In this document: positions 1 to 64,000 of the stretch, piece by piece
How positions within the stretch are numbered: the first letter of the stretch is position 1
How the letters are laid out: each line of letters opens with the position of its first letter
Virus record (IMG/VR): IMGVR_UViG_3300009678_001576
DNA: 64,000 bases
Direction: 5' to 3' (one strand)
Source of the DNA: a virus
Position numbers and translations under genes: made by a program
The notes under the pieces: model-generated
Databases searched by the model: none
Seen by the model: the letters and a program-made list of their open reading frames with translations, nothing else
What the model was told of the DNA's origin: nothing

Positions 1-243
1 GAACAATTTTCTAGTTTCTGAAGCAGTATCTGCAATGCGCAAAACTGGACGAGTTGCAGCAGAAGAGCCATCAGCAACGTAACCGTCAAGGACGTCAAAA
101 GCCGCCTTTTCAGTTGAGCTATTAACACGAACTGCCTCATCTAAAGTTCCTAACATGCCGCCAAGTAATAGCGACAAATCAGTTTCTAGAAAATCAAACT
201 GACCAATAGGTTGTACACCTGGTTGTAATAGATATAATGCCAT
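1..243 (-). CDS. Partial CDS running off the window edge; putative head decoration-like protein (MALYLLQPGVQPIGQFDFLETD...)
   Basis: Not in the ORF track. ATG at 243-241, GGAGG at 252-256, open for 81 codons to position 1. The N-terminus loosely resembles 6755..7447. It lies downstream of a candidate late promoter. Confidence 0.7.
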   Translation of the reverse strand, partial: MALYLLQPGVQPIGQFDFLETDLSLLLGGMLGTLDEAVRVNSSTEKAAFDVLDGYVADGSSAATRPVLRIADTASETRKLF

Positions 244-343
244 TATTTTATCCTCCGATAAAAGTTATTTTTATATTATGAGGATAATTCTCTTAGCAAA
301 ACATAGTTCGGCGTAGAGAACAACCTTTCAACTATATATATTA

Positions 344-354
344 TTATTAGTAGA
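344..354 (-). promoter_or_regulatory. Candidate phage late promoter motif TCTACTAATAA
   Basis: One of five intergenic minus-strand copies of TCTAYYAATAW found by eye. Confidence 0.5.
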
Positions 355-358
355 TCTT

Positions 359-2026
359 TTAGTACTCTTTCATCATTTCGTTTAGTTTTAGAAGGTCATT
401 ATATGAAATAACCGCCCCAGAAGCCGGATTTACCAATAAATTAATCATTTTAGTGTCGCCAGTCTTCCTATAATACTCATTTTCGAGTCTTTTCAGGGCA
501 TCTATGGTTGCCGAGTCTAATTTACCAGTCGTAGGTATATTTAAGAAGCTTTGGATTTTGGGTAGATCGCCACCAGTAATTGCCTGGTCTAAATCAACTC
601 CAGGTATCTTAACACCAGTCTTTAGCCCTAAGTCTATAGTTTTTTTGCTAAAATCTTCTGCCAAAGCCATTAAGTCTCGTCCTAATTGCTGGGCTTTAGC
701 TGGATCATTACTATTAGATACGACCACATCCCAGCGACTAAGGCTATTAATGATATTTGATACCTCATTCGATAATTGAGGCAGCTTATCTTGAACCGTA
801 GCAGGATTATCACCAAATTCATGTGATAGCTCAGCACTTAAAGTCTGAATTTTAGCCAAAGAGGCATTTACGCTATCGAATATTGGCTTGCCTTCGCCAC
901 CTACCTCTAGACTATTAACTTGAGCCGCCAATCTAGATGCATCTGAAGTTAATTGTTCTGGTGGATTGTCAGAGAACCAATTTAGAAGTCCGACAGCACC
1001 GACTGTTGATGCGCCTACGGCAGCTAAAGGTAATTTAAACTTTTGAGCTATTTCTTGCGGAGTAAGTCCTAATTTTTCTCTGGCTTTAACATCTGCTTTC
1101 ATTTTGCCAATAAGTTCACGAATTTTTGGACTTGGGCTTAAGCCAGGGGTCTCTAATTCTCTTATATAAGCTAAATTCTTTGGATTCTTAAGCCAAGATT
1201 CTTTAATAGGTGAGCCGTCGCCTAAACTTAATATGCGACCGTACTCTTTGATAAATCGTTTAGGGGCATCGAGATTTTGACTAGTAAGTTGTCCGGATAA
1301 TACTTGGTCTGAAATCTTTTTAACTTCATTCTTTATATTTCCATACCAACTAGTGAGGTCTTGCAATTCGGTCAATAGCGATTTGTCCATACCAGCAAAT
1401 TCAGCATTAAGATTATCTAAGTATTTGGTGGCAGCAACTATACCATCTTGTTGTAATATGTTATTTAACTCGTCCGTTTTCTTTTGTAGCGATCGTACGT
1501 AATCAAGTTTTTTGGCATTGTCAGCGCTTCTTTTTAGAAGGTCGTCCATTACGCCGCCATGGGTCATGCGGTCTCGTTGAATATCACTTAATTCCTTTTT
1601 CATTTTGTCTGACATCTTTTTAGAATTAACCAATATTCTTTCTCGTTGCGATAAGCTTTCTTCTAGTTCTTTAGCCTGTTGGAGTCTTTTGGTAAACATT
1701 CCACCAGCTTCGCCTAAGTTAGTTTCACTTCTTTTCAACTGTGACATCTGTTTAGTTATCTTGTCTCTGAATGGAGCAAGCTTTTCTCCAATAGACATTT
1801 GCATCGATTTAGGAGATTTTGCTAGTAGTTCGAATATATCATCGGTGGAATTGTCCCAACTATTAACAAGTTTCATAGCTTCTTGTGGAGGCATATAACC
1901 TCTCCACCATTTGCTGATGTTTGTTCCAGCAGATTCGCCAAGTTCGCCCAGCATTTTACCGGCCTTGGGAGCTATTTCCTCGACAGCCTTCATAATTTTA
2001 GGCCCGAGTTTCCCCAACCAGCCCAA
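359..2026 (-). CDS. Coiled-coil virion protein with a hydrophobic segment and a C-terminal peptidoglycan-binding-like motif; probably the C-terminal part of a -1 frameshift fusion with 2062..2511
   Basis: Has only a TTG start with no suitably spaced SD. The frame is open upstream to 2101. PG-binding-like LPKIQSFLNIPTTGKLDSATIDALKRLE at ~485-570 and hydrophobic LPLAAVGASTVGAVGLLNWF. Confidence 0.7.
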   Translation of the reverse strand: MGWLGKLGPKIMKAVEEIAPKAGKMLGELGESAGTNISKWWRGYMPPQEAMKLVNSWDNSTDDIFELLAKSPKSMQMSIGEKLAPFRDKITKQMSQLKRSETNLGEAGGMFTKRLQQAKELEESLSQRERILVNSKKMSDKMKKELSDIQRDRMTHGGVMDDLLKRSADNAKKLDYVRSLQKKTDELNNILQQDGIVAATKYLDNLNAEFAGMDKSLLTELQDLTSWYGNIKNEVKKISDQVLSGQLTSQNLDAPKRFIKEYGRILSLGDGSPIKESWLKNPKNLAYIRELETPGLSPSPKIRELIGKMKADVKAREKLGLTPQEIAQKFKLPLAAVGASTVGAVGLLNWFSDNPPEQLTSDASRLAAQVNSLEVGGEGKPIFDSVNASLAKIQTLSAELSHEFGDNPATVQDKLPQLSNEVSNIINSLSRWDVVVSNSNDPAKAQQLGRDLMALAEDFSKKTIDLGLKTGVKIPGVDLDQAITGGDLPKIQSFLNIPTTGKLDSATIDALKRLENEYYRKTGDTKMINLLVNPASGAVISYNDLLKLNEMMKEY

Positions 2027-2061
2027 AGGTATAGCTGTTTTATGTAAGGGACTTACCTCGT

Positions 2062-2511
2062 TTATTCGACGAGAGCCCCGTCGAAAGGGAGTTTCTCTAC
2101 ATCATCCAATAATTTTGTAGCAGCATCGGTAAGTAATTCTGCAGCTTTGTCTTCTCCATTAGCATCACAAGCATCAGCCATTTTAATTAAAGCACCAATT
2201 GCTGTAGCATAACGATGAACTAATGAGCCAGTGGGCATCTTATTTATGATTTCTATCATCTTCTTTTGATTTTCAATTTCGTTTTCTACAAGAGCGCCAT
2301 CGCCCTGGGATTCGGCAATATATACTGGTTCTGGGTGAGCAAGTTCCATAATATTCTTTTCAGGAGTCTTTAGACGTTTCTCTTCGATAGTTTTCTTATC
2401 TTCTTGGTAGGGATTTGGCGCAGGAGCAGCAGTCTTCTTTAATCCAAGAAGGTCGCCATCCTTAGCAATTTTAGCAAATTCCACCATAACATCAGAATTA
2501 TTCCAATCCAT
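2062..2511 (-). CDS. Scaffold-like leader protein (NSDVMVEFAKI leader, AHP..VE motif, helical tag)
   Basis: ORF track 149 aa; shares motifs with 5442..6230, 3110..4756 and the scaffold C-terminal region. Confidence 0.85.
   Translation of the reverse strand: MDWNNSDVMVEFAKIAKDGDLLGLKKTAAPAPNPYQEDKKTIEEKRLKTPEKNIMELAHPEPVYIAESQGDGALVENEIENQKKMIEIINKMPTGSLVHRYATAIGALIKMADACDANGEDKAAELLTDAATKLLDDVEKLPFDGALVE
2083..2089 (-). promoter_or_regulatory. Candidate -1 frameshift heptamer C CCT TTC
   Basis: Zero-frame CCT TTC re-pairs to CCC TTT, which is the frame of 359..2026. A downstream bulged stem GGGGC-T-CTCGT/ACGAG-GTAA-GTCCC can form. Confidence 0.6.
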
Positions 2512-2513
2512 AA

Positions 2514-3110
2514 TTAGCTCCTATTTTTATCTAGATTACCTAGTAGGTCAACAATATCACCCATATTTTGACCCTGAAACATTTCTTGAACGGCCTCTTG
2601 TCCAACTTCCTTAACCTTTTCTTTAGCGATTCCCTTTACCTTGTTATATATGTCGCCCGTACTAGAAGCCCCAAGTGCCATAGCAATAAACGCAAATGCT
2701 CTTAATATAAGACTTGTTATCATCTTGGCGAGCTTACCTGGGCCGCCGAATAGTCTAAAAATACCACCTAGGCCGGCAACCTTAATCATCTGTCCATTAT
2801 TATCTAATGCAGCTTTAGCCTCTAGCATACCCATAAACAAGTTATTTAGGTTATCAGCATCTTGCGGCGTAACATCACTCTTGGGACCTTTACCTAATTT
2901 CTTATCTAGCCAGGCACCAAAATCTTCTATGCCATAACCAAACCAAGAAGCAAATTTATCGATTAAGGTAAGTAATAGTCCACCAAATCCGGCAAATAAT
3001 ACAGGAGAATAGCTAATGAGCCTGAATAGATTTTCAAAAGGCCCTTCGCTGTCTCGCCATACAACCGAAACTGCTTTCAGTAAATCAGTGTTATCAGCTT
3101 GTCGTTTCAT
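2514..3110 (-). CDS. Hypothetical membrane-associated virion protein
   Basis: 198 aa with two hydrophobic segments (VLFAGFGGLLLTLI; ITSLILRAFAFIAMALGA) and an internal MIKVA motif. Confidence 0.8.
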   Translation of the reverse strand: MKRQADNTDLLKAVSVVWRDSEGPFENLFRLISYSPVLFAGFGGLLLTLIDKFASWFGYGIEDFGAWLDKKLGKGPKSDVTPQDADNLNNLFMGMLEAKAALDNNGQMIKVAGLGGIFRLFGGPGKLAKMITSLILRAFAFIAMALGASSTGDIYNKVKGIAKEKVKEVGQEAVQEMFQGQNMGDIVDLLGNLDKNRS

Positions 3111-4756
3111 TAGAATGAATAGCGCCCTTCTTTAAAATCGTCAGCAATTTCAGACCAACTCCAGTCTCTAGGTGCGCGTGCTCTATACTTTCTATAAATA
3201 TATTCACGCATAGCTTGTTCCGACATTCCCCTATCTTGTAGAAACATATATAAACTAACTTCGCGGCCCGACTTTGGATCGTTCATTATTATTGAGCGCA
3301 AACAAGCAGAAACTTCTTCTGGACTTGGATTCGCTTTGTTAGGATTACACATTACACCTTGAGTGGGGTCTTGTTGTGTTTGTAAATTAGCAGGTGCAGC
3401 AGTACCATCAGCAGAAACTACTTTCTGTAAATAAGAATACAATACCCTTACAGCATCGCTTACATTCTCAGGATTAGACATAACTTTAAAATCTACTATA
3501 GATTTTTCGTCTAAACCAGCATATTTTCTCAAATAGTCATCAAGCTCTGGAGATTTAGCAACCAAACCTGTAAATGCAGCAGCTGTATTAACACCATAAG
3601 CACCGTCTTCCTCTATTCTATCGATACCGGTTTTAAGTGCTATGTTAAGTCGATTTATCAATCTTTGTAAGAGCGTTACTTGTGGATTTTTACCAACCCT
3701 GCCACGAGTTGCACCAGGGGCCGCAGCAGATGGTGGTTCACTGGAGGTTCTAAATGCTCTCTTGGAAATATAAGGTTTGGCGCTAGCAGGCCTATTTCGT
3801 GATGGCTTTGCTTGTTGTTTTGCTTCCATTCTCTGTAAGCTATTTCTCATGCGATCTCGTAGAGCAACCATAGGAGTTACATACTGATTTATTTCTTCTT
3901 CAGTTGCTGATTCATTGATTACCTTATTTACGAAATTTCGCACAACCCTTTCGTCTATGTCGGTTTTTTCATAAATTGGCTTTTCACCAGATTGTTGTAC
4001 TCTGGCCTCAAGAGCGATAATATCCTTTGCTACATCTACCAAATCAACACCAGTTGCTTGACCCTTTTGGGCAATTAATTGTTGAGCAGCTTGTTGTGCT
4101 CGTTGTTTGATATCAGCAAGTTGCTGATTTATAGCAGCAGTAGTTTTAGTTAGAGCGTTTTCAAATTGTGTAATATCTCTTTCGTAAAAAGGATCTGTTA
4201 GCAAAGGCTTAACCTGCGGCCAAGTAAGAGCCATTTGATTCAAGTAAGTAGCTACTCTTTCAATATTTCCTAATTGTTGTCTAGCTTGATTTACGACTTC
4301 GCCAGGCTTATTTGGATCAGGAGCCATCTGTACTTGAAAATATGGAAGAAAGCTAGCAAGGTCCGTCTTCCACTTTTCAACTACGCTTTGAGCATCAGTA
4401 TCTTCATAATCTAGAGCTTCGATTCTTTCTAATAAATCCTTAACCCTATTGTCTGCGAGTCTAGTTCCCTGATAAATAGCAAACGCTACACCACCGGCTA
4501 ATAGTACCCATCCTATAGGGCCACCGGCGATTGCAGCTGCTGCACCAGCTGTTCCAGTTGCCGCGCCCGCACCAGTTAATCCACCGGCAACGCCAAAATA
4601 ACCTAAACCACCCATGAGCCCAACATCTGTTAAGGCAGTTAGACCAAGGCTGTTTGCGACATCTCCCCAGTCCCATGCTTCTTTTATCATAGGAGAGGAG
4701 TAGCCCATTATCTTGGCGTATTCCATCATTATTTCGCTATTTTCAAATTGAGACAT
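3110..4756 (-). CDS. Putative ejection or internal virion protein with a glycine-rich hydrophobic region and a peptidoglycan-binding-like domain
   Basis: NSEIMMEYAKI leader, MIKEA, Gly/Ala hydrophobic stretch at ~4470-4660, ISKRA at 3755-3769, PG-binding-like VTLLQRLIN..EEDGAYGVNTAAA at ~3575-3685. Confidence 0.75.
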   Translation of the reverse strand: MSQFENSEIMMEYAKIMGYSSPMIKEAWDWGDVANSLGLTALTDVGLMGGLGYFGVAGGLTGAGAATGTAGAAAAIAGGPIGWVLLAGGVAFAIYQGTRLADNRVKDLLERIEALDYEDTDAQSVVEKWKTDLASFLPYFQVQMAPDPNKPGEVVNQARQQLGNIERVATYLNQMALTWPQVKPLLTDPFYERDITQFENALTKTTAAINQQLADIKQRAQQAAQQLIAQKGQATGVDLVDVAKDIIALEARVQQSGEKPIYEKTDIDERVVRNFVNKVINESATEEEINQYVTPMVALRDRMRNSLQRMEAKQQAKPSRNRPASAKPYISKRAFRTSSEPPSAAAPGATRGRVGKNPQVTLLQRLINRLNIALKTGIDRIEEDGAYGVNTAAAFTGLVAKSPELDDYLRKYAGLDEKSIVDFKVMSNPENVSDAVRVLYSYLQKVVSADGTAAPANLQTQQDPTQGVMCNPNKANPSPEEVSACLRSIIMNDPKSGREVSLYMFLQDRGMSEQAMREYIYRKYRARAPRDWSWSEIADDFKEGRYSF

Positions 4757-5403
4757 TATCCAGCCCTTAGACTACGCACCACTTCTGGTGTTAGATTTGA
4801 ACGTAAGTTTTGTAATGCAATATTTCTTATATATTCGTCTCTGCTCTTATCATCTCTGAATTGAGTATTGCCAACATCAGCTACAGCTCTATCAACTTCC
4901 TGTTTCATTAACTGTTTTAATTGTGAAATGGCATTTACAGGAAGCTCTCGTACATTCTTAACTCCCATCATTTGCATAGCATGTGGGAATAAACTTAATT
5001 GAACTTGTTGTTTTACTGGCGCCCATAAATCGCCTCTTGGTGCAGCTGGCGCAGGAGCTTGTTGTTGGCCAGGCATCGGAGGCATTTCTCTATTTGCAGG
5101 TGTTGCTGGTTGCTTAGCAGCTTGCATTTGTTGATAAGCAGCCTTAGTAGCTGGGCCCCACACACCATCATCTTTTAAATAACCAGGCATTCCTGGCTTA
5201 AAACCGTGCTGTCTATTATATCTTCGTTGCCAATTTTGAACTGCTGTAGTCCCGCCGCGACCTAATCCAGTTTGTGCTGGTTTTTGGGTCTGTGGTGTTG
5301 CTGGTTGCACGGATTGTCGTGGCTCATATTCTGTTCCAGTAGGAACTGACATTGAAGCACCACTCGGATCTGTCATACCCACATCTTCACCAGGATAAGA
5401 CAT
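4756..5403 (-). CDS. Peptidoglycan-binding domain protein; probably the C-terminal part of a -1 fusion with 5442..6230
   Basis: VQNWQRRYN..LKDDGVWGPATKAA matches the PG_binding_1 pattern. The frame is open upstream through the A10 run. Confidence 0.75.
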   Translation of the reverse strand: MSYPGEDVGMTDPSGASMSVPTGTEYEPRQSVQPATPQTQKPAQTGLGRGGTTAVQNWQRRYNRQHGFKPGMPGYLKDDGVWGPATKAAYQQMQAAKQPATPANREMPPMPGQQQAPAPAAPRGDLWAPVKQQVQLSLFPHAMQMMGVKNVRELPVNAISQLKQLMKQEVDRAVADVGNTQFRDDKSRDEYIRNIALQNLRSNLTPEVVRSLRAG

Positions 5404-5441
5404 GCCGTATTCAGCACCCGCAGGCGGCTCCTCCGCAACAA

Positions 5442-6230
5442 CTATTCTTTTTTTTTTAACAGGTTATCCACCTGATTAGCATATTTCTTATAGCCTAACC
5501 TATCAAGGTCATCAGCCAATACAACTAAAACGTGGTTTAATACGTCTTCTGGAGTAGCAACCGCACGTATAATTTCCTTTAGACCATCTAATTTGTCTTT
5601 GTGGCCCATCTTGGCAAGCTTGGTATAAAGATTAACCATCGAAGCATATGTTCCCTTTGGCATTTTCTTAACAACCTCAAGGTCAGCCTTTTGTTGTTCA
5701 ACGATAGTCTCTACTAAATTATCTTTAGTTTTGCTATGAGTTAGCTCAGTTTTGGTTCCGCCACCTGGGTGTGCTTGGTTTACCAAGTCTTCACCAGTTT
5801 CGCCGGTGACATCATATTCTTTGCCTTCTTTGGCAGCCGTAACTACTTCATCACCCTCTACGCTGTTTCTTGATGGTGGCAATTGAGCAACCATAGTCTC
5901 AGCTTCTCCGGCATATTGTGGAGCTAGTAGCTTTGAGACTTGTACTTTGAACGCTGCTATTTCATTAGGATTTTTTGGAAATCGCCTAGAAAGATTAGCG
6001 ACACTTTGATTTATATGCTGATCTAATTCCTTTTTAGCTCGTTGATAGTCGCCCTTATATTTTTCCATTAACTTAGCAGAGAGTTCGTTCAATCGAACAG
6101 CCTCATCATATAAAGGATTTGCGGCCTCTTTTGTCATTTCATCGGAAGCAACTTTGACCAATCCCTGCTCCTGTGCTATACGAGCAAACTCTTTCAACAC
6201 AGTGCTCTCATCGAATTTTATATTTCTCAT
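5442..6230 (-). CDS. Scaffold-like leader protein (ESTVLKEFARI leader, AHPGG..VET motif, C-terminal helical tag)
   Basis: ORF track 262 aa with SD GGAGA; shares motifs with 2062..2511 and the scaffold. Confidence 0.85.
   Translation of the reverse strand: MRNIKFDESTVLKEFARIAQEQGLVKVASDEMTKEAANPLYDEAVRLNELSAKLMEKYKGDYQRAKKELDQHINQSVANLSRRFPKNPNEIAAFKVQVSKLLAPQYAGEAETMVAQLPPSRNSVEGDEVVTAAKEGKEYDVTGETGEDLVNQAHPGGGTKTELTHSKTKDNLVETIVEQQKADLEVVKKMPKGTYASMVNLYTKLAKMGHKDKLDGLKEIIRAVATPEDVLNHVLVVLADDLDRLGYKKYANQVDNLLKKKE
5448..5457 (-). promoter_or_regulatory. Candidate -1 frameshift or transcriptional slippage site (A10 run)
   Basis: TTA AAA AAA AAA GAA TAG. The -1 frame reads KKKRIVVAEEPPAGAEYG into the ATG at 5403. 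An SD-like AGGTG lies 11 nt upstream (5469-5473). Confidence 0.6.
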
Positions 6231-6242
6231 AGCAATCTCCTG

Positions 6243-6743
6243 TTATTTCTTCTCTGAAATATTTTCTTTCTTAAGTAGCGTCCCTTGCTCGGCAGCAACT
6301 TTAATATTTTTAGCGGCTTGTTCAATTATAAATGCAGTTTCGTGGTCGCCGTGGGCACCAGCAAAATATGCGATACTTTCTAATTTACTAATTACTTTTT
6401 CAGCAAGTTCCATTTGTGAATCCACAACTGGCTCTATTTGCGTTTCTTTCACTTCCTCAGCTTTAACTTCAGGAACTACAACTTCGGCGGTCTTGGCTTC
6501 TAGTAAGTCACCAGGAATTTTAGTCCCTTTTAAAGTGGCAAGTAATACCGAAACGCACTCTAGCATTTGATTTGGATCAGAATAATTATTAGCTACTTGA
6601 ATACCTTTTTCTATGAAGGCATCACAATCTGCCTTGGATAACAATTTGCTGGATACAATTCTATCACGCTCATCGTTAATAAGCGATAAGAATGATTTAA
6701 CAACAAATTGTCGGTCTCCCAAAAGCTCTTCTCTAATACTCAT
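6243..6743 (-). CDS. Hypothetical head-module protein with a divergent helical tag
   Basis: 166 aa, SD GGAGA; KLESIAYFAGAHGDHETAFIIE resembles the shared helix. Confidence 0.8.
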   Translation of the reverse strand: MSIREELLGDRQFVVKSFLSLINDERDRIVSSKLLSKADCDAFIEKGIQVANNYSDPNQMLECVSVLLATLKGTKIPGDLLEAKTAEVVVPEVKAEEVKETQIEPVVDSQMELAEKVISKLESIAYFAGAHGDHETAFIIEQAAKNIKVAAEQGTLLKKENISEKK

Positions 6744-6754
6744 TGTTTCTCCAA

Positions 6755-7447
6755 TTATAGCCAGATGAACTCTAAAGTTTCATTCAGGGCAGTTGGCGGC
6801 CCGGTCACCATCGCTACGCCTGGGTGAGTGGGCGTAGGTTGCCTGGTCGTTAATTGCCCGAGAGCGCTTACAAATAATACTGCATTTAAAGCATATCTCT
6901 GTGAGGTATCAAACTGATCCGTTTCATAAATACCTCTATGCACCCAAACAGTCATTCTTCCGCTACCAGCTGTTGTATTGTCGCCTGGTATGTTAGCTAT
7001 ACGATAGCTATAACTGACAACAATTCTGATGGTATCTGGAATCCCATCTCCATCTAAATCCTTGTTTAACAAGGTTCCAGCTTCAGCTGTTACTGCACCA
7101 TTAATATCATGCAATGAAATATTCTCGGTGTCAGTTGTAAAACTACTTCTTACTATACTAGCGTTATCCAATAACTGCATTACTGGGGTTGCAGAATAAT
7201 AATTGCCGTAAGCATCAGCTACACCAACGGCTGGAATATCCACTACCTCATCCACAACGGACTTGGTAAAGGCATTGGTATTGATATCGTCTATAACGCC
7301 AAATGGAGCTGTTCCATCTGAAACGCCGCAGACGATTTCATTACCCATTACTTTTAATTGCGCCACTTGTCCCGGCTGAAAGGTCGCTGTTGGATCTACC
7401 GGATAACTTACTGGCAGCGCATTTCCAATTTGAATTAAGCGCAACAT
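6755..7447 (-). CDS. Putative head decoration or structural protein
   Basis: 230 aa, beta-rich composition, located in the head module near the scaffold. It lacks the charged propeptide features of its neighbours. Confidence 0.55.
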   Translation of the reverse strand: MLRLIQIGNALPVSYPVDPTATFQPGQVAQLKVMGNEIVCGVSDGTAPFGVIDDINTNAFTKSVVDEVVDIPAVGVADAYGNYYSATPVMQLLDNASIVRSSFTTDTENISLHDINGAVTAEAGTLLNKDLDGDGIPDTIRIVVSYSYRIANIPGDNTTAGSGRMTVWVHRGIYETDQFDTSQRYALNAVLFVSALGQLTTRQPTPTHPGVAMVTGPPTALNETLEFIWL

Positions 7448-7475
7448 TATTTATCTTCCTCTTGGTAATGACCGA

Positions 7476-7865
7476 TTATTCTTCGTCGGTAGTAGTTTCA
7501 GTCTCTAGGTTTGTAACAAGTACGTTCAAAGCTTCGTCGACCAAACCAGAAGCTTCTGGGGCACCAGCAGCGTCTAATTCATCAGCAAGTTTTACCAACT
7601 CACCAACTACGCCAGCTAATACTTCAGCCTTCTTCTTCTTTTTCTTGGCCTTTGCTTTTGCTTTGTCAGCCTTCTCTTTTTCTTTTTCCTTGTCAGCCTT
7701 GGCCTTATCCTTTTCTTTCTTGGCCATTTCCTTGCACTTGCAGGGCTCTTTGCCGCACTCTTCGCATTTCTCGTCTTCTTTTTCCTTTTTGGCCGCAGTC
7801 TTATCTAAACCATTTCCCAATAGTTTGGATAGCTCAGCTACCATTTCGTCACCCATTCTAGACAT
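7476..7865 (-). CDS. Small Lys/Glu-rich head protein with helical tag
   Basis: ATG at 7865 is preferred over TTG 7871 because of AAGGAG spacing. LDKTA, CEECGKEPCKC, KEK-rich tract, ELVKLADELDAAGAPEASGLVD. Confidence 0.8.
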   Translation of the reverse strand: MSRMGDEMVAELSKLLGNGLDKTAAKKEKEDEKCEECGKEPCKCKEMAKKEKDKAKADKEKEKEKADKAKAKAKKKKKKAEVLAGVVGELVKLADELDAAGAPEASGLVDEALNVLVTNLETETTTDEE

Positions 7866-7879
7866 GTTCAAGCTCCTTA

Positions 7880-9433
7880 TTAATGTTTTAGATTTTGTAT
7901 TACTTCTTCAAGCTTATTCGCTTCGTCTACAAAACCTTTCGTTTTCAAACGAATTGATACTTTGGTTATTATATCTTTGGCCCTTAAAAAAGACAAAGAT
8001 TTTTCATCTTCTTCCTCTTCTTCTTGCTGTAAAGCTTTCTCGAAATCCTTTTGTCGCTGCGTTCGTTCTTTTTCACGCTCAGCTCTTTCTTTTTGTTCCT
8101 GGCGTTGCTCCTCGCGCTCTTGACGACTTTCCATTTTTTCTTCACTAACGTATCGTTGTTTAGATAGTAACTCAAAAATAGCCATGCGTAGAGCTTTAAA
8201 AACTTCTACCGGGTTAGCACCGGCAGTTTCAAATAATACTACTGGTTTAATTTTTGAAGACTTGCCCATAAAGGTAACTGGAAACTTAACCAAGTCAACA
8301 GTATAAATAGGGTTATCTCTAACTTTAGACTCTCCTACTTCAAAACTCCATACGTAATTCGATTCTGTTTTTTGCCAACTTCCCTCTGCTCTATCGAAAC
8401 CCATTCTTGCGCCAGGCAATTCGGCAAGAGCAGCCGATACTTCGTCTGGAATTGGACTGGTTATATAGGTTTGTTCTTCTAACTCTTGTCGTCTTTGGCG
8501 CTCTTGGAAAGCGCGTTCTTCCTCTTCGGTCGGCTCTGGCTCAACTTCAGGTAACTCCATAGGCACATTCATTGATGGGCCGACCGGAGCTTTGGCCGGA
8601 GAAGCTGGAGCAACTGATATATTGGATGGGACTGGAGGCATCGGAATATCAACAGCCTCTTTTAATAGTTTGCCTAATTTTGTTATTGATTCTAGGTCTA
8701 GTTTAGTCATAGAAAGTTTATCCGTACCTTCTTCCTTAAGAAATAATTTTTTAAAGTATGAATCATACTTGAGCATATTCAAATCCGGGTCTTGAAAAAA
8801 GCTATCGGATTGTTTAGCTCTAATAAGAAATACTAATTCGTGTAACCCTGTTCTTAACTCTTCGTCAGATAAAGCACGTAATTTAGTAGAAAAATACTTC
8901 AAGTCGTTAGTAGTCCAACCCAATTGTTTCATGGCTAGCTTGAATAGAGGTACTAGAAGATTAACAAATTCTGGTTTATCAAATATTTGTTTGCGAACAG
9001 CCTCAAGTGGATTCTTTCGTACCAAAGAGCGCCAAGCTGCCTCATCAATTTTACCAAACTCCGGAACATAGTGAAACTTATATTCAAAATATTTCTCTGG
9101 AGTATTTTCAATTATATTCATTAGCATATTGCTGGTAATCTCATTTAACTTACCAACCAAATGATATTTGTGCTTATGAACATATGATTCTGGGTCTTCT
9201 TCAGCCAGAATTTTAGCATTTCGTTTCGATATCCCGTAGCCCTTTGAAACATCAGGCTCATTGTCCTTTCTGCCAGAAATACCGGGAATGTATTCTGGGG
9301 TTCCTTCAAATTGGTCTTCTGGTCTCTTGCCAAATCCAGGTTCAAGTCTTTTCTTGAATTCTGGGTCTAATTCCTTTGCGTCCTGCTCAACCAAGGCAGC
9401 GAATTTTGATAAAATTTCGTCTCTAGTTTTCAT
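7880..9433 (-). CDS. Hypothetical head protein with helical repeats and a C-terminal helical tag
   Basis: 517 aa. PEKYF..PEFGKIDEAAWRSLVRKNP resembles polyprotein repeats. Ends with ITKVSIRLKTKGFVDEANKLEEVI. Confidence 0.85.
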   Translation of the reverse strand: MKTRDEILSKFAALVEQDAKELDPEFKKRLEPGFGKRPEDQFEGTPEYIPGISGRKDNEPDVSKGYGISKRNAKILAEEDPESYVHKHKYHLVGKLNEITSNMLMNIIENTPEKYFEYKFHYVPEFGKIDEAAWRSLVRKNPLEAVRKQIFDKPEFVNLLVPLFKLAMKQLGWTTNDLKYFSTKLRALSDEELRTGLHELVFLIRAKQSDSFFQDPDLNMLKYDSYFKKLFLKEEGTDKLSMTKLDLESITKLGKLLKEAVDIPMPPVPSNISVAPASPAKAPVGPSMNVPMELPEVEPEPTEEEERAFQERQRRQELEEQTYITSPIPDEVSAALAELPGARMGFDRAEGSWQKTESNYVWSFEVGESKVRDNPIYTVDLVKFPVTFMGKSSKIKPVVLFETAGANPVEVFKALRMAIFELLSKQRYVSEEKMESRQEREEQRQEQKERAEREKERTQRQKDFEKALQQEEEEEDEKSLSFLRAKDIITKVSIRLKTKGFVDEANKLEEVIQNLKH

Positions 9434-9575
9434 TAGGTACGCTCACGCTCGGTGTCCATGATTCGGCATAGAATTCAAAATATCCTGCAATTTCTTCTTC
9501 ACTTAAGCCAATCTTCCTTAATTGTTCTAATTCAAGTAAGATTTCTATATCATTTATAAGATTATCAAACTTCAT
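9423..9575 (-). CDS. Small acidic hypothetical protein (50 aa)
   Basis: ATG at 9575 lies downstream of the hairpin. The longer GTG start in the ORF track runs through the terminator-like stem. Confidence 0.5.
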   Translation of the reverse strand: MKFDNLINDIEILLELEQLRKIGLSEEEIAGYFEFYAESWTPSVSVPNEN

Positions 9576-9595
9576 AATACTCTCGGAAAGGAGAA

Positions 9596-9622
9596 GGGAG
9601 CCCGCGTTTTGCACGGGCTCCC
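9596..9622 (-). terminator. GC-rich hairpin, probable intrinsic terminator after the protease-scaffold gene
   Basis: GGGAGCCCGTG-CAAAA-CGCGGGCTCCC followed by TTCTCCTTT (imperfect U tract). Confidence 0.6.
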
Positions 9623-9660
9623 TCATTTAATATGAATTCAAATCCTGCACTTACCTAATA

Positions 9661-12600
9661 TTACTTCCAGCCCAATGAGCCTAGTTGGTCAACTAAACTA
9701 GATTCTGGGGATGGATTTGCACTTGCAGTAGCGGTCATAGCAGCTGAAGCAGCTTCTAGACCAACTCGTGGAAGGGTTCCGCCCTTCTTTGCGGTTGACT
9801 TGTAGTTTGCAACCACGCGCTTATTTGATTCAAACGCTGCATCATCAAAATGCATGATTTCATCAACATAAGTGTCAAGTGAATCACGAGTGCCGGATAT
9901 TAGTCCTTTTTCTTGAGCCTGTATGGCAATGTCATAAGCTCTTCGTAACTTGAGCTTATAGTTATTGTCAGATGCTTCTTTCTTGCCCTTAGCAAATTCC
10001 TTGCTTAAGTCCGCACCAAAGCTTCCGGCTTGTGGAGCCTGTGCGAAATATTTCTTCCAATAGGCAGCAGCAGCGCTGTCGACTTTGCCTTCTGCAACTA
10101 GTCTCTCAACGTCTTCTGCTTTTACAGCACCTTCAACAATCTTTTCCTGAAGTACGGCTGCGGCTTCACGAACATTACGTGGGCCTGATTCAGCAACGTC
10201 TCTCATTACTTCATGAACTTCAGAAATAGTTTCAACCTTGGCTTCTTGGGTCTTTGTGCTAGTTAGTTCAGTCACAGTTCCCTTTCCACCTGGATGAGCC
10301 TGGAAGTAAGTTGGCTCGGTAGCATTTTGTGCTTTACCTAGGTCCAACTCATATTTACCAAGTACGCCTTCAGCACGAGCAACTAAAGCCTCGCGAGCTG
10401 TTTTGCGTGATGCAACTACTGGAGCGCCTGGAGCCATTCCGGCACCAGCAGCCATTGGGTCAGCAGCCATCATGCAATCTTGAGCATGACCTTCTGGACC
10501 ACAAGCACACATTTCTGGTGCAACGTCTGCCATCATAGCATCATCTTCTTTGTCTTCCTTCTCATCCTCTTCTTCGCCCTCTTCGACTTCGACATCTTCC
10601 TCGTCGTCATCATCCTTTTTCTTGTCTTTAGCCATATCTGCAGCTAAATCAGGATGCATTTTCCCACCTTCTGGGCTCATCTCGGACTTTTCATCCTGCA
10701 AGAGCTTCTTTAGGTCATCTTCAGTCTTTGGATCAAGGGCCAAGTCGGCATCCTCACCATACATACCCATTGCCGCCTTTAATAAAGCTGCGCGATTTTG
10801 TGCGCGAACCTTAAGGGCGTCGTCGAGTAGTTTTTGAGCTTCCGCTTTCTTGTCATCTTTATCTTCTTTCTTGTCCTTCTTGTCTTCCTTTTCTTTCTTC
10901 TCAGCCTTTTCCTCTTTCTTATCTTTCTTGTCGGCCTTCTCTTCTTTGTCTTCTTTCTTATCTTTCTTAGCCTTAGCAGCTTCGATAACTATATTAGCTT
11001 CGGTTAGGACTACGTCGCTATCTGCCAATACATCGGCAGCAGCCTTTAACAACTTATCCTTATTTCCAGCTTCTACTTTATCTAGACCTTCTAGGGTTTC
11101 GCTAACTAATGCAAGTTCATCAGCAGCGTCATTCAATAGTGACTCTACCTTAAGAGCATCTTCACGGAATGATAGAACTTTATCCATTGGGCCCTTTTCG
11201 CCGACATTAACATCAACGTCAACTAAGCCCGAGCCCTCTTTGCCTAATAGGTCACGGAGTTCTGCAATTTTTTCTTCCATTGTGCTTAATGCAGCGTTTA
11301 CTTTTTCAAGATTCACGCCCTCAGCCTTTGGAGCTTCTGCTGGTGCAGCCGCTGGTGCTGGAGGAGGAAGTTCTGCTGCTGGAGCAGGTGCCGCTGGGGC
11401 TGCAGCTTCTGGAGCTGCTGGCATCATTGGGTCTTGTGCGCCCTTCAATAGATATGCTACTTGATCAAAACCTTCTGTACGGATCATCTTAAGAACGTCT
11501 GAACCGTATTGCTTTGAACTAAAGTAATCCCAGTTGTCGTCTAGTTCGTCTTCATAAACTTCGGAACCAGCCGCGCTTAAGATTAATTGGTCGCCAGCGT
11601 AGATGTCCCAACGGGATGCATCTTTTACTAGATTGCCCTTTTGGTCTGCTACTTTAACGAGCTTGGCTCGTAATTTGGCACGTAGCAATTTCTTCTTAAC
11701 TTCCATATCGCCAGGAAATGCGCCATCAGTTCCGCCCATATTGTCGGGGGCCTGCATGTGCTTGTCCTCGTTATTGCGAATCTTATCTGCTTCTTCCTTT
11801 GGATACTTTACTTTGCCTGGGGTCGGTTCATTTAAACCGCCACCACCGAGCCAATAGGCTCTGCGTTTCATTCTACGGTCTTCGAGTTCGGCTGTAGTAA
11901 GACCATCTTGGTTTTCCTCAGCACGTAACAATTTCTTCTTAACTTCTTCGTCACCCGGATGCAGACCTTCGCTACCTGTCTCTAATGGTTCGCCAACCAT
12001 TTGCTTATCTTCACTGTCGCGAATAGAATCGGCATCCTCTTTTTCGTATTTTGGCTTACCTGGGGTTGGTTCATTAACACCACCACCGCCAAGCCAATAT
12101 GCGCGTCGAGCTTTCGCTCTTGCGCGTAGTCTCGCTGAATTCATATTGTTCTCCTCCTTAGAGATTAATGTTTTGAGCTCATTAAAAGCATTGTTCATAT
12201 TTTTTACTTTATTGCGAAGGAGGCTTAACTCTTGTGAGAGTGCATCCTGGGTTAGGTTTTCGCCTCCTACTTTCTGGCTAGCAAATCTTTGAGGAACTTC
12301 TGTCTCAAAGGGCGGCCAACCAACTTTACCGCTATCGTTTTCTAGAGATTGCTTTTCATAGCCTTCTCCACCACCGATAGTGGCTCGTGCGTCATTTGCG
12401 GCAGCAACTGGGGCCGCTTCAGGTGCTGGAACTGGGACAGGAGCCGCTGGTTCCATTAATTCAGATTCACCTAATAGTAATTCTTTAATCTGTGCTTTAA
12501 TCTTTGCTACTTCTTCTTTAGCATTTGGGTCAGTTTCTAAAGCCTTGAGAGCAGCAACTAACTCGCCCAAGTCAGCATTATTAGCAGTCGCGGCCTTATT

Positions 12601-13497
12601 CATTCCCATCAAACCGCCAATTCTCTTTTGCATTTCAGCAACAGAATCAGACAATTGTTGTAATTCAGTTGGATTTACACAACGATCAGCCTTCAATTGT
12701 TCGATACGTGCAGTTTTTTCCTGAACATATTGATCCATGCTGGCAATAACGTTTCTAATTTTAGCGAGACCGTCGGCGCCATTAACAACCAAACTCAATT
12801 CAATTGGGTTTAAGTCCAAGTTAATTTCGCCATAGTGTGAGCGGCTCTTGATGCAATTGCAATATTCTTTTTCAACTGCGGCAACATTGGAACATTCAGT
12901 GCAAACTGAACGACCAACGGCAGTCCCCATTGATACACAATTAGCATAACCGGTTTCTACTTTACGAGCTAGGTCCGCATAATTCTTGCGATCTAATGCA
13001 AAAAGCGCATGAACGCGCTTAAATTTAGGATCATAATAAGTATCTATAACAATGCCACGAATACCATCTACGCTATCAGACTTGTGGTCTTTGCAAAGAG
13101 GTTTGCCTACCCATTTCTTGTAAGCTTTTAACAATTCAGCTTCTGGGAATATATCACCATTAGCATTTTTATAGGGCTTAACGTCATCGGGAGATATCCA
13201 CTTAACTGATTCTCGCCCGCCTTTAATCTTTATCGTTTCAAAATAACCTTTAGATGGCTCACCCTTCTTATTCTTTACGGGTTCGCCAGTTTCCTGATTG
13301 ACTAGGGATGCTTCGGCGGCATGCATCATAACCGCATGACCGTATAGGAAATCTTCAGCCTTTGGGGCAATTCTCTTTAGAGTTTTGGCCATCTTCACAA
13401 AACGTTTAGCTATTTCTAAATCAGCTAATGCTTCTTTGGGTTGAAGTATATTTTCTTCGGAGAATGAAAGATTCTCACCAAACTTATTAATCGCCAT
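9661..13497 (-). CDS. Prohead maturation protease fused to scaffolding protein
   Basis: The N-terminal ~250 aa carry NANGDIF..EL, KDH (His), VSMG (Ser), GEINLDL..IELSLV..AD, the pattern of caudoviral or herpes-fold prohead proteases. The remainder is charged, Pro/Ala-rich coiled coil. Confidence 0.85.
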   Translation of the reverse strand: MAINKFGENLSFSEENILQPKEALADLEIAKRFVKMAKTLKRIAPKAEDFLYGHAVMMHAAEASLVNQETGEPVKNKKGEPSKGYFETIKIKGGRESVKWISPDDVKPYKNANGDIFPEAELLKAYKKWVGKPLCKDHKSDSVDGIRGIVIDTYYDPKFKRVHALFALDRKNYADLARKVETGYANCVSMGTAVGRSVCTECSNVAAVEKEYCNCIKSRSHYGEINLDLNPIELSLVVNGADGLAKIRNVIASMDQYVQEKTARIEQLKADRCVNPTELQQLSDSVAEMQKRIGGLMGMNKAATANNADLGELVAALKALETDPNAKEEVAKIKAQIKELLLGESELMEPAAPVPVPAPEAAPVAAANDARATIGGGEGYEKQSLENDSGKVGWPPFETEVPQRFASQKVGGENLTQDALSQELSLLRNKVKNMNNAFNELKTLISKEENNMNSARLRARAKARRAYWLGGGGVNEPTPGKPKYEKEDADSIRDSEDKQMVGEPLETGSEGLHPGDEEVKKKLLRAEENQDGLTTAELEDRRMKRRAYWLGGGGLNEPTPGKVKYPKEEADKIRNNEDKHMQAPDNMGGTDGAFPGDMEVKKKLLRAKLRAKLVKVADQKGNLVKDASRWDIYAGDQLILSAAGSEVYEDELDDNWDYFSSKQYGSDVLKMIRTEGFDQVAYLLKGAQDPMMPAAPEAAAPAAPAPAAELPPPAPAAAPAEAPKAEGVNLEKVNAALSTMEEKIAELRDLLGKEGSGLVDVDVNVGEKGPMDKVLSFREDALKVESLLNDAADELALVSETLEGLDKVEAGNKDKLLKAAADVLADSDVVLTEANIVIEAAKAKKDKKEDKEEKADKKDKKEEKAEKKEKEDKKDKKEDKDDKKAEAQKLLDDALKVRAQNRAALLKAAMGMYGEDADLALDPKTEDDLKKLLQDEKSEMSPEGGKMHPDLAADMAKDKKKDDDDEEDVEVEEGEEEDEKEDKEDDAMMADVAPEMCACGPEGHAQDCMMAADPMAAGAGMAPGAPVVASRKTAREALVARAEGVLGKYELDLGKAQNATEPTYFQAHPGGKGTVTELTSTKTQEAKVETISEVHEVMRDVAESGPRNVREAAAVLQEKIVEGAVKAEDVERLVAEGKVDSAAAAYWKKYFAQAPQAGSFGADLSKEFAKGKKEASDNNYKLKLRRAYDIAIQAQEKGLISGTRDSLDTYVDEIMHFDDAAFESNKRVVANYKSTAKKGGTLPRVGLEAASAAMTATASANPSPESSLVDQLGSLGWK
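11677..12108 (-). repeat. Two 63-aa internal repeats in the scaffold (RRAYWLGGGG.NEPTPGK...PGD.EVKKKLLRA)
   Basis: Copies at 11920-12108 and 11677-11865, each 189 nt. Confidence 0.9.
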
Positions 13498-14091
13498 TTA
13501 CGCACCCTCTTCTTCTTCAAAAGTTTCGGCTTCTTCGCCTTCAGCCCCCATAAACTCTTTAACTTCTTCTTCGCTTGGGTCTTCTGATTCAAGTGGAGTT
13601 TCTGGTAGTGATTCAACGCCATGAGCAAAGGAAAAGGGGTCACTGGCATTTTGGTCTTTCTTTTCTTCTTTCATTTCTTTCATCTCTGCCTTTAGTCTTT
13701 CTAAATCACCCTTCGATGGCTTTTTACCAAAGCAGAGTTCAAACATTTTTCGATTTGCATCACTCATGCCGCTGTGTAAGCTGTGCATGTCTTGGATAGC
13801 TTGGTCTAAACCAATACCTTTGGCAGAGTCAGCTACGTCAAAATAACGAAGGCGTCTGCGCAATTCCTCTAGGCCGTCCTTTGATTCTTGAAGACTATCA
13901 ACGGCTTTATTTACAAACTTAAGAAAATCCTTCTTAACCTTCTCATCCATTCCTTTTAAAGGTGCTTTGGGACGAGCAGCAAGAGCCTTTATAGTTTCAT
14001 CAACGGCATCTGACAATTCAAATTTACCATCACGGTCATATTTGTCTGCCAATTTAGTCAAGACTGCCAAGTATTTATCTGATTTGTTCAT
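13498..14091 (-). CDS. Hypothetical head protein with N-terminal helical tag
   Basis: 197 aa; VLTKLADKYDRDGKFELSDAVD; the stop abuts the protease ATG. Confidence 0.85.
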   Translation of the reverse strand: MNKSDKYLAVLTKLADKYDRDGKFELSDAVDETIKALAARPKAPLKGMDEKVKKDFLKFVNKAVDSLQESKDGLEELRRRLRYFDVADSAKGIGLDQAIQDMHSLHSGMSDANRKMFELCFGKKPSKGDLERLKAEMKEMKEEKKDQNASDPFSFAHGVESLPETPLESEDPSEEEVKEFMGAEGEEAETFEEEEGA

Positions 14092-14102
14092 TAATGACCT
14101 CT

Positions 14103-14288
14103 TTAGTTTGTCTTTAAAGAATTAGGTTGGTCTAATTCACATTCGCAAATTAGTTCATTATCATCGTTTTTCATGGCCACTAGAACCTTTTGTTTTCCAC
14201 AAAGCTCGCACACAATAGGCTTTTCGAGGCTATTAATATCAAAATAGCCGCCTACGGGTTGTGCATCTCCAGTTTTTCTAAACGCCAT
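14103..14288 (-). CDS. Small Cys-containing (zinc ribbon-like) protein
   Basis: ATG at 14288 (MAFRKTG) follows the upstream stop; CELC...CEC. Confidence 0.6.
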   Translation of the reverse strand: MAFRKTGDAQPVGGYFDINSLEKPIVCELCGKQKVLVAMKNDDNELICECELDQPNSLKTN

Positions 14289-14289
14289 T

Positions 14290-14883
14290 TTAGTTCTCCG
14301 AAGCAAGTTGTCTAATAATTCTAGCCCTACGACGAATGTTAAATTGTAACTGACTTATTTTCATTCTTCCTAGGATATCGTGGTCTATATGATTAAACAA
14401 TTGGCTTTCCACTACGTCTTCAATTGACTTTCTGCGTTTTTCCATTTGGCCGGCGAGCTGTTCGAGTGTTTTAGTAAAAGAATCACGGTCGGTTTCGCCT
14501 AATAGGTCTAGCATTGCCTCGGCTCCGTCTGACATTTCACCTATCTCAGCAATCAATATCTCGCGTAATCTAATCATTTCTGGGTCAGTTATATCGCCCA
14601 AAAGCTCTAAAGTCTCTTTGGTGTGCTTTAGAAAGTGATTAAATTCTTTTCGTATCTTGGTGCGGTATCTAATTAAACGACCGCGATACTTATTTTCGAG
14701 GTCTGTCTTTTCGGGATGTTGGGCAACTATTGCATCTCTTAAGTCTAAAACTACTTTTAGTGCCTTTTCTAATTCTTTTAGGATGACTTTAAACTCTTTT
14801 TTGACGGTCTTCGCCCTTTCCTTCTCGTCGTCGGTCACGTCTAGCGTCATTTGTGGGCCTTGAACCGCGTGGGTAAATTTCAT
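14290..14883 (-). CDS. Hypothetical coiled-coil protein
   Basis: 197 aa, GAGG SD, helical composition. Confidence 0.85.
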   Translation of the reverse strand: MKFTHAVQGPQMTLDVTDDEKERAKTVKKEFKVILKELEKALKVVLDLRDAIVAQHPEKTDLENKYRGRLIRYRTKIRKEFNHFLKHTKETLELLGDITDPEMIRLREILIAEIGEMSDGAEAMLDLLGETDRDSFTKTLEQLAGQMEKRRKSIEDVVESQLFNHIDHDILGRMKISQLQFNIRRRARIIRQLASEN

Positions 14884-14960
14884 TTCTCATCCTCATATAG
14901 CCTCAAAAAAGCATAGTAAGGCCCTAAAATGGTATAGTGGTCCTTATACTCTTACTGAAA

Positions 14961-14971
14961 TTATTGATAGA
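14961..14971 (-). promoter_or_regulatory. Candidate late promoter motif TCTATCAATAA
   Basis: Intergenic copy upstream of the operon leading into the protease-scaffold gene. Confidence 0.5.
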
Positions 14972-14987
14972 TTTAAGGATTTTATTA

Positions 14988-15779
14988 TTATAAGCCGCGT
15001 ACAGGCTCTCCACTATAAGGGTTATTATAAAAATACCAATCGGATAAACCACCAGAGCCCGGCATTTCTAATTGTGTTATATTAGTTTTACCAGCATTAA
15101 ATACAAGGTCATCTATTGAATCATCTTCCTGCATCTCTTGAAAATACTTAAGAGCGGCATCTAAACTATCAAACTTCTTTTGCTCACTTATATTTTTACC
15201 ATCTTGGTTTCGGACATAGCTAACTTCGATTTTAGGCTTCTTGCCCTCTAACTGCTCAAAAAGAATAGACTTTTGAAACATATTAGTTTGTTCGGCTATA
15301 ATAGTATCTAATTTATTGGCCTCATTAATATGACCATTCTTGTCTAATTTATTAGCAATTCTAATCAACTTAGCCATAACATTTAGCATAGAATAGCCGC
15401 CTCCGATACCATCTCCGCCCAAATAACCCATGTTTTCAGTATTTTTTTGAGCATCTGGTATGAAATCTGCTGCATTTGCCTCTAAATTACCATCAATTGC
15501 GTCCATTATGTTGTATAAAAGTTGTGCCTTTTCTACCATTCCAGCCTCTTCAAGATAACGAGCGGCTTTAGATACCGACTCTAAAGCCTCCGTTTCCTTG
15601 TCCTGGGCTAGGTCATCAGCGTTATGTTTAAAATATTGTACAGCCTTTTCTCTATCTTGAACTGCTTTTAATGAATCATAGGTGCCAAGATTTTTTCGTT
15701 GGCCGCCAGGTCCCTTCTTGCGGCTATATAAACGATACTTGCCGTTAGGGAGTTTTTTAATTATAGCAGTTTTAATCAT
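14988..15779 (-). CDS. Hypothetical head protein with two helical tags
   Basis: 263 aa; MIKTA start, SKAARYLEEAGMVEKAQLL and KLIRIANKLDKNGHINEANKLD. Confidence 0.85.
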   Translation of the reverse strand: MIKTAIIKKLPNGKYRLYSRKKGPGGQRKNLGTYDSLKAVQDREKAVQYFKHNADDLAQDKETEALESVSKAARYLEEAGMVEKAQLLYNIMDAIDGNLEANAADFIPDAQKNTENMGYLGGDGIGGGYSMLNVMAKLIRIANKLDKNGHINEANKLDTIIAEQTNMFQKSILFEQLEGKKPKIEVSYVRNQDGKNISEQKKFDSLDAALKYFQEMQEDDSIDDLVFNAGKTNITQLEMPGSGGLSDWYFYNNPYSGEPVRGL

Positions 15780-15780
15780 A

Positions 15781-16536
15781 TTATTTAGTTGGGAAACGTG
15801 CTTGATATAAAGGAGATTGAGTTATATCATAGGGCTGTTTTCTTGGGTCATTATAAATGTCTTGAGTTATTTGTTGTACGGCCCTTTCTTGTTCCTGTTT
15901 GACGCGTTCCGCTTCCTTAGCCTTGCGCAATAGAGCCAGGATTTCAGATGCTTTCTGTCCCTTATTGCCAGGATTCCAGACTCCTGGGTATTTGCGTAGT
16001 CTTAGGCCCATATCTCTATCGAAGATGCCTGGAGGAAGACCAAGTTCTTGACGAATTTGATTTATTAAAGCAGTGCCTTTTCTGGAAACTGGGGTTGATT
16101 CGACTTGTTCTGGTGGGAAATTATAAGTAGTTTTACCAGGTTCTGTTAGCATAGCAACTTCTTGCGCAACTTTGTCTATTTCGTTAGCTTCATCAAATAG
16201 GCCTTTAGCGTCTAAATCATTGGCTAGTTTAGTAAGGGCCGTTAAAGCTCTAGCATATTTATCTAATAATTTTTGTCTTTGTGGAACCGTAATATACATT
16301 GAGCCCTCTTTGAATTCTTCTTCGTGACTGCCCTTGGGAGTTGGTAAGGTATTATATATATTCTCTACAATACCTTTAAATTCTCCAATAGTTATTATTC
16401 CATCTATACATTGGTCTAATATAAGCTTAATTTTATCTAGCATTTCAGAATATTTTATATCACGTGATATTCGTTCTCTATTCTGTTTGTTAGAGATTTC
16501 CTTTTTTCGTTGGTCTAGGTCAATGATATCAGGCAT
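15781..16536 (-). CDS. Hypothetical head protein with internal helical tag
   Basis: 251 aa; ALTKLANDLDAKGLFDEANEID. Confidence 0.85.
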   Translation of the reverse strand: MPDIIDLDQRKKEISNKQNRERISRDIKYSEMLDKIKLILDQCIDGIITIGEFKGIVENIYNTLPTPKGSHEEEFKEGSMYITVPQRQKLLDKYARALTALTKLANDLDAKGLFDEANEIDKVAQEVAMLTEPGKTTYNFPPEQVESTPVSRKGTALINQIRQELGLPPGIFDRDMGLRLRKYPGVWNPGNKGQKASEILALLRKAKEAERVKQEQERAVQQITQDIYNDPRKQPYDITQSPLYQARFPTK

Positions 16537-16545
16537 AGGCTTCTC

Positions 16546-16914
16546 TTATTTGGTTTTTCTACTTGATAACCATTCTGGGGTAAGTCTTCGTTTGCTTATT
16601 TCTTGTGGCGCTTCCTTAAAACGAGGCTGAATAACTATTACATCATATTGCCCGGCAGACCTAATTGCAGCAACATAATAAAAATCATGGGATTTGCGTA
16701 TTTCACCAACTTCGCCAGACTTAAGAATAAAGCGATGTATGGGTTGAGCGCCTTTAAAATCGCCCGCAATCATAGTATTTAATTGAGCATTTGGGCCAAG
16801 CATCTGCGGCAAGCGCTTTTGCGTATAATAATTGCGCCAATATCTGCGAACGCTGGAACTTACTCCAACACCTACTGTGCTTTTTTCAATACCTGCTAGT
16901 TTAGAAATATGCAT
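16546..16914 (-). CDS. Basic hypothetical protein with an N-terminal ISKLA motif
   Basis: 122 aa; MHISKLAG at the start and ISKRR near the C-terminus; translationally coupled to the Nudix gene. Confidence 0.8.
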   Translation of the reverse strand: MHISKLAGIEKSTVGVGVSSSVRRYWRNYYTQKRLPQMLGPNAQLNTMIAGDFKGAQPIHRFILKSGEVGEIRKSHDFYYVAAIRSAGQYDVIVIQPRFKEAPQEISKRRLTPEWLSSRKTK

Positions 16915-17450
16915 TAAAATCCTAGCCTCGCTATCGCCGATATAAGTAAAGGGTCCTTAGAATTAATTGCCTCTTTACGAGAAACCCATTTACAATAAGC
17001 GCCTTCTTCGCCTTTTGTGCCATCACCTTCGCCAGTATATCTTTCTTTTTCTGGCACTTTGCCTAAATCAATAGCAAACAAATAAGCAGTAGAGTCGGAT
17101 GCCTTGCTTGGTCTTAAAGTCCCCAAATCTTTTATTTTTGAATCATAAGAATCATAAACAATCCCAGATTCTTCTTTTAATTCTCGTAGTGCCGCCTCTT
17201 TCGGGTCTTCGTCTTTTTCGACGCCTCCAGTTAAAGCACATAGAGCAATATCATCTTTGTGTGGTGGACAATTTTCGTAACGACCAAAATATTCCCAAGC
17301 ATCCTTACCAACTCTGCGATAACCTAAAACAACAACAAGTTTTCCTGTGCCATCATGCAAATACTCATACCAATCATCCAAAAGTTTTATAGAAATATAT
17401 TTACCTTTCCATAAAATCTTGTCTTTAGATGCTCGTTTAGAAATATACAT
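16914..17450 (-). CDS. Nudix hydrolase with an N-terminal ISKRA motif
   Basis: Nudix box GGVEKDEDPKEAALRELKEESG; begins MYISKRAS. Confidence 0.9.
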   Translation of the reverse strand: MYISKRASKDKILWKGKYISIKLLDDWYEYLHDGTGKLVVVLGYRRVGKDAWEYFGRYENCPPHKDDIALCALTGGVEKDEDPKEAALRELKEESGIVYDSYDSKIKDLGTLRPSKASDSTAYLFAIDLGKVPEKERYTGEGDGTKGEEGAYCKWVSRKEAINSKDPLLISAIARLGF

Positions 17451-18274
17451 TATGGCACTGTCGGGTCAGGCTGATTCGTATAGTCTTCAAACTCTTTAAC
17501 CGCACTATCAAAGGTTTTTTCTCTGGATTTATTTCCAAAAACACTAACCACTGCTTCATAATTTTCCTTGGTCATGGGAGATACAGAAATGTCAGTTGGA
17601 ATAGCAGTTCCACCAATATCAACATCAACTACAATTCTATCTTTTCCAACCATTTTACTACGAGAGGCGGTTTCTCCATCGGGTACATGTTTTTTATAGC
17701 CCGCCTGTTCTAATCCCATAACTAAACCATCTGGTTTAAAAGCAAGACTAGCATCTACACCAATATAATCTTCTGGCGGAAGTACATAAATAGAGTATCT
17801 GCCGGCGACTTTACCCCTGTGTGGTTCTATAATGGACTTCAATTGTAGTAGTTCTTTATGCAATTGATTATTTATTCTAGGTGCAGGCCCAGAACTCCAG
17901 GGCTGTCCGGTTAGAGGACTATGAGTTAGCGGGTCTAATTTAACGTTTTTGCCCACGCCCAATATTTCACGAGCCTTATCCATATTAATTAGAGGCTTAT
18001 CTTTTGGTCTATTTGGGTCCATTAATTCTTTATCACCCATCTGAATAGCATTGGTTAATTCAGTAAATTCTTTAGAGGTTAGACCCAAGTCTTCACCAGA
18101 CATACCAACAAGTGCTTTTCTAGCCGCTAAGACGTTATCATCCTTTAAAGCTCTAATAAGACTATTTTTAGATGCCTCTTTAATAAGAATAGTATCCAAT
18201 ATATCGGCCTCTTGGTATAGGCCAGATTTATCTAATTTGTTGGCTAAGTCGGACAATATTGTAAATGGGTTCAT
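17450..18274 (-). CDS. Hypothetical head protein with N-terminal helical tag plus K-x-A site
   Basis: 274 aa; ILSDLANKLDKSGLYQEADILDTILIKEA. Confidence 0.85.
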   Translation of the reverse strand: MNPFTILSDLANKLDKSGLYQEADILDTILIKEASKNSLIRALKDDNVLAARKALVGMSGEDLGLTSKEFTELTNAIQMGDKELMDPNRPKDKPLINMDKAREILGVGKNVKLDPLTHSPLTGQPWSSGPAPRINNQLHKELLQLKSIIEPHRGKVAGRYSIYVLPPEDYIGVDASLAFKPDGLVMGLEQAGYKKHVPDGETASRSKMVGKDRIVVDVDIGGTAIPTDISVSPMTKENYEAVVSVFGNKSREKTFDSAVKEFEDYTNQPDPTVP

Positions 18275-18285
18275 AGTTTAATCCG

Positions 18286-18642
18286 TTATTTATCTGCCTT
18301 TTCCTTTTTAGCCATGGCCTTCTCAGCCCTTTCTTTGGCTTTTTCTCTTTTAGCTTTAGCCTTTTCCTTTTCTTCTTTTTTCTTTTTCATTTCTTTTAAC
18401 TTAAGCATTTTCTTTTTCTTGTCTTCTTTTGCCTTGGCCGCTTCAACAACCAATGCGTCTATCATGGTTGCTGCTTCAACATGACCAGTAGTATCTAATT
18501 CGTTAGCAAGAGAAACGAGGTCTTCAAGTTTTAAACCTGCTCGTTCTGCCAACAATTGAATGGCTTGGTCAATTTCATCTGCTTCTGAATATAAGCCTTT
18601 ACGATCCATGTCGGTCGCAAGCTTGAATAGTTTGGTTAGCAT
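18286..18642 (-). CDS. Two helical tags plus Lys/Glu-rich tail
   Basis: 118 aa; KLATDMDRKGLYSEADEID and SLANELDTTGHVEAATMID. Confidence 0.85.
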   Translation of the reverse strand: MLTKLFKLATDMDRKGLYSEADEIDQAIQLLAERAGLKLEDLVSLANELDTTGHVEAATMIDALVVEAAKAKEDKKKKMLKLKEMKKKKEEKEKAKAKREKAKERAEKAMAKKEKADK

Positions 18643-18658
18643 ATATCCTCCTGCTATC

Positions 18659-18985
18659 TTACATTATATCTCTATTTTTTCTGGTAAAGTCTTTCCCGGT
18701 TCTAATCATTGATCGAAGCGTCTCTAATAGTTCAAAGCCAGTATCGGCTTCCCAAATTAATTCTATTTTAAACTCATTAAGATAGAATTCATGGCCAGTC
18801 GGGCTTTTTAGGGTTATAATACCGCACTCTTCATCATAATCTATAACAGTTGCGCGTAAAATAAAGCGATTAAAGGTGGAGAATTGGTCTAATTCAATAT
18901 ATTCGGATTCCATACCGGTAAAGATTTCGACTTCTTTGCCTTGAAATTTTTTAAAAAGAAACTTGCCCATTCCTGCGGCGGCCAT
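18659..18985 (-). CDS. Hypothetical small beta-rich protein
   Basis: 108 aa; TAATG coupling with the upstream gene. Confidence 0.75.
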   Translation of the reverse strand: MAAAGMGKFLFKKFQGKEVEIFTGMESEYIELDQFSTFNRFILRATVIDYDEECGIITLKSPTGHEFYLNEFKIELIWEADTGFELLETLRSMIRTGKDFTRKNRDIM

Positions 18986-19155
18986 TATCTACCTCTTCGT
19001 TTTACAGTATAAGTGGGTTTATTTGCGGTTATAGCATATCTTTGAGCCTTTTTAGCGCAATCATCACAAGGCTTTTTATAAGGCTTAGTATATAAACCCT
19101 TAGAATGAATAACGGTTTTATTAGGTTTTTTATTTTTATCGCAAGGGCAAGCCAT
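18985..19155 (-). CDS. Small basic Cys-containing protein (MACPCDK...CDDC)
   Basis: ATG at 19155 with SD GAGGTG is preferred over TTG 19176. Confidence 0.6.
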   Translation of the reverse strand: MACPCDKNKKPNKTVIHSKGLYTKPYKKPCDDCAKKAQRYAITANKPTYTVKRRGR

Positions 19156-19187
19156 TAAACACCTCAAAGCACTCAATTATTGTCTTT

Positions 19188-19198
19188 TTATTAGTAGA
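19188..19198 (-). promoter_or_regulatory. Candidate late promoter motif TCTACTAATAA
   Basis: Immediately follows the polyprotein stop; identical to the copy at 344-354. Confidence 0.5.
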
Positions 19199-19654
19199 TT
19201 ACTCTTCCTTCATACGCATAATCATCCATTTCTTACCGTCTGTTTTATGCAAAGTATAGGCCCCTTTCTCTTTTTTGCCATATAACTTGAACTTAATAGT
19301 ATCTTTTTCCCATTTAATAAGTTCATATGTTCCAGTATCATGTATATCTACATGTCCCTTACCATAGCCCTCTTCTATTTCTCCCTCAAATTTATTATAT
19401 TCGATAGGATGATCTTCTGTTTGTTGGACAAATAATTTTTCATTTCCAGTGGGTAATTTGTGTTTAGGAATAGCAAAAGAGGTCATTGCTCCGTCATCAT
19501 TCTCTAATCTCAAATCAAAGTGTAATCCGGCCGTATCAGCATCGTGTTTTTGGATGACGAAGCGATATTTATTCTTACCACTTTCTACTTTACCTTCTGG
19601 TTCTGGTGTTTTATCAAATTCGCGTTTCTTTTTATATTCTTTTAACTTATCTTT
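19199..19654 (-). other. Polyprotein module: LigD-type 3'-phosphoesterase (PE) domain
   Basis: EYKKKREFDKTPEP, FVIQKH..HFDLRLE, EDHPIEY, EGYGKG, DTGTY. Confidence 0.9.
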
Positions 19655-22600
19655 AGCACGCTTGGATAGCCATGACGAAAGTTTCATCGGCTCCTGTTGT
19701 AATTGCAATAATTCTTTCTTAGGTTCCTCTGGCTGTTCATAGTAATGAACTGTTCCATCTGGGTTCCAACGGCCTTCTTCGCCTTCAAAGTTCGGGGGAG
19801 TTGCCTCATATTTAGCCGTTTCATCCTCTTGGCCTCGATAATACTCTTCGTATTCTGCGACTTCTTCTGGAGACTTCTGATATTCTCTGATTTGTTCTTC
19901 TAGGCCATACACATCACCTTCCAATATATGGCGTATTGGCATCATGTCTTCTTGCTCTTGTGCTTTTAACTCTTCAATTTCACTAGGAGACATCTGCTTA
20001 TTGTTCCATCTTGCAAGACGTTCTTTGGCCTTAATTAGTTCATCCTGAAGTTTAAGTATCTCTTTAGAGTAATCCTTCCACTCATAGACGGGTTTTTGGC
20101 CTTCCAGTTCCCTAAGCTTAACCATAGTTTCATACTTTTTTCTTTCCAGCCATTTACGATGATTTGGGTCTTGTACGGTTTTTAGATTTTCATCCAAATG
20201 TCGTATTACCTTTTTTATATATTCTACTTGAGATTTTGGGTCTTGAACTATAGCTAATTCATTGGCTGCTCGTTTAGATATACTTTTCCCGCCAAGCCTA
20301 AATCGTTTCCTGTAGTCACCATTCCAGATTTCTACGCTTTCAATAGTCCAAGAGCCATTAGGAAAGTCTTTATCATATTTTTCTTTGCCAGGTTCCATGT
20401 ATTCGAGCGTCACGTGAGGCTTATAGTCTGGAAAATGGTCATCTATTTCAATGCCAGCGTTAGAAATACCTTCCTTTAGTTTGTCGTGGAACTTATGCAG
20501 GTCTTTCGAAATAACCTTTAATTTAGCAATCTTACAACCATCGGAATGTTTTGAGGCAGGAAAATATGAAACATTTTCATCTAACTTTACATCAAATGGT
20601 TCATAGTTACTAACAATTTCTTTTACTGTTTCTTCCAAAAGCTCTTCGTCCTTCTTTGGAACTTCACCAATAAACAAAACAGTTACATGTGGTTTTGAGT
20701 CGTCATGGTCGCCCAAAGACGGAAATCCCTTTGCCAAATCACCAGGAACTACTGCAAATATACCAGCCTTTGCATGTTTCTTGGGTTTGGCTCTTTTGGA
20801 AATGGAGGCGGACTTAATTATATTATGAAGTTCGCGATATAATTCTCTTACCATCTTCTCATAATATTGTGGTTTGTTTTCTTTTAAAATTTTAAGACGT
20901 CTATTTTCTAGAACAAATTCTCTAAATCGTTGCTCCATAACATATTTATAAACCTCTGGTCTATTTTTTTGCAAAGTTTTTATATTTAATTCACTAATAT
21001 GAAGTGGTTCTTTGGAATATCTTATTATAGCAGATATCTCTGCCTCACTCAATGGCAAAGAAATAACGTCTCTCTTCATATTGGCAAACTCATCCCGCAG
21101 ATTAGTATAAAATTCTATATCAGATAGAGTATGTTGAGGGCCAGTGTATTGTTCTTTGTGTTTGTATAATTGAAGTGTTTTGGGATTATAATAAGTTGGT
21201 AGCCCGGCCATACCTATATCTTTTCCCTTTTGTTGAGAAATGGCAGCTCTCATAATTTCTTGCATCATATGAACCAATTCGTGCTTTATAGTTCCAGAGA
21301 TTTCTTTTAACTCGTCACTAAGTCTGGCTTTAAAATCTTCCTCTAGGTATCTCATGTCCTCGGCATCTTTATTGCGGCTGCTTTGTTCTTGTAGAAAATT
21401 AACTAATCTATAAACACTACCTATAATTGTGATTATAGGGTTTCCATCATTATTATTATAACTACCGGCACTGTTAGTTTGCTTACTGCTTTCTCTGGAT
21501 AATTTTATTGTGACTTCTTTAAATTTTCCATTTTTGTGAAGTAATTGTAATTGCGGTTCAATAATTGTATATTGTTTAGTATCACTTACATCTATTTCCA
21601 TAATTATCGATTCTTGACTAGTTACATGTGGGATATCTTTTGCCAATTGTGAGACCAGAGTAGCCTTAGCACCGTCCTCGAAGGCAATAGCAGAAGCAAC
21701 GGCCCTTTGTATCATATAAGCATATTGATCAGATGTTTTATCAACAAATGAAATATAATCTTTACTATTTGCGTCATTTAATTTATTTATAACAAAAGAC
21801 TTAGTCACCGGCTCACCCAAATGGAATTCACCTGGTTGGCTGGAGCGTATGAATTCTTCTAACTTTCTATCTTGTTTATCAACCCAATCCATATCAATAA
21901 AATCAAATGTTAGAGTATCAGTCTTTTTATCATATTCCATACGAGATGAGAAAAAATAGTTACCTACATCACCCTTTACATCTATATTACCATTTTCATT
22001 TCTACTTATGGTTAATGCTGGCGCCAATGTATTTATATTCAATACAATTTTGTCTGGTGTATTTTCAACTATAGCTATATTGCCATCTTCAGTACTTATA
22101 TCCAATTCTTGCTTCCAGTTATCGCGTTCTATAGTTCTATATTGTTTGTTTACAGATTCTATAGCAGTTAGAATTAACTTTTTAAGTCGTATTTTACTAT
22201 TGGTATATTCTTTAAAGTCATTTGCCCAGTGTTGCCTGTCTTCCTTGATTGTATCTCCAATAACTACCGGCGCCAACCTTAAAGCACTGGATGGCTTTAT
22301 TCTACGCTTTTCGATGTCAGCAAAAGCTGTGCCAGGTAAGGCCATCTTTACCCATTCCATAATGTTTTGGTGCATCTGCTTTGGGTAATCGACTACGCCA
22401 GCTCGTTTAGAAATCAACGACGCTCTACTTTTTTTTAAAGCCTCTTTGGCCGTTTCTTCTAAAGAGCGAAAGTCTTTAAAGCGTTCAAGCGGTAACAGCA
22501 CTTCTAAAAAGAATTGCGGATCTCGTACAGCAACACTCTGCATAGCTTCATTTAACCTGGGGGCAAATTGTTTAGTATCAAACAAACCCATAGTAAAGTA

Positions 22601-25600
22601 TAATTTAGGTCGCGATACTAATAAGTTATTTAGAGCCATTTCGTCTATATTTTGATAATTTGGATTATTTTGAAGATTACTTATAAAATATACTTCTGGA
22701 AATCTTTTAGCAATTTCTTCTACAGCCATCCGTTCCAGATGAGGAAATCTTTTAGCAAATTCTGGATAACTTATAAATATAGTTGGATCTTTTTTAATTT
22801 GTTCGAGCACTTCGGCATCAGTTAAAGAGGGCCTTACTATCATTTCCGGAGGCAATTCTTCATCCTCAATATGTCGCACACCAAACTCTTCAGAGTCCAT
22901 GGGATACTCTATCAGCGATTCATCATATTTGGGCAGCTCAAATTCTTGAGAGTTATATTCTTTCTTAAACTCCATTGTAGGTTCGGTGGCCCTCTTGCTG
23001 ATTAAAAAATCAGCACTCTTTGCTAAATCCATTTGTTGGTATAATTGTTTGGCAGAGGCAATAGCATCGTCTTTAGTGGCTGTTGGATTTTCCAGTTGCC
23101 ATTGGATTAATTCCTTATTAAGAACACCAACCCACTTACCACCTTTGCGGCCGAAGAGTTTCATGAGCTCATCACCCGTTAATAGAGGTTTCATAGTATG
23201 GGCTTTTTCTAGACCCATATTTTTAATTTGCTCTTTTAGGCTCTTGTAGTAAGTCGGATTATAGGTAGGTAGCCAATCTTTCTTTTTGGCAGAAGCATCA
23301 GCCTGGGCAATATCTATGGCATTCTCCCAATCATCACCAATCATACGAACGAAATTACCAAGTTGCTTGCGCGTCATATTAGCAATTTCAGAACTATCTT
23401 GTCGCTCTGGATTAACTCGGCGAGCAGCATCAATTAGTTTCTTGATACGCTCTATTTCTTCGGTTCGTACGCCAGGAAGATTCTTTAGCATATATTCGGC
23501 AATGGATATACTTGATTCCTCGTGACCATGATAAGTGCTTACTATCTTGCCGCCAATTTCTTTAGTACCATGAATCTTGGGGTCTAATTTACCAACATCA
23601 TGTAGGAAAGCTGCAAGGTTAACTGCAAACTTATCAGCATCATTTAAATTACGGTCTTTTACGATTTGTTGTAGATTACCAAGAGTTTCAGAGATATGAT
23701 CCCAGATGTTTAATTGGTGATGTGGATTGTTTTGATCCATCTCCCATTCTTTGGTGCCTTCTGGGAGCTTTAGAACCTCGGAGCGCAAACCTAATTCCTT
23801 AATTAGCTGAAGAGCCCAAACAGGACTAGGCCCAGCTACCATTTTTCGTAGCTCGGCCTCAATTCTTTCTCTAGAAATCTTGCCCCTAAAAGACTCTTGA
23901 ACTTCTGGGTCTTTAGCAGCCTCCATAAGTTCTGGGGCCAACTTAAACCCATACCTTGAAGCAAAGCGTATTGCTCTTAAAATACGAAGTGGATCGTCCA
24001 TGAAGGTTTTCTTTGGATTTATAACCTGGGACTCGTCGGTGATACCAACTTGTGACCAAATCTCTTTTGGCGGAATTGGAGTTCTAATGACACCGTTCTT
24101 AATATCCTCAACACCAGTGCCAGTCAAGTCTTCTACTTTGCCATCATTAATATTGTAGAATAAAGCATTAATGGTAAAGTCTCTGCGATACGCATCTTCC
24201 AAGGCAGTTCCTGGAACCATTTGAGGAATGCGAGTATTGGCATCATACTTTTCTGCACGTAGATTTACAAAGTCAATACTCTCATCTAGAAGATTAACTA
24301 CAGCGGTTTCAAGATGTTTCGATTGGTCAGGCCTTGCTTCGATTACGCCAACGGACTTTGCCGGGACGCCCTGCATTCGAGCATAGGCCAACGCCTTTTC
24401 AGCGAAATCTTTGCCGGACATATTATCAACGGCAATGTCAATGTCCTTGCTATTCTTACCCATTACTTTATCACGAACCCAACCACCAGCTACACGAATA
24501 GTGGATTTGAGACCAAAGTGTCTGATAGCTCCGAGCAAGATATCGAAAATTTGTTTTTCTTTATCTGATATTTGGATGTCGGGAACTTCGGCAGCTAACT
24601 TTTTTTTAGCTGCTCTTTTTGATATTTTCATTGAAGATGTGATTTGCTCAAGTTGGTCTAATTCTAATTCAACTTTATTTGGGTCTTTTATATTGCGCGC
24701 GTTATTGGCACTCTCAACATAATCTGGATAATCTTTGTCGAGTCCAAGGTCAAAGAATGAGTCTGGATTAGTATCAACCAATTGTATAATGGCACCACGT
24801 CCCAATTCAGGGAAGTTGTGGTGTAAGTGGTAATAAAAGAACGCACGAACATCCTGCTGCGAAAGAGCTTCCGCGGCAGATTGTAATAAGGCTTTAAATG
24901 GTTCCTCTGGGCGCTCGTGATACTTAAATACGAAATAGAATTTGGCATTATCCTTAAGCATATTCTTTAGGGCATCGGATTCCAATTTAGGATAAGTTTT
25001 GTGTAAGCCGCGATAGAAAAAAGTATCTGGTTCAGTATTAGCTAATTGACCAGCAGAAGACTCGTTGATGTCATGCAATTCAATACCAGGATTTTTGCGT
25101 TCTAAAAACTTTGGAGTCTTCTCAAACCAATCTCCCATTTGGTCATCTTTACCAAACCCAATATCGCCCTTTTGTTCTTCTGGCAATTTAACTTGTGGTT
25201 TTTCAACTTCTACTTCAGCGAGCATTTCCTCAGCTCGAACCGAAATAAAGGCTTTTTTCTCGCTTCCAATTGGTTGTTTAACCCCACCTTTACTTTCGTG
25301 TATAGCATATGGAACACGAATATTACCGTTATCCTTCAAGGTAGTAGTGTCGGTGCGCACACCAGCGCCCTTTACTATTCCAGTAGTAAATCCCTCATAG
25401 CTCTTATTTAACTCTTCACACATATCGCGTAGCTCGTTTCTCAAAGAATCAACATCCTTTTCTTGTTTTAAAGCAAATTCGATATGATAGCCTGAACCAC
25501 CACTTTCATAAATGATTGGTGTTGTGCCGTATTTATTTTTAATTTCTTTGGCTACGTCATTAGCATATTCTTTAGCTTTCTCTTTTGGGAAATTACCATG

Positions 25601-28078
25601 AACATCCAAATCAACAAAGCCTAATTTAGTCTTAGACCCAAATACACGATGAATGGATAAGAGTCTACGATCAGCCCAATACATTAAATCGTCTTTGTTG
25701 TCCATTACGATTGGCTTATCATTATGCTTGCGCTTCAAGATATTCTCATCTTTATCAGTTCCTATATATAACATCACGGGTTCGCCTTTAATTTCTTTTA
25801 AAATCTTATCGGCGTTTTTGGCGTAATGATTTCTAATTTCTTCTCGTGTCCAATCTTTTAATAAAGGTTTCTTCCATTTTGGGTCGTCTTTTTCGCGCTC
25901 GTATTTGTTAGGCTCATCGTCAGCCTCTTGTGTTTCTGGACGGAATGCCTCTAGGATTTCCTTTGGGGCGTCCGAAGCTAGAATGTCTTCGTATATGCTA
26001 TTTAAATCTATTTCGTCTTCAGCCATATCGTCGCTCTCTTCTACAATTACACTGGCTGTAGCTTGCTGGCCTAATATATCAACATGCACAGAATTATTAT
26101 TTTCTTCAATTAAAGTGCGCATTTTTATACCAGTTTGGCGCGAAGCCTGCATTACAGCATTAGCTATTTCATTTAAATCAGCACCACTAATATCGAATGA
26201 GCGACCTGATGAGTGCGGAGTGCTTTCTGGATTATTAATCGTATATCCCATAGACCTTAATACTTTGGCCATTTGCTGTGGGTCTTGCACGCCGGGATAC
26301 ATTCCAGCTGCCCCAGAGCTTTGCCAATAGTTATGAATTACTCTAACTTGATCTTCTGGTGTTCTGATGGCAGAGGTCATCCAGGCATTTTCCGGTAAAA
26401 CATTTAACTTTTGTAGTTCATACCAAGTGCTCAAAATTTCCTTATTTAGTTTGTTTGCCGGAACCTTTATTTTTAGGCTGGTTAATTGTCCTTTAAAATC
26501 AGTGGTATCTCTTTTGCTTATAGAAGAGGGAGAAACTTGCTTCTGGCGCATAAGTTCAATTTCCTTAACATGCTCTGGCTTTAATAAAGCTCGTTTGGAA
26601 ATCAACAAAGATTGCCTCTTAGTTAAATTTAGTTTAGGGCCGCTTTGATATGCGTAGAGCATTTCAGCAAAATCTTCTGCGGATGGCATCATTATCTGCC
26701 CGCCTATTTCTACGTGATATGCCTTATTTCCTGGCTCATACTTATGAAAGCGAATAGGTAATATGTGAGAGTAATTTTTTTGTAGATGCTGTATCGCTTT
26801 AGCTATTCTGCCAAAGTTTCCAACTATATCTAAGGCTGAGCCCATAAGATGCCAAGACTCACCAACTGGAGCAATATCTAAACGTTCCGCTCCTTCAGCA
26901 CTGGTCATCTTTTGTCTCAAGCTTTCAATAAACTTAAGTTCTCTGGGAGAAAATTTAATCTCCTGTCCATGTAAGCCCTGTTTGGCTCTATACAAAAGAC
27001 TACGCAAATAGCCCTCCATTTCTTTGGACTTTGCATCATTCTTGTGAAAAAATCCTTGGTTCTTTTTATAAGTGCCGCCTGGAGTCCAGCTTAACCAATT
27101 TTCAAGAATGATTTTAATCTGGTCATAGTCATCTCTTAGCCCACTGGTCAATTTAGAGCCCGATGGCAAGAAGGGTGCAATGATTCTCCATGCCTGCTGA
27201 AGTACCGGAGTCATCTTTACGTTTTCAGAAATATTAGGAACGTTTTTATTAATATCGATATTTTGTTTAGCATACAATTCCGGATCAGATACAATTGGCT
27301 TTCCCATTTGCTCTACGGTTTGGCTCATTGGAGTAGTAGTTAATTGGTCAGCCCGTATGCTTATACCAGCTTCTTTTTTGTTCTCGTATTTTTCAACCAA
27401 CTCTGGGTCTAAATATTGATTTTTTAGAGTGGCTGGTTTGTGGCCTACTAATTCTGCCACCTCTTCCAAAGCTTCTTTCCAGTCTTTGGTTTTTAGTTGC
27501 TCTTTCATTAATCGATTAGAGTGAAAGCCACGTAGGTCTTTAGCACTAATGTTAAAAGGGTTCAAGTATCTATTAACAGCACGATCCCAAATTTTAGTAC
27601 CATCTATCTCAAATACGAAATCGTTATCCTTTTTGCCTTTTGCTAATTCTTTAAGAGTAGAAATTAATTTCTTACCAGATACTTCGGTTTCCTGATCAAC
27701 GCCGCCTTTGCCAACATATTTAATTTTGGCTTTGCTACCAGAAAAAGTAAGGTGCTTAACTTTAAGTGTGCTAGCTCCATAGGTCTTGGCATCGCGAGCG
27801 GAATCCTCGTTGCCAATGCGCATAGCAGTCTCGTCCATAATAGCTACAACAGCAGCAAGTGCCTTTGTACGTAGGTCATCAGAAGACAAGTCCTTCTCGT
27901 ACTTTTTGCGAAGCTTTTCTATACCCTTTTGTAGTTTTTTAATTTTATCTTTCTTCTCTTTCCAACGTTTTTGGATGGTCTTTTCATCATAAACCCACAC
28001 GTATCCCTTGTCGGTCTTTTTCTTTTCCTTATATAGCGGTTTGTCGGATTGTATTTTAGCGCGTTTACTAATTTCCAT
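19199..28078 (-). CDS. Multi-enzyme polyprotein (~2,960 aa) with ISKRA-delimited modules
   Basis: Single uninterrupted ORF. ATG at 28078 overlaps the upstream stop (TAATG); the ORF track uses TTG 28087. Modules were recognised by catalytic motifs (see sub-features). Confidence 0.95.
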   Translation of the reverse strand: MEISKRAKIQSDKPLYKEKKKTDKGYVWVYDEKTIQKRWKEKKDKIKKLQKGIEKLRKKYEKDLSSDDLRTKALAAVVAIMDETAMRIGNEDSARDAKTYGASTLKVKHLTFSGSKAKIKYVGKGGVDQETEVSGKKLISTLKELAKGKKDNDFVFEIDGTKIWDRAVNRYLNPFNISAKDLRGFHSNRLMKEQLKTKDWKEALEEVAELVGHKPATLKNQYLDPELVEKYENKKEAGISIRADQLTTTPMSQTVEQMGKPIVSDPELYAKQNIDINKNVPNISENVKMTPVLQQAWRIIAPFLPSGSKLTSGLRDDYDQIKIILENWLSWTPGGTYKKNQGFFHKNDAKSKEMEGYLRSLLYRAKQGLHGQEIKFSPRELKFIESLRQKMTSAEGAERLDIAPVGESWHLMGSALDIVGNFGRIAKAIQHLQKNYSHILPIRFHKYEPGNKAYHVEIGGQIMMPSAEDFAEMLYAYQSGPKLNLTKRQSLLISKRALLKPEHVKEIELMRQKQVSPSSISKRDTTDFKGQLTSLKIKVPANKLNKEILSTWYELQKLNVLPENAWMTSAIRTPEDQVRVIHNYWQSSGAAGMYPGVQDPQQMAKVLRSMGYTINNPESTPHSSGRSFDISGADLNEIANAVMQASRQTGIKMRTLIEENNNSVHVDILGQQATASVIVEESDDMAEDEIDLNSIYEDILASDAPKEILEAFRPETQEADDEPNKYEREKDDPKWKKPLLKDWTREEIRNHYAKNADKILKEIKGEPVMLYIGTDKDENILKRKHNDKPIVMDNKDDLMYWADRRLLSIHRVFGSKTKLGFVDLDVHGNFPKEKAKEYANDVAKEIKNKYGTTPIIYESGGSGYHIEFALKQEKDVDSLRNELRDMCEELNKSYEGFTTGIVKGAGVRTDTTTLKDNGNIRVPYAIHESKGGVKQPIGSEKKAFISVRAEEMLAEVEVEKPQVKLPEEQKGDIGFGKDDQMGDWFEKTPKFLERKNPGIELHDINESSAGQLANTEPDTFFYRGLHKTYPKLESDALKNMLKDNAKFYFVFKYHERPEEPFKALLQSAAEALSQQDVRAFFYYHLHHNFPELGRGAIIQLVDTNPDSFFDLGLDKDYPDYVESANNARNIKDPNKVELELDQLEQITSSMKISKRAAKKKLAAEVPDIQISDKEKQIFDILLGAIRHFGLKSTIRVAGGWVRDKVMGKNSKDIDIAVDNMSGKDFAEKALAYARMQGVPAKSVGVIEARPDQSKHLETAVVNLLDESIDFVNLRAEKYDANTRIPQMVPGTALEDAYRRDFTINALFYNINDGKVEDLTGTGVEDIKNGVIRTPIPPKEIWSQVGITDESQVINPKKTFMDDPLRILRAIRFASRYGFKLAPELMEAAKDPEVQESFRGKISRERIEAELRKMVAGPSPVWALQLIKELGLRSEVLKLPEGTKEWEMDQNNPHHQLNIWDHISETLGNLQQIVKDRNLNDADKFAVNLAAFLHDVGKLDPKIHGTKEIGGKIVSTYHGHEESSISIAEYMLKNLPGVRTEEIERIKKLIDAARRVNPERQDSSEIANMTRKQLGNFVRMIGDDWENAIDIAQADASAKKKDWLPTYNPTYYKSLKEQIKNMGLEKAHTMKPLLTGDELMKLFGRKGGKWVGVLNKELIQWQLENPTATKDDAIASAKQLYQQMDLAKSADFLISKRATEPTMEFKKEYNSQEFELPKYDESLIEYPMDSEEFGVRHIEDEELPPEMIVRPSLTDAEVLEQIKKDPTIFISYPEFAKRFPHLERMAVEEIAKRFPEVYFISNLQNNPNYQNIDEMALNNLLVSRPKLYFTMGLFDTKQFAPRLNEAMQSVAVRDPQFFLEVLLPLERFKDFRSLEETAKEALKKSRASLISKRAGVVDYPKQMHQNIMEWVKMALPGTAFADIEKRRIKPSSALRLAPVVIGDTIKEDRQHWANDFKEYTNSKIRLKKLILTAIESVNKQYRTIERDNWKQELDISTEDGNIAIVENTPDKIVLNINTLAPALTISRNENGNIDVKGDVGNYFFSSRMEYDKKTDTLTFDFIDMDWVDKQDRKLEEFIRSSQPGEFHLGEPVTKSFVINKLNDANSKDYISFVDKTSDQYAYMIQRAVASAIAFEDGAKATLVSQLAKDIPHVTSQESIIMEIDVSDTKQYTIIEPQLQLLHKNGKFKEVTIKLSRESSKQTNSAGSYNNNDGNPIITIIGSVYRLVNFLQEQSSRNKDAEDMRYLEEDFKARLSDELKEISGTIKHELVHMMQEIMRAAISQQKGKDIGMAGLPTYYNPKTLQLYKHKEQYTGPQHTLSDIEFYTNLRDEFANMKRDVISLPLSEAEISAIIRYSKEPLHISELNIKTLQKNRPEVYKYVMEQRFREFVLENRRLKILKENKPQYYEKMVRELYRELHNIIKSASISKRAKPKKHAKAGIFAVVPGDLAKGFPSLGDHDDSKPHVTVLFIGEVPKKDEELLEETVKEIVSNYEPFDVKLDENVSYFPASKHSDGCKIAKLKVISKDLHKFHDKLKEGISNAGIEIDDHFPDYKPHVTLEYMEPGKEKYDKDFPNGSWTIESVEIWNGDYRKRFRLGGKSISKRAANELAIVQDPKSQVEYIKKVIRHLDENLKTVQDPNHRKWLERKKYETMVKLRELEGQKPVYEWKDYSKEILKLQDELIKAKERLARWNNKQMSPSEIEELKAQEQEDMMPIRHILEGDVYGLEEQIREYQKSPEEVAEYEEYYRGQEDETAKYEATPPNFEGEEGRWNPDGTVHYYEQPEEPKKELLQLQQEPMKLSSWLSKRAKDKLKEYKKKREFDKTPEPEGKVESGKNKYRFVIQKHDADTAGLHFDLRLENDDGAMTSFAIPKHKLPTGNEKLFVQQTEDHPIEYNKFEGEIEEGYGKGHVDIHDTGTYELIKWEKDTIKFKLYGKKEKGAYTLHKTDGKKWMIMRMKEE
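20282..20788 (-). other. Polyprotein module: 2H phosphoesterase
   Basis: Paired HxT motifs PHVTV and PHVTL. Confidence 0.9.
20804..22399 (-). other. Polyprotein module: uncharacterised region ending in a zincin-like HExxH metallopeptidase
   Basis: TIKHELVHMMQ followed by a downstream Glu (IEFY). Confidence 0.55.
23003..24610 (-). other. Polyprotein module: class II CCA-adding-type nucleotidyltransferase with HD domain
   Basis: AGGWVRD, DIDI, DFVNLRAEKY..RIP, RRDFTINA, DDPLRILRAIRF; HHQLNIWDH and LHDVGK. Confidence 0.9.
25270..25860 (-). other. Polyprotein module: LigD-type primase-polymerase (AEP) domain
   Basis: FVDLD, ESGGSGYH, RTD, RVPY; boundaries approximate. Confidence 0.8.
26070..27349 (-). 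other. Polyprotein modules: two M15 (Hedgehog/DD-peptidase fold) zinc peptidase domains
   Basis: TSGLR..Q / SWHLMGSALD / YHVE and TSAIR..Q / PHSSGRSFD / VHVD (H, H+7 D, distal H). Confidence 0.8.
27365..28057 (-). other. Polyprotein module: type IB DNA topoisomerase catalytic domain
   Basis: R-K-R-H-Y pentad: MRIGN, GKGG, KDLR, GH, KNQY. Confidence 0.9.
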
Positions 28079-28359
28079 TATTTCCAACCATTATATCTTT
28101 TGACAAGATATTTGTGTATTTTTACTGCTTTGTTTTTCCAAAAAGCAAGAACCAAATTTTTTTGGTCTTTATTCCTTGCTTCTTCTTTGGTAAAGTTTAT
28201 ACATAGTTCTTCAGAAAATTTAATTACTTCTTCTGCCCTTTGTTTATTCTTTGATATTTCAGCTTCAACAAACGCTAATTCTAAAGCCACAAAGGCCTGC
28301 TTTATACTATATATATTATTATATTCTACCTTTTTTAATACTTTATCCAATGGTATCAT
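28078..28359 (-). CDS. Hypothetical protein (93 aa) between the portal and the polyprotein
   Basis: Starts 4 nt after the portal stop; its stop overlaps the polyprotein ATG. Confidence 0.7.
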   Translation of the reverse strand: MIPLDKVLKKVEYNNIYSIKQAFVALELAFVEAEISKNKQRAEEVIKFSEELCINFTKEEARNKDQKNLVLAFWKNKAVKIHKYLVKRYNGWK

Positions 28360-28362
28360 CTA

Positions 28363-30375
28363 TTAGCCTACCGGTGCTGCTGGAGGCGCGGCTGGAGGAG
28401 GTGCTCCGCCCGGTGCTGGTGGCGCTCCTGGTGCTGGAGGACCGCCTAATCCGCCGCCTGGGGGTCCGCCAAGACCTAATTCGCCACCTGGGGGCCCGCC
28501 AAGGCCTCCCATTTCGGGTCCGCCCATCGGAGGGCCACCAAGACCCATTCCGCCGCCTGGAGGGCCACCCAAACCACCACCCAGGCCACCGCCAAGGCCC
28601 ATATCCATTCCTGGCATTCCACTACCCGGCATTCCTGATTCTTCTGAGCCTGGCACACCTGGCAGAGGAGCTTCCGTAGGTTCTATTATATCTTCTTCTG
28701 GCTTTAGAGCACGTAAAGCACCAAGCGACATGCGCATCATTAGTTGTTGTTCTTTTTGTGCTATAGCCTTTTGAATCATTTCTTCTTTTATCTTATATCG
28801 TTCTTCTTCTATGCTCAAGCCCAAACTTCTGAATAGAGTGCTTTGAGATACTAAACCATTTTGTACCAAACCTTGTACAACATTAATATAATTATCCATA
28901 TCAAATAGAATCATTTGATTCCAATCAATCTCTGGAACAATTAATTTTTTAACACCATCTTTATATTCGTAAAATTCGTGTATTTCGCTAATAGGAGCAA
29001 ATATCTTTTTAATTAACCACTGGGATACCATATTTCTAAAGGATTCATATCTCTGTTTTAATACCTCTAAGCCAATAGATGCGCTATTGAAAGATGCGCC
29101 CTCTTGAGTTAGAACAGATTTTGGAACCATTAGACCATATAGGATATTGTCTAAAATAAAATTCATATCGCCACTAATGTCTATGATAGCACCAGAAGCG
29201 CCGACACGTTCAATTTTAACACCGGCGTGACTAATTATTTTAAAATCTTTATCGTATTGAGCTGATTCGAAAGTTTGGCGCCATTTTTCTAGGTCACCGT
29301 CGGTTGGATGGTATTCACCTTCGCCCGAACCGCCAACGCTAATAACAGTTATCGGATTTACGAGATTATCTGCTTGGGCAAATTTTGATTCACGTAGCTT
29401 ATCATATAACATCAAGTCTTTGTATATGCTAACTATAACTGATGTTCCGTGTGAATCAGATGGCGAAGATAACATTTTAAGATGACTAACATTAAAATTA
29501 TCTAATGGTATATTATTGCCTCTACGGACATTATTAATTATTTCTGGGTCTAACTGACTACGCAATTGAATATCATTGGGATTATTGCTTTGTACTAACT
29601 TTAATAACTTTGGGTCAGGCTTGAGGGTAATAATGTCAGCCCCGCCGGCCATTGCTGATCTTTGAACATAGACATAATCTGGATTCAATATATCAATGTA
29701 TTTCCACATACCTCTAGCATCATCGAGCATAGCATAAGGAAAAGCTTCACCTATTTTCCAAAATTCTAGAGCGAGTGTCTGAAGCACACCGGACAGATCC
29801 ATCTCTTCTGCCATATCTGTAAAAAATTGTTGTACCTTTTGGTCTTTGCACTTAATATTTATTTTACCAATAGGATATGTTGCATGAAGATTTATACAAT
29901 TATGCACTAGAGGATGGGTATCATAAAAGTTTCTGTTCCACGCATTCATAGTAATGCGATCGCGAGGCAATTGTAAGTTGGCTATTTGAAATAGTGGCGA
30001 ATAAACTTCAGGCGCTTGACGAACTGTATTGGCTCCACCAGAACCTAAGAAGTTAGAGGAAGATGAGCCGACTGATGCCGTCTTATTTATTTCTTGAGAA
30101 TATTTATAGGATGGACTATATACGATTTGTGGAGCAGCCAATTTACTGATATTCTTTTGACTTTCGGTTCCTCTTATTAGTTCTTGTCTAACTTCGGAGA
30201 CCCCAGCGGCAGCAGTCACTTCTTGTGCACGGCCTGCTCTATTAGCCATAAATCCGGAAGAATGAGACTCGGCACTTGCTGGCATTGCAGCTGGTCTAGC
30301 ACCATGGCGACCTGTCTTTACGGTCGCTGTTTTGTTAAAAGTTGATGGCTGCCAATCGCCTCTACGTATTCCCAT
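28363..30375 (-). CDS. Portal protein
   Basis: Directly downstream of TerL; helical core with FYDTHPLV, KIGEAF, ILNPDYV; Gly/Pro/Met-rich C-terminal tail. Confidence 0.85.
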   Translation of the reverse strand: MGIRRGDWQPSTFNKTATVKTGRHGARPAAMPASAESHSSGFMANRAGRAQEVTAAAGVSEVRQELIRGTESQKNISKLAAPQIVYSPSYKYSQEINKTASVGSSSSNFLGSGGANTVRQAPEVYSPLFQIANLQLPRDRITMNAWNRNFYDTHPLVHNCINLHATYPIGKINIKCKDQKVQQFFTDMAEEMDLSGVLQTLALEFWKIGEAFPYAMLDDARGMWKYIDILNPDYVYVQRSAMAGGADIITLKPDPKLLKLVQSNNPNDIQLRSQLDPEIINNVRRGNNIPLDNFNVSHLKMLSSPSDSHGTSVIVSIYKDLMLYDKLRESKFAQADNLVNPITVISVGGSGEGEYHPTDGDLEKWRQTFESAQYDKDFKIISHAGVKIERVGASGAIIDISGDMNFILDNILYGLMVPKSVLTQEGASFNSASIGLEVLKQRYESFRNMVSQWLIKKIFAPISEIHEFYEYKDGVKKLIVPEIDWNQMILFDMDNYINVVQGLVQNGLVSQSTLFRSLGLSIEEERYKIKEEMIQKAIAQKEQQLMMRMSLGALRALKPEEDIIEPTEAPLPGVPGSEESGMPGSGMPGMDMGLGGGLGGGLGGPPGGGMGLGGPPMGGPEMGGLGGPPGGELGLGGPPGGGLGGPPAPGAPPAPGGAPPPAAPPAAPVG

Positions 30376-30384
30376 AATAATTCC

Positions 30385-32223
30385 TTACATCCTTGGTAAA
30401 TGTGCCAATATAGGAGCATTAACAGACGCCTTCCCTTGCAAGTGTGGTTTTATATTAAACCCCTTGGTCTGATAAAACTTATATGCCAAATAAGCATACA
30501 TCAAGGCCATAAGTCCGTCATTAGGACTGTTGCCTTTTATGTATCTTGTAATTATTTGTCCTTGCACCGATCGTTCTTCTTTTTCCATAGAGCAACAATG
30601 CTCTATTAACCAGTGTATTCTTTCGAAACTTAGCCATGGAAAAAGAACTTTGCTTCTTCGCATGAGCTTAAAAATATCATCTAAAACTACATGTGGATTA
30701 CAAATTAAACGAATATCATCTTCATCGTATTTATAAGGATTAACTAAACTACCGCTGTTTAAACAGCCAAGAAGTCTAGTGCTATATTCCTTTTGCAATT
30801 CTGGAACAATATCATTTCCGTAGCCTAAGTCGGCCACTGATATTCTAATGTTAAAGCGTCTATACATTTCTGCTATAACTTCTTTCTTGTGTTCCATATC
30901 ATTGCTTTTTAGTTTAAAAGCATTTTCTATTCGTAGTGTGCCAGAGGAATCGGCAGAAATCACAACTATAGAAGAGTATGATTTTCCGGCTGTAGAGGTA
31001 GAATTATCTGCTTTTCCGCCCCAGTCGATTCCCATAAACGTTGGTTGTGCTTCGCTTTTTAGAAAGCCAGAAGCAAGACTTCTATTTGGGTCTTTACAAA
31101 ATTTGCGAATTTCTTCTTCAGACATAGGTAAGTCGGCGCCGCTATAGAATTCGCCCAAAATTTCATTCTTCCAAACACGGTCAGAGTTAGTGGCGTGGTC
31201 ACCTGGCTTTTCCTTCAATACAGTTTCTTTTGTAAAATAAGGAATTAGTAATTGATTAAAATGAAAGCCTACATACAGCGGCTCTTCGCCGTTATCTCTC
31301 TTATGCTTGGTTGGTATCCATTTGCCATTTTCTATAGCATTTACTTTTTCTTGCTGATGCTTGCAGTGTGGGCATTCAACCGTATTACCATATAACCAAA
31401 CTTTCTCCCAATCATCAGTACCCGGAGTATAAAGTTTAAAATGCTGTTTGCATGCCTCACAGCCCAAATGATAAAGCCTTTGGTCCGAGTCCTCCCACAT
31501 CTTATGAAAGTAGGATCCTCTTTGCAAAGGCGTTCCGAAATACAATTGGATCCCACTACCTCGGGGCCCATATTTAGCTGCGGTTAAAGTTCTATTACTA
31601 TTACCAATATCGTCTTGGTGCATATGCTGAACTTCATCATAAAATATACCATCAACGGTCATACCTTGAAGTCTAGAAGCATCGTTAGCATTTGAATCAA
31701 CCAATAAACGATTTTCATACTTAAATTGTTTATTGGTTAGAGTGTCATCTGGTACGTCGAGTCTGCGTTTGCCCGATTTTTCATCATAACCCAAAGACTG
31801 CTTCATTACGTAATTATCAGTTGAAGTACGCATCATTGTACTTAATTTGTCTTTGGCGAAGTTTTGTACCTGAGCTAAAGCAGGAAAGCAGTGTAGGATT
31901 CTAATCGGTGGCTTATCAGGAGAAACGCCAAATAGGCCGCTGGATGTAAAATATAATTCAAGGGCCGCCGCCATTGTGGTAGCACCGACCTGACGTCCTT
32001 TAACACAAACAACTGGCTTACCATCTGGCTCAAGTGCCTTAACAGCAACATATCGATATATATCAGCAAGAAACTTCCAACCAGTATCACTTAATTTAAG
32101 TGGTTTTCCATCAATCGTTAAATAGTTCTCAGCAAAAGATACGGGGTCTATCTTTAAAACTTCTTTTTTGAGATCGTCAAAAAGCTTATCGCTGCTTGAA
32201 AGCGTGTTGTTTCGCCCCGCCAT
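30385..32223 (-). CDS. Terminase large subunit
   Basis: KGRQVGAT (Walker A-like), IFYDEVQ (Walker B), GTP coupling motif, nuclease MGIDWG / VADLG / NDGLMA; CEAC..CPHC insert. Confidence 0.92.
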   Translation of the reverse strand: MAGRNNTLSSSDKLFDDLKKEVLKIDPVSFAENYLTIDGKPLKLSDTGWKFLADIYRYVAVKALEPDGKPVVCVKGRQVGATTMAAALELYFTSSGLFGVSPDKPPIRILHCFPALAQVQNFAKDKLSTMMRTSTDNYVMKQSLGYDEKSGKRRLDVPDDTLTNKQFKYENRLLVDSNANDASRLQGMTVDGIFYDEVQHMHQDDIGNSNRTLTAAKYGPRGSGIQLYFGTPLQRGSYFHKMWEDSDQRLYHLGCEACKQHFKLYTPGTDDWEKVWLYGNTVECPHCKHQQEKVNAIENGKWIPTKHKRDNGEEPLYVGFHFNQLLIPYFTKETVLKEKPGDHATNSDRVWKNEILGEFYSGADLPMSEEEIRKFCKDPNRSLASGFLKSEAQPTFMGIDWGGKADNSTSTAGKSYSSIVVISADSSGTLRIENAFKLKSNDMEHKKEVIAEMYRRFNIRISVADLGYGNDIVPELQKEYSTRLLGCLNSGSLVNPYKYDEDDIRLICNPHVVLDDIFKLMRRSKVLFPWLSFERIHWLIEHCCSMEKEERSVQGQIITRYIKGNSPNDGLMALMYAYLAYKFYQTKGFNIKPHLQGKASVNAPILAHLPRM

Positions 32224-32226
32224 AAA

Positions 32227-33975
32227 TTAGCGTTCCCCATGAGAAATGTAATCCGCCACATTATCTTTATATTCGTCTATATTTCGTAATCCAACTAGAC
32301 CCACTTCTACATGGTCATCATTGGTCATATCGTTCTGGTATGCTTTTTTGCATTCTTCTATATAATTATATAAATCTTGGTTTGAGTATCTGATATCAGA
32401 ATCTCTCAATTTTTCACGAAGAAAGTTAATAATAGAATATGTATTTTTAGTACCATGAGAATGCCTACAGAAACTATCTATAGCATTCTTTAATTCGGGC
32501 TTTGATTCAATTAAGGCAACGATGTCTTGTTTGCTTGCGTGTCGCACAGATATACTAGCCTTGGAATACTTTACTTCTTTAGCAGGTTTGTCTGGACGAA
32601 AGCGAGACCAACCCGCGTGTCTAAACTTACCAGAAGGCATTCTCTCTTGAAAGGAAATTTCTACTACAACGCTCTTTCCGCTGTCGATAACTTTCTTGAT
32701 TTTAGCTTCGTCTTCTTTGGACATACCGCTCAATTTTCCAACCTCAAATAATTCGCTGTCTTTATATTGATACATTGGAAATACAAGTTTATCTTCAGCT
32801 TTATTATATTTGTTTAATACAACTTCGTCTGTTTTGGCTTTAGCTCCTGGCTTAAACTTGGCCCATTCCCCTACAGGTTCATTGCTGCCAACTTTGCCAT
32901 ATTCATAAGTCGAATTTTTTGGTTTTAATACTATGCCTTCAGCATTTACTTTTAGCGCAGTATTAATGGCTTCATCTTTTTGGGCATAAGTATAGTTCTT
33001 TACTAATCTTATATCGCCCTTTGCACCCTTTGTCAAACCTTTTAATATATCATAACGTTCTTCGTATGGTTTTTTTGTTATATCTTTGCCCTTGCTCCAT
33101 AATATATCATAGACATAAAAGACGGGTTTTCCCTTACCCTCTTTGATTTTTTCGTGAGCCTTTTCGGGAGAACTGCCTACAACAGTCTGAATATCAGAAA
33201 TAGATTGTTTGCCCTTTGAGTCCTCCCAAACCAATTCACCTAGAACAAAAGTCCCACTTGGTAAAGTTGAAGCCAAGCCTTTAATAAGGTCGGGAACGTT
33301 TTCAGTAAATTCTTCACCACGTCTTGTATATAATCTGGGTTTGTTATCTTCATTAATAGCCTGAGTTTTAAATCCATCTAACTTCATCTGTACTATGATA
33401 TCACTGTCATCATAGTTTTTGAGCATATCATCTGGACTCTTAAGCTTCTTTAGCTTCATAGGCGCTATAGGAGAAATGCCATTCACAATTCTTTTAGATA
33501 TCTTGCGAACAGATGCTGTTTTGTTTTCCCACTGACGCTCTACTTTAGCATTATCCCATAAAGCACAGCACATTCTTGCTGTTACTGGCAATTGAATATC
33601 TGGATGTTTACAAAAACCCAAACCCTTTTTTGTATTTAGTACTTCAACATACTTACAATTGGCGCAGTTAGTTCCTTCAACTTCGTCAGGTAATATAATT
33701 AAATCTGCTTTTTTGGCCCGATCGAGATCTTTTTCAAGATACTCATATCCGCCACTCTCATTTAACTTGGGCTGCTCTTCTTCTGAGGCCTGTGATATTA
33801 AATTTAAACCAGTTTGTTCTTTATAGTTCGCTATAACATCTGCAACTGTTTCCTTGGCCCTCACTATCTCTGTAGCAGTAGATGGCTGTCCAGCAAGAAT
33901 ACGGAGATATTCCTGAAACCAATCGCCACCCTTTTCTTCTCTAACAAATTCATTACTACGAGATACTTTGGTCAT
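32227..33975 (-). CDS. ATP-dependent DNA ligase domain embedded in a head-module protein, with an upstream Cys-cluster domain
   Basis: KLDG (I), VLGEL (III), FYVYDIL (IIIa), EGIVLK (IV), WAKFK (V), RFRPDK (VI); flanked by ISKRI and ISVRHA; CANC..C..CC.W segment. Confidence 0.9.
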   Translation of the reverse strand: MTKVSRSNEFVREEKGGDWFQEYLRILAGQPSTATEIVRAKETVADVIANYKEQTGLNLISQASEEEQPKLNESGGYEYLEKDLDRAKKADLIILPDEVEGTNCANCKYVEVLNTKKGLGFCKHPDIQLPVTARMCCALWDNAKVERQWENKTASVRKISKRIVNGISPIAPMKLKKLKSPDDMLKNYDDSDIIVQMKLDGFKTQAINEDNKPRLYTRRGEEFTENVPDLIKGLASTLPSGTFVLGELVWEDSKGKQSISDIQTVVGSSPEKAHEKIKEGKGKPVFYVYDILWSKGKDITKKPYEERYDILKGLTKGAKGDIRLVKNYTYAQKDEAINTALKVNAEGIVLKPKNSTYEYGKVGSNEPVGEWAKFKPGAKAKTDEVVLNKYNKAEDKLVFPMYQYKDSELFEVGKLSGMSKEDEAKIKKVIDSGKSVVVEISFQERMPSGKFRHAGWSRFRPDKPAKEVKYSKASISVRHASKQDIVALIESKPELKNAIDSFCRHSHGTKNTYSIINFLREKLRDSDIRYSNQDLYNYIEECKKAYQNDMTNDDHVEVGLVGLRNIDEYKDNVADYISHGER

Positions 33976-33999
33976 TTCACACCCATGAATACAGATTAA

Positions 34000-34317
34000 T
34001 TACATTATTCCAAGAGAAACTTGTATTGCATCCCACTCATCCCCAGTAATAGTAACATCTGGGCCACCATCTGTAAATTTAAGAACAACCTTTTCATCTG
34101 GAGGATTGCCTGATATTTGAACCTCTGCATCATCAGTATATCTTTTCATAATATCATTAAACTGCTGAAATGTTAATGTGGTGCCTTCAACTCGCTCATC
34201 ATCTGGAGAAGTTGCGAGTTTAATTGCAAAATCAATCCTACTTGCGTCGGCATATAAACCACGTTTGTCTAATGAATTGGCAATAATAATTAGATGTTTT
34301 AATATTGATTTATTCAC
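34000..34317 (-). CDS. Small protein with N-terminal helical tag plus K-x-A site
   Basis: GTG start with GGAGA; HLIIIANSLDKRGLYADASRIDFAIKLA. Confidence 0.8.
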   Translation of the reverse strand: MNKSILKHLIIIANSLDKRGLYADASRIDFAIKLATSPDDERVEGTTLTFQQFNDIMKRYTDDAEVQISGNPPDEKVVLKFTDGGPDVTITGDEWDAIQVSLGIM

Positions 34318-34332
34318 AATGGTCTCCTAGTA

Positions 34333-34530
34333 CTAGATAAAAGAGAAATCTATCTTGGCCTCTTTTTCCTCATCTGGTTTTGGATAGTCTATTTCTAACT
34401 CGGCATAAGCCCTTTCCAACTCTTCTTCTATTTCCTCAAGGTCTTTTTGTTTCTCTTCTTCATAAACAATCAGATCACTTATCACATCAATCAGATCTTC
34501 TGGCACTTCTAAAGGTAGAAATGTTGTCAT
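34333..34530 (-). CDS. Small acidic hypothetical protein
   Basis: 65 aa, GAGG SD. Confidence 0.7.
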   Translation of the reverse strand: MTTFLPLEVPEDLIDVISDLIVYEEEKQKDLEEIEEELERAYAELEIDYPKPDEEKEAKIDFSFI

Positions 34531-34540
34531 AGAACCCTCA

Positions 34541-35470
34541 TTATGCGTGATAGTTAGTCATGAAATCAACGCCATTTCCTGCTGCTGGGTCTGCGGATTC
34601 GTTTAAGCGACCGCGATCCTTAAAGACAGGATAACCATAATCGGCAACTAATTGCTGAATGGCCAATTCTTCCCTCGGTGTAAAATTATATTTATTCTTT
34701 AATAGCTCATAGGTCTCTTCAATATTCTTACCTGCCGAAACAGATGAATTAATAATAGTGGCCACGATAGCCCTTTCAAACGGATTCATAAATACGTTTA
34801 ATACTGGAGTCCCTGCTGTCTTGGAGAGAGTGCTGTCATTGGTCAAGTCAGCATTACATTGTAAGCATACCAGCTTATCACCATCAGTATCATGCCACAT
34901 AGGAGCAACGGTGCTGCATTTTGGGCAACTGCCTTCAGCTACTATACGAGTTTCTGTAGATGCTAATTTATTGCTTAAAGCCTCAATTTGTTGATCAAGT
35001 CTCATTATCATTTCATCCACTTCTTGTCGTTTCTTGTCTGCCCAAACCTCGTCTATTTTGCCACCGAAGTCATCTCGTACTGCCTGACTAATTTCGCGCT
35101 GGCAATCTTTCAAATAATGTTTGGCTCTTTCGCAGCCCGGAACAGTCATTCCATTGTGCTTTGGAATGCTCTTTATTCTTTCATCCAAGTATTGCGGAAA
35201 CTTTGAATGGTCGCGATCATTTGCCCAATCAGTTACTTTTGGTGCATCTGCCTTTTGCTCTTCTTTAACTGGCAAAGCCATTAGCTTGGCATCAGAACCA
35301 GGAACCAAATCATCTGGTTCCTCAACAACTATGATTGCGGTCTCTGGCGAATGAGCAACGGGTGCTTCATCTTCAGATACCTCTACTTCATCGCCTGGTA
35401 TATCAAGGACAAAATCATCTGCTTCCTGCACCTCAAAAATATCGGCTTCTTTAACATTTAATGCTGGCAT
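34541..35470 (-). CDS. Hypothetical head protein with acidic N-terminus and zinc ribbon
   Basis: 309 aa; CPKC..CLQC; LSKTA before the C-terminal domain. Confidence 0.85.
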   Translation of the reverse strand: MPALNVKEADIFEVQEADDFVLDIPGDEVEVSEDEAPVAHSPETAIIVVEEPDDLVPGSDAKLMALPVKEEQKADAPKVTDWANDRDHSKFPQYLDERIKSIPKHNGMTVPGCERAKHYLKDCQREISQAVRDDFGGKIDEVWADKKRQEVDEMIMRLDQQIEALSNKLASTETRIVAEGSCPKCSTVAPMWHDTDGDKLVCLQCNADLTNDSTLSKTAGTPVLNVFMNPFERAIVATIINSSVSAGKNIEETYELLKNKYNFTPREELAIQQLVADYGYPVFKDRGRLNESADPAAGNGVDFMTNYHA

Positions 35471-35511
35471 TTTACTCCTCCGTTAGGACTCTCTCTGTCC
35501 AAGGGTCGTGG

Positions 35512-36135
35512 TTATTTCTTCTTTTTTCTTTTACGCTTACTTATCGGTCTATCGGTTATAGTCTTAATTTTATCCATATGCATATAGGGACTTTCGCCGT
35601 AATCAAAATTTCTACGCCAAAAGTCTGGTAATTCTGGATTTTGTGTCTTTCCTCGCGGCCCCAAATGTCTATCGCGTGCATCCTGATGAACTTTTTTGAG
35701 ATTAGTATAATATTTAGGATCTTCGGAAAGATGGTCTAGGGCTATTTCTTGTGCCATATCTTTATTTCCAGTGTGCTCTAATTCAACTTTAATTCCCATT
35801 TCTAATTGTTTTTGATTAACATCATCTGGCTTTAAATCAGCGCCCAGTCCACCCGGAATTATTTGATCGTCGGCAGCTGCAGGCGGTGCTGGAGTTGTAG
35901 TGGTGACTGGCGGTGGAGCAATAATCATACTTTTCATTTCTCTGGTTTTATCGACTATTACTTTATTCATTGCTACAACGTTTGCATTTAACTCTGATAA
36001 TATTGCTTGTATATTTGGTTGTGGTTGTTTTAACAAATTATTCATTTTAGAAATGTGATTACCAACAGCATCTTGTATGGCTTTTAACTTCAAATCCACC
36101 ATTGTCATTTGTGCTTGGTCTGCTGTTTTTTTCAT
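35512..36135 (-). CDS. Hypothetical protein with a DUF5661-like segment
   Basis: MGIKVELEHT..AQEIALDHLSEDPKYY recalled as the DUF5661 pattern (not searched); MKKTA start, ISKRK end. Confidence 0.6.
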   Translation of the reverse strand: MKKTADQAQMTMVDLKLKAIQDAVGNHISKMNNLLKQPQPNIQAILSELNANVVAMNKVIVDKTREMKSMIIAPPPVTTTTPAPPAAADDQIIPGGLGADLKPDDVNQKQLEMGIKVELEHTGNKDMAQEIALDHLSEDPKYYTNLKKVHQDARDRHLGPRGKTQNPELPDFWRRNFDYGESPYMHMDKIKTITDRPISKRKRKKKK

Positions 36136-36902
36136 TACAACGCCCTCACCAATTGTCGTTTTTGTATCAAAATATCTGAAAGGGTTTTAGTTAAAGGGAT
36201 ATGCGGCAGTAATTTAAACTCTATAAGCATATCAATGCCCTTATCAGCGTCTAGCATAACTATTTCATTTGCTTTGTCTTGAACAAACTTTGTTGGCAAT
36301 TTTTTGATATTCTTTCTGTATTCTAGCATTGCTTGTTTAAGACTTTCTTCAATCTTAAAATCGTATTTAATGGCAAATTTAATAGCTCTCAAAATTCTTC
36401 GCGGATCTACGCCGATAGTTATTCTGGGATCTATTGGGCACTTGATGAGCCCTGCCTGAATATCGCCAATGCCTTCGCCGGTCAAGTCATATATAGTAGT
36501 GAAATCTAAACTCTCTAATAGAGTATTAATTGTAAAATCTCTACTATATATTTCCTTTTTCATAGGCGTAATATCTTTAATGCCCAATCTTTTTAATTCT
36601 TTATCGATTCCTGGTGCTAGAAAGTTGCTGGAAAAATCAATGTGAAGGCTCATAATATCCAATGAAGTATGTCCATCATCGTAAGTTCTTAAGTTGCTAT
36701 CTGGATATTTTCGATTAATAGCAAATGCTAACTCAATAGCATCTTTGTCTCCAGTAGTTATATCAACATCCGCAATTTCTGATATCTTGCCTTTTCGACC
36801 AAGCATACGATCTCTTGGAACACCGCCAACTATGAAAGGGGTATTTATATTATTGGCCTTTGCAATTTCTCCAATATCCAGTAAGAGTTCGTTGATATTC
36901 AT
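36135..36902 (-). CDS. Stand-alone CCA/poly(A) polymerase-family nucleotidyltransferase
   Basis: IVGGVPRD, DVDI, SRDFTIN, DPRRILRAIKF. Confidence 0.88.
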   Translation of the reverse strand: MNINELLLDIGEIAKANNINTPFIVGGVPRDRMLGRKGKISEIADVDITTGDKDAIELAFAINRKYPDSNLRTYDDGHTSLDIMSLHIDFSSNFLAPGIDKELKRLGIKDITPMKKEIYSRDFTINTLLESLDFTTIYDLTGEGIGDIQAGLIKCPIDPRITIGVDPRRILRAIKFAIKYDFKIEESLKQAMLEYRKNIKKLPTKFVQDKANEIVMLDADKGIDMLIEFKLLPHIPLTKTLSDILIQKRQLVRAL

Positions 36903-36910
36903 ATTACTCC

Positions 36911-38020
36911 TTACTTAACTGGAGGTAATTTGGTTTGTATCTGGCCGGCGGGCGCTTGCATTAGTTCGTCCTTATTAACTTTCTCTTTTTTGGGCGCCGC
37001 TGTAGGTTCTGGGAAAGGAGCAGTAACCGGAATTGGCTCTGGTTTTGCTGAGCCGCTCCCTCGCAGTTTCGCTATAACGCCCTCGATTCTATTACTTGAG
37101 TAGCCATAAGCCTCAATTAGCTTGGCTTGAGCATCTGTTACTTCGGTGAAATAACTGGCAAGACCCATCTCATTTAAAAGAATATCTACGCTAGCTAATT
37201 CGCGAACAGTGGTTCTAGACTTAAGACGCTTGCTAATTCCTTCAAGTCGAGTAATTACTGTCTGAAGATTTACATTCATGCCACCTGCTGCCTCGGGCGC
37301 ATTTGTGGTTCCGGCCGGCAAAGCCTGAATTACTTCAGTTGCTGATGGAGGAGCCATAGGTGCGGTAGCCGCTGGAGGAGCGGCTGGTGGATCTTGAGCG
37401 ATTTTATTTAGAAAGTCGGCGCCTTCGACAAAGCCAAGTTTCTGTAACTTATTAGCACTACGAACAGTGCAATCAACCATAGAAGCATATACTTCTAAAC
37501 GAGTTATGTTACGGTCTAAGTTAAATAATTCTTGATAGATTGCATCTAAACTGGACTTAGGCATAACTTCATTAAACCTATCAACGAGTCTCTTTAGTGA
37601 CTGCAAACGTGATTTCATCTGGCCCTTAAACTTTTTGGCTTTATCCATCTCTAATTCACGTTGTGTTTTTTGTGGTGTTCTTACTGCGCTTGGTGGGGCA
37701 AACTGGGTGCGATTTGCTGGATTAATCCATTGCTCCAATAGAGGAGATGCTTCTGCCGAAAGTGCTGTTTTAAGTAAGTTGGCGTTTTTCACGTTGTATT
37801 TCTCCGGAGTTCCTGATTCGTAATATCTCATCCAATTTAAAAAGCTTACCTTTTCATTAGGTTCCCAATTAGCCGTGCAATTCTTAATGGCATCTTCTTG
37901 CCCAATACCATCGCGCATAGAAGAATATATTTCTTTTAAGACAGCTACCCACTTGGCAGTATCGTACTTGGGGCCAGTCGAACTAATACCAGATATATTT
38001 GGGTGGGCTTTTTTGTTCAT
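36911..38020 (-). CDS. Hypothetical head protein with internal helical tag
   Basis: 369 aa; RSANKLQKLGFVEGADFLNKIA; ISKRL; Pro/Ala linkers. Confidence 0.85.
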   Translation of the reverse strand: MNKKAHPNISGISSTGPKYDTAKWVAVLKEIYSSMRDGIGQEDAIKNCTANWEPNEKVSFLNWMRYYESGTPEKYNVKNANLLKTALSAEASPLLEQWINPANRTQFAPPSAVRTPQKTQRELEMDKAKKFKGQMKSRLQSLKRLVDRFNEVMPKSSLDAIYQELFNLDRNITRLEVYASMVDCTVRSANKLQKLGFVEGADFLNKIAQDPPAAPPAATAPMAPPSATEVIQALPAGTTNAPEAAGGMNVNLQTVITRLEGISKRLKSRTTVRELASVDILLNEMGLASYFTEVTDAQAKLIEAYGYSSNRIEGVIAKLRGSGSAKPEPIPVTAPFPEPTAAPKKEKVNKDELMQAPAGQIQTKLPPVK

Positions 38021-38754
38021 TAATCAACCTTCTCTTCCAATAATTCAAATTCCACATCTTGTAATTTGGTAATATCAACAGGCGCAGCATTTAATTCTCT
38101 GGGTCTGTAGGAGGTCTGTCCCAATTTTTTATTTAGTTTGTCCATGAACATCATGGCCTTCTCGGTTCCAAGTTCGGCTATGATTTCGCGAATTACATCA
38201 CGTATGGCTGTTATTTGGTCATTAACTACCGTGACATTTACATTATAATCGACGGTCTTATCAGCCATACCTTCTACTAGCTTCTTATATTGCTGAAGTA
38301 TGACAACTTGCTGATCGATGAACTTGCGTAATTCTTTGTCGGCTCTGGCGGGAACTTCCTCCCCGCTTTTTGCTACGTTATACCAATATTCAATTTTGTC
38401 GCCAATTATAGCATCTAATTGAATTATCTTTGTAGCAACATCTAAATGTTGGTCGGCGATTTGACCTATCTTTTCTTTATAAGCGTTAGTGGCCTCTAAT
38501 GATTGTTGGAGCATCTTTTCTTCAATCATTCTATTTTGAGTATCCCGAGCTTCTTGAATATCCTTCAAGACTTTGCCTTCTAAGTTTAAATTATCCTTTC
38601 TAAACTTTTGAAGCGTAACAGTAGAAAGCCAAAGAGACTTGTTGCTAGGATATTTCTTTTTAAAGTGAGCCTCTATATTTCTTACGGACTCACCTTCGTT
38701 AAGCATTCTTATAACTTCTTCTTTATCAGGATGTTTTAAAATTTTCTTGCTCAT
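38020..38754 (-). CDS. Possible terminase small subunit
   Basis: N-terminal HTH-like segment, coiled coil and a VNVTVVN beta motif; upstream in the packaging operon. Inference only. Confidence 0.4.
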   Translation of the reverse strand: MSKKILKHPDKEEVIRMLNEGESVRNIEAHFKKKYPSNKSLWLSTVTLQKFRKDNLNLEGKVLKDIQEARDTQNRMIEEKMLQQSLEATNAYKEKIGQIADQHLDVATKIIQLDAIIGDKIEYWYNVAKSGEEVPARADKELRKFIDQQVVILQQYKKLVEGMADKTVDYNVNVTVVNDQITAIRDVIREIIAELGTEKAMMFMDKLNKKLGQTSYRPRELNAAPVDITKLQDVEFELLEEKVD

Positions 38755-38760
38755 ATTTAT

Positions 38761-39381
38761 TTACCTTATGGTGACACTCTTGCCAGGCAATTCATGTATT
38801 CTTCCGCCAGAATAATACTCTTCTTGTATTTGATCTGGGGTCTTCTTTTTAATAGCAAGATATTCATTATATCGTTCTGGGTAATCCTTTCTCAATACAC
38901 TTAAATGAAAGTTATTTCGTTCAAGGTCTTTCTTATAAGCCATAAGTTCAATTTCCAATCTTCTTAATTGATCGTGTAATTGTGTAATTTCGGCTGGATT
39001 TTGCGCACGCTGTAATTTTTGGTCAGTAACTTTAATATCTTGTTGAATATTTTTAATATCATCTTGTAAAGTTCTAATATTTTCAACCAATACAGCTGGG
39101 TGAACTTTATATTCCGGTGGCTCAAATACGGGCGGCTGATGCGGCTTCTTAGGCTCAGTTTGTAATTTATCTATAGTTCTCTTAACCATATGCATAACTA
39201 GATTTTTAGTATCTAAAGAAACAGATTGTGCCAAGTCAGCACTCAACATATTCATAAGTGCTGCTGGATCAACCCCTTCACCTGCTTGCTTAATGAGACA
39301 GTCTAATTCATTTGCCTCTTTATGAAGTCCGGCATGGTCAAGCATATCAGCTATGTCTATGAGTTCCGAAATATAATTCAT
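38761..39381 (-). CDS. Coiled-coil protein with N-terminal helical tag plus K-x-A site
   Basis: ELIDIADMLDHAGLHKEANELDCLIKQA. Confidence 0.85.
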   Translation of the reverse strand: MNYISELIDIADMLDHAGLHKEANELDCLIKQAGEGVDPAALMNMLSADLAQSVSLDTKNLVMHMVKRTIDKLQTEPKKPHQPPVFEPPEYKVHPAVLVENIRTLQDDIKNIQQDIKVTDQKLQRAQNPAEITQLHDQLRRLEIELMAYKKDLERNNFHLSVLRKDYPERYNEYLAIKKKTPDQIQEEYYSGGRIHELPGKSVTIR

Positions 39382-39382
39382 A

Positions 39383-40048
39383 TTAACCCTTCAGATTCAT
39401 TATATTTTCTCTAGTATCAAAGAGCCTATGTGGTATGGCATAGTCGGTAGAGCCTGGTGTTTGACCGGCTACTGAACCGCCTGGGTGCTTATTACCGTCA
39501 TAATCTTCCCATCCTGCCTCCCAATTATATATCTTGCCATCTAGGGCGCATTGATAGGTTAATTCCCCAACACGTCCTAAGGAAACACCAATGTGCTCTG
39601 GGCAGTGTCGAGTATTAAGCGCAGTTACATTAGTTTGTTGATAGGTATGGACGTGATGATTTTTAACACCCTCACGATCAACCCTTTCTTGTTCGCGCTT
39701 TGGCTCTCTTATCTGTTGTGAATGATGGAAGTCACTGTCATAACGTTTAGATTGCTCGGTGCTTTTATCTTCTTCCTTCCACTTCATAACATCTTCAGCT
39801 GTCTTCTTGATAAAATTATCTACCAAGTCAGCCTCTTTATTAAGACCAATGCCATCTAGCTTGTCAGCAACACCAGATAGCTTATCCAATACCGCCTCTA
39901 ATGTTACGGCAGTATTGGCTATTTCAGCTACAACAGGTTCTTCTGCTGGAACATCAGTCTCTGTAAGCATATTCATCAATGCTTTAGCATCTTCCTCGGC
40001 GCCGTTTTCTTTTAGAAAATTGGCCAGTTTGACTAATTCGTCATTCAT
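39383..40048 (-). CDS. Protein with two helical tags and a C-terminal Cys/His domain
   Basis: ELVKLANFLKENGAEEDAKAL; GVADKLDGIGLNKEADLVDNFIKKTA; RHCPEH..YQC. Confidence 0.85.
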   Translation of the reverse strand: MNDELVKLANFLKENGAEEDAKALMNMLTETDVPAEEPVVAEIANTAVTLEAVLDKLSGVADKLDGIGLNKEADLVDNFIKKTAEDVMKWKEEDKSTEQSKRYDSDFHHSQQIREPKREQERVDREGVKNHHVHTYQQTNVTALNTRHCPEHIGVSLGRVGELTYQCALDGKIYNWEAGWEDYDGNKHPGGSVAGQTPGSTDYAIPHRLFDTRENIMNLKG

Positions 40049-40061
40049 AGCAGGTCTCCTA

Positions 40062-41783
40062 TTAGGTTAGATTAATTTTTGAAGTAGATATAACCGCAGA
40101 AGACTCTTCTACTGGGTTTAGTCTTTGGCGCTCGACACTTGACTTCAACATGCATTCGCCGTTAGCACCAGTCACTACCATGTGCATTGGGATACCGAAG
40201 TGTCCGCAACGAGCATAGATAGAACCTTTACCAGCATGAATCATCTTAGAGCATTGGTGCTGTTCTTGATTTGCTACGCGAGTCTTGCCCATTAGAATAA
40301 ATTGGTAGTCAGCAACCGAGTTCTTGTAGTCCTCTTCATTGAAGCGCTCACCTATGTGATCCAGAATGGTCTCACAGGTTACATAATCATTCTCGCTGGC
40401 CGACTTAAGAATCTCGTCGCGCAATTCAGGCAACAACATATAAGAATAGCCAGTGCTATAGCTTACAGTTCCACTTGAGGGGGTGCGAACGCTAATAGCA
40501 AAGCGCTGTAGCTTTGGAGCGCTAAAGTCTTCAATGAGGCCATCGTGAGCAAAGTAAGATGGCACTAGTGGCACATACTTACCAGCTGCGACTGCCTTCA
40601 TCTCAACCGGCACTTCAATTTCAACTGGACCTTTTGGAGTATTGATTTGAGCAAGATATATAATTGAATCACTGCTCTCTGAACCAAATCTTACTTGAGC
40701 GTTCTTAAAACCAGCTGAAACTAATTCAGAAGTTACAAGTCTCTTACCGGCCGAAATAGCAGCAGTACCAAAAGCACTTGCCGCCTCAAGCACACTATTC
40801 TCAAAATCATGTGCGAGGTGCGCTAATTCTTTTGGCATCTCAACTGTTTCAGTTGTATCAATATCAGCTCGTGGCTCTTCATACTTGCGGTCTAAATACA
40901 AGTTAGGAGTATTTAACGCCATTGCGCCGCTGTCTTGGAATAAGTCAGTCATTCCACTGAATTCTTCCTGGGTGGCTTTCTTTGCCTGACCGGTTAATAT
41001 GCCAATCGCCGTTAAAACATCGGTTGCTTTTGGAGTGGTAAAGTCTCCGGTGTTTGCCTTTCGTGTTACGAAGGCCTGAAGATTGTCAGAATTTAACTCT
41101 TCTAAGTGGTCATCAGCAACGAAGGTGCTGGGCATTAGAAGTTTACCTGAACTTAATTCAATTGGAATAGCTACAGTCACAAGTCCCTTATCTGAATCAA
41201 GGCTTGCGGCATATACTAACGCGCCCAAATTGCCGCCCATGATTTCTACACGAGACTTATTAAAACCAAGCGCCCTAAGCTCGGCTTCAACATAAGTTTG
41301 CCCTTTGTTTGCTAAATTAACATCGTATTCTTTTACTTCATTTAGACTATTGCCAAATGCTGAGTTAAGAGCATTAACTAGGTTTTGATCAACGTAGTCG
41401 CTGGTGTCGAGGTTTGAGACATCGGCATCAACTCTATTCATCCTGGCATAATCAGGGTTTTGAGAACTAAAGGTCATCTTAGATTCTAACAGAAGGTGAC
41501 CTAAAACATTCCTAAACTTTGAATTGCCGGATAGGCGAACGAACTCATTATATATGCGTGAGACGTCTGCTTGTGAAATTAAGGTTCCCTTTGGAGAACG
41601 ATCAAGCATACGCTCGATGGTCACTGCCACCTGACGTATAACTGGATCTTCTGGAAATTTCTCATATGCTTCGCGAGTCTGGTTATAGACGTCTTCTAGC
41701 ATAAACTCCTTGCCATATGACTGCTCATCAAGGGCTTTTTGAGCAAGTCTAGCAAGGTCTTGTACATTTAAATGGTTGGACAT
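40062..41783 (-). CDS. Hypothetical head-module protein with an internal domain duplication
   Basis: 573 aa; ELRALGF..VYAASLDSDKGLVTVAIPIE versus ELVSAGF..IYLAQINTPKGPVEIEVPVE. Confidence 0.85.
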   Translation of the reverse strand: MSNHLNVQDLARLAQKALDEQSYGKEFMLEDVYNQTREAYEKFPEDPVIRQVAVTIERMLDRSPKGTLISQADVSRIYNEFVRLSGNSKFRNVLGHLLLESKMTFSSQNPDYARMNRVDADVSNLDTSDYVDQNLVNALNSAFGNSLNEVKEYDVNLANKGQTYVEAELRALGFNKSRVEIMGGNLGALVYAASLDSDKGLVTVAIPIELSSGKLLMPSTFVADDHLEELNSDNLQAFVTRKANTGDFTTPKATDVLTAIGILTGQAKKATQEEFSGMTDLFQDSGAMALNTPNLYLDRKYEEPRADIDTTETVEMPKELAHLAHDFENSVLEAASAFGTAAISAGKRLVTSELVSAGFKNAQVRFGSESSDSIIYLAQINTPKGPVEIEVPVEMKAVAAGKYVPLVPSYFAHDGLIEDFSAPKLQRFAISVRTPSSGTVSYSTGYSYMLLPELRDEILKSASENDYVTCETILDHIGERFNEEDYKNSVADYQFILMGKTRVANQEQHQCSKMIHAGKGSIYARCGHFGIPMHMVVTGANGECMLKSSVERQRLNPVEESSAVISTSKINLT

Positions 41784-41798
41784 AATAGTCGCCTCCGT

Positions 41799-42266
41799 TT
41801 ATCTCAACTCTGGGAATTGGGCCAAGAGTTGGTTCTTCTTTTCTTCGGGCTGTGAATTAAGGAATCTCTTTAGAAACTCCTTATCTGAGCTTAGCTTACT
41901 TATAAGGGTCTTTTGAAATACATAAACATCGTCAGCATCAAAGCCGAAGTCTTTAGAGGCAAAGCGCTGAATAGGCTTGTCTTTATACAAAAGAGTCACG
42001 TTCTTAGCTTCTTTATCAGCTAAGGCGGACCACTCACTTGTTGTTTCTAGGGGTTTTTCTTGCGTCTCGTCACCGTACATGGCTGAGAGGTATTGCTTAC
42101 CATCCTCGCCATCTTCGAGCGTCCAAAGAGACTCTACTGGGGAAGTATTGAGTTGAAATACGTCAAAAGCGACCTTGGTAAAGAATTGTTTATTGGGCTC
42201 GTAAGGGATTCTTTCTTGTCTCTTGGCATACTTGTCTGCCAACACATTCCAATCTAAGGTATCCAT
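41799..42266 (-). CDS. Hypothetical protein, first gene of the head operon
   Basis: 155 aa, SD AGGAG; downstream of the promoter motif. Confidence 0.85.
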   Translation of the reverse strand: MDTLDWNVLADKYAKRQERIPYEPNKQFFTKVAFDVFQLNTSPVESLWTLEDGEDGKQYLSAMYGDETQEKPLETTSEWSALADKEAKNVTLLYKDKPIQRFASKDFGFDADDVYVFQKTLISKLSSDKEFLKRFLNSQPEEKKNQLLAQFPELR

Positions 42267-42347
42267 TAAGCACTCCTATTGAATAAAATTTTGGTCATAG
42301 AAAACCAGGAGGTCCGAATAGACCTCACCTTACAATATAAGATTAGA

Positions 42348-42358
42348 ATATTAATAGA
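42348..42358 (-). promoter_or_regulatory. Candidate late promoter motif TCTATTAATAT
   Basis: Lies between the terminator after the GAPDH-like gene and the first head-module gene. Confidence 0.5.
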
Positions 42359-42362
42359 AAAT

Positions 42363-42409
42363 AGGCGGTTGTGGGCCATTTTATACGCCCAAACCGCCTT
42401 TTGTATAAA
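42363..42409 (-). terminator. Intrinsic terminator-like hairpin ending the replication module
   Basis: AGGCGGTT-TGGGC...GCCCA-C-AACCGCCT followed by ATTTT; a T run also follows on the plus strand. Confidence 0.65.
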
Positions 42410-42413
42410 ATAT

Positions 42414-43484
42414 TTAGATTTCCTTGAAAATATAAGGACTTAGACAGGCCAAACGCTCGCCCACTGAGCCTGGATGAAGGAAATGCAGGGCTGCTGAAAT
42501 AGAGGATAGCAAAGAATTGCCATCTTGAGGAGTGAATAACATTCCTCTTATAACTCTATTAGTAACATCTATATTTATAGTTGGCGCGCAAATCACAGCC
42601 TGATTCAATATACGCCCATACAAGCCATAGTCTCTACCAAAGCCAAACACTCGATTAGAGGTTGTTTTATTGGTTAAGGCAACCATTTCATTTTCTTTAA
42701 AAGCATTGAGAACGGCTTCCTTTGAAGTTAGATTGTTTATGTGATCAGTTTGTATTACGAATCTAATCACATGCATATATTGGGTATTTGCCACTAACGA
42801 ACTTGAAAATAGCTTGGTTGCAGGGAACTTATCTTTAAGCAAAGTAAAAGCATCTTTGGCATGGTGAGTGCCAAAGTCATCGTACTTGTGCCCATCCAAT
42901 TCTATGGCTGGTATAAAGTCTTCGTCCTGTGAAATATCACTGGCTCTTCGTATGCAGGTGAAATCTCCTGATATCACGCCGCCGGGATAAGCCGAAGAAA
43001 AAGGATTGTCAAAGCTCTTCAGGACAGTTGCTATGCTATGTGTATTGCAACTAACAACTTGTATGAACTGGTTGTTAGGAAAGGGAACTATATTGTGGGC
43101 GAACTTGGCACCGAAGCCATCCTCAGAGCCTTGTGCTACGAAACCCTTAACCTTATCCTTATAACGGTCATAGAAATTGCGCTTATTAGCTAAACCAATA
43201 CCTTTTGGCGTACAGTCAATAACGACAGAAGCCCTCTCGATGGCTTCTTCTTCCATCAGGGAGGGCTTCAAGTTTAATGCTTCAAATTGTTTTACTTTGT
43301 CTTTATTAACAGCAAGTAGAGCACCTCTTGAGAGAAGTTGCTCTACTTTTGTTTTATCCACCTCAAGCGGACTATTTTTGTGAAATGTTACTTCGTCTAT
43401 ACCAAATTCTTTTTTATACAACGACAAAAGCCCTATCAAGGGCTCTCCAATCGTTCCAGTACCAACTACATGGATTATATTCAT
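42414..43484 (-). CDS. Type II (archaeal-like) glyceraldehyde-3-phosphate dehydrogenase family protein
   Basis: VVGTGTIG Rossmann motif, VIDCTPKGIG, QGSE, catalytic VVSCNT, RRASD. Confidence 0.75.
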   Translation of the reverse strand: MNIIHVVGTGTIGEPLIGLLSLYKKEFGIDEVTFHKNSPLEVDKTKVEQLLSRGALLAVNKDKVKQFEALNLKPSLMEEEAIERASVVIDCTPKGIGLANKRNFYDRYKDKVKGFVAQGSEDGFGAKFAHNIVPFPNNQFIQVVSCNTHSIATVLKSFDNPFSSAYPGGVISGDFTCIRRASDISQDEDFIPAIELDGHKYDDFGTHHAKDAFTLLKDKFPATKLFSSSLVANTQYMHVIRFVIQTDHINNLTSKEAVLNAFKENEMVALTNKTTSNRVFGFGRDYGLYGRILNQAVICAPTINIDVTNRVIRGMLFTPQDGNSLLSSISAALHFLHPGSVGERLACLSPYIFKEI

Positions 43485-43490
43485 TTTACC

Positions 43491-43958
43491 TTACTTGGGC
43501 GAAATAAATACTATCAAGTCCCGCCCTTCTAATTTTGGCTGACCTTCCGCTACGCCTATACCTTCCGCAACTATTTGAGCGATGACACTATTCATCTTCT
43601 CAAGGCCCAGCTCTTTAAAGGCCAATTGACGGCTCTTAAAGGTCATAGTCAATTTGGTTTTGTGGCCCTTTTGTAAAAATTCTCTAATATGATTGACTTT
43701 AGTATCCAAATCATGTTTTTCTATTTGAGGCGTAAAGCGAATTTCTTTCATCTTTTGCGCCCTTTGTTGAGCGCGGACTTGTCTTTCTTTTTGCTTCTGC
43801 TCAAACTTAAGACGGCCCTTGTCGGCTATCCTATAGATATTACTCTTTGGATTTACTACTATTAAGTCCTGTCCTGCTTCTTTTGCTCGTCTTTTAGCAT
43901 CTTCCATGCTGACGTTACCAATTACTTTCCCATCTATACCAATAAGCATTATGTTCAT
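43491..43958 (-). CDS. infC: Translation initiation factor IF-3
   Basis: KEIRFTPQIEKHDLDTKVNHIREFL..GHKTKLTMTFKSR; the N-terminal domain is also recognisable. Confidence 0.9.
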   Translation of the reverse strand: MNIMLIGIDGKVIGNVSMEDAKRRAKEAGQDLIVVNPKSNIYRIADKGRLKFEQKQKERQVRAQQRAQKMKEIRFTPQIEKHDLDTKVNHIREFLQKGHKTKLTMTFKSRQLAFKELGLEKMNSVIAQIVAEGIGVAEGQPKLEGRDLIVFISPK

Positions 43959-43976
43959 ATTGAAAATATTTACCCC

Positions 43977-44441
43977 CTAGGTTTCTATTATTTCTTCTTG
44001 TTTTTCTTTCATCTTTGAAAGAATTGTTCTAATCTTTTCGTTATTTGAGCATAACTTCCTAATTTTCTTAAGAGCGCCGCCATAACGTTTCTTCTGATTG
44101 TTATAGTCTATATTACCCTGAAGTATCTTATGAATTGTAGTCTGATGCTTTCCTAATTGAGTGGAAATTTCATTCTGCGTCATACCTTCAAAATAAGTAA
44201 GGTTTATAACTTGTCTTTGTCTTTCTGTTAAATTATTATTTATTATATTCATCACTTCTTTCATTAATTCATTTCTGAGCCTTTGAAATTCCTCAGAATT
44301 GGCATAACTATTAAAGTAGGCATTCATTCCATCTTCGTTAGCAAAATTATTGAGTAGGCTTGGGTCTATACTAATCTCTATAAAATTGTTTGGTGGAATG
44401 TCTAAATCGCCAGAACTGCTGCAAGTAAAGTTCTTGGGCAT
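43977..44441 (-). CDS. Sigma-70 region 4 (HTH) domain protein
   Basis: NLTERQRQVINLTYFEGMTQNEISTQLGKHQTTI. Confidence 0.8.
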   Translation of the reverse strand: MPKNFTCSSSGDLDIPPNNFIEISIDPSLLNNFANEDGMNAYFNSYANSEEFQRLRNELMKEVMNIINNNLTERQRQVINLTYFEGMTQNEISTQLGKHQTTIHKILQGNIDYNNQKKRYGGALKKIRKLCSNNEKIRTILSKMKEKQEEIIET

Positions 44442-44465
44442 CTGATAAAACCTCCATGGTTTTGT

Positions 44466-45203
44466 TTAGCTGGCGATCCGTTGTTTGTTTAGGAATATAT
44501 TGAAGTCTCCACCTTTAGACAAAAACTCGTCCAAGTCCTTATGACCATCTGGTGTAAATTGACATTCTAAATTTAAACTATCCTTATATACCAGTTTGCT
44601 CATAACTTGCTTTGAACTTAAACGTCCTGCTTCGTCATTGTCAAAAAGCAGACATATGTTTTTCGTATATCTAGAAAGTGTAATCAATTGCCGATTGGAG
44701 AATGCTGTTCCACAAGCGGCCACTATATTATATATTCCCTTTTGATGGGCGGTTATTGCATCAAAGTAGCCTTCAACCACAAATACCTGATCGCTCTCTC
44801 TTATTGCATTAAAAGCCCTATCCAGGCCAAACAAATAAGAGGCTTTAGAATAATTGCTATTCCTATATTTAGGAATGCCTAATTCTTTTCTTTTATTCTC
44901 TTCTACCAAAGTACGACAGCCGATAGCTATGGCCCTTCCGGAGATATCTCTAATTGGAATTACAACTGGATATCTTTTGAATGGGCTAGTATCGGCGTTC
45001 CAAACTATATTCTTTGTTCTTAGTTCTTCAGGATGAACATGGTCAAATAGCTTTCTCAAATCACTGGGAAAGGCCCCTATCTTGTAGGTCTTAATGGTCT
45101 CTTCAGTGAGACCTCTATTTAGAACATAATCCAAAATTTCTTTGTTATCAAATAACAATCTATGACAAATCTCTGTCAGTTTATCAAAAAATAAGTCGCT
45201 CAT
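44466..45203 (-). CDS. dnaG: DnaG-type primase catalytic core (TOPRIM), no zinc-binding domain
   Basis: VIPIRD, GCR, KYRNS, VVEGYFD, CGTAF, LFDNDEAG. Confidence 0.85.
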   Translation of the reverse strand: MSDLFFDKLTEICHRLLFDNKEILDYVLNRGLTEETIKTYKIGAFPSDLRKLFDHVHPEELRTKNIVWNADTSPFKRYPVVIPIRDISGRAIAIGCRTLVEENKRKELGIPKYRNSNYSKASYLFGLDRAFNAIRESDQVFVVEGYFDAITAHQKGIYNIVAACGTAFSNRQLITLSRYTKNICLLFDNDEAGRLSSKQVMSKLVYKDSLNLECQFTPDGHKDLDEFLSKGGDFNIFLNKQRIAS

Positions 45204-45622
45204 ACTTCCTTTTGTGCTTTTACTTTGCGTTTGCGGGTTTTTGGCTTTGGCGCTTCTGCTACCGCTACTGTTGCTTCTACTTCTGGTTCTACTATTTCTA
45301 TATCTTTTTGTCCGAATTCTTTAATCGCTTGTCTCATAGCTGCATGAACTTTGATTGGACCTTTGCATATCTTGCAAACAGTTTCATCCTTTGTATTCAT
45401 TACAACTTCTCGATTTGCATTGCATTGGCGACAGGCCATAACAAATGCCTTCTTAAGGTCGGTCTTTAGAATTTGACCGAAGCTCTTAAGCGCTCTCTTC
45501 ATCGAATCAGAGATATTATTGACTGGCTTATTGCAAGCTGTACAAATAACTTCCATGGTGTCAGCGTTCAGTAAGGCATTTGAATGTTGCATACAGCCTC
45601 TATTATTACATGCTACTAACAT
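45200..45622 (-). CDS. Double zinc-ribbon protein
   Basis: ATG at 45622 follows the recA stop; CNNRGC..CTAC and CRQC..CKIC; ATGA overlap with the primase. Confidence 0.8.
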   Translation of the reverse strand: MLVACNNRGCMQHSNALLNADTMEVICTACNKPVNNISDSMKRALKSFGQILKTDLKKAFVMACRQCNANREVVMNTKDETVCKICKGPIKVHAAMRQAIKEFGQKDIEIVEPEVEATVAVAEAPKPKTRKRKVKAQKEV

Positions 45623-45623
45623 C

Positions 45624-46724
45624 TTATTCCCCTTCTTCCTGTTCATCGACAGGTTGTGATACTGAGACGTTATTAGCCTTTGCATCCTTAACTCTCAACA
45701 TTACTGATTCTTGTAATGTTGGGTCTAATAGAGCATCAGCAATGGCATCTTTGCCATTATATTTAACGCCATCTAATTCATAGGTTTTGTTGTTAGGACG
45801 AGCAATAACGCCATACCTAACGCCTAATTCTTTAACTTCTTCGTTCTTTGCCACTATGCCCTTTAGGTATTCTATAGCAAACTCTGCCTGACGATGTGGA
45901 GGAGCCTTCTTATTCTTATCAATACGAGCACGGATATGATGCCCTGTCTGCTCGCCAGCTGAATCTAGAATGGCTGAATCCTTGGCACCAATCTTTGCGA
46001 AATTAACCATCTGTGCACAAGCAAATTTAAGTGCGGTTCCACCTGGTGAGTCTTCCGGATTACCATACATAACTCCAGGCTTCATACGAATCTGGTTAAT
46101 GGCTATTAAGGTTACTCCAGTTTCACTCAAAAGTGGAGTCAAGCGTCTCAATACTTTTGGCAAGAAACGAGCCATAGGAGCCATATCCTGTTGATTTACG
46201 GCGTTGTTTTGCTCGATAGGTGGTTGTACTGCAGCTACGCTATCTAGAACGATTATGCCTAATCCTGTGCCACCCATTTCTATTTCGATATCCAATATAC
46301 CTTTCTTTTGCTTGCCCTCACCATCTTTCTTTGGGAGACCTACAAGACGTTCAAATATCTTGGTGCCGTCATTCTCTTTATAAACGAATAAGCGATCAGT
46401 ATCTACACCGAGCATTCTAGCCCAGTTTTGGTCATAGGAGAACTCTGCATCGATAAACATTGCCCAATTTCTTGGGTCTTTCTTTTGCCATTCTGCTATT
46501 GTAGTTAAACTTAATAGGGTCTTACCTGACGACTGAAAGCCAGCATATTGAACTATATGGCCTCGTGGAACTCCCCAAATACCTAGGGCATCATCTAATA
46601 CGAAACTGCCAGTTGGTATAGACTCTACGGCCGCTACGCCGTCATCACTACCTACGAATAGGCCTTCATCACCGTGTTGCTTCTCTAATTGCTTCCAAAT
46701 TTCTAACATTGATTTGTTTGACAT
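45624..46724 (-). CDS. recA: RecA/UvsX-family recombinase
   Basis: GFQSSGKT Walker A, FIDAE, LDSVAA, INQIR, PGGTALKF. Confidence 0.93.
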   Translation of the reverse strand: MSNKSMLEIWKQLEKQHGDEGLFVGSDDGVAAVESIPTGSFVLDDALGIWGVPRGHIVQYAGFQSSGKTLLSLTTIAEWQKKDPRNWAMFIDAEFSYDQNWARMLGVDTDRLFVYKENDGTKIFERLVGLPKKDGEGKQKKGILDIEIEMGGTGLGIIVLDSVAAVQPPIEQNNAVNQQDMAPMARFLPKVLRRLTPLLSETGVTLIAINQIRMKPGVMYGNPEDSPGGTALKFACAQMVNFAKIGAKDSAILDSAGEQTGHHIRARIDKNKKAPPHRQAEFAIEYLKGIVAKNEEVKELGVRYGVIARPNNKTYELDGVKYNGKDAIADALLDPTLQESVMLRVKDAKANNVSVSQPVDEQEEGE

Positions 46725-46726
46725 TC

Positions 46727-47476
46727 TTACCTCAAATAACTAAAATCTTTTGAATATTTTCCTGATAATATAAACGACCTGATTTCTTGTGGAGTTGAAA
46801 TATATCCCATATAGTATATTGGGATAAAACTGCATTCCTCGTGAGACTCGCCCTTTTCGTCCTCTTCTTCCCAACAATCGGTTTTAAGAGGCTCTACTGA
46901 ACGAACGACCCCGAATACTTTGCCATCCATAGTAAAGGCGCCTCCACCACTGCTACCAAATACTACTCCAGCACTTACTTCCCAAGTTAAGACACTTCCA
47001 CGATATCTAACCTTTGAACTAATTATACCCTTTTTGAGTGATCTATATCTATAATTAGGATTGGCACCTATAAAAATATCATCGCCTAATTCTGGATCAC
47101 TATCTGCGTTGGCTATATCGGAGTGAAATAAAATTCTTCCAGGATGTATTTCTAAAAGAGCCAAATCATTTAACTCATCGAATATTAAGTTTTCTACTCG
47201 ATATTTGTCCAAAAAAGGCACACCATTTATAACATATAGAAACATCACATAGATATCTCCATCGGGCTCTTTTTCTATAGAATCTTGGATTACATGGTAG
47301 GCGGTTAGCACCAGTGATTTATCTGAATCAGACTTTACCACTACACCAGAGGAGGTATTTACTATAACTACGGACTCCATTATTTGAGCTGGTGATTTTA
47401 CTTTCTTGCTCTCTTTGCCTAACGTTACTACTACTAAACCAAACATCAACAGTGCGGTTAAAATACTCCTGAGCAC
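46727..47476 (-). CDS. Trypsin-like serine protease with N-terminal signal or membrane anchor
   Basis: LTAYHV (His), DLALL (Asp), GSSGG (Ser); hydrophobic N-terminus. Confidence 0.85.
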   Translation of the reverse strand: MLRSILTALLMFGLVVVTLGKESKKVKSPAQIMESVVIVNTSSGVVVKSDSDKSLVLTAYHVIQDSIEKEPDGDIYVMFLYVINGVPFLDKYRVENLIFDELNDLALLEIHPGRILFHSDIANADSDPELGDDIFIGANPNYRYRSLKKGIISSKVRYRGSVLTWEVSAGVVFGSSGGGAFTMDGKVFGVVRSVEPLKTDCWEEEDEKGESHEECSFIPIYYMGYISTPQEIRSFILSGKYSKDFSYLR

Positions 47477-47478
47477 GA

Positions 47479-48516
47479 TTACCTCTCATCTAAATTTTTT
47501 AATTTTATGAGTAACTCTCTTTCTTCGTCTGAGAGCTTTTTAGGTATTTTAACCTTAATAAACACCAAGTGATCTCCCTTTAAATTAATTCCTTTATGAT
47601 TCACCTTTAATATAGAACCTGATTGGGTTCCTGCTGGGACAGCTATCTTTTCCTTTCCGTGTATCGTATCTGTTATAATTTCTTTTCCAAGTATGGCATC
47701 TAAATATGATATCTCTTCTTCAGATTGTATATTTGATCCTACTTTTTTAAACTTAGCGTGAGGAGTAACATGCATAGTAAAATATAAATCGCCTGGTCGT
47801 CCAGCATCGATATCACATGGGGCACCTTTACCATTTAATCTTAGTGACATGCCATCGTCTATTCCAGGTGGTATAGTAAGCTTTATTTGTTCTGTTTTAG
47901 CTTTTTGACCTAGACCTAAACAATCCTTACATTTTTCTAAAATCGAATATCCATTTCCAAAGCAATCTGGACAAGTTCTCACTATCTGCATAATGCCCTG
48001 ACGTTGGCCCACCTTACCTTGGCCGCCGCAGCCCTTACAAACAATAAGATTAGTGCCATCCTTGGAGCCGTTGCCCTTGCAAGAAGCGCATCCTATAGGC
48101 CTATCTATTTGAATATTTTTAACACAACCTAGGGCAGCTTCCATAAAATCTATAGTGAGATTTTTGTATATATCTTCGCCCTTCAATTTTTGTCTTCGGT
48201 TGCCGCGATTAAACAGCTGATCGTAATAATCATCGCGCCCAACTGTTTGTCGTAATATCTCTTCTAGATCTTCTTGGCTTATATTTTGATTATGTTGGGG
48301 CCTTCCAGAAGTATTACCAAATTTATCGAATTGCTCTTTTTTCTTTGGGTCGCTTAATATTTCATAAGCGGCAGTTACTTCTTTGAATTTTTCTTCGGCC
48401 TTGGGGTCGGGGTTGCGATCTGGGTGGAGTTCAAGCGCTAACTTCCGGTATGCTTTCTTTATTTCGTCGGGAGTTGCGTCCTTTTTTAGTCCTAGTGTTT
48501 CGTATGGGTTTGTCAT
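47479..48516 (-). CDS. dnaJ: DnaJ chaperone
   Basis: J-domain with HPD; four CxxCxGxG repeats; C-terminal domain. Confidence 0.95.
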
Positions 48517-48988
48517 GTCGGCCCTGTTTAATAAGTTGTTGAGCAGCTAGTCCAAGAACTATAGCATCTACAGTATCATTATCTTCTTCGAAATCAAAAG
48601 TTAAATTATATTTTGTAACTATGGCCTCAAATGCCTGCTCTTTCTTAATACCAATTCCAAGTTCGGAACGAGCAGTTACAGCTAACATATTGATTGGATC
48701 TTTCTTTGTTTCTTCGTATATAGTTTTAAGTGCTATACCTCTAAACATACTCAATAATTTGAAGGTATTCATATTGCGACCTTTAAATATATCTTCTATT
48801 ACAGTATAGTCTGGCTTGTGAAATTGAATTAATTTTCGAACTTCTTCTTGAAAATGAACTAATCGTTCCCCGTGAGACTTGCTTTTACAAGGTGCTATTA
48901 ACCCACAATGCTTTATTGATATCTTGCCGTTGTTAATCAACGCAATGCCCGTGTAAGCTGAAGAAACATCGAAGGCTAATATTTTCAT
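48431..48988 (-). CDS. ruvC: RuvC-like Holliday junction resolvase
   Basis: ILAFDVS, VIED, DAIVLG acidic catalytic motifs. Confidence 0.8.
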
Positions 48989-48997
48989 TTTTTTCCA

Positions 48998-49034
48998 AAT
49001 AAAAAAATAAGGGGCGTGTTTAGCGCCCCTTATT
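48998..49034 (-). terminator. Intrinsic terminator after the SSB gene
   Basis: AATAAGGGGCG-ctaaaca-CGCCCCTTATT followed by a T run. Confidence 0.85.
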
Positions 49035-49050
49035 TAGTGATTAAATTTTA

Positions 49051-49665
49051 TTATACATTAAAGTCAAAGTCGCTATCGTCAGTGGATGCCTCTGCTGGCT
49101 CACTTACCGCTGCGGCTACTGTCTTTTTAACCGGCGCCATACCTAGCTTCTCGCGAATGCTATCTGGAGTTGGTACTTCAACCATCTTATCCAAATCCAC
49201 TGAAGTCAAGAAAGCCTTAATTACTTCCTTTTCTTCTGCTGACAAGGACTCTTTTGGTTCTGGTATAATCGTATACAAGGGCTGAGTTCCCTTTGGATTA
49301 CGCTTGACATCGACATCGTAAGCTCGTGGATCGCCCCATTTCTGGTTCTTAAATAAATCCATTATCTGCTTAAATATCTGTGGGCCAATTTCAAGAATTG
49401 CAGGTTTGTTAGTGCGTCTGTTAAGAACTCCAACATACCATCTAGCCTGTGCCTGCTCACCTTGCTGGCACAACGGGCAATCTTTAACCGCACATCTTAG
49501 CTTGCGGTTTTGTCCAGTTGTATCTTGTGACCAGTGGGTATAGAACTGATAAGGTGAAGTTAAGCAACGAACGTGGTTGCTGCCCTCTTCAAGCCTCATA
49601 AAATCATTACGACCGGTATCACCATCTGCCCAACTATCAAGTTTTCCTACTACTTTTGTACTCAT
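49051..49665 (-). CDS. Phage single-stranded DNA-binding protein (gp32-like)
   Basis: FMRLEEG..VR, HW, CPLC, ILEIG, DP..YD pattern; acidic aromatic tail DDSDFDFNV. Confidence 0.7.
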   Translation of the reverse strand: MSTKVVGKLDSWADGDTGRNDFMRLEEGSNHVRCLTSPYQFYTHWSQDTTGQNRKLRCAVKDCPLCQQGEQAQARWYVGVLNRRTNKPAILEIGPQIFKQIMDLFKNQKWGDPRAYDVDVKRNPKGTQPLYTIIPEPKESLSAEEKEVIKAFLTSVDLDKMVEVPTPDSIREKLGMAPVKKTVAAAVSEPAEASTDDSDFDFNV

Positions 49666-49734
49666 TTTTATATTTCTCCTGTTATTTTATTCGCCCTTTA
49701 GCTTTAGCACCATGCAAACGCATACGGGCATAAT

Positions 49735-49764
49735 ATACTATGATCCTTTATTTAAAAAAGTCAA
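49735..49764 (-). promoter_or_regulatory. Host sigma70-type promoter upstream of SSB
   Basis: TTGACT - 18 nt - TAGTAT in the intergenic gap. Confidence 0.65.
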
Positions 49765-49770
49765 GTATTT

Positions 49771-50313
49771 TTACCAAGCGTTAGGATCCTGCCCAACATT
49801 TGGTTCTTTATTACCTTCTTCTATAATTCCATTCCAACTAGACGCCTGCTCATGTGGATAAGCGCGCTTTAATATATGCTTGCACAAATAATGCATCTTA
49901 TTAAAGCTATCATACTTACTGCTTACCCACTTGGCAAATGCCATAGCTTCGGAATATTTATTAGAAGCATTTATATAGTCATCATCCATTTCAGCAAACC
50001 AGGCCCTACTTTTATCAGTTTTGATATTGTTGGCCGCGGCTTTAACTAATGCGGCATAACTATACGCTTTCTTCTTAAGCGTATCCATTTTAGAAACGTG
50101 AGCGGTGGCAATGGCTAATAACTCTGAGCAAATATCAGCCCCTCTTAAATATTTAGTGGCTAGAATTTCTGCCATATTTATATCTATATTACCATCTTTT
50201 GGCATAGCATCTGATAGCGTACGAATTTCGGCAGTATCCAAGTTCATAGGATCGAACTCGTTACTATCTCCACCATTTAATATGTCTCTAACTGTTACTA
50301 ATTGTTTACTCAT
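49771..50313 (-). CDS. Helical protein, possibly a UvsY-like recombination mediator
   Basis: ATG at 50313 (ATGA overlap); adjacent to SSB; FAEMDDDYINA segment. The UvsY call is weak inference. Confidence 0.45.
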   Translation of the reverse strand: MSKQLVTVRDILNGGDSNEFDPMNLDTAEIRTLSDAMPKDGNIDINMAEILATKYLRGADICSELLAIATAHVSKMDTLKKKAYSYAALVKAAANNIKTDKSRAWFAEMDDDYINASNKYSEAMAFAKWVSSKYDSFNKMHYLCKHILKRAYPHEQASSWNGIIEEGNKEPNVGQDPNAW

Positions 50314-50570
50314 TTTTTTCGCCTCATATCGTCTATTATTCTCAATCTTTGAGTTATCATTAATTGTTGAATAAAAAATACAATCGCCCATGGAATAGGT
50401 TTATTTGGTTTAATAAAAGTAATGAAACCCTCTTCATCACTTTCAAATAATTCCTTAAAAAACTCTTCACCTTTAGTATCCTTATCGGTAAATTGAGCAA
50501 CTAGTTCTTTATAATATTGATATTCCTGGTCAGTCATCTCTACTTTCTGATGGGCTATTGCTTTAATCAT
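50310..50570 (-). CDS. Hypothetical protein (86 aa)
   Basis: Coupled to neighbours on both sides. Confidence 0.75.
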   Translation of the reverse strand: MIKAIAHQKVEMTDQEYQYYKELVAQFTDKDTKGEEFFKELFESDEEGFITFIKPNKPIPWAIVFFIQQLMITQRLRIIDDMRRKK

Positions 50571-51169
50571 TAAGTGCTTCTCCTAAAAGCTCCTCCAGAA
50601 CCACTAACAACATTTTGTCGCACTCGTTCTTTTTCATACTCCATCTTGGCTCGGACGGCAGCTGAAACTGGCGTATCGTCGTCGCCCATTACTAACCCAT
50701 TAGCATTACCAAGTCTTTCAGCTAATGCTTCGGTGAGTGCTTCGTCTCTTATGCTTTGCTCATCATCGCCCTCACCTAAAGCCTCTTGTTTCATTTTTCG
50801 AAGTATTTCTTTGGCCTCTTTTTTTTGCTGTTGCTTAAAGGCGGCATCGGAGGCTTCCACAGCTTCTTCTTCCTCTTCTACTTCTTCAGAAATCATCTCA
50901 CCAGCTTGCTCTACAGGTATTATACCCCGTTCGATGGCCTTTGGCTCTTCCTTAAACATCTGCCTAACCTCAAAATTAGCTACTATGAGGTTAGCTATAT
51001 TTTCAGCATCCGCTGCTGGTAGGCTTTTATTTAGTAAGGTCTGCAAACTTAAATAAGATGCCAATCGTTCAGCCTGCATTATACTTTTGCCACAGGCTGG
51101 ACATTGATTATTTTTTATGGCAAATGTGAATTCAGGAGTCACATTAACCGTACAATTGTCACACTTCAT
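50570..51169 (-). CDS. Zinc-ribbon protein with acidic central region
   Basis: ATG at 51169 follows the dnaE stop; CDNC..CPAC. Confidence 0.8.
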   Translation of the reverse strand: MKCDNCTVNVTPEFTFAIKNNQCPACGKSIMQAERLASYLSLQTLLNKSLPAADAENIANLIVANFEVRQMFKEEPKAIERGIIPVEQAGEMISEEVEEEEEAVEASDAAFKQQQKKEAKEILRKMKQEALGEGDDEQSIRDEALTEALAERLGNANGLVMGDDDTPVSAAVRAKMEYEKERVRQNVVSGSGGAFRRST

Positions 51170-51170
51170 G

Positions 51171-54100
51171 TTACATCGCTCCAATATTATTATTTTCTAA
51201 TCGTTCCAATACTAGAGAATTAGCACCATTATAGGAATTGATTTTGCAAACTGCTCTAACAGGTTTTCCTATATCAAGCAATTCTTTATATTTATTCCAT
51301 TGTTCTGGCCAAACAGTTAGTTGAACGGCATCATTATTTAGGTCCATCAACACTACTTTAGCAAACACTCGGCCCTTATTCTTGCCATTTTTAAGCTTCA
51401 TCTCTTTAATATCAGAAACAATTGATTCTGTTCTTATTAATACACCTTCTGTCATGGTTTTAACCCGTGTTAGTGGAGTTACGCCCTTACCAGTAAAGAA
51501 ACCATTATACACATCATTAATATTACCAGAAATGTATTCACCTAGGGTAACTTTTTCGCCCTCAAGCTTTTCTCTCATTGCAAATTCTTCTTCAAGTCCA
51601 TCGCAAGTGAAGGTAAAACCCTTTAAGCGGTCTAACTCATCTATACCTTCTTCGGCCTTACCATTGCCATATTTGTTAGCTTTGGTTCTAATATCCTGAT
51701 AAAAAGTCCAGGCGGCCTTGCGGGTTATGCCTAATTTATCAAAACACCCGGCCAATGCCAGAGCTTGAATAACGTTCTTCTTAACAACTCTAGAATTAGT
51801 TCTGTATAAGAAGTCAGCAAAGTTCTTGAATGGTGCCTTATTGCGGGCTTCCATTATACTTTGGACGGCTGAACCACCAACGCCCTTTACAGCGTCTAGA
51901 CCAGTTACGATAGTATCCTTGGTTAATACTTTGAAAGAATATCCACTGAAGTTTATGTCAGGTTGTATAATCTTCAAGCCCAAACGTTCTGCTTCTTTCT
52001 TGTAAGCTCTGATATTAGAATCACGAGCAGTTGAATTTTTATTGGTTTCGGCCTGTAAAACTGCCGCCATAAATGCTGCCGGAAAGTAGTGCTTGTAGTA
52101 AGCGGTATGATAACCATTAATACTATAAAATATTCCGTGTGCCTTATTAAATCCATAGCCAGAGAATGGTTCTATAATGCCATCCCAAATATTAGCAACT
52201 TCATGTTCTTGAAGTTTAGCATGCTTCATACCATCGGCTATAAATTCAGCTCTTAGTCTGATTGCCAAGTCTTTACCCTTTTCTTTTAGTTTGGTAAGCT
52301 TGCGCAATCCGTCAGCTTTATTTAAATCCCATCCAGCAACCGCATTTGCTAATTTTGCTAGTTGTTCCTCATATACACATTCGCCAAGTGTTTCAGCCAA
52401 GGGTGCTCTCAAACACTCATATTTGAATGATACCTTTTCTTTACCATCTCTTCTTGCAATATAAGTTTCGCGAGATTCTTTGGCAGATGGACGACCAAGG
52501 GCATTAACCAAACTTAAATCTTCTATACTCTTTGGCTTGATTTGCTTGCACAAGGCCTTCATGTGAGACGATCCCATTTGGAATACACACATTGTTCTGC
52601 CCTTAGCAATATCATCCCAAACTGCCGGGTCGTTAAATTTAATGTCTTCTGGGCTAGGACAATCCATTCCCAACAAGCGAGCATTCTCGATAGTATTTTC
52701 AATAATACGAAGATGCTCTAAACCTAGTAAGTCCATTTTAATAAGACCCATTTCTTCGCAACGATTCTTTTCATATTGAACTGCAATCGCGCCGTTTTTA
52801 TCTATCCTTAACGGAACATAAGTTGGTAAAGCAATATCACTAATTACTATACCAGCTGCATGAGTTGCGTAGGCCTTCTCTAATCCAACTAACTTTCTTC
52901 CAAATAATTCAAGTTCAGGATATTTAACACAAAATTCAGCAAACTCTTTTGAGCTCTTGAGGGCATCATCTATTGTTTGAGCTTCTTGCGGAATAGTATC
53001 GGTAATCTTATTAGCAATTTTAAAGGCTTCGCTTTTACTACCGCCCAATTCAAGGGAGCGGGCAATGTCTTTAATAATTACTTTCGGGGTCATTCTGCTC
53101 AAATTAGAAACGTGAGCAACCTTATCCTTACCATATTTATTGATTATATATTCTTCGACCATATCTCTGCCATTGGAACTGAAGTCAGAATCAATATCTG
53201 GAAACGATTTCTTTTCTTTATTATGAAAACGTTCAAACAACAACCCGTATTCTAATGGATCTACTGCGTGAATACCTAGTAGATTTCCTACTAGAGAGCC
53301 ACCTACAGAACCACGGCCTGGACCTACAAGGATGTTCTTGCTCTTTGCGAACTTAATGAAGTCGGACACAATCAACATATAAGAGCAGAAATTATGCATC
53401 TCAAGAACTTTAATCTCATCCATCATTCTCTGGATATACTTCTTTTTGTCTTCACCTTTTAGATGTCCGAATTTATTCTTAAATCCTTCTACACAGCGAT
53501 AGCGCATGAAAGCATGCTCTTCTGGAACAGGCTTATCAAACTTTTGAGCTGCATACCATTTTTGGAACTTGGGATAATCTGATTCACTGACGAAATCGAA
53601 CTTCGGAAATCGTGCTTCTTTAACGTCTAGATAAGTAGGCTCTACACACTTATTACCTATCTCTACTGTATTGTCACAAACTTCGGTGGCAAATTCTTTA
53701 CCAAATTTTTCTACGAAGTGATTAAAGATTATAGAACGATCCTTCATATAGAATTCTTCTACTTCGTATCTATGACGAGTCTTATCGCTGACGGGCGCCT
53801 TAGAAGATATGGCCATCAATACATCGTGTGCCTTGGCATCTTCTTTGGTCAGATAATGAATATCTGCAGTAGCAACTAATTTAACACCGAGTGACTTACC
53901 TATTTCAATAAGTTGCTTATTGATGTGATTTTGATCTACTACTATCTTTTCTTTACCATCTTTGGATAATTCAATTTCGCCAGTTCTTCTATTTCTAGCC
54001 ACTATATGTAAATTATGTGGCTGAACCTCAAGATATAAATTATCTTTGAATATTTTCTTTAGGCGCTCCACTGTGCATAAAGCATTAGTATGACAAGAAT

Positions 54101-54587
54101 CTTCTAGCCAACGTCCTTCATCATCATGAACGAACATTTGTCTGGACACTAATCCACTACCACAGGCCGTTAGACAAATGATACCCTCATTGTATTTTTC
54201 GAGCATATCCCAATCAATTTTTGGAAACACTTTGCCCAATACAGCTACGTATTGAAAGTTAGTATAACCTTCATAGTTTAGCATCAACAGATTTCTATAG
54301 CCAACTTCATTGCTTGCTAGTAGAACTATATGACGTCTCTTCTGTTCTTTGTCCTTCACATCATCAACGAAATAAGCTTCCATGCCAGGAATATACTTAA
54401 CTCCGTGTTTCTTGGAGGCCTTACGAGCATCAAATACCGCTGCCATAGTACCATGGTCGGTAATTGCTAGTGCTGGCTGCCCTATTTCAGCAGCCCTTTT
54501 AAACATAGCATCTACATTGGTCATAGCATCTTGCATACTGCCTATAGATGTGTGTGCATGTAAATGAACGAAATTATCTGTTGCCAT
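51171..54587 (-). CDS. dnaE: DNA polymerase III alpha subunit
   Basis: PHP domain HLHAHT, TDHG; PGRGS, PDIDSD, GFNKAH; C-terminal OB fold. ATG at 54587 is preferred. Confidence 0.95.
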   Translation of the reverse strand: MATDNFVHLHAHTSIGSMQDAMTNVDAMFKRAAEIGQPALAITDHGTMAAVFDARKASKKHGVKYIPGMEAYFVDDVKDKEQKRRHIVLLASNEVGYRNLLMLNYEGYTNFQYVAVLGKVFPKIDWDMLEKYNEGIICLTACGSGLVSRQMFVHDDEGRWLEDSCHTNALCTVERLKKIFKDNLYLEVQPHNLHIVARNRRTGEIELSKDGKEKIVVDQNHINKQLIEIGKSLGVKLVATADIHYLTKEDAKAHDVLMAISSKAPVSDKTRHRYEVEEFYMKDRSIIFNHFVEKFGKEFATEVCDNTVEIGNKCVEPTYLDVKEARFPKFDFVSESDYPKFQKWYAAQKFDKPVPEEHAFMRYRCVEGFKNKFGHLKGEDKKKYIQRMMDEIKVLEMHNFCSYMLIVSDFIKFAKSKNILVGPGRGSVGGSLVGNLLGIHAVDPLEYGLLFERFHNKEKKSFPDIDSDFSSNGRDMVEEYIINKYGKDKVAHVSNLSRMTPKVIIKDIARSLELGGSKSEAFKIANKITDTIPQEAQTIDDALKSSKEFAEFCVKYPELELFGRKLVGLEKAYATHAAGIVISDIALPTYVPLRIDKNGAIAVQYEKNRCEEMGLIKMDLLGLEHLRIIENTIENARLLGMDCPSPEDIKFNDPAVWDDIAKGRTMCVFQMGSSHMKALCKQIKPKSIEDLSLVNALGRPSAKESRETYIARRDGKEKVSFKYECLRAPLAETLGECVYEEQLAKLANAVAGWDLNKADGLRKLTKLKEKGKDLAIRLRAEFIADGMKHAKLQEHEVANIWDGIIEPFSGYGFNKAHGIFYSINGYHTAYYKHYFPAAFMAAVLQAETNKNSTARDSNIRAYKKEAERLGLKIIQPDINFSGYSFKVLTKDTIVTGLDAVKGVGGSAVQSIMEARNKAPFKNFADFLYRTNSRVVKKNVIQALALAGCFDKLGITRKAAWTFYQDIRTKANKYGNGKAEEGIDELDRLKGFTFTCDGLEEEFAMREKLEGEKVTLGEYISGNINDVYNGFFTGKGVTPLTRVKTMTEGVLIRTESIVSDIKEMKLKNGKNKGRVFAKVVLMDLNNDAVQLTVWPEQWNKYKELLDIGKPVRAVCKINSYNGANSLVLERLENNNIGAM

Positions 54588-54588
54588 C

Positions 54589-54936
54589 TTACTCATCACC
54601 TAAAACTATACTAATGTCTAACTTTGTAGTCATCCACTCGGCTAATTTTTTATCAAATTCAATCTTTCGATCGATTGTTTGCAAATCTGCTATATCCAAT
54701 TCTTTTGGCATAGAGAATTTAACAATATTTTTTTCTAACTTGCCTTCGATTGTAAATCCATCAGGAGATTCTATTTTTAATAATCTAATAGAGCCTAACG
54801 GATATTTTGGCGATCCAAAACTGGTCATATACTTTACAATATCTTTATCTATTCTACAAGGTAAGGTATATTGTAAATTTACGCAGGTTGAACATCTGGT
54901 TCTTTCTACTTTTACTACTTCAGAAAATTGGACCAT
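54589..54936 (-). CDS. Hypothetical protein (115 aa)
   Basis: ORF track; its stop lies 2 nt before the dnaE start. Confidence 0.75.
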   Translation of the reverse strand: MVQFSEVVKVERTRCSTCVNLQYTLPCRIDKDIVKYMTSFGSPKYPLGSIRLLKIESPDGFTIEGKLEKNIVKFSMPKELDIADLQTIDRKIEFDKKLAEWMTTKLDISIVLGDE

Positions 54937-54993
54937 TTAGCCACCATAATAAAAAAGAGTATGAAGTTTTAAGGCCTCATACTCTTTCGGAAT

Positions 54994-55212
54994 TTAGGAT
55001 TTCTTTGCTACAAAAAGGGAGAGACCGACTTCGGTTTCCCCGGTAGCGTGATCTAGTAATGCTTTCATTACCTGACCAACATCGCACTCGCCGGCTGTGA
55101 TTTCTGCTACGCTTGCTTCGAGAACTACGCGCAACTTTTCATCTTCCTTGCCTTTCTTTACTGAATAATTTAATACCTTAAATCCACCTACTGCTTGCTT
55201 TACATCACTCAC
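54994..55212 (-). CDS. Hypothetical protein (72 aa)
   Basis: GTGA overlap with the tig stop. Confidence 0.7.
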   Translation of the reverse strand: MSDVKQAVGGFKVLNYSVKKGKEDEKLRVVLEASVAEITAGECDVGQVMKALLDHATGETEVGLSLFVAKKS

Positions 55213-56498
55213 TTGCTTACCTCTTCTGCGCCTTTAGAGCGCTCTATAATAAAATCAATTACCTTCTTTGCTCTTAATACATGAACAAAGGAATCCATTT
55301 GTTTGGTGTTATACAACATACTCACAAATTCGTCTTTTGTCTTTTGATACTTAGTAGCAAACTCTTCTAACAACTTGTCTAGTTCATCTGGATTAATTTC
55401 CATACTTGGCTCTTTATCATAAACAGCATCTATTAGTATAGAGCGCTCTGCATTGTATTTAGCCAATCCCTCTATGCTTTTTAAAAGAGATTCATTAACT
55501 TGGTCAGCCTTAACCCCAGCCTGTTGAAGTATTTTACTTTGCTCAACTCTTATCATAGAGTCTGGAACATCCACTTTATTAAGAGTCTTGAGCTTGTCTA
55601 TAATTTGCTTTTCGATTTGAGCACGAAATCTGCTTTCAATCTCTTGCTTTACATCACCCCTTAATTTGGCTTCCATCTCTTCTACAGTCTGATGCCCAAC
55701 CATAAGAGCCAAATCATTATCTACATTGGCTAGCTTACTTTCAATTATTGAATGAACCTTAATTTCAAAATCAGCTTCTTTCCCTGCTAAATGTTTAGCC
55801 TTGTAATCTTCTGGGAATTTAACCTTAATGGTCTTAGTTTCTTCTGCCTTCATACCAACCATTTGTTCTTCAAATCCTGGTATGAAATTAGATTGTCCTA
55901 ATTTGTTAATGGCATATCCTTCTGCCGAGCCACCATTAAAAGGCATACCATCCAACATGCCTTTAAAATCTATTACCAGAGCATCACCTAATTGAGCGCC
56001 ACGGTCAGTTATTTGAATTCTTTCAGCAAACTGCTCACGTTGGGTCATTAACTTGGTTTCATATTCTGCTTGTTCATCGAATGTTGGCTTTTCTAATACA
56101 AGACCGTCATATCCCGTTGGGTCTAGTTTTGGCAACACATCGACTAGTATATCTACAGTGTATGAGTTATCTTTATTAAATACTCCGGGATATTGAGCAT
56201 CATTACTTAAATTATCGAAAGTTGGATTTCCTACAGGATTAATGTTGTTGTCTCTTATTACTTTAGTATATTGTTCTGATAACAACATCTGAGATACGGT
56301 AGATTTAGCACGATCGCCGAAATGAAGCTTTAGGGCACTAACTGGAACCTTACCCTTTCTAAATCCATTTATCTGAACGTCTTTCTGTATGCTTCTAAAA
56401 AATTCATCAAATTTCTTATCTACATTCTCGGCGGATATTGAAATAGATATTTTCTTTTTAATATTGCTTACGTCTTCTATCTTTACTTGGTCTTCCAT
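55209..56498 (-). CDS. tig: Trigger factor (ribosome-associated chaperone, FKBP PPIase)
   Basis: GFRKGKVP signature; GDALVIDFKG..F.GG; FIPGFEEQM; FPEDY. Confidence 0.93.
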   Translation of the reverse strand: MEDQVKIEDVSNIKKKISISISAENVDKKFDEFFRSIQKDVQINGFRKGKVPVSALKLHFGDRAKSTVSQMLLSEQYTKVIRDNNINPVGNPTFDNLSNDAQYPGVFNKDNSYTVDILVDVLPKLDPTGYDGLVLEKPTFDEQAEYETKLMTQREQFAERIQITDRGAQLGDALVIDFKGMLDGMPFNGGSAEGYAINKLGQSNFIPGFEEQMVGMKAEETKTIKVKFPEDYKAKHLAGKEADFEIKVHSIIESKLANVDNDLALMVGHQTVEEMEAKLRGDVKQEIESRFRAQIEKQIIDKLKTLNKVDVPDSMIRVEQSKILQQAGVKADQVNESLLKSIEGLAKYNAERSILIDAVYDKEPSMEINPDELDKLLEEFATKYQKTKDEFVSMLYNTKQMDSFVHVLRAKKVIDFIIERSKGAEEVSK

Positions 56499-56506
56499 TT
56501 GTATTC

Positions 56507-57229
56507 TTACCTCTTCATATTAAGTTGATTCATAAATTGACTTCTATAACGGTCTAGTTGTTTTTCAAAAGCACCACCGCGAGGAATGCCACGATCTGTT
56601 GATTGTTCAATCCTTTTAGGGTCTAATAGTTTCAGTCTCTTTAGTTCGTCTAGTTTAGCAATCCAGAATCTATATATTGATTCTTTATTTGGAGCAAATT
56701 CATACTTTGTTCTTAAACTACCCACAGCATCAATTACTGGTAAAGCCGAATCTTGTGATAGGCTATTGTAATAATCAGATACTGCCGCTTTTAAAGCCCA
56801 TCTTTCCAGCCCTGTTGGGGTTGGTTTAACAGATTGGCGAGACCATTCTTCATTAGCATTATTCTCTAGTATTTCCTTTAAATGCCCTAGAGTTGGTAGT
56901 GCTATTGGCTGCTGCGGAACTGCTTGTGGTGCAACAGCCGGATCTACCAAATTTTGTTCCATCGCAGATGTCTCTATACCAAGTTCGGCAGTGATTGTCA
57001 AGCAGTCAGAGCAATTATCTGAGCCATCGTGCCTGGTTTCATGAATAAATTCAAGGATTTCCCTTGGACTATAAATATTTAAGTCCGCGTTAATTATGGC
57101 ACGTTCTAGGGCCATTCTTTTAAATATATCTATACGTCTAGCAAAGTTAGAACCCTTTAACTGCTTATCGTATTTAATTAGATTTTTTCTTGCTAAAATC
57201 TTATGTTTTTTAACAAAGTCATTTAACAT
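56507..57229 (-). CDS. Hypothetical protein
   Basis: ATG at 57229 follows the sigma-like gene stop. Confidence 0.8.
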   Translation of the reverse strand: MLNDFVKKHKILARKNLIKYDKQLKGSNFARRIDIFKRMALERAIINADLNIYSPREILEFIHETRHDGSDNCSDCLTITAELGIETSAMEQNLVDPAVAPQAVPQQPIALPTLGHLKEILENNANEEWSRQSVKPTPTGLERWALKAAVSDYYNSLSQDSALPVIDAVGSLRTKYEFAPNKESIYRFWIAKLDELKRLKLLDPKRIEQSTDRGIPRGGAFEKQLDRYRSQFMNQLNMKR

Positions 57230-57230
57230 G

Positions 57231-58070
57231 TTATAAACCAAATATTTCTTTTATTTTTTTATTCTTTCTTAGATTTTTTAATTTTATATTAGCTCCAGCA
57301 TTAGATATACCAGCTTCTGCTGCCGCTTCTTTAATCGAATAATCATGAAAACAAATTAATTCAATTACCTTAATCATCCTGGGGTCTTCATCCTTAAGCC
57401 ATTCTCTAAAGTCATGTCTAGATATAATGTTATCTTCGCTTAAGTCTTTTGGATCCCCGAATATATTAGTGTTTTTTATCATATTCTCTGTAGTATGCGG
57501 ATAGGACTCATCTGATATTTCCATAGCACTTTCTATAGGAAGTTCGGCATGACTAATTGCTCTTTTGGCCGCTGTGCCTAAACTAGAGCCGCATTCAGCG
57601 CATTCTCTATCTGACATATCTTCATCTGAATTTAATGTTATAGAAAAAGAACCACCACAAGAGCAAGTGACCGTATAGCTTTGGACATTCAACATAGTAG
57701 CGTTTCTATAAAATCTACTGTCATCTCTTATCTCATTTATGAGTCTTCGATTAATTCTCATCTGTAAGAAAGTGGATAGTTTGATTTCTTTTCTTGGATC
57801 AAATTTGGACATGCCCTCTATGATATGCAGAGACACATGCTGTTTGGCGTCCTCAAATGTAAAACCACTAAAATTATATTTAGTTGCCAAATATTTAATA
57901 AGCTTGGACATCTTAACTATTATTTTATCGTATCCAGTGCCATCCCTAGTATCTACATAGATAGCCTCATTATCGACAGTAATCCATCCAGCAAAACCAA
58001 GATAATCATTTGTATTAGTATCAGTAAAGATTTCTAATTCTTTATCTTTATTTGCGTTAATAGTTTTCAT
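57231..58070 (-). CDS. Sigma-70 family-like factor with an internal zinc ribbon
   Basis: Region 2-like EDAKQH..EGMSKFDP..STF..RINRRLI, CSC..CAEC, region 4 HTH YSIKEAAAEAGIS. Confidence 0.7.
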   Translation of the reverse strand: MKTINANKDKELEIFTDTNTNDYLGFAGWITVDNEAIYVDTRDGTGYDKIIVKMSKLIKYLATKYNFSGFTFEDAKQHVSLHIIEGMSKFDPRKEIKLSTFLQMRINRRLINEIRDDSRFYRNATMLNVQSYTVTCSCGGSFSITLNSDEDMSDRECAECGSSLGTAAKRAISHAELPIESAMEISDESYPHTTENMIKNTNIFGDPKDLSEDNIISRHDFREWLKDEDPRMIKVIELICFHDYSIKEAAAEAGISNAGANIKLKNLRKNKKIKEIFGL

Positions 58071-58078
58071 TCATTCTC

Positions 58079-58873
58079 CTACCATGCTGTATGGGCTGGA
58101 CAAATTTCTTTAAAATCACACCAATTACAGAGCTTAGATGGAACTGGCACCCAAGTGTTTTCGGCGCCTATTTTCTCCGCATAACCTATAACTTGCTTCT
58201 CTGTTTTATCTAAATCAAAGGCATTAAATTCATATTCTTTGTATTTTGAGTTATGTCTCAATAAAACATAAGATGCCTTATAACTGTCTATGTTTCCAAA
58301 TTCTTGTCTTAACCATAAGCCGTAGATTAGCAATTGAAATGGTTCTAAATAATATTCATTCTTAGTTGTTTTATAATCAACTATATGAAATCTTCCATCT
58401 TTAATAACATCTAAACGGTCAATGAACCCTCTTATAAGAATATCCTCTCTTATCTTGAAGGTAAAGGCACTTTCTACGCCCTTAACCATTGGCATACCTG
58501 ACTTGGATACATTCTTTAAATACCCCATCAATAGATTGTAAGCCTCTTCAATCATCTTGTCTTCTAGTTTCTTTCCTAATGAGGCGCGAGCTTCAGTGAA
58601 GGCATGTTTCATTAGCTTACTTAATGAACCCTTATTGGTACCCTCTTCCATGTATATTTTATGGAAGACCTCTAAAGCCTTGTGGCAAAGATTACCTAAA
58701 TCGAAATGATCCCATTCTTTCTTTGGAGCCTTTTCAATATAAGTAAAAAAATACTTACGAGGGCATTGTTCATAGGTCTTCATGGCACTTGCTGATAACT
58801 TGATTATCTGGGGCTCTTTATCGTGCGCTTCGTCTATTATTTCTTTTTCCCCATCTACAATTTTTAATGTCAT
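58079..58873 (-). CDS. PD-(D/E)xK nuclease, Cas4/AddB-like with Fe-S cysteines
   Basis: SASAMKTYEQCPRKY, GFIDRLD, VDYKT, QLLIY, CNWCDFKEIC. Confidence 0.85.
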   Translation of the reverse strand: MTLKIVDGEKEIIDEAHDKEPQIIKLSASAMKTYEQCPRKYFFTYIEKAPKKEWDHFDLGNLCHKALEVFHKIYMEEGTNKGSLSKLMKHAFTEARASLGKKLEDKMIEEAYNLLMGYLKNVSKSGMPMVKGVESAFTFKIREDILIRGFIDRLDVIKDGRFHIVDYKTTKNEYYLEPFQLLIYGLWLRQEFGNIDSYKASYVLLRHNSKYKEYEFNAFDLDKTEKQVIGYAEKIGAENTWVPVPSKLCNWCDFKEICPAHTAW

Positions 58874-58881
58874 TTTTTCCT

Positions 58882-59763
58882 TTAAAAGCTAGTTTGTCTT
58901 CCGTCGCGACCCAACCATTTAAACACCAATGGTATAGTATAGAAAGAGCCGGTTAGCATGAAAATGTTACTTGGAAGGGTTTGTATATTTTTAACATATC
59001 TTCCTTCATTATGATCGAAGTAATAACCAACCATTGTATTAGTTTTTGGACTGTAGAATCGTCTAACGAAGCCGCCGCTGACATAAGTAGCTTGTGGGTC
59101 TCGTAGTCTTTTTCCGCCAAATTCTTTATAAATATTAGACAGGGAACCAAATGGTCTCGGCATTAACTTAACATCATTATCTATTCTATTGTCTATGACT
59201 ATCATTCGTGCGGTTGGATTGAAAAATTCTGCTTTTTCTGGAGTAGAGAAAGGTTGAAAATTATTATCCTCAAATGTAGGATTAGTATTTTCGTCTGGTA
59301 TATTGACCTCTACAAGCAGTCCTAATTCTGTGCCATCAGCTTCGCGCTCGCTCTCTATAAAGTCATATTCAGATGGATCTACATCCAAGAAGCGCGCTGG
59401 TAAGCCATCAGCATCAAAGCCAGTTATAAGGTCAAATCCACTATTGGCCCTGTCTTGCACTATTCCCTCAGCAGATATAAACCTAGCAACATTTATACTA
59501 GTAACATCTGGCGCAAAGGTTTGTGTCAAAGTCGGACCAACTTCATCCTCACTATCAACACCAAAGGCACTTAAAGTAATTGAATTGAATCCAGTTGGTA
59601 GTACAACACCATCTATATATATAGGAGAGTCTGGGGTAGGTGATGAGCCGTCTATAGTAAAATAAATTGTAGCAGGAATATTTGACTCTATAGTTACACT
59701 CTCAGGTATTCCAGAAGATATTTCTGTTTCAGACCTTATAAATGTAAGTGTAACTACGGCCAT
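58882..59763 (-). CDS. Protein with an N-terminal Fn3/chitobiase-like Ig domain
   Basis: ATIYFTIDGSSPTPDSPIY motif. Confidence 0.65.
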   Translation of the reverse strand: MAVVTLTFIRSETEISSGIPESVTIESNIPATIYFTIDGSSPTPDSPIYIDGVVLPTGFNSITLSAFGVDSEDEVGPTLTQTFAPDVTSINVARFISAEGIVQDRANSGFDLITGFDADGLPARFLDVDPSEYDFIESEREADGTELGLLVEVNIPDENTNPTFEDNNFQPFSTPEKAEFFNPTARMIVIDNRIDNDVKLMPRPFGSLSNIYKEFGGKRLRDPQATYVSGGFVRRFYSPKTNTMVGYYFDHNEGRYVKNIQTLPSNIFMLTGSFYTIPLVFKWLGRDGRQTSF

Positions 59764-59766
59764 TTA

Positions 59767-60150
59767 TTATAATTCCTTGGGATGAAATGTGGCAGGTGCC
59801 TCTTTAGTGTCATGAATAACTCTTAAGAATCTTTCATCATTTCTTTCTTTACCATTTTTTATATAAACAAATTGAGATTCGTGAGCTAGACGACGCAGCA
59901 TAGATGCTAATATATAATACACATCTTTAGTTTGTTTTGCTTCGTCTGAATCTTCGGCATTTATTTCTCTTCCAAATTGCAAGATAGTTTCTTGCATATC
60001 CATGAGCATTAAATCCATTTCTTCAGAAGTTACCATCATTGCTGCCACTTTACCCTTCATAAGCTCATACATATTATCTGGACCATTATGTACTAATCCA
60101 GATACTAGGGCCTCTACTTCATTATTAGCTAATACATATTTAGTTCTCAT
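59767..60150 (-). CDS. Hypothetical protein (127 aa)
   Basis: Coupled start; codon pattern like its neighbours. Confidence 0.75.
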   Translation of the reverse strand: MRTKYVLANNEVEALVSGLVHNGPDNMYELMKGKVAAMMVTSEEMDLMLMDMQETILQFGREINAEDSDEAKQTKDVYYILASMLRRLAHESQFVYIKNGKERNDERFLRVIHDTKEAPATFHPKEL

Positions 60151-60749
60151 GTTAATTCTTTTACCTTTGTAAGAGCCTCATCGTATGATTTAACCCTGTA
60201 AATCAAACTGGCGTCGTTTGGTTGCTGGTTCCATGCTCTATCCATTAGAACGCATTTAATTCCGTGGTCAGCGCCATATTGGACTGTAACTAATTTATCT
60301 TCTATTAGAATAGGAATATCGAACGTTTTACAAAAATCTATTTTCTTATGCTCAAAGTATATTTTCTCTACTGGCATTCCATTTTGTTCGAACCAAGCAT
60401 AAGTATCCTTTTGCACCCTATCCACTACACTTTCTGGAAAGATTTGTCTATAATCACCAACTCTGGCAGTAACTATATATATATTGCAGTGATCTACCAA
60501 ATCTAAAACGAAATCTCTAGCGCCATCGTAAATTGGAATATTCAGCATTCCACCGCTCATTATCCAATCCATACTGGCTTTATTTGTATCTACATTTGCT
60601 AGATTTGGGCCCCACTCTCTAAAGACATAACTGCTGGGCTCTACATTCATATCAAGCCCAGCGTTATAGTTTTTATTTAAAAAGTCCCCGAAACCATGAT
60701 AGAAGTTTGCTAAAACTCCATCTATGTCTAACAACAGCTTTGGTTTCAT
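60147..60749 (-). CDS. HAD-family 5'(3')-deoxyribonucleotidase-like protein
   Basis: LLDIDGVLANF, VTAR, IEDK. Confidence 0.8.
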   Translation of the reverse strand: MKPKLLLDIDGVLANFYHGFGDFLNKNYNAGLDMNVEPSSYVFREWGPNLANVDTNKASMDWIMSGGMLNIPIYDGARDFVLDLVDHCNIYIVTARVGDYRQIFPESVVDRVQKDTYAWFEQNGMPVEKIYFEHKKIDFCKTFDIPILIEDKLVTVQYGADHGIKCVLMDRAWNQQPNDASLIYRVKSYDEALTKVKELT

Positions 60750-60945
60750 TTTTATTCTTTCCTTTATCTTCTACTTTTAAATACGGGTAGTAATGTATTG
60801 TTTTATGGTCTGGCTGTATGCGACATTTCGCTAGGAATACAGCATATTTTTCTTCACACTTATTATCATAGTAATAATCGATGGCCTTCATAACAACATC
60901 TCTTTTACTTTTGCCAACGAACTTAACAAAGTATTGAGCCATCAT
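60673..60945 (-). CDS. Hypothetical protein (90 aa)
   Basis: ORF track, GAGG SD; overlaps the HAD gene start. Confidence 0.65.
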   Translation of the reverse strand: MMAQYFVKFVGKSKRDVVMKAIDYYYDNKCEEKYAVFLAKCRIQPDHKTIHYYPYLKVEDKGKNKNETKAVVRHRWSFSKLLSWFRGLFK

Positions 60946-60969
60946 TCGCCTCCATAAGAGGCTATAGCA

Positions 60970-61638
60970 TCAGGTTCGTCTCTGCGAAACTTCGAACTGA
61001 GACAAGTATTTTGATACCATAGACCTCCGTGTAATTGAGTCACCCGTATATTCGGGTATATCCATAATATCCTCCTCTAAAAAGAAATCGTCTAAATATT
61101 TATTTAGATAGTATAAACCGCTTTCTTTATTTTGTATGAGGCTTATCTCTCTATTTTCTAAACAATACGTCATCAGTTCTATGGACAGCTTTGAGTTTAG
61201 TAGGCCGCCCTCTTCATCAAAATCATCAACCAATGGCTGATCCGACTTTGATACATAATACACTCTTCTTATGGTATGTGAATTTTCTTTATAATAACGA
61301 AAGGCATCTAGCTCTTCGGGAGTCCGTATATCAGTAATAACAACGGATTTGGTTGATTTAATAGCATCTTCCATAACCCTTCGTACGAAATATAGAGGGT
61401 CTTTTTCTCTCTTTTCTTCGCTAAAATCCCATAATTCTTGTCTAACTCGGGCAATATCACCTGATATCTTGGCTAACTCAAAGTCTTCCTTGCTGATACC
61501 AAACTCTTCTTTAATTCGGTCAGCAAAGGCAAGTGTTGCAAAATCTCTTGTTTCTTGAAGGTATTTTGCTACAGAGTCCTTACCAGCTCTAGGTACGCCT
61601 ATTAGCCCAAAAATCCGTTTAATTGGAAAACCTATCAT
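60970..61638 (-). CDS. Deoxynucleoside monophosphate kinase-like P-loop protein
   Basis: GVPRAGKDSVA, FADRIK, VITDIRTPEE. Confidence 0.75.
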   Translation of the reverse strand: MIGFPIKRIFGLIGVPRAGKDSVAKYLQETRDFATLAFADRIKEEFGISKEDFELAKISGDIARVRQELWDFSEEKREKDPLYFVRRVMEDAIKSTKSVVITDIRTPEELDAFRYYKENSHTIRRVYYVSKSDQPLVDDFDEEGGLLNSKLSIELMTYCLENREISLIQNKESGLYYLNKYLDDFFLEEDIMDIPEYTGDSITRRSMVSKYLSQFEVSQRRT

Positions 61639-61651
61639 ATATAAGTCCTTT

Positions 61652-61662
61652 TTATTAATAGA
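61652..61662 (-). promoter_or_regulatory. Candidate promoter motif TCTATTAATAA
   Basis: Intergenic copy between sbcC and the kinase gene. Confidence 0.45.
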
Positions 61663-61664
61663 TG

Positions 61665-63740
61665 CTACTGAATAATCTTGCTTCCATCGACAGTTTTATT
61701 CACTATTATTACATCATCAAATTGCTCTTTAAGCTTCTCATCGTGGGTAATAACAAGTATCTTCATCTCATTACCCAATTGCTTTACTATATTAATAAAC
61801 ATTTCAAGACCCTTATCGTCAAGCGATGAGCTAACCTCATCCAATAACAGAAATTTCACATTTCCGCCTATTCTTTGCGATAATATCTTGCTTAAAGCCA
61901 ATCTTAAAGCCAACGAAATTCTGAATTGCTCTCCACCACTATAGGTTTCAAACTCATCAGTCCGGCCACCAGAAGCAACTTCTATATCAAAGGTTTCCAT
62001 CCAAGAGCCATTATCACCTTGTTTTTGGGTCTTAATGGCTGCTGTGGTGGGCTCGTTGCATATCTTTGATAAGATGTCATTAGCATAGGTCTCAAGCTCT
62101 TCTATTACATTTTCTAATATAACAGCCTGAATGCCATCTTTTCCAAAATAGTGTCTTAGCTTATCATATATAGCATAGTCGCTATTTAATTTGCTCAATT
62201 CCTCTTGAAGCTCTTTTTGTTCTTTTTCTTGTTTTGTAAGGTCTTCTAGAATATTGACTTTGCTACCATAAGATACGTTTAGCTTATTGCTCTTGTCTCT
62301 TAGGTCTTTAACCAAGCGAGACATATCTTCAATTTCTTTTTCTAGCTTATTGTATTCTTCTTTATCTACTCTTGCTCTGAGGTCATTAATTTCTTTATTA
62401 AAATCTCTGCTTTGTAGGGTTTTTAGTTCTTGCCGCAATGAAGTGTTTTCATGAATACAGGCATCTACGGCAGATTTACATTTGGCTATCTTAAGCTCAA
62501 TCTTACCTTTGTCTATTTCTGCCCTGTTAGCTTCAGACAGAGCCAATTCCATTTCCTTAGCTCTTTGGTCAGCTTTAACCAATTTAGCTTTTATTTCATC
62601 ATACTTAGCACGAATATCTACAAGCTCTTTATCGCGGGTTTCTTTAATACCCCTAATATCAGTCTTAGTTAGTTCTTTTCTGCAAGTTGGACATTCTTTA
62701 TCCAAAGATACATCTTTTTCTAAATGCAAAATATGTTCTTTTAATGATTTTTCTCTTGCTTTGCCGGCTATTAGCTTTGAATTAATCTCTTGAAGGTTAA
62801 TATTAGCGCCAGCCTTAATTTTCTCATTTAATACTTTTATTTTTTGTTGTATTAGAGCTATGTTATCTGTGCTCTGAGAAATTACACTATCGTTTTCTTT
62901 AACCTTTGTGGTTATATAGCTAACTCGCTTTTTAGCCTCATTGGCTTCTCTTTGAACCTTTTGTAAAAGTTCTGGGGCATTTTGCAAGTCATTCAAAATA
63001 GTTTGATGTCTAGACTTTTTCCCCACCAATACATCATTCAGATTTGTATATTCTGTATTTACTCTTTCGAGTTCTAGTTTTATATTTTGAATATCAGACT
63101 TACAACTAACTATATTCTCCTCTATCGTTGCAAGTGAAACCACATTTTTAGTCTTATCTTGTGATTTAGCAGACAATATCCTTGCGTGCTCTCGCGCACT
63201 TTTCTGGAACTCATCCCATTTATCCATTTTTAGAAGAGCCTTTAAAATGTCTTTCCTTTCGCTAGGCTTGGCTTCCGCAAACATCGAAATATCATTCTGT
63301 TTAAAATATACAGAATTTAAAAATACTTCGCTATTCAAATTAATTACTGTGCAAATTCTATCGTCTGTGGCCGTATTGGTGTCGCATGATATATTTTTCC
63401 AATCTGTGCCTGTCCATTGTTCAAATACAACATCTGACTCACCTACGGTCTTGTCTCGCATTCTTGTAATTCTATATTGTGTGCCATCTACATCAAAGAC
63501 GAATTCTACTTTGCAGAGTTTTTTATCTTTCTTAACAACTCCATCTTTTTTCTTGTGTCTAGATTTGCCAAATAAGGCCCAAAAAATGGCCTCAAAAATA
63601 GCGCTTTTACCAGCACCATTTGATTGGTCAGAATTGTTATTAAAACTACCGAGTATTAAAGCTACGTTGAATCTTCCAAAATCTACATCTGACTTATCGT
63701 GAGACAAGAAGTTTTGGATAGAAAGTTTGACTGGAATCAT
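61665..63740 (-). CDS. sbcC: SbcC/Rad50 SMC-family ATPase
   Basis: NGAGKS, FKQND (Q-loop), CPTC zinc hook, SGGE signature, LLLDE, ITHD. Confidence 0.92.
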   Translation of the reverse strand: MIPVKLSIQNFLSHDKSDVDFGRFNVALILGSFNNNSDQSNGAGKSAIFEAIFWALFGKSRHKKKDGVVKKDKKLCKVEFVFDVDGTQYRITRMRDKTVGESDVVFEQWTGTDWKNISCDTNTATDDRICTVINLNSEVFLNSVYFKQNDISMFAEAKPSERKDILKALLKMDKWDEFQKSAREHARILSAKSQDKTKNVVSLATIEENIVSCKSDIQNIKLELERVNTEYTNLNDVLVGKKSRHQTILNDLQNAPELLQKVQREANEAKKRVSYITTKVKENDSVISQSTDNIALIQQKIKVLNEKIKAGANINLQEINSKLIAGKAREKSLKEHILHLEKDVSLDKECPTCRKELTKTDIRGIKETRDKELVDIRAKYDEIKAKLVKADQRAKEMELALSEANRAEIDKGKIELKIAKCKSAVDACIHENTSLRQELKTLQSRDFNKEINDLRARVDKEEYNKLEKEIEDMSRLVKDLRDKSNKLNVSYGSKVNILEDLTKQEKEQKELQEELSKLNSDYAIYDKLRHYFGKDGIQAVILENVIEELETYANDILSKICNEPTTAAIKTQKQGDNGSWMETFDIEVASGGRTDEFETYSGGEQFRISLALRLALSKILSQRIGGNVKFLLLDEVSSSLDDKGLEMFINIVKQLGNEMKILVITHDEKLKEQFDDVIIVNKTVDGSKIIQ

Positions 63741-64000
63741 TTTCCCTCTATTTCCTCTATAATTTCTTCAGCATATTTAACCAGTCTCTTTTTAACATTG
63801 TCTGGTTCAGTCAAACCCTTAATGAAAGTGAGCATCGCTTGTTTCACATCGGATCCTTCATTTATTTCGGCATTTCTTAATTGCCTTGAAGAGACAGTTG
63901 ATACGCTTATTGAGGAGAGATAATTAACATTTTTACTCAATATATGATCCTTGATTGTTTGCTGATTAAGATGAAACACATCTGTATCTTTAAGTTTCAC
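63737..64000 (-). CDS. Partial CDS, probably the C-terminus of an SbcD/Mre11 nuclease
   Basis: Runs off the window edge and is coupled to sbcC; catalytic motifs are not visible. Confidence 0.5.
   Translation of the reverse strand: MKLKDTDVFHLNQQTIKDHILSKNVNYLSSISVSTVSSRQLRNAEINEGSDVKQAMLTFIKGLTEPDNVKKRLVKYAEEIIEEIEGK

Follow-up and report, generated by a model that had tools for sequence, protein, structure and literature searches.

The locus described here raises the question of why a series of proteins with little else in common, encoded around the head genes of a very large phage, should carry the same short helical segment, and what that segment might do. The window, meaning the whole 64,000-nucleotide stretch that was analysed, belongs to an uncultured phage of 468 kb that is related to Bacillus phage G, and a sequence-only reading of it had proposed a shared motif in at least 13 otherwise unrelated proteins of a head module. 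The tag exists, far above chance, although the protein count has to be lowered: a profile built from the clear copies and a broader one with relatives added (alignment A2) both return 13 strong copies in 11 proteins. A six-frame scan matched only in the coding frames of these carriers, all on the minus strand, as are all features given below. With profiles from which each protein was left out in turn, 11 copies still score 14-32 bits, against a maximum of 9.1 bits in shuffled proteins (n=6,800), while two are marginal at about 7 bits (the copy in 2062-2511 and the N-terminal copy in 39383-40048).

In its carriers the tag may be N-terminal, internal or C-terminal. At or near the N-terminus it is found in a 274-aa protein (17450-18274; residues 4-38, 18161..18265, ending in LIKEA; 42.3 bits, leave-one-out 25.1), a 197-aa protein (13498-14091; residues 8-42, 13966..14070; 35.9 bits, leave-one-out 14.3), a 105-aa protein (34000-34317; residues 6-40, 34198..34302, ending in AIKLA; 42.5 bits, leave-one-out 18.7) and a 206-aa protein (38761-39381; residues 4-38, 39268..39372, ending in LIKQA; 49.5 bits, leave-one-out 26.7). 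Two proteins carry it twice. In the 118-aa protein at 18286-18642 the copies stand in tandem, spaced 37 residues and followed by a lysine-rich tail (residues 2-36, 18535..18639, 45.0 bits; residues 39-73, 18424..18528, 39.2 bits, leave-one-out 16.8). In the 221-aa protein at 39383-40048 a divergent first copy, with K replacing D12 (residues 2-36, 39941..40045; 35.1 bits with the broad profile, leave-one-out 7.0), precedes a second that ends in IKKTA (residues 54-88, 39785..39889; 43.1 bits), after which comes a C-terminal domain with 40-74% identity among 39 family members. Internal copies are those of a 263-aa protein (14988-15779; residues 135-169, 15273..15377; 43.1 bits, leave-one-out 27.8) and a 251-aa protein (15781-16536; residues 98-132, 16141..16245; 42.0 bits, leave-one-out 31.9). 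Towards the C-terminus the tag occurs in a lysine/glutamate-rich, scaffold-like 131-aa protein (7476-7871; residues 89-123, 7503..7607; 30.9 bits, leave-one-out 24.7), at the end of a 262-aa protein (5442-6230; residues 232-262, 5445..5537; 25.4 bits, leave-one-out 19.4) and, in divergent form and followed by LPF, in a 149-aa protein (2062-2511; residues 105-139, 2095..2199; 28.7 bits, leave-one-out 7.2), which in relatives L096-L112 is fused to the next ORF (359-2026) with the tag position unchanged.

Four further sites had been claimed. Two of these are weak, lacking the acidic signature yet fitting the hydrophobic/small-residue pattern: a de-acidified copy at the C-terminus of a glutamate-rich 517-aa protein (7880-9433; claimed at 7900-7965, aligned at 7883..7978; 6.2 bits), and an internal copy ending in LNKIA in a 369-aa protein (36911-38020; claimed at 37410-37470, aligned at 37373..37477), which at 3.8 bits is not significant alone. 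The 517-aa gene is the second after the protease/scaffold gene, and in relatives L022 and L027 the protein next after that gene has a clear tag as its end. The other two sites, 15520-15590 and 6310-6390, have no profile support and are possible degenerate hairpins by eye only. Since the copies are short and helical, and 4 of the 17 sites first put forward are weak or unsupported, the similarity might be thought to reflect no shared function and to follow from the composition of amphipathic helices or from recent local duplications. We regard this as next to impossible. Leave-one-out scores lie well above those of shuffled proteins; D12, G15, A20 and D24 are nearly invariant in 267 instances (source proteins less than 50% identical to one another); the flanking sequences are unrelated; and the tag is kept even between relatives that share only about 50% identity in their portals. 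The shuffle, six-frame, tag-masking and conservation controls thus refute it. With the tags masked the carriers are indeed otherwise unrelated, as had been stated, save for one pair: the 149-aa and 262-aa proteins have a second region in common, and the 1278-aa protease/scaffold protein has it too, in its C-terminal part.

The profile reads h-x-x-L-h-K-L-A-[N/D]-x-L-D-x-K-G-L-x-K-E-A-[D/N]-x-h-D-x-h-I-K-K-x-A over about 30 residues, with a mean net charge of -2.4, and modelling agrees with the earlier suggestion of a two-helix fold, in that the tag is predicted to be an acidic helix-turn-helix hairpin. AlphaFold2 gives helix-turn-helix structures for both tags of the 221-aa protein (pLDDT 78-89), the first with helices at residues 2-14 and 18-30 joined by a turn, the second with helices at 50-66 and 70-87 (pLDDT 84-89). 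Neither is packed with confidence on the rest of the protein or on the other (pTM 0.31), as expected for an independent module. No Pfam or PHROG relative was found, and a PDB profile search returned nothing below E 0.6.

This fold suggests one alternative to a separate receptor, namely that the hairpins bind one another as orphan TPR-like units, stacking or bundling in trans, with proteins bearing two or three tags cross-linking single-tag ones into a mesh, the internal core or scaffold network of a very large head. TPR motifs are likewise helix-turn-helix units, about 34 residues long, in which positions 8 and 20 are small, positions 4, 7 and 11 large and hydrophobic, and position 15 is Gly; the conserved tag positions L4, L7, A8, L11, G15, Y17 and A20 fall, by inspection against the published TPR consensus, on signature positions 4, 7, 8, 11, 15, 17 and 20. 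In many relatives a single protein bears two or three tags, frequently one per end or in tandem, and the tandem class has a period of 34-41 residues, as in TPR arrays. Moreover, the tandem pair of the 118-aa protein is modelled as a four-helix unit (pLDDT 75, pTM 0.50), each helix has more conserved hydrophobic positions than a lone hairpin requires, and the weak structural neighbours of the tag are TPR-like or other helical-repeat proteins. Those matches, however (Z<=8.1), fall under the tool's stated noise level for helical models; Pfam TPR models do not match the tag at E<=1; the conserved acidic D12, E19 and D24 lie outside the TPR signature; the two tags of the 221-aa protein are not confidently packed together; and most tagged proteins have a single tag, where TPR units come in arrays of three or more. 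Self-binding therefore seems to us rather unlikely. It overlaps with loading into the head as regards location and differs in mechanism.

All copies lie at 2.1-40.0 kb, where they flank the genes for the large terminase subunit (TerL), the portal and the protease/scaffold protein. The portal (28363..30375; PHROG portal, E 9e-51) is 34.7% identical to that of phage G. The protease/scaffold gene (9661..13497) encodes a 1278-aa fusion (PHROG 'head maturation protease', E 5.5e-12) that shares 33% identity with phage G gp19 over residues 33-253 (E 9e-29) and matches phage G gp21 in its C-terminal part; it is likely the processing enzyme and a candidate docking partner for the tag. The major capsid gene lies 1.7 kb past the left end of the window, and in the source phage and its close relatives the tag zone is the portal region to the major capsid gene. 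Profile scans found no tag in the 22-kb replication module at 42-64 kb, and none in a 96-kb contig (G005) that begins with a capsid gene identical to that of the source phage and heads away from the window on the capsid-gene side. Within 45 kb of the capsid gene lie 8 of the 9 tags of relative G008 (P about 1e-7) and all 6 of those of G007 (P about 4e-6). The label of a head module is only partly apt: it suits the confinement to the head-assembly region, here and in close relatives, but not the carriers at 34-40 kb, whose neighbours are a DNA ligase gene, a DUF5661 gene and one for a CCA-adding-type nucleotidyltransferase instead of recognised head genes.

From these nucleic-acid enzymes as neighbours one might argue that the partner to which the tag brings its carriers lies outside the virion (a host protein, a chaperone, a degradation machine, or a phage factory for replication or transcription), and that clustering near head genes reflects shared late expression. 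No recognisable structural-protein domain was found in any carrier, and the tagged genes of the more distantly related G002, G003 and G004 mostly cluster among unannotated small ORFs, 60-120 kb away from those for portal and capsid. Such a partner is nonetheless quite unlikely in our judgement, given the empty replication module and the empty 96 kb past the capsid gene, the strong concentration of tags beside the capsid gene in close relatives, and the C-terminal tags on scaffold-like proteins beside the protease. One tagged metagenomic protein, moreover, matches the T7 capsid-assembly family.

The end of the tag bears on the same point. That it is often followed by K-x-A holds up: at profile columns 27-31, 44% of N-terminal tags and 47% of internal ones have [ILVMF]-x-K-x-[ASG], for which the background is 0.4% per position. 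Taken together, 108 of these 236 tags have it there, but only 1 of 31 C-terminal ones (Fisher P 9e-7); the motif hence is not needed for the fold and is kept when polypeptide follows. In this window it is in register in only 4-5 of the 13 copies, and the K-x-A segment could be merely the end of helix 2. A related form, h-x-K-[TR]-A, occurs 19 times in the head-region proteins, where 2.4 are expected (maximum 8 in 300 shuffles), shows no enrichment in the replication module, and is 5-12-fold enriched at the portal loci of 16 of 16 relatives. The portal has two conserved h-x-K-T-A motifs, at residues 13-17 and 96-100 of an otherwise variable N-terminal region; the capsid protein has a conserved IVKYA at residues 22-26; and in about 22 of 27 relatives the protease/scaffold fusion has a conserved h-x-K-x-[AS] past the protease domain. 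Eight [IL]-S-K-R-A motifs, of the short type with which many tags end, are present in a giant, 2962-aa protein (19199..28087). Portal and capsid N-termini and the protease/scaffold junction are the usual places at which prohead proteases cut. From its conservation at these places, and its eight occurrences in the giant protein, h-x-K-x-A is probably a prohead-protease site, and this link speaks against a partner outside the virion.

We read the tag as a mobile protein-interaction domain, whose most likely role would be that of an address label by which its carriers are built into the virus head. The hairpin would dock each carrier on a common prohead partner (the protease/scaffold core, or else the inside of the capsid shell), so that a varied set of proteins is built into the head; h-x-K-x-A, closing the hairpin where polypeptide follows, is probably the site recognised by the resident prohead protease; and once the head is assembled the tag would be cleaved off, releasing the cargo, as with the capsid targeting sequence (CTS) of T4 internal proteins. 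That the tag binds a prohead component, that its carriers are in virions and that cleavage takes place at the motif we infer by analogy and from context, namely the clustering of tags in the head-assembly region and their link to a motif at typical maturation-cleavage places. Two further observations point the same way. The charged 131-aa and 517-aa proteins are tagged at the C-terminus, where P22-type scaffolds bear their coat-binding helix-turn-helix, and a 54-residue segment of the motif-punctuated giant protein (1072-1125) recurs in an N-terminally tagged stand-alone protein of G004. Against head loading stand the carriers at 34-40 kb with their ligase and nucleotidyltransferase neighbours, and the tagged genes of G002, G003 and G004, mostly far from head genes in clusters that annotation leaves without function; moreover, internal, tandem or both-end tags would be superfluous for a simple N-terminal label. 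K-x-A is in register for few copies here, and relative G009, in which the order of head genes is the same and the capsid protein 75% identical, shows hairpins only in degenerate, de-acidified form; hence a strict and conserved pairing of tag and receptor does not hold throughout the clade. The head-docking interpretation offered earlier is partly supported, by the hairpin, its portability, its location and the K-x-A link, and sits less well with both-end and tandem tags and with tagged genes about 100 kb off.

For this reading, a head-loading tag that resembles the T4 CTS but is of a new structural type, we would put the chances at about even. The T4 CTS (on IPI, IPII, IPIII and Alt propeptides, and removed by prohead protease gp21) is likewise a common terminal tag on unrelated, fast-evolving small proteins, followed by a short motif also found at other maturation-cleavage places, with the prohead protease encoded nearby. 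In T4-like phages varied proteins stand behind a CTS-like sequence (PMC9026906), and related phages here likewise have varied proteins behind the same tag: in distant relatives there are clusters of small, diverse, acidic genes, each beginning with a near-identical tag at residue 2. The CTS, however, is a linear peptide at the N-terminus, 10-19 residues long, with cleavage at L/I-x-E, whereas the tag is modelled as a folded hairpin of two helices, spans about 30 residues, has no sequence likeness to the CTS, adjoins h-x-K-x-A and also occurs internally, C-terminally, in tandem and at both ends; and packaging and cleavage are proven for T4, while the tag is known from sequences and models.

P22-type scaffolding proteins have a C-terminal helix-turn-helix coat-binding domain, which docks to the interior of an HK97-fold shell and has also been used for loading foreign cargo (P22 literature: PMC9965877, PMC12005531, PMC9962691, 10.1101/2022.12.13.520362). 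A small helix-turn-helix at the C-terminus of charged, scaffold-like proteins beside the protease is a similar arrangement, but the P22 domain belongs to a single scaffolding protein where the tag is spread over many non-scaffold proteins, and the PDB search showed no sequence relation between them. The P22 domain acts via basic residues that contact the coat N-arm, in contrast to the acidic tag. Encapsulin cargo-loading peptides offer another parallel, one short portable tag serving several cargos at either terminus inside an HK97-fold shell; these, however, are short extended peptides in non-viral shells, with no protease removal, and not helical hairpins.

The tag, previously undescribed, is widespread in metagenomes and specific to an uncultured clade of very large Bacillus phage G relatives; it was not found in cultured phages, phage G included. 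Its portability, as proposed, extends well beyond the non-homologous carriers of the window: of 1.84 billion cluster representatives searched, 3,586 from metagenomes match the profile (172 at E<=1e-10), and the single-tag matches mostly begin at residue 2.

Thirteen strong copies of the tag, located with a regular expression and then with a profile, were found in 11 proteins of the window, all between 2.1 and 40.0 kb, and they coincide with coordinates that the sequence-only reading had given for a shared helical motif. With profiles rebuilt leaving out one protein at a time, 11 of these copies score 14-32 bits and two about 7 bits; for comparison, the maximum over 6,800 shuffled proteins is 9.1 bits. 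In a six-frame scan of the window, the tag matches fall in coding frames only. Of the other copies claimed, those at 15520-15590 and 6310-6390 receive no profile support, and those at 7900-7965 and 37410-37470 are matched, if weakly, and lack the acidic residues. The weak copies are probably degenerate hairpins of the kind carried by the relative G009, whose head genes follow the same order and whose capsid protein is 75% identical, yet whose hairpins at the corresponding positions are all degenerate and de-acidified. The carriers had also been described as otherwise unrelated, and with the tags masked they indeed show no mutual similarity, except for the pair of 149-aa (2062-2511) and 262-aa (5442-6230) proteins. 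A second region, A-H-P-(G-G)...T-E-L-T...V-E-T, is shared by these two and by the C-terminal part of the scaffold (2228-2400, 5650-5800, and 10180-10300, minus strand; E 1e-5). The 149-aa ORF (tag, then LPF) and the 555-aa ORF that follows it lie in separate frames in the window (359-2511); in several relatives (among loci L096-L112) their equivalents make up a single ORF, 415-534 residues long, in which the tag lies around residue 130-170 and is followed by LPF. A frameshift, programmed or erroneous, would be consistent with this, and so would the splitting of one gene in this genome.

The window is part of a 468,446-bp metagenomic contig, ENA ERZ27267619 k141_116371, and every gene in it is on the minus strand. 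Its left two thirds encode TerL (30385-32223), the portal (28363-30375; 34.7% identity to the portal of Bacillus phage G, a cultured relative), an ATP-dependent DNA ligase (32227-33975), a giant protein of 2962 aa (19199-28087), and a 1278-aa protein (9661-13497). The ligase and a CCA-adding-type nucleotidyltransferase (36135-36902) are interposed between tagged genes and TerL, and this nucleotidyltransferase/ligase gene order is also kept in G009. We take the 1278-aa protein to be a protease/scaffold fusion because its N-terminal 250 residues resemble phage G gp19 and the PHROG family “head maturation protease” and its C-terminal part resembles phage G gp21. The profile scan found no tag copy in the fusion itself. 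It has a long lysine/acid-rich stretch and two repeats in tandem, each about 75 residues long (R-R-A-Y-W-L-G-G-G-G-x-N-E-P-T-P-G-K...K-K-K-L-L-R-A), that are conserved in relatives, the G009 version reading A-Y-[YH]-Q-G-T-E-E-P-T-P-G-K-P-Q-Y. Its scaffold portion is conserved in relatives bearing the tag over residues of about 450-700 and 1176-1240. The major capsid protein (341 aa; L086:12664-13686, 1.7 kb beyond the left end of the window) is 54.6% identical to phage G gp27 and 72-100% identical across the clade, and relative to gp27 it has a 44-residue N-terminal extension containing an invariant I-V-K-Y-A. The right third of the window (42-64 kb) is a replication/recombination module, with a RecA/UvsX-like recombinase, a DNA polymerase, a sigma factor, and SbcC, and the profile scan found no tag in it; nor was a tag found on a 96-kb contig that has an identical capsid gene at its start and extends in the direction leading away from the window. 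Hundreds of IMG/VR contigs, up to 442 kb, represent closer relatives. The capsid gene also occurs on long contigs (L174-L176) in three metagenome-assembled bins, assigned to Bacteroidia, Chitinophagales, and Candidatus Berkiella; two of the three are Bacteroidota, a weak hint that the hosts belong there.

Built from 267 instances in metagenomic proteins, the tag profile reads h1-x-x-L4-h-K-L7-A8-[N/D]9-x-L11-D12-x-K-G15-L-x-K-E19-A20-[D/N]-x-h23-D24-x-h-I27-K-K29-x-A31, and past column 31 the sequence is acidic and unconserved. With a mean net charge of -2.4 the tag is acidic, and D12, E19, and D24 hardly vary. The helix-turn-helix form first proposed from sequence agrees with AlphaFold2 models (pLDDT 78-89): run with family alignments, the two tags of the 221-aa protein (39383-40048) are predicted as helix 2-14, turn, helix 18-30 and as helix 50-66, turn, helix 70-87, with no confident packing on the rest of the protein (pTM 0.31), and the tandem pair of the 118-aa protein (18286-18642) is modeled as four helices (pLDDT 75, pTM 0.50). 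The 221-aa protein is a member of a conserved core family, whose C-terminal domain (about 130 residues, 40-74% identity in 39 members) has conserved Cys/His residues, and ends in R-x-F-D-x-R; AlphaFold2 predicts a small fold of beta structure for it, whose weak neighbors are rubredoxin- or zinc-ribbon-like. No Pfam family covers the tag in the window carriers or in 89 metagenomic carriers, and no PHROGs entry covers it; a profile search of the PDB found no match under E 0.6, and a feature search of the ESM Atlas gave no usable match. The two AlphaFold2 models had no significant match in the PDB (Foldseek), PDB representatives (VIA), or BFVD. Their structural neighbors were a designed TPR, the TPR of OGT, and further helical-repeat proteins, with Foldseek E values of 0.5-3 and VIA Z scores no higher than 8.1, all within the tool’s stated noise for helical models, and no TPR Pfam model matches any of ten tag-bearing proteins at E<=1. 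On inspection, the helix-hairpin-helix, SAP/Rho_N-like, and EF-hand readings were rejected, given wrong spacing, too short a loop, the acidity of the tag, and the lack of Pfam support. For the EF-hand there were hints, in 2 weak Pfam matches among the 89 proteins and a PDB match at E 1.6; the turn around the invariant G15 is of about 3 residues, has no Asp ladder, and lacks the 12-residue D-x-D-x-D-G loop.

Of 1.84 billion cluster representatives (clusters at 50% identity), 3,586 match the profile at E<=0.001. Whatever its function, the domain deserves a family definition, since a sequence family of 3,586 clusters has no Pfam or PHROG entry. Metagenomic proteins with a single tag mostly have it starting at residue 2; the N-terminal, internal, and C-terminal positions reported from the window all occur in the metagenomic set. 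Many metagenomic proteins have two or three tags, in some cases one per end and in others in tandem with a 34-41-residue period. The main rival to a docking function is that the hairpins bind one another, so that multi-tag proteins would cross-link a core network; we regard this as unlikely, though it is compatible with docking. A fuller version, which we consider improbable, would make the hairpins multivalent “stickers,” orphan TPR-like units that stack mutually and self-organize into the internal core of megaphage heads. Single-tag cargo, two- and three-tag linkers, and tag-ended scaffold proteins would together form that core, and cuts at the h-x-K-x-A motif that closes many tags (h, hydrophobic) would dissolve the network at maturation. 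Were this true, a single module would govern the choice of packaged proteins as well as the construction of the core in a very large capsid.

Among related loci, the tag lies near the portal in 44 of 80, and each of four large relatives has 4-15 copies. Phage G, Tunturiibacter phage Tunturi_5, LR745208, and Rctr197k contain no tag that the profile detects, and when the tandem tags and a consensus-like tag were compared by tblastn with 50,697 phage records, nothing matched; among the phage genomes scanned and the phage record collection, then, the tag is in no cultured phage. In the complete 442-kb relative G008, 8 of 9 tags are within 45 kb of the capsid gene, as are all 6 in the relative G007. 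In the distant relatives G002, G003, and G004, a few tags are found by the portal, and most are in separate clusters of small acidic genes, each of which opens with a near-identical tag. These distant clusters are the chief reason to consider that the tag recruits its carriers to a partner outside the virion, an explanation to which we give a low probability. PHROGs gave almost no annotation for the larger untagged neighbors of the distant clusters, and the tagged genes of the G004 cluster showed no evident shared promoter upstream. One tagged protein from a distant cluster has a 54-residue segment in common with the giant protein of the window. In a tagged protein of G002 (L082:12145-12654), a hydrophobic segment right behind the tag ends in a lipobox-like A-S-G-C, which suggests a membrane or lipoprotein carrier.

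Known head-loading signals are the T4 CTS, phiKZ-type propeptides, the P22 scaffold domain, and encapsulin peptides. Our preferred reading, held at even odds and built on analogy with such systems, is that the tag is a head-loading docking tag of a new structural type. As in the T4 CTS system, one short portable tag is present on several otherwise unrelated small proteins of one phage, the tagged genes are beside the portal, protease/scaffold, and capsid genes, and the adjacent motif is common to typical maturation sites (PMC9026906). The T4 CTS sits at the N-terminus as a linear peptide, about 10-19 residues long, that closes with the gp21 site L/I-x-E (PMC9026906), whereas the present tag is predicted to be a folded hairpin of about 30 residues, is also internal and C-terminal, and ends in h-x-K-x-A, with no sequence likeness to the CTS. 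The P22-type coat-binding domain has a small helix-turn-helix fold, like that of the AlphaFold2 model here, and the C-terminal tags on charged scaffold-like proteins near the protease (the 131-aa protein, 7476-7871; weakly, the 517-aa protein, 7880-9433; and proteins of the related loci L022 and L027) in part recall that domain as described. Unlike it, most copies of the tag are on proteins other than scaffold-like ones. Moreover, the P22 scaffolding domain has a basic surface and binds the N-arm of the coat protein, whereas the tag is acidic. The search for homology to the solved P22-type domain yielded no sequence match in the PDB with E under 0.6, and no structural match reached significance; short hairpins are hard to match. 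Because it shows no CTS likeness, is modeled as folded, and is acidic, we place it in neither family and read it as a new structural variant of a head-loading tag. The clade-specific 44-residue extension of the capsid protein was considered as a receptor; it is absent from the tag-less phage G, but it is nearly unchanged in G009 with its degenerate tags, so its co-variation with the tag is uninformative. If the docking reading is right, the head-packaged (presumably injected) proteins of 300-470-kb uncultured phages would be readable from sequence with one small profile. To our knowledge, this is currently impossible for any phage of the clade, no member of which is in culture. It would also add a structurally different signal to those known for head loading, in the form of a folded acidic hairpin that can serve at both termini of a protein or within it, and the loading of foreign cargo by the tag, raised from the outset, is conceivable.

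The tag is often followed by a K-x-A site, as had been claimed: [ILVMF]-x-K-x-[ASG] fills columns 27-31 of 44% of the N-terminal tags and 47% of the internal ones, against a background of 0.4% per position, but of the 31 C-terminal tags just 1 has it (Fisher P 9e-7). From its near absence at C-termini, it follows that the fold does not need the motif, which is kept when polypeptide follows. Head-region proteins contain the form h-x-K-[TR]-A 19 times versus 2.4 expected; this form is not enriched in the replication module, and it is enriched 5-12-fold in all 16 relatives examined. In the portal, the K-x-A motif is conserved at residues 13-17 and 96-100 of an otherwise variable N-terminus; K24 and A26 (IVKYA) are invariant in the capsid extension; and about 22 of 27 protease/scaffold fusions have the motif just behind the protease domain. 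Portal and capsid N-termini and junctions of the protease/scaffold type are also where prohead proteases act in other phages, so the motif is probably a cleavage site of such an enzyme, and h-x-K-x-A becomes a candidate cleavage motif for the phage-G-type protease. The related [IL]-S-K-[RL]-A ([IL]SKRA) occurs eight times in the giant protein, and also once in a 548-aa protein (3110-4756) and at portal residue 76. It is present as well at residues 3-7 of a Nudix hydrolase (16914-17450) and of its 122-aa neighbor (region 16546-17450), where a cut would take off almost nothing.

Follow-up and report, generated by a model that had tools for sequence, protein, structure and literature searches.

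A poly-A junction between a helical leader and a peptidoglycan-binding-like module as a candidate −1 slippage site in an uncultured giant phage

The ORF-A/ORF-B locus

The window, by which is meant the whole 64-kb stretch of DNA that was analysed, comes from an uncultured giant phage, and the two reading frames of concern, ORF-A and ORF-B, lie in its head-assembly gene block (Table 1). The neighbourhood of ORF-A is a head module, with a portal, a terminase and a protease-like domain in a 1278-aa protein; ORF-A sits among the genes downstream of this prohead protease-like gene and has a motif in common with the scaffold-like 1278-aa protein. Compared with terminases of cultured Bacillus phages, that of the window has an identity of only about 25%, and DNA and protein searches of GenBank phages with the locus found no homolog. 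The next gene downstream encodes a 548-aa protein with a weak tape-measure match in PHROG (7e-6) and no Pfam match. Under code 11, coding sequence on a single strand takes up 92% of the window; no gene in the rest of it is broken, the ORFs of 2962, 1278 and 1142 aa continue uninterrupted through A/T8 runs, and the assembly looks accurate.

Table 1. Positions of the features at the ORF-A/ORF-B junction
Feature	Position	Strand	Remarks
ORF-A (leader)	5442..6230	minus	262 aa, all-helical model, ends KKKE-TAG
A10 run, proposed slip site	5448..5457	minus	T10 on the plus strand
Overlap of zero frame and −1 frame	5445..5463	minus	a frame change must fall here
Bridge read in the −1 frame only	5404..5448	minus	R I V V A E E P P A G A E Y G
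ORF-B	4756..5403	minus	215 aa from ATG 5403; C-terminal cargo module of the predicted trans-frame product
PG_binding_1-like motif	5104..5271	minus	ORF-B residues ~45-100: GRGGTTAVQNWQRRYN...LKDDGVWGPATKAAY
SD-like AGGTGG	5468..5473	minus	overlaps the conserved Q/K-V-D codons
Candidate weak hairpin, core GCGG-AGGAG-CCGC	5418..5441	minus	downstream of the A10 run

The 3' end of ORF-A reads, on the minus strand, ...CAG GTG GAT AAC CTG TTA AAA AAA AAA GAA TAG, so that the A10 run given in the preliminary description is there as claimed, and the zero-frame stop (TAG, 5444..5442) comes one to two codons past it. In the zero frame the run is TT[A AAA AAA] AAA, that is an X XXY YYZ heptamer inside the ORF overlap, and two phased A AAA AAA heptamers (5457..5451 and 5454..5448) fit within it. 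After a TAA at 5466..5464 the −1 frame is sense from 5463, so opening two codons before A10, and it then stays open for 230 codons through ATG 5403 to a stop at 4756, reading P V K K K R I V V A E E P P A G A E Y G M... across the junction. A slip into this frame would give a product of 261 + 15 + 215 = 491 aa, the fusion length proposed before, with the predicted junction ...LLKKK-RIVVAEEPPAGAEYG-MSYPGE..., the predicted junction peptide (..LLKKK)RIVVAEEPPAGAEYGMSYPGEDVGMTDPSGASMSVPTGTEYEPR and the tryptic piece IVVAEEPPAGAEYG... as its signature. No start codon occurs in the bridge between run and ATG, and fused relatives have homologous sequence there in frame. Reading through the TAG does not join the two ORFs, as had been said, since the zero frame stops again 22 codons on and ORF-B is in the other frame; reassignment of the stop codon was likewise rejected, all three stops being in use across the 92% of the window that is coding.

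The A10 run exceeds chance expectation. It is the only homopolymer of nine or more in the 64 kb, and where proteins of the window have three or more lysines in a row (18 cases), this tract alone is written in AAA throughout, AAG interrupting the other 17 of 17; the genome avoids such runs elsewhere.

Two stretches of ORF-A are conserved, one at the N-terminus (MRNIKFDESTV..EFARIA) and one in the core (YDVTGETGEDLV..AHPG..TE..LVETIVEQQ..PKGTYA..VD.LLKKK). The predicted structure of ORF-A consists of helices throughout at low confidence (mean pLDDT 64, pTM 0.30), and since a Foldseek search of the model against the PDB gave nothing with an E below 1, a fold-based function could not be assigned; Pfam and PHROG searches with ORF-A also gave no matches. 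Residues 148-247 match a 149-aa ORF at 2511..2062 (tblastn E 4e-4) and both junctions fall directly after the common helical domain, which bears out the earlier description of the two as paralogous leaders. At the paralogous junction, between the 149-aa ORF and one of 555 aa, there is a C CCT TTC heptamer with the downstream ORF at −1, and as this site and its −1 ORF are kept in six other genomes, the lineage does use recoding in the leader family. The preliminary description had argued for a real site from the slippery endings of both leaders, and the comparison with relatives strengthens that case considerably.

ORF-B had been called a peptidoglycan-binding protein. Taken singly its sequence supports this weakly, scoring below the Pfam cut-off for PG_binding_1 (13.6 bits against a cut-off of 23, E 0.08) with a PHROG endolysin match at 2.9e-4, whereas the family profile (A3) run against the PDB supports a peptidoglycan-binding-like module, finding the PG-binding domain of the endolysin 7rum_A at E 1.8e-6, 1lbu at 8e-4 and phiKZ gp144 at 0.016. 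The ORF-B ATG has an SD score of −3.8 kcal/mol against a window median of −5.7, and a search of viral contigs with ORF-B alone found no relative.

The junction in split and fused relatives

All comparators are metagenome assemblies. The majority of relatives make one fused protein across the junction, with a single ORF through ..VD.L(L/I)KK(K).. in L001, L003, L017-L019, L022, L030 and L060 and in some 35 database proteins, and continuity across the junction is thus ancestral. In eight more distinct sequences, whose ORF-A is 36-96% identical, an A8-A10 run in the same place splits the gene; the downstream frame is −1 in all eight, so that +1 is never seen in the nine split forms. L048 and L049 are the same sequence from two samples and two assemblers (A8, TTA AAA AAA AGC TAA; ORF-A 95-96% identical to that of the window); L050 has A9G, as A AAA AAG TAA; L051 has A10 followed by GAC TAG TTG TTG C, near the window's own sequence, although its ORF-A is only about 54-58% identical in protein. 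An A9 run is found in L052 and A10 runs in L053 and L055, all split to −1; the A10 form L056-58 encodes a protein found on nine contigs from at least three runs, and L059 is an A10 form whose contig ends 10 codons later. Two of the split sequences hence recur in two and nine independent assemblies.

The split relatives agree in the layout of the site. Each has an X XXY YYZ heptamer in the zero frame within the overlap (A AAA AAG in L050). Their zero-frame stop comes 0-4 codons after the run, whereas 230-431 codons of the −1 frame are free of stops in split forms where the contig allows, and their overlaps are as tight as that of the window (13-25 nt, centred on the A run), the −1 frame opening 0-6 codons before the run in seven of the nine. 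What varies is the first downstream start codon, in position (10-27 codons after the run) and in type. The −1 peptide after the run is common to split and fused forms, as (R/S/-)(I/L)VVA..: L060 reads KKKIVVAEN in frame and L051 reads KKKRLVVAQPADP in the −1 frame, and other in-frame readings at the junction are KKKLAEPYVDPGVAEFGGSMPEGE in L019 and ..IAEYGGSMPGQD in L021. Where A and B were both detected in an unsplit gene, B is in the frame of A, and the tblastn match of the extension to L021 begins four residues before the ORF-B M1. Lysine codons at the family's junction are AAA in 33 of 36 cases against 417 of 591 elsewhere in the genes (Fisher p 0.004, for sequences that are phylogenetically non-independent). 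In-frame relatives have a median of about 4-5 codons from the run to the −1-frame stop, a raw figure that is at most suggestive.

Selection acts on the −1 reading itself. Over the 26 codons after the run, L048 and L050 differ by nine synonymous and no non-synonymous codons in the −1 frame, and in the two other frames all 10 differing codons are non-synonymous; no shared start codon lies upstream of this stretch. Judged by these substitutions, purifying selection holds the −1-frame peptide from the run onward, before any start codon is reached, although such selection would also be expected were the true sequences simply fused. Mapped on a core-domain tree, the split forms are scattered and call for about six changes, at least two of which are forced by well-supported branches. 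At the level of sequence the anatomy of the site, its recurrence among relatives and the selection on its −1 reading are in this way established.

The window's split and the window's C-module are not combined in any one relative, and L048, 95-96% identical, bears a different extension. L002 and L054 have ORF-A without any C-module. As many relatives are fused in frame or are without the C-module, recoding is not obligatory for the leader family. An exact-pattern scan for the junction of the window and L051 found nothing in viral contigs, and a scan of genome contigs also found nothing.

Candidate stimulatory elements are less regular than the run. The SD-like motif pointed out before is present in the window as AGGTGG (5473..5468), ending 10 nt before A10, and lies 10 nt upstream in three of the eight split forms examined (the window, L048 and L050); it is absent from the other five (L051, L052, L053, L055 and L056) and occurs also in in-frame relatives such as L001 and L022, so that any stimulatory role of the motif is putative. 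Folding energies after the run of the window are −8.7 kcal/mol for 40 nt and −11.8 for 45 nt, not significant against shuffles (z −0.13). A clearer 9-bp stem lies 6 nt after the first heptamer in L048 and L050 (z −2.2 and −1.3). Mean downstream folding is −9.7 kcal/mol in split and −5.7 in fused forms, with z against shuffles significant for L048 only, and a conserved downstream stimulatory structure is statistically unsupported across the forms (mean z −0.47 against shuffles).

Slippage and its alternatives

Taken together, it is highly probable that ORF-A and ORF-B are one recoded gene with a conserved slippage site, from which both a leader and a leader-plus-cargo protein would be made. Standard decoding would yield the 262-aa helical leader, stopping at the TAG, and a fraction of expression events would slip by one base on A10 to yield the 491-aa protein, in which a peptidoglycan-binding-like module would be carried on the same leader. 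We infer that slippage takes place from the pattern of the sequences, and either of two machines could be responsible: the ribosome could move −1 on A AAA AAA, or RNA polymerase could add one extra A, with the same 491-aa product. Runs of nine A or T support efficient polymerase slippage in bacteria, as in Thermus dnaX and Shigella spa13 (PMC5009743), and heptamers of the A AAA AAG type are efficient −1 frameshift motifs, A7 being avoided in E. coli genes (PMC4066793). For the A10 of the window we favour the polymerase, by a narrow margin, as the larger source of slipped products and the ribosome as a further one, and some independent initiation at the ORF-B ATG may also occur, its SD being weak but present. 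Such an arrangement would set the ratio of leader alone to leader plus cargo, as in lambda G/GT or dnaX. In terms of function, the leader, a putative relative of the protease/scaffold protein, could take the cargo into the capsid, and the cargo could then act on the cell wall at infection.

One objection is an assembly or sequencing error: the true run would be A11 (or A8) and the gene uninterrupted, a simple ORF of 491 aa such as most relatives have. Length miscalls are commonest at homopolymers, A10 is the longest in the window and the fused state is that of the family majority; against this, the −1 configuration returns in eight other distinct sequences with runs of 8, 9 and 10, the A8 is identical from two assemblers in two samples and one A10 is repeated on nine contigs, and L051, for all the divergence of its ORF-A, has the same A10-GA(C)-TAG-TTG-TTG-C. 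The A10 of the in-frame relatives L018 and L003 was also assembled without trouble, and no other gene in the window is broken. Given the eight split relatives at −1, the repeat assemblies and the nine synonymous against zero non-synonymous differences, a one-off assembly error is very unlikely and we give it hardly any weight; the preference of the preliminary description for a real site over a single sequencing error is supported. That ORF-B is instead an independent gene, started at ATG 5403 from its own RBS or by re-initiation with the A run as an accident of KKK, would suit an ATG lying 38 nt past the stop with a weak SD-like GGTG, the existence of L002 and L054, in which a leader can work without a C-module, and the two genes that gene callers annotate in every split relative. 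It does not suit the −1-frame homology and purifying selection, which reach the run upstream of every candidate start, nor the unconserved first start codon, the opening of the −1 frame so close before the run in most split forms and a downstream frame that is invariably −1, and we hold two separate genes to be improbable.

Poly-A tracts are hypermutable and the tree has repeated switches between fused and split states, so the locus might also be a phase-variable (contingency) one, its tract toggled by replication slippage between lengths in and out of frame within the phage population, or have suffered a recent inactivating indel, the record then being an 'off' variant in which the C-module is not made. 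The downstream ORFs are however intact over 230-431 codons in every split lineage, and between L048 and L050 at least, the split has outlasted sequence divergence while its −1 reading stayed under selection. Random indels predict +1 as often as −1, yet none of the nine is +1. This explanation has a low probability, and it shades into the recoded gene because slippage would partly rescue an A10 (PMC5009743).

A wider and more doubtful proposal, which we think possible and would put forward tentatively, is that the lysine/poly-A tract at the boundary of leader and cargo is a slippage switch working in both directions across the family, so that every member makes both forms. Split members would slip to make the long leader-cargo protein, and in-frame members with A9-A10 runs would slip to make the leader alone; in the latter (L018, L003, L017, L019 and L060) off-frame stops are 0-12 codons away. 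Changes of 1 nt would flip the setting, some six times on the tree, and so re-set the dose of capsid cargo. Were this to hold, the tract would, with the C CCT TTC site of the paralog, amount to a Gag/Gag-Pol-like dosing of packaged cargo in megaphages.

Significance and comparison with known systems

The best-known cases of recoding in tailed phages are the G/GT genes of the tail chaperones and a few capsid genes. The A10 site of the recoded ORF-A/ORF-B gene is most likely a new example of a known strategy by which one gene yields two proteins in a set ratio, the gene family being a different one, namely helical leaders in the head module of uncultured giant phages, which would be recoded at two paralogous junctions, each with a slippery motif of its own. 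If this is confirmed, annotation is affected, since gene callers split such genes in every assembly examined; there would also be a handle on how giant phages load small and defined quantities of a cargo, here a cell-wall-binding module, into the capsid, and a natural in-frame/−1 series of one site for studying the gain and loss of recoding.

In the tau/gamma system of E. coli dnaX the −1 frameshift occurs at A AAA AAG, with an SD-like element 10 nt upstream and a stem-loop 6 nt downstream. The junction here resembles it in having a poly-A slippery site in lysine codons and two (predicted) products with a common N-terminus, in the A AAA AAG of L050 followed by a stop, in the AGGTGG 10 nt upstream in the window, L048 and L050 and in the 9-bp hairpin 6 nt after the first heptamer in L048 and L050. 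It differs in that the shift shortens the dnaX protein and would lengthen the one here, the proteins are unrelated, and the stimulators here are unconserved across split forms and without statistical support. Transcriptional slippage on A9 or T9-10 is known from Thermus thermophilus dnaX, from Shigella spa13 and mxiE and from many IS elements. The A10 of the window is in the efficient range of 9-10 and one inserted A would give the −1-frame product, although L048/49 reach A8 only. In spa13 a C-terminal extension is borne by 25-30% of the product through slippage (PMC5009743).

Lambda G/GT, with its conserved equivalents in tailed phages, is alike in that a small gene of a structural module undergoes a −1 shift close to its 3' end, and in that a fixed, minor share of the product has a C-terminal extension, which for the present locus is a proposal from sequence, and the next gene here has the weak tape-measure-like match. 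In contrast to lambda, neither ORF-A nor ORF-B matches tail chaperones in sequence or family, the proteins are about twice as large, the slippery motif is another, relatives include fused forms and forms without the extension, and the position is downstream of a prohead protease-like gene with whose protein a motif is shared. A reading of the pair as tail chaperones was accordingly rejected, given no chaperone match in Pfam or PHROG and the head-module context. Retroviral Gag/Gag-Pol and T7 gene 10A/10B, both with capsid-associated −1 frameshift products, offer, although the assembly role of ORF-A inside the capsid is here a putative one, the likeness of an abundant assembly protein accompanied by a rare version that brings an extra function into the particle. 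Finally, despite having no sequence similarity to it, and with targeting and cleavage putative here, the leader resembles the capsid-targeting sequence of T4 internal proteins and the inner-body proteins of jumbo phages, in that an N-terminal module is placed on several differing head-region proteins, the protease-bearing 1278-aa protein among them.

The A10 junction in the window and its relatives

The helical leader gene ORF-A ends in a run of ten A residues and the ORF downstream of it, ORF-B, lies in another frame, all genes around the pair being on the minus strand. In the −1 frame a TAA (5466..5464) is followed by sequence open to 4756 and reading P V K K K R I V V A E E P P A G A E Y G M.... 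A product of 491 aa results when reading slips to −1 on the run or when the mRNA carries an additional A. The slip-site anatomy with its 491-aa fusion, as put forward in the preliminary description, is borne out as written by the frame reading of the window, and so is the statement that read-through of the TAG does not fuse the two ORFs, since read-through never gets to ORF-B.

Features of the window
Feature	Position	Strand	Remarks
ORF-A	6230..5442	−	262 aa; 3' end ...CAG GTG GAT AAC CTG TTA AAA AAA AAA GAA TAG
A10 run	5457..5448	−	near 3' end of ORF-A
ORF-B	5403..4756	−	215 aa; frame −1 relative to ORF-A
548-aa glycine-rich protein	3110-4756	−	downstream of ORF-B
198-aa protein	2514-3110	−	downstream of ORF-B
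149-aa ORF	2511..2062		carries ORF-A core
Heptamer C CCT TTC	2089..2083, within 2026-2104	−	149-aa / 555-aa leader junction
1278-aa protein	9661-13497	−	prohead-protease-like domain, residues 111-219 (PHROG 18299, 5.5e-12)
ORF-A core motif copy in 1278-aa protein	about 10302-10177	−	near C-terminus; 50% identity over 42 aa
2962-aa multi-enzyme ORF	19199-28087	−	adjoins portal gene; PHROG matches tRNA nucleotidyltransferase-like (2.3e-39) and RNA-ligase-like

Across about 60 loci of relatives (metagenome contigs, L numbers) and 59 proteins the junction is found in three states, all at the same place directly past a conserved ..VD.L(L/I)KK(K). The majority form one continuous ORF (L001, L003, L017, L018, L019 and L060, besides some 35 database proteins that are 390-750 aa long), in L002 and L054 ORF-A stands alone with the next gene directly after it, and in the split state, that of the window, a zero-frame stop comes 0-4 codons past the A run with the downstream ORF at −1. 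The shift required is −1 in all nine split forms, the window included, and +1 in none of the nine.

Fused and split junctions, with the peptide past KKK (in frame for fused, −1 frame for split)
Locus	State	Junction or run	Length or −1 frame	Peptide	Remarks
L001	fused	A7	469 aa
L003	fused	A10	540 aa
L018	fused	A10		VIAENP
L017	fused	A9G
L019	fused	A9
L060	fused	A9G		IVVAEN	reads KKKIVVAEN
Window	split	A10		RIVVAEE
L048 = L049	split	TTA AAA AAA AGC TAA (A8)	open to contig end	(L/V)TSVVTAAPADEE (L048)	ORF-A 95-96% identical to window's
L050	split	TTA AAA AAA AAG TAA	310 codons	(L/V)TSVVTAAPADEE	C-terminal end 71% identical to window's ORF-B
L051	split	TTA AAA AAA AAA GAC TAG TTG TTG C	264 codons	RLVVAQP	almost window's own junction
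L052	split	ATT AAA AAA AAA GCT TAG	271 codons	SLVVVAA
L053	split	A10	open to contig end
L055	split	TTA AAA AAA AAA GTT TAA	309 codons
L056-58	split	CTA AAA AAA AAA GTT TGA	431 codons		protein recurs on 9 contigs of at least 3 sequencing runs
L059	probable split only	A10	contig stops 10 codons on

Between near relatives the C-module past the slip site is swapped (L048:1069-1252 and L050:133-1074 against window 4756-5457), such that L048, for all the closeness of its ORF-A, has another helical extension (KKKLTSVVTAAPADEELAAEQ..) and L050 has the L048-type extension followed by the PG-binding and C-terminal part that resembles ORF-B. The window resembles a variant produced by deletion or recombination, in which about 100 residues would be missing. 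In the in-frame relatives with A9-A10 (L018:1243, L003:8720, L017:864, L019:5873, L060) off-frame stops lie 0-12 codons past the run; with one A lost the stop comes at once in L018, L003 and L019, with one A gained it comes within 1-12 codons, and slippage in these forms would yield a leader-only protein.

Probable reading of the −1 frame from the run

The peptide past KKK is similar in split forms at −1 and in fused forms in frame, and the likeness carries on across the ATG at 5403 (window AEYG-MSYPGED, L021 AEYGGSMPGQD, L019 AEFGGSMPEGE). Over the 26 codons past the run 10 nucleotides separate L048 from L050, with no start codon shared before or within the stretch; read at −1 the differing codons are synonymous in 9 cases and non-synonymous in 0, and in the other two frames 10 of 10 differing codons are non-synonymous. 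Conservation of the −1 peptide ahead of the start codons, the first of which lies 10-27 codons past the run and varies in type among split forms, together with an SD score for ATG 5403 within the weakest quartile of the window, argues that the stretch past the run would be read from upstream, independent initiation leaving the conserved coding unexplained.

Selection on the −1 reading would equally be seen were the run miscalled and the gene really fused. Such an assembly or sequencing error is however most improbable, given that the split is seen at run lengths of 8, 9 and 10 across assemblers and samples, that calls are identical in 2 and 9 independent assemblies (L048 and L049 agreeing exactly, one of them a megahit contig in ENA and the other from JGI), and that the L051 junction matches the window's almost base for base although ORF-A protein identity is merely about 54-58%. 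In addition the in-frame A10 runs of L018 and L003 assembled normally, and ORFs of up to 2962 aa are intact elsewhere in the window. Recoding at the A10 run is likely real.

Nor is the run a chance feature, since it is the sole homopolymer of at least 9 in 64 kb and the only one of 18 lysine runs of at least 3 in the window's proteins spelled without an interrupting AAG, with AAA making up only 57% of lysine codons in the rest of the window. Lysine runs here are spelled so that long A runs are avoided. Across all minus-strand ORFs of the window the other such lysine runs are broken by AAG in 17 of 17 cases, and AAG AAA is the most frequent spelling of KK (50 of 125).

Ribosome, polymerase and the switching of frames

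Transcriptional slippage in bacteria is efficient where 9 A or T stand in a row, examples being Thermus dnaX and Shigella spa13, the latter with 25-30% of product extended through slippage (PMC5009743), and −1 frameshifting is efficient on heptamers of the type A AAA AAG (PMC4066793); both routes fit the A-run sites. On the side of the ribosome, the run of L048/49 is merely A8, L050 has A AAA AAG with a stop immediately after, and the sites of L048 and L050 are arranged as in dnaX, with AGGTGG placed 10 nt ahead of the run and a hairpin of 9 bp at 6 nt past the first heptamer. On the side of the polymerase, A9-A10 occurs in 7 of 9 split forms, exceeding what a heptamer needs, and such runs are avoided elsewhere in the genome. 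Across split forms the stimulators (upstream SD-like, downstream fold) are neither conserved nor significant overall. For the window's A10 the balance tips slightly to polymerase slippage, plus a ribosomal contribution.

In the core-domain tree about 6 changes of state are needed and at least 2 are forced by well-supported branches, split protein P0033 being sister to fused P0030 with support 99/98. This scatter of split forms among fused indicates that the site has switched repeatedly between in-frame and −1, and never to +1. Such an absence is consistent with rescue, whether through a ribosome slipping to −1 or through an inserted A; insertions predominate with bacterial polymerases on such runs (PMC5009743). 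A family-wide two-way slippage switch that would set the dose of capsid cargo is a tentative and rather doubtful extension.

The proposal that this lineage uses recoding in the leader family gains support from the paralogous C CCT TTC junction, where the downstream ORF is kept at −1 in six other genomes (L003, at 12380-12460, L004, L005, L010, L018 and L027; C CCT TTA in L004) and the nucleotides past the heptamer are also conserved (..GGTAAGTCC.TACATAAAACAGC..). The parts are fused in frame in four others (L001, L006/22, L023, L030), an alternation as at the A-run junction. The TTG start of the 555-aa ORF is without SD (+1.2 kcal/mol).

Protein family, genome setting and known systems

The window derives from an uncultured large phage with genes for portal, large terminase, DNA ligase, DNA polymerase and an SbcC-like protein, has a standard genetic code and is 92% coding on one strand; relatives' contigs span 158-461 kb. 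ORF-A has no family in Pfam or PHROG and no homolog among GenBank phages, and its predicted structure consists of helices throughout and gave no match to a fold. The conserved core of ORF-A (YDVTGETGEDLV..AHPG..TE..LVETIVEQQ) is found again in the 149-aa ORF and in the protease-bearing 1278-aa protein, which suggests a scaffold-related leader. The PG_binding_1-like motif of ORF-B is a weak single-sequence match, and the family profile clearly matches PG-binding domains of solved endolysins. Of the two genes beyond ORF-B, whose synteny is kept in L003, L055 and L056, the 548-aa product has a weak tape-measure-like PHROG match (7e-6) and the 198-aa product a TrbL/VirB6-like match below threshold; they may be membrane-active ejection proteins.

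Membership of ORF-A/ORF-B in the tail-chaperone family was rejected because family matches are absent and the surroundings are a head module. Overall the comparison points, with good confidence, to a −1 recoding site on an A run, conserved within a hitherto undescribed leader/cargo protein family of the megaphage head region. Such a site would work like the A-run recoding of dnaX and IS-type elements, and its purpose would resemble that of lambda G/GT and Gag/Gag-Pol.
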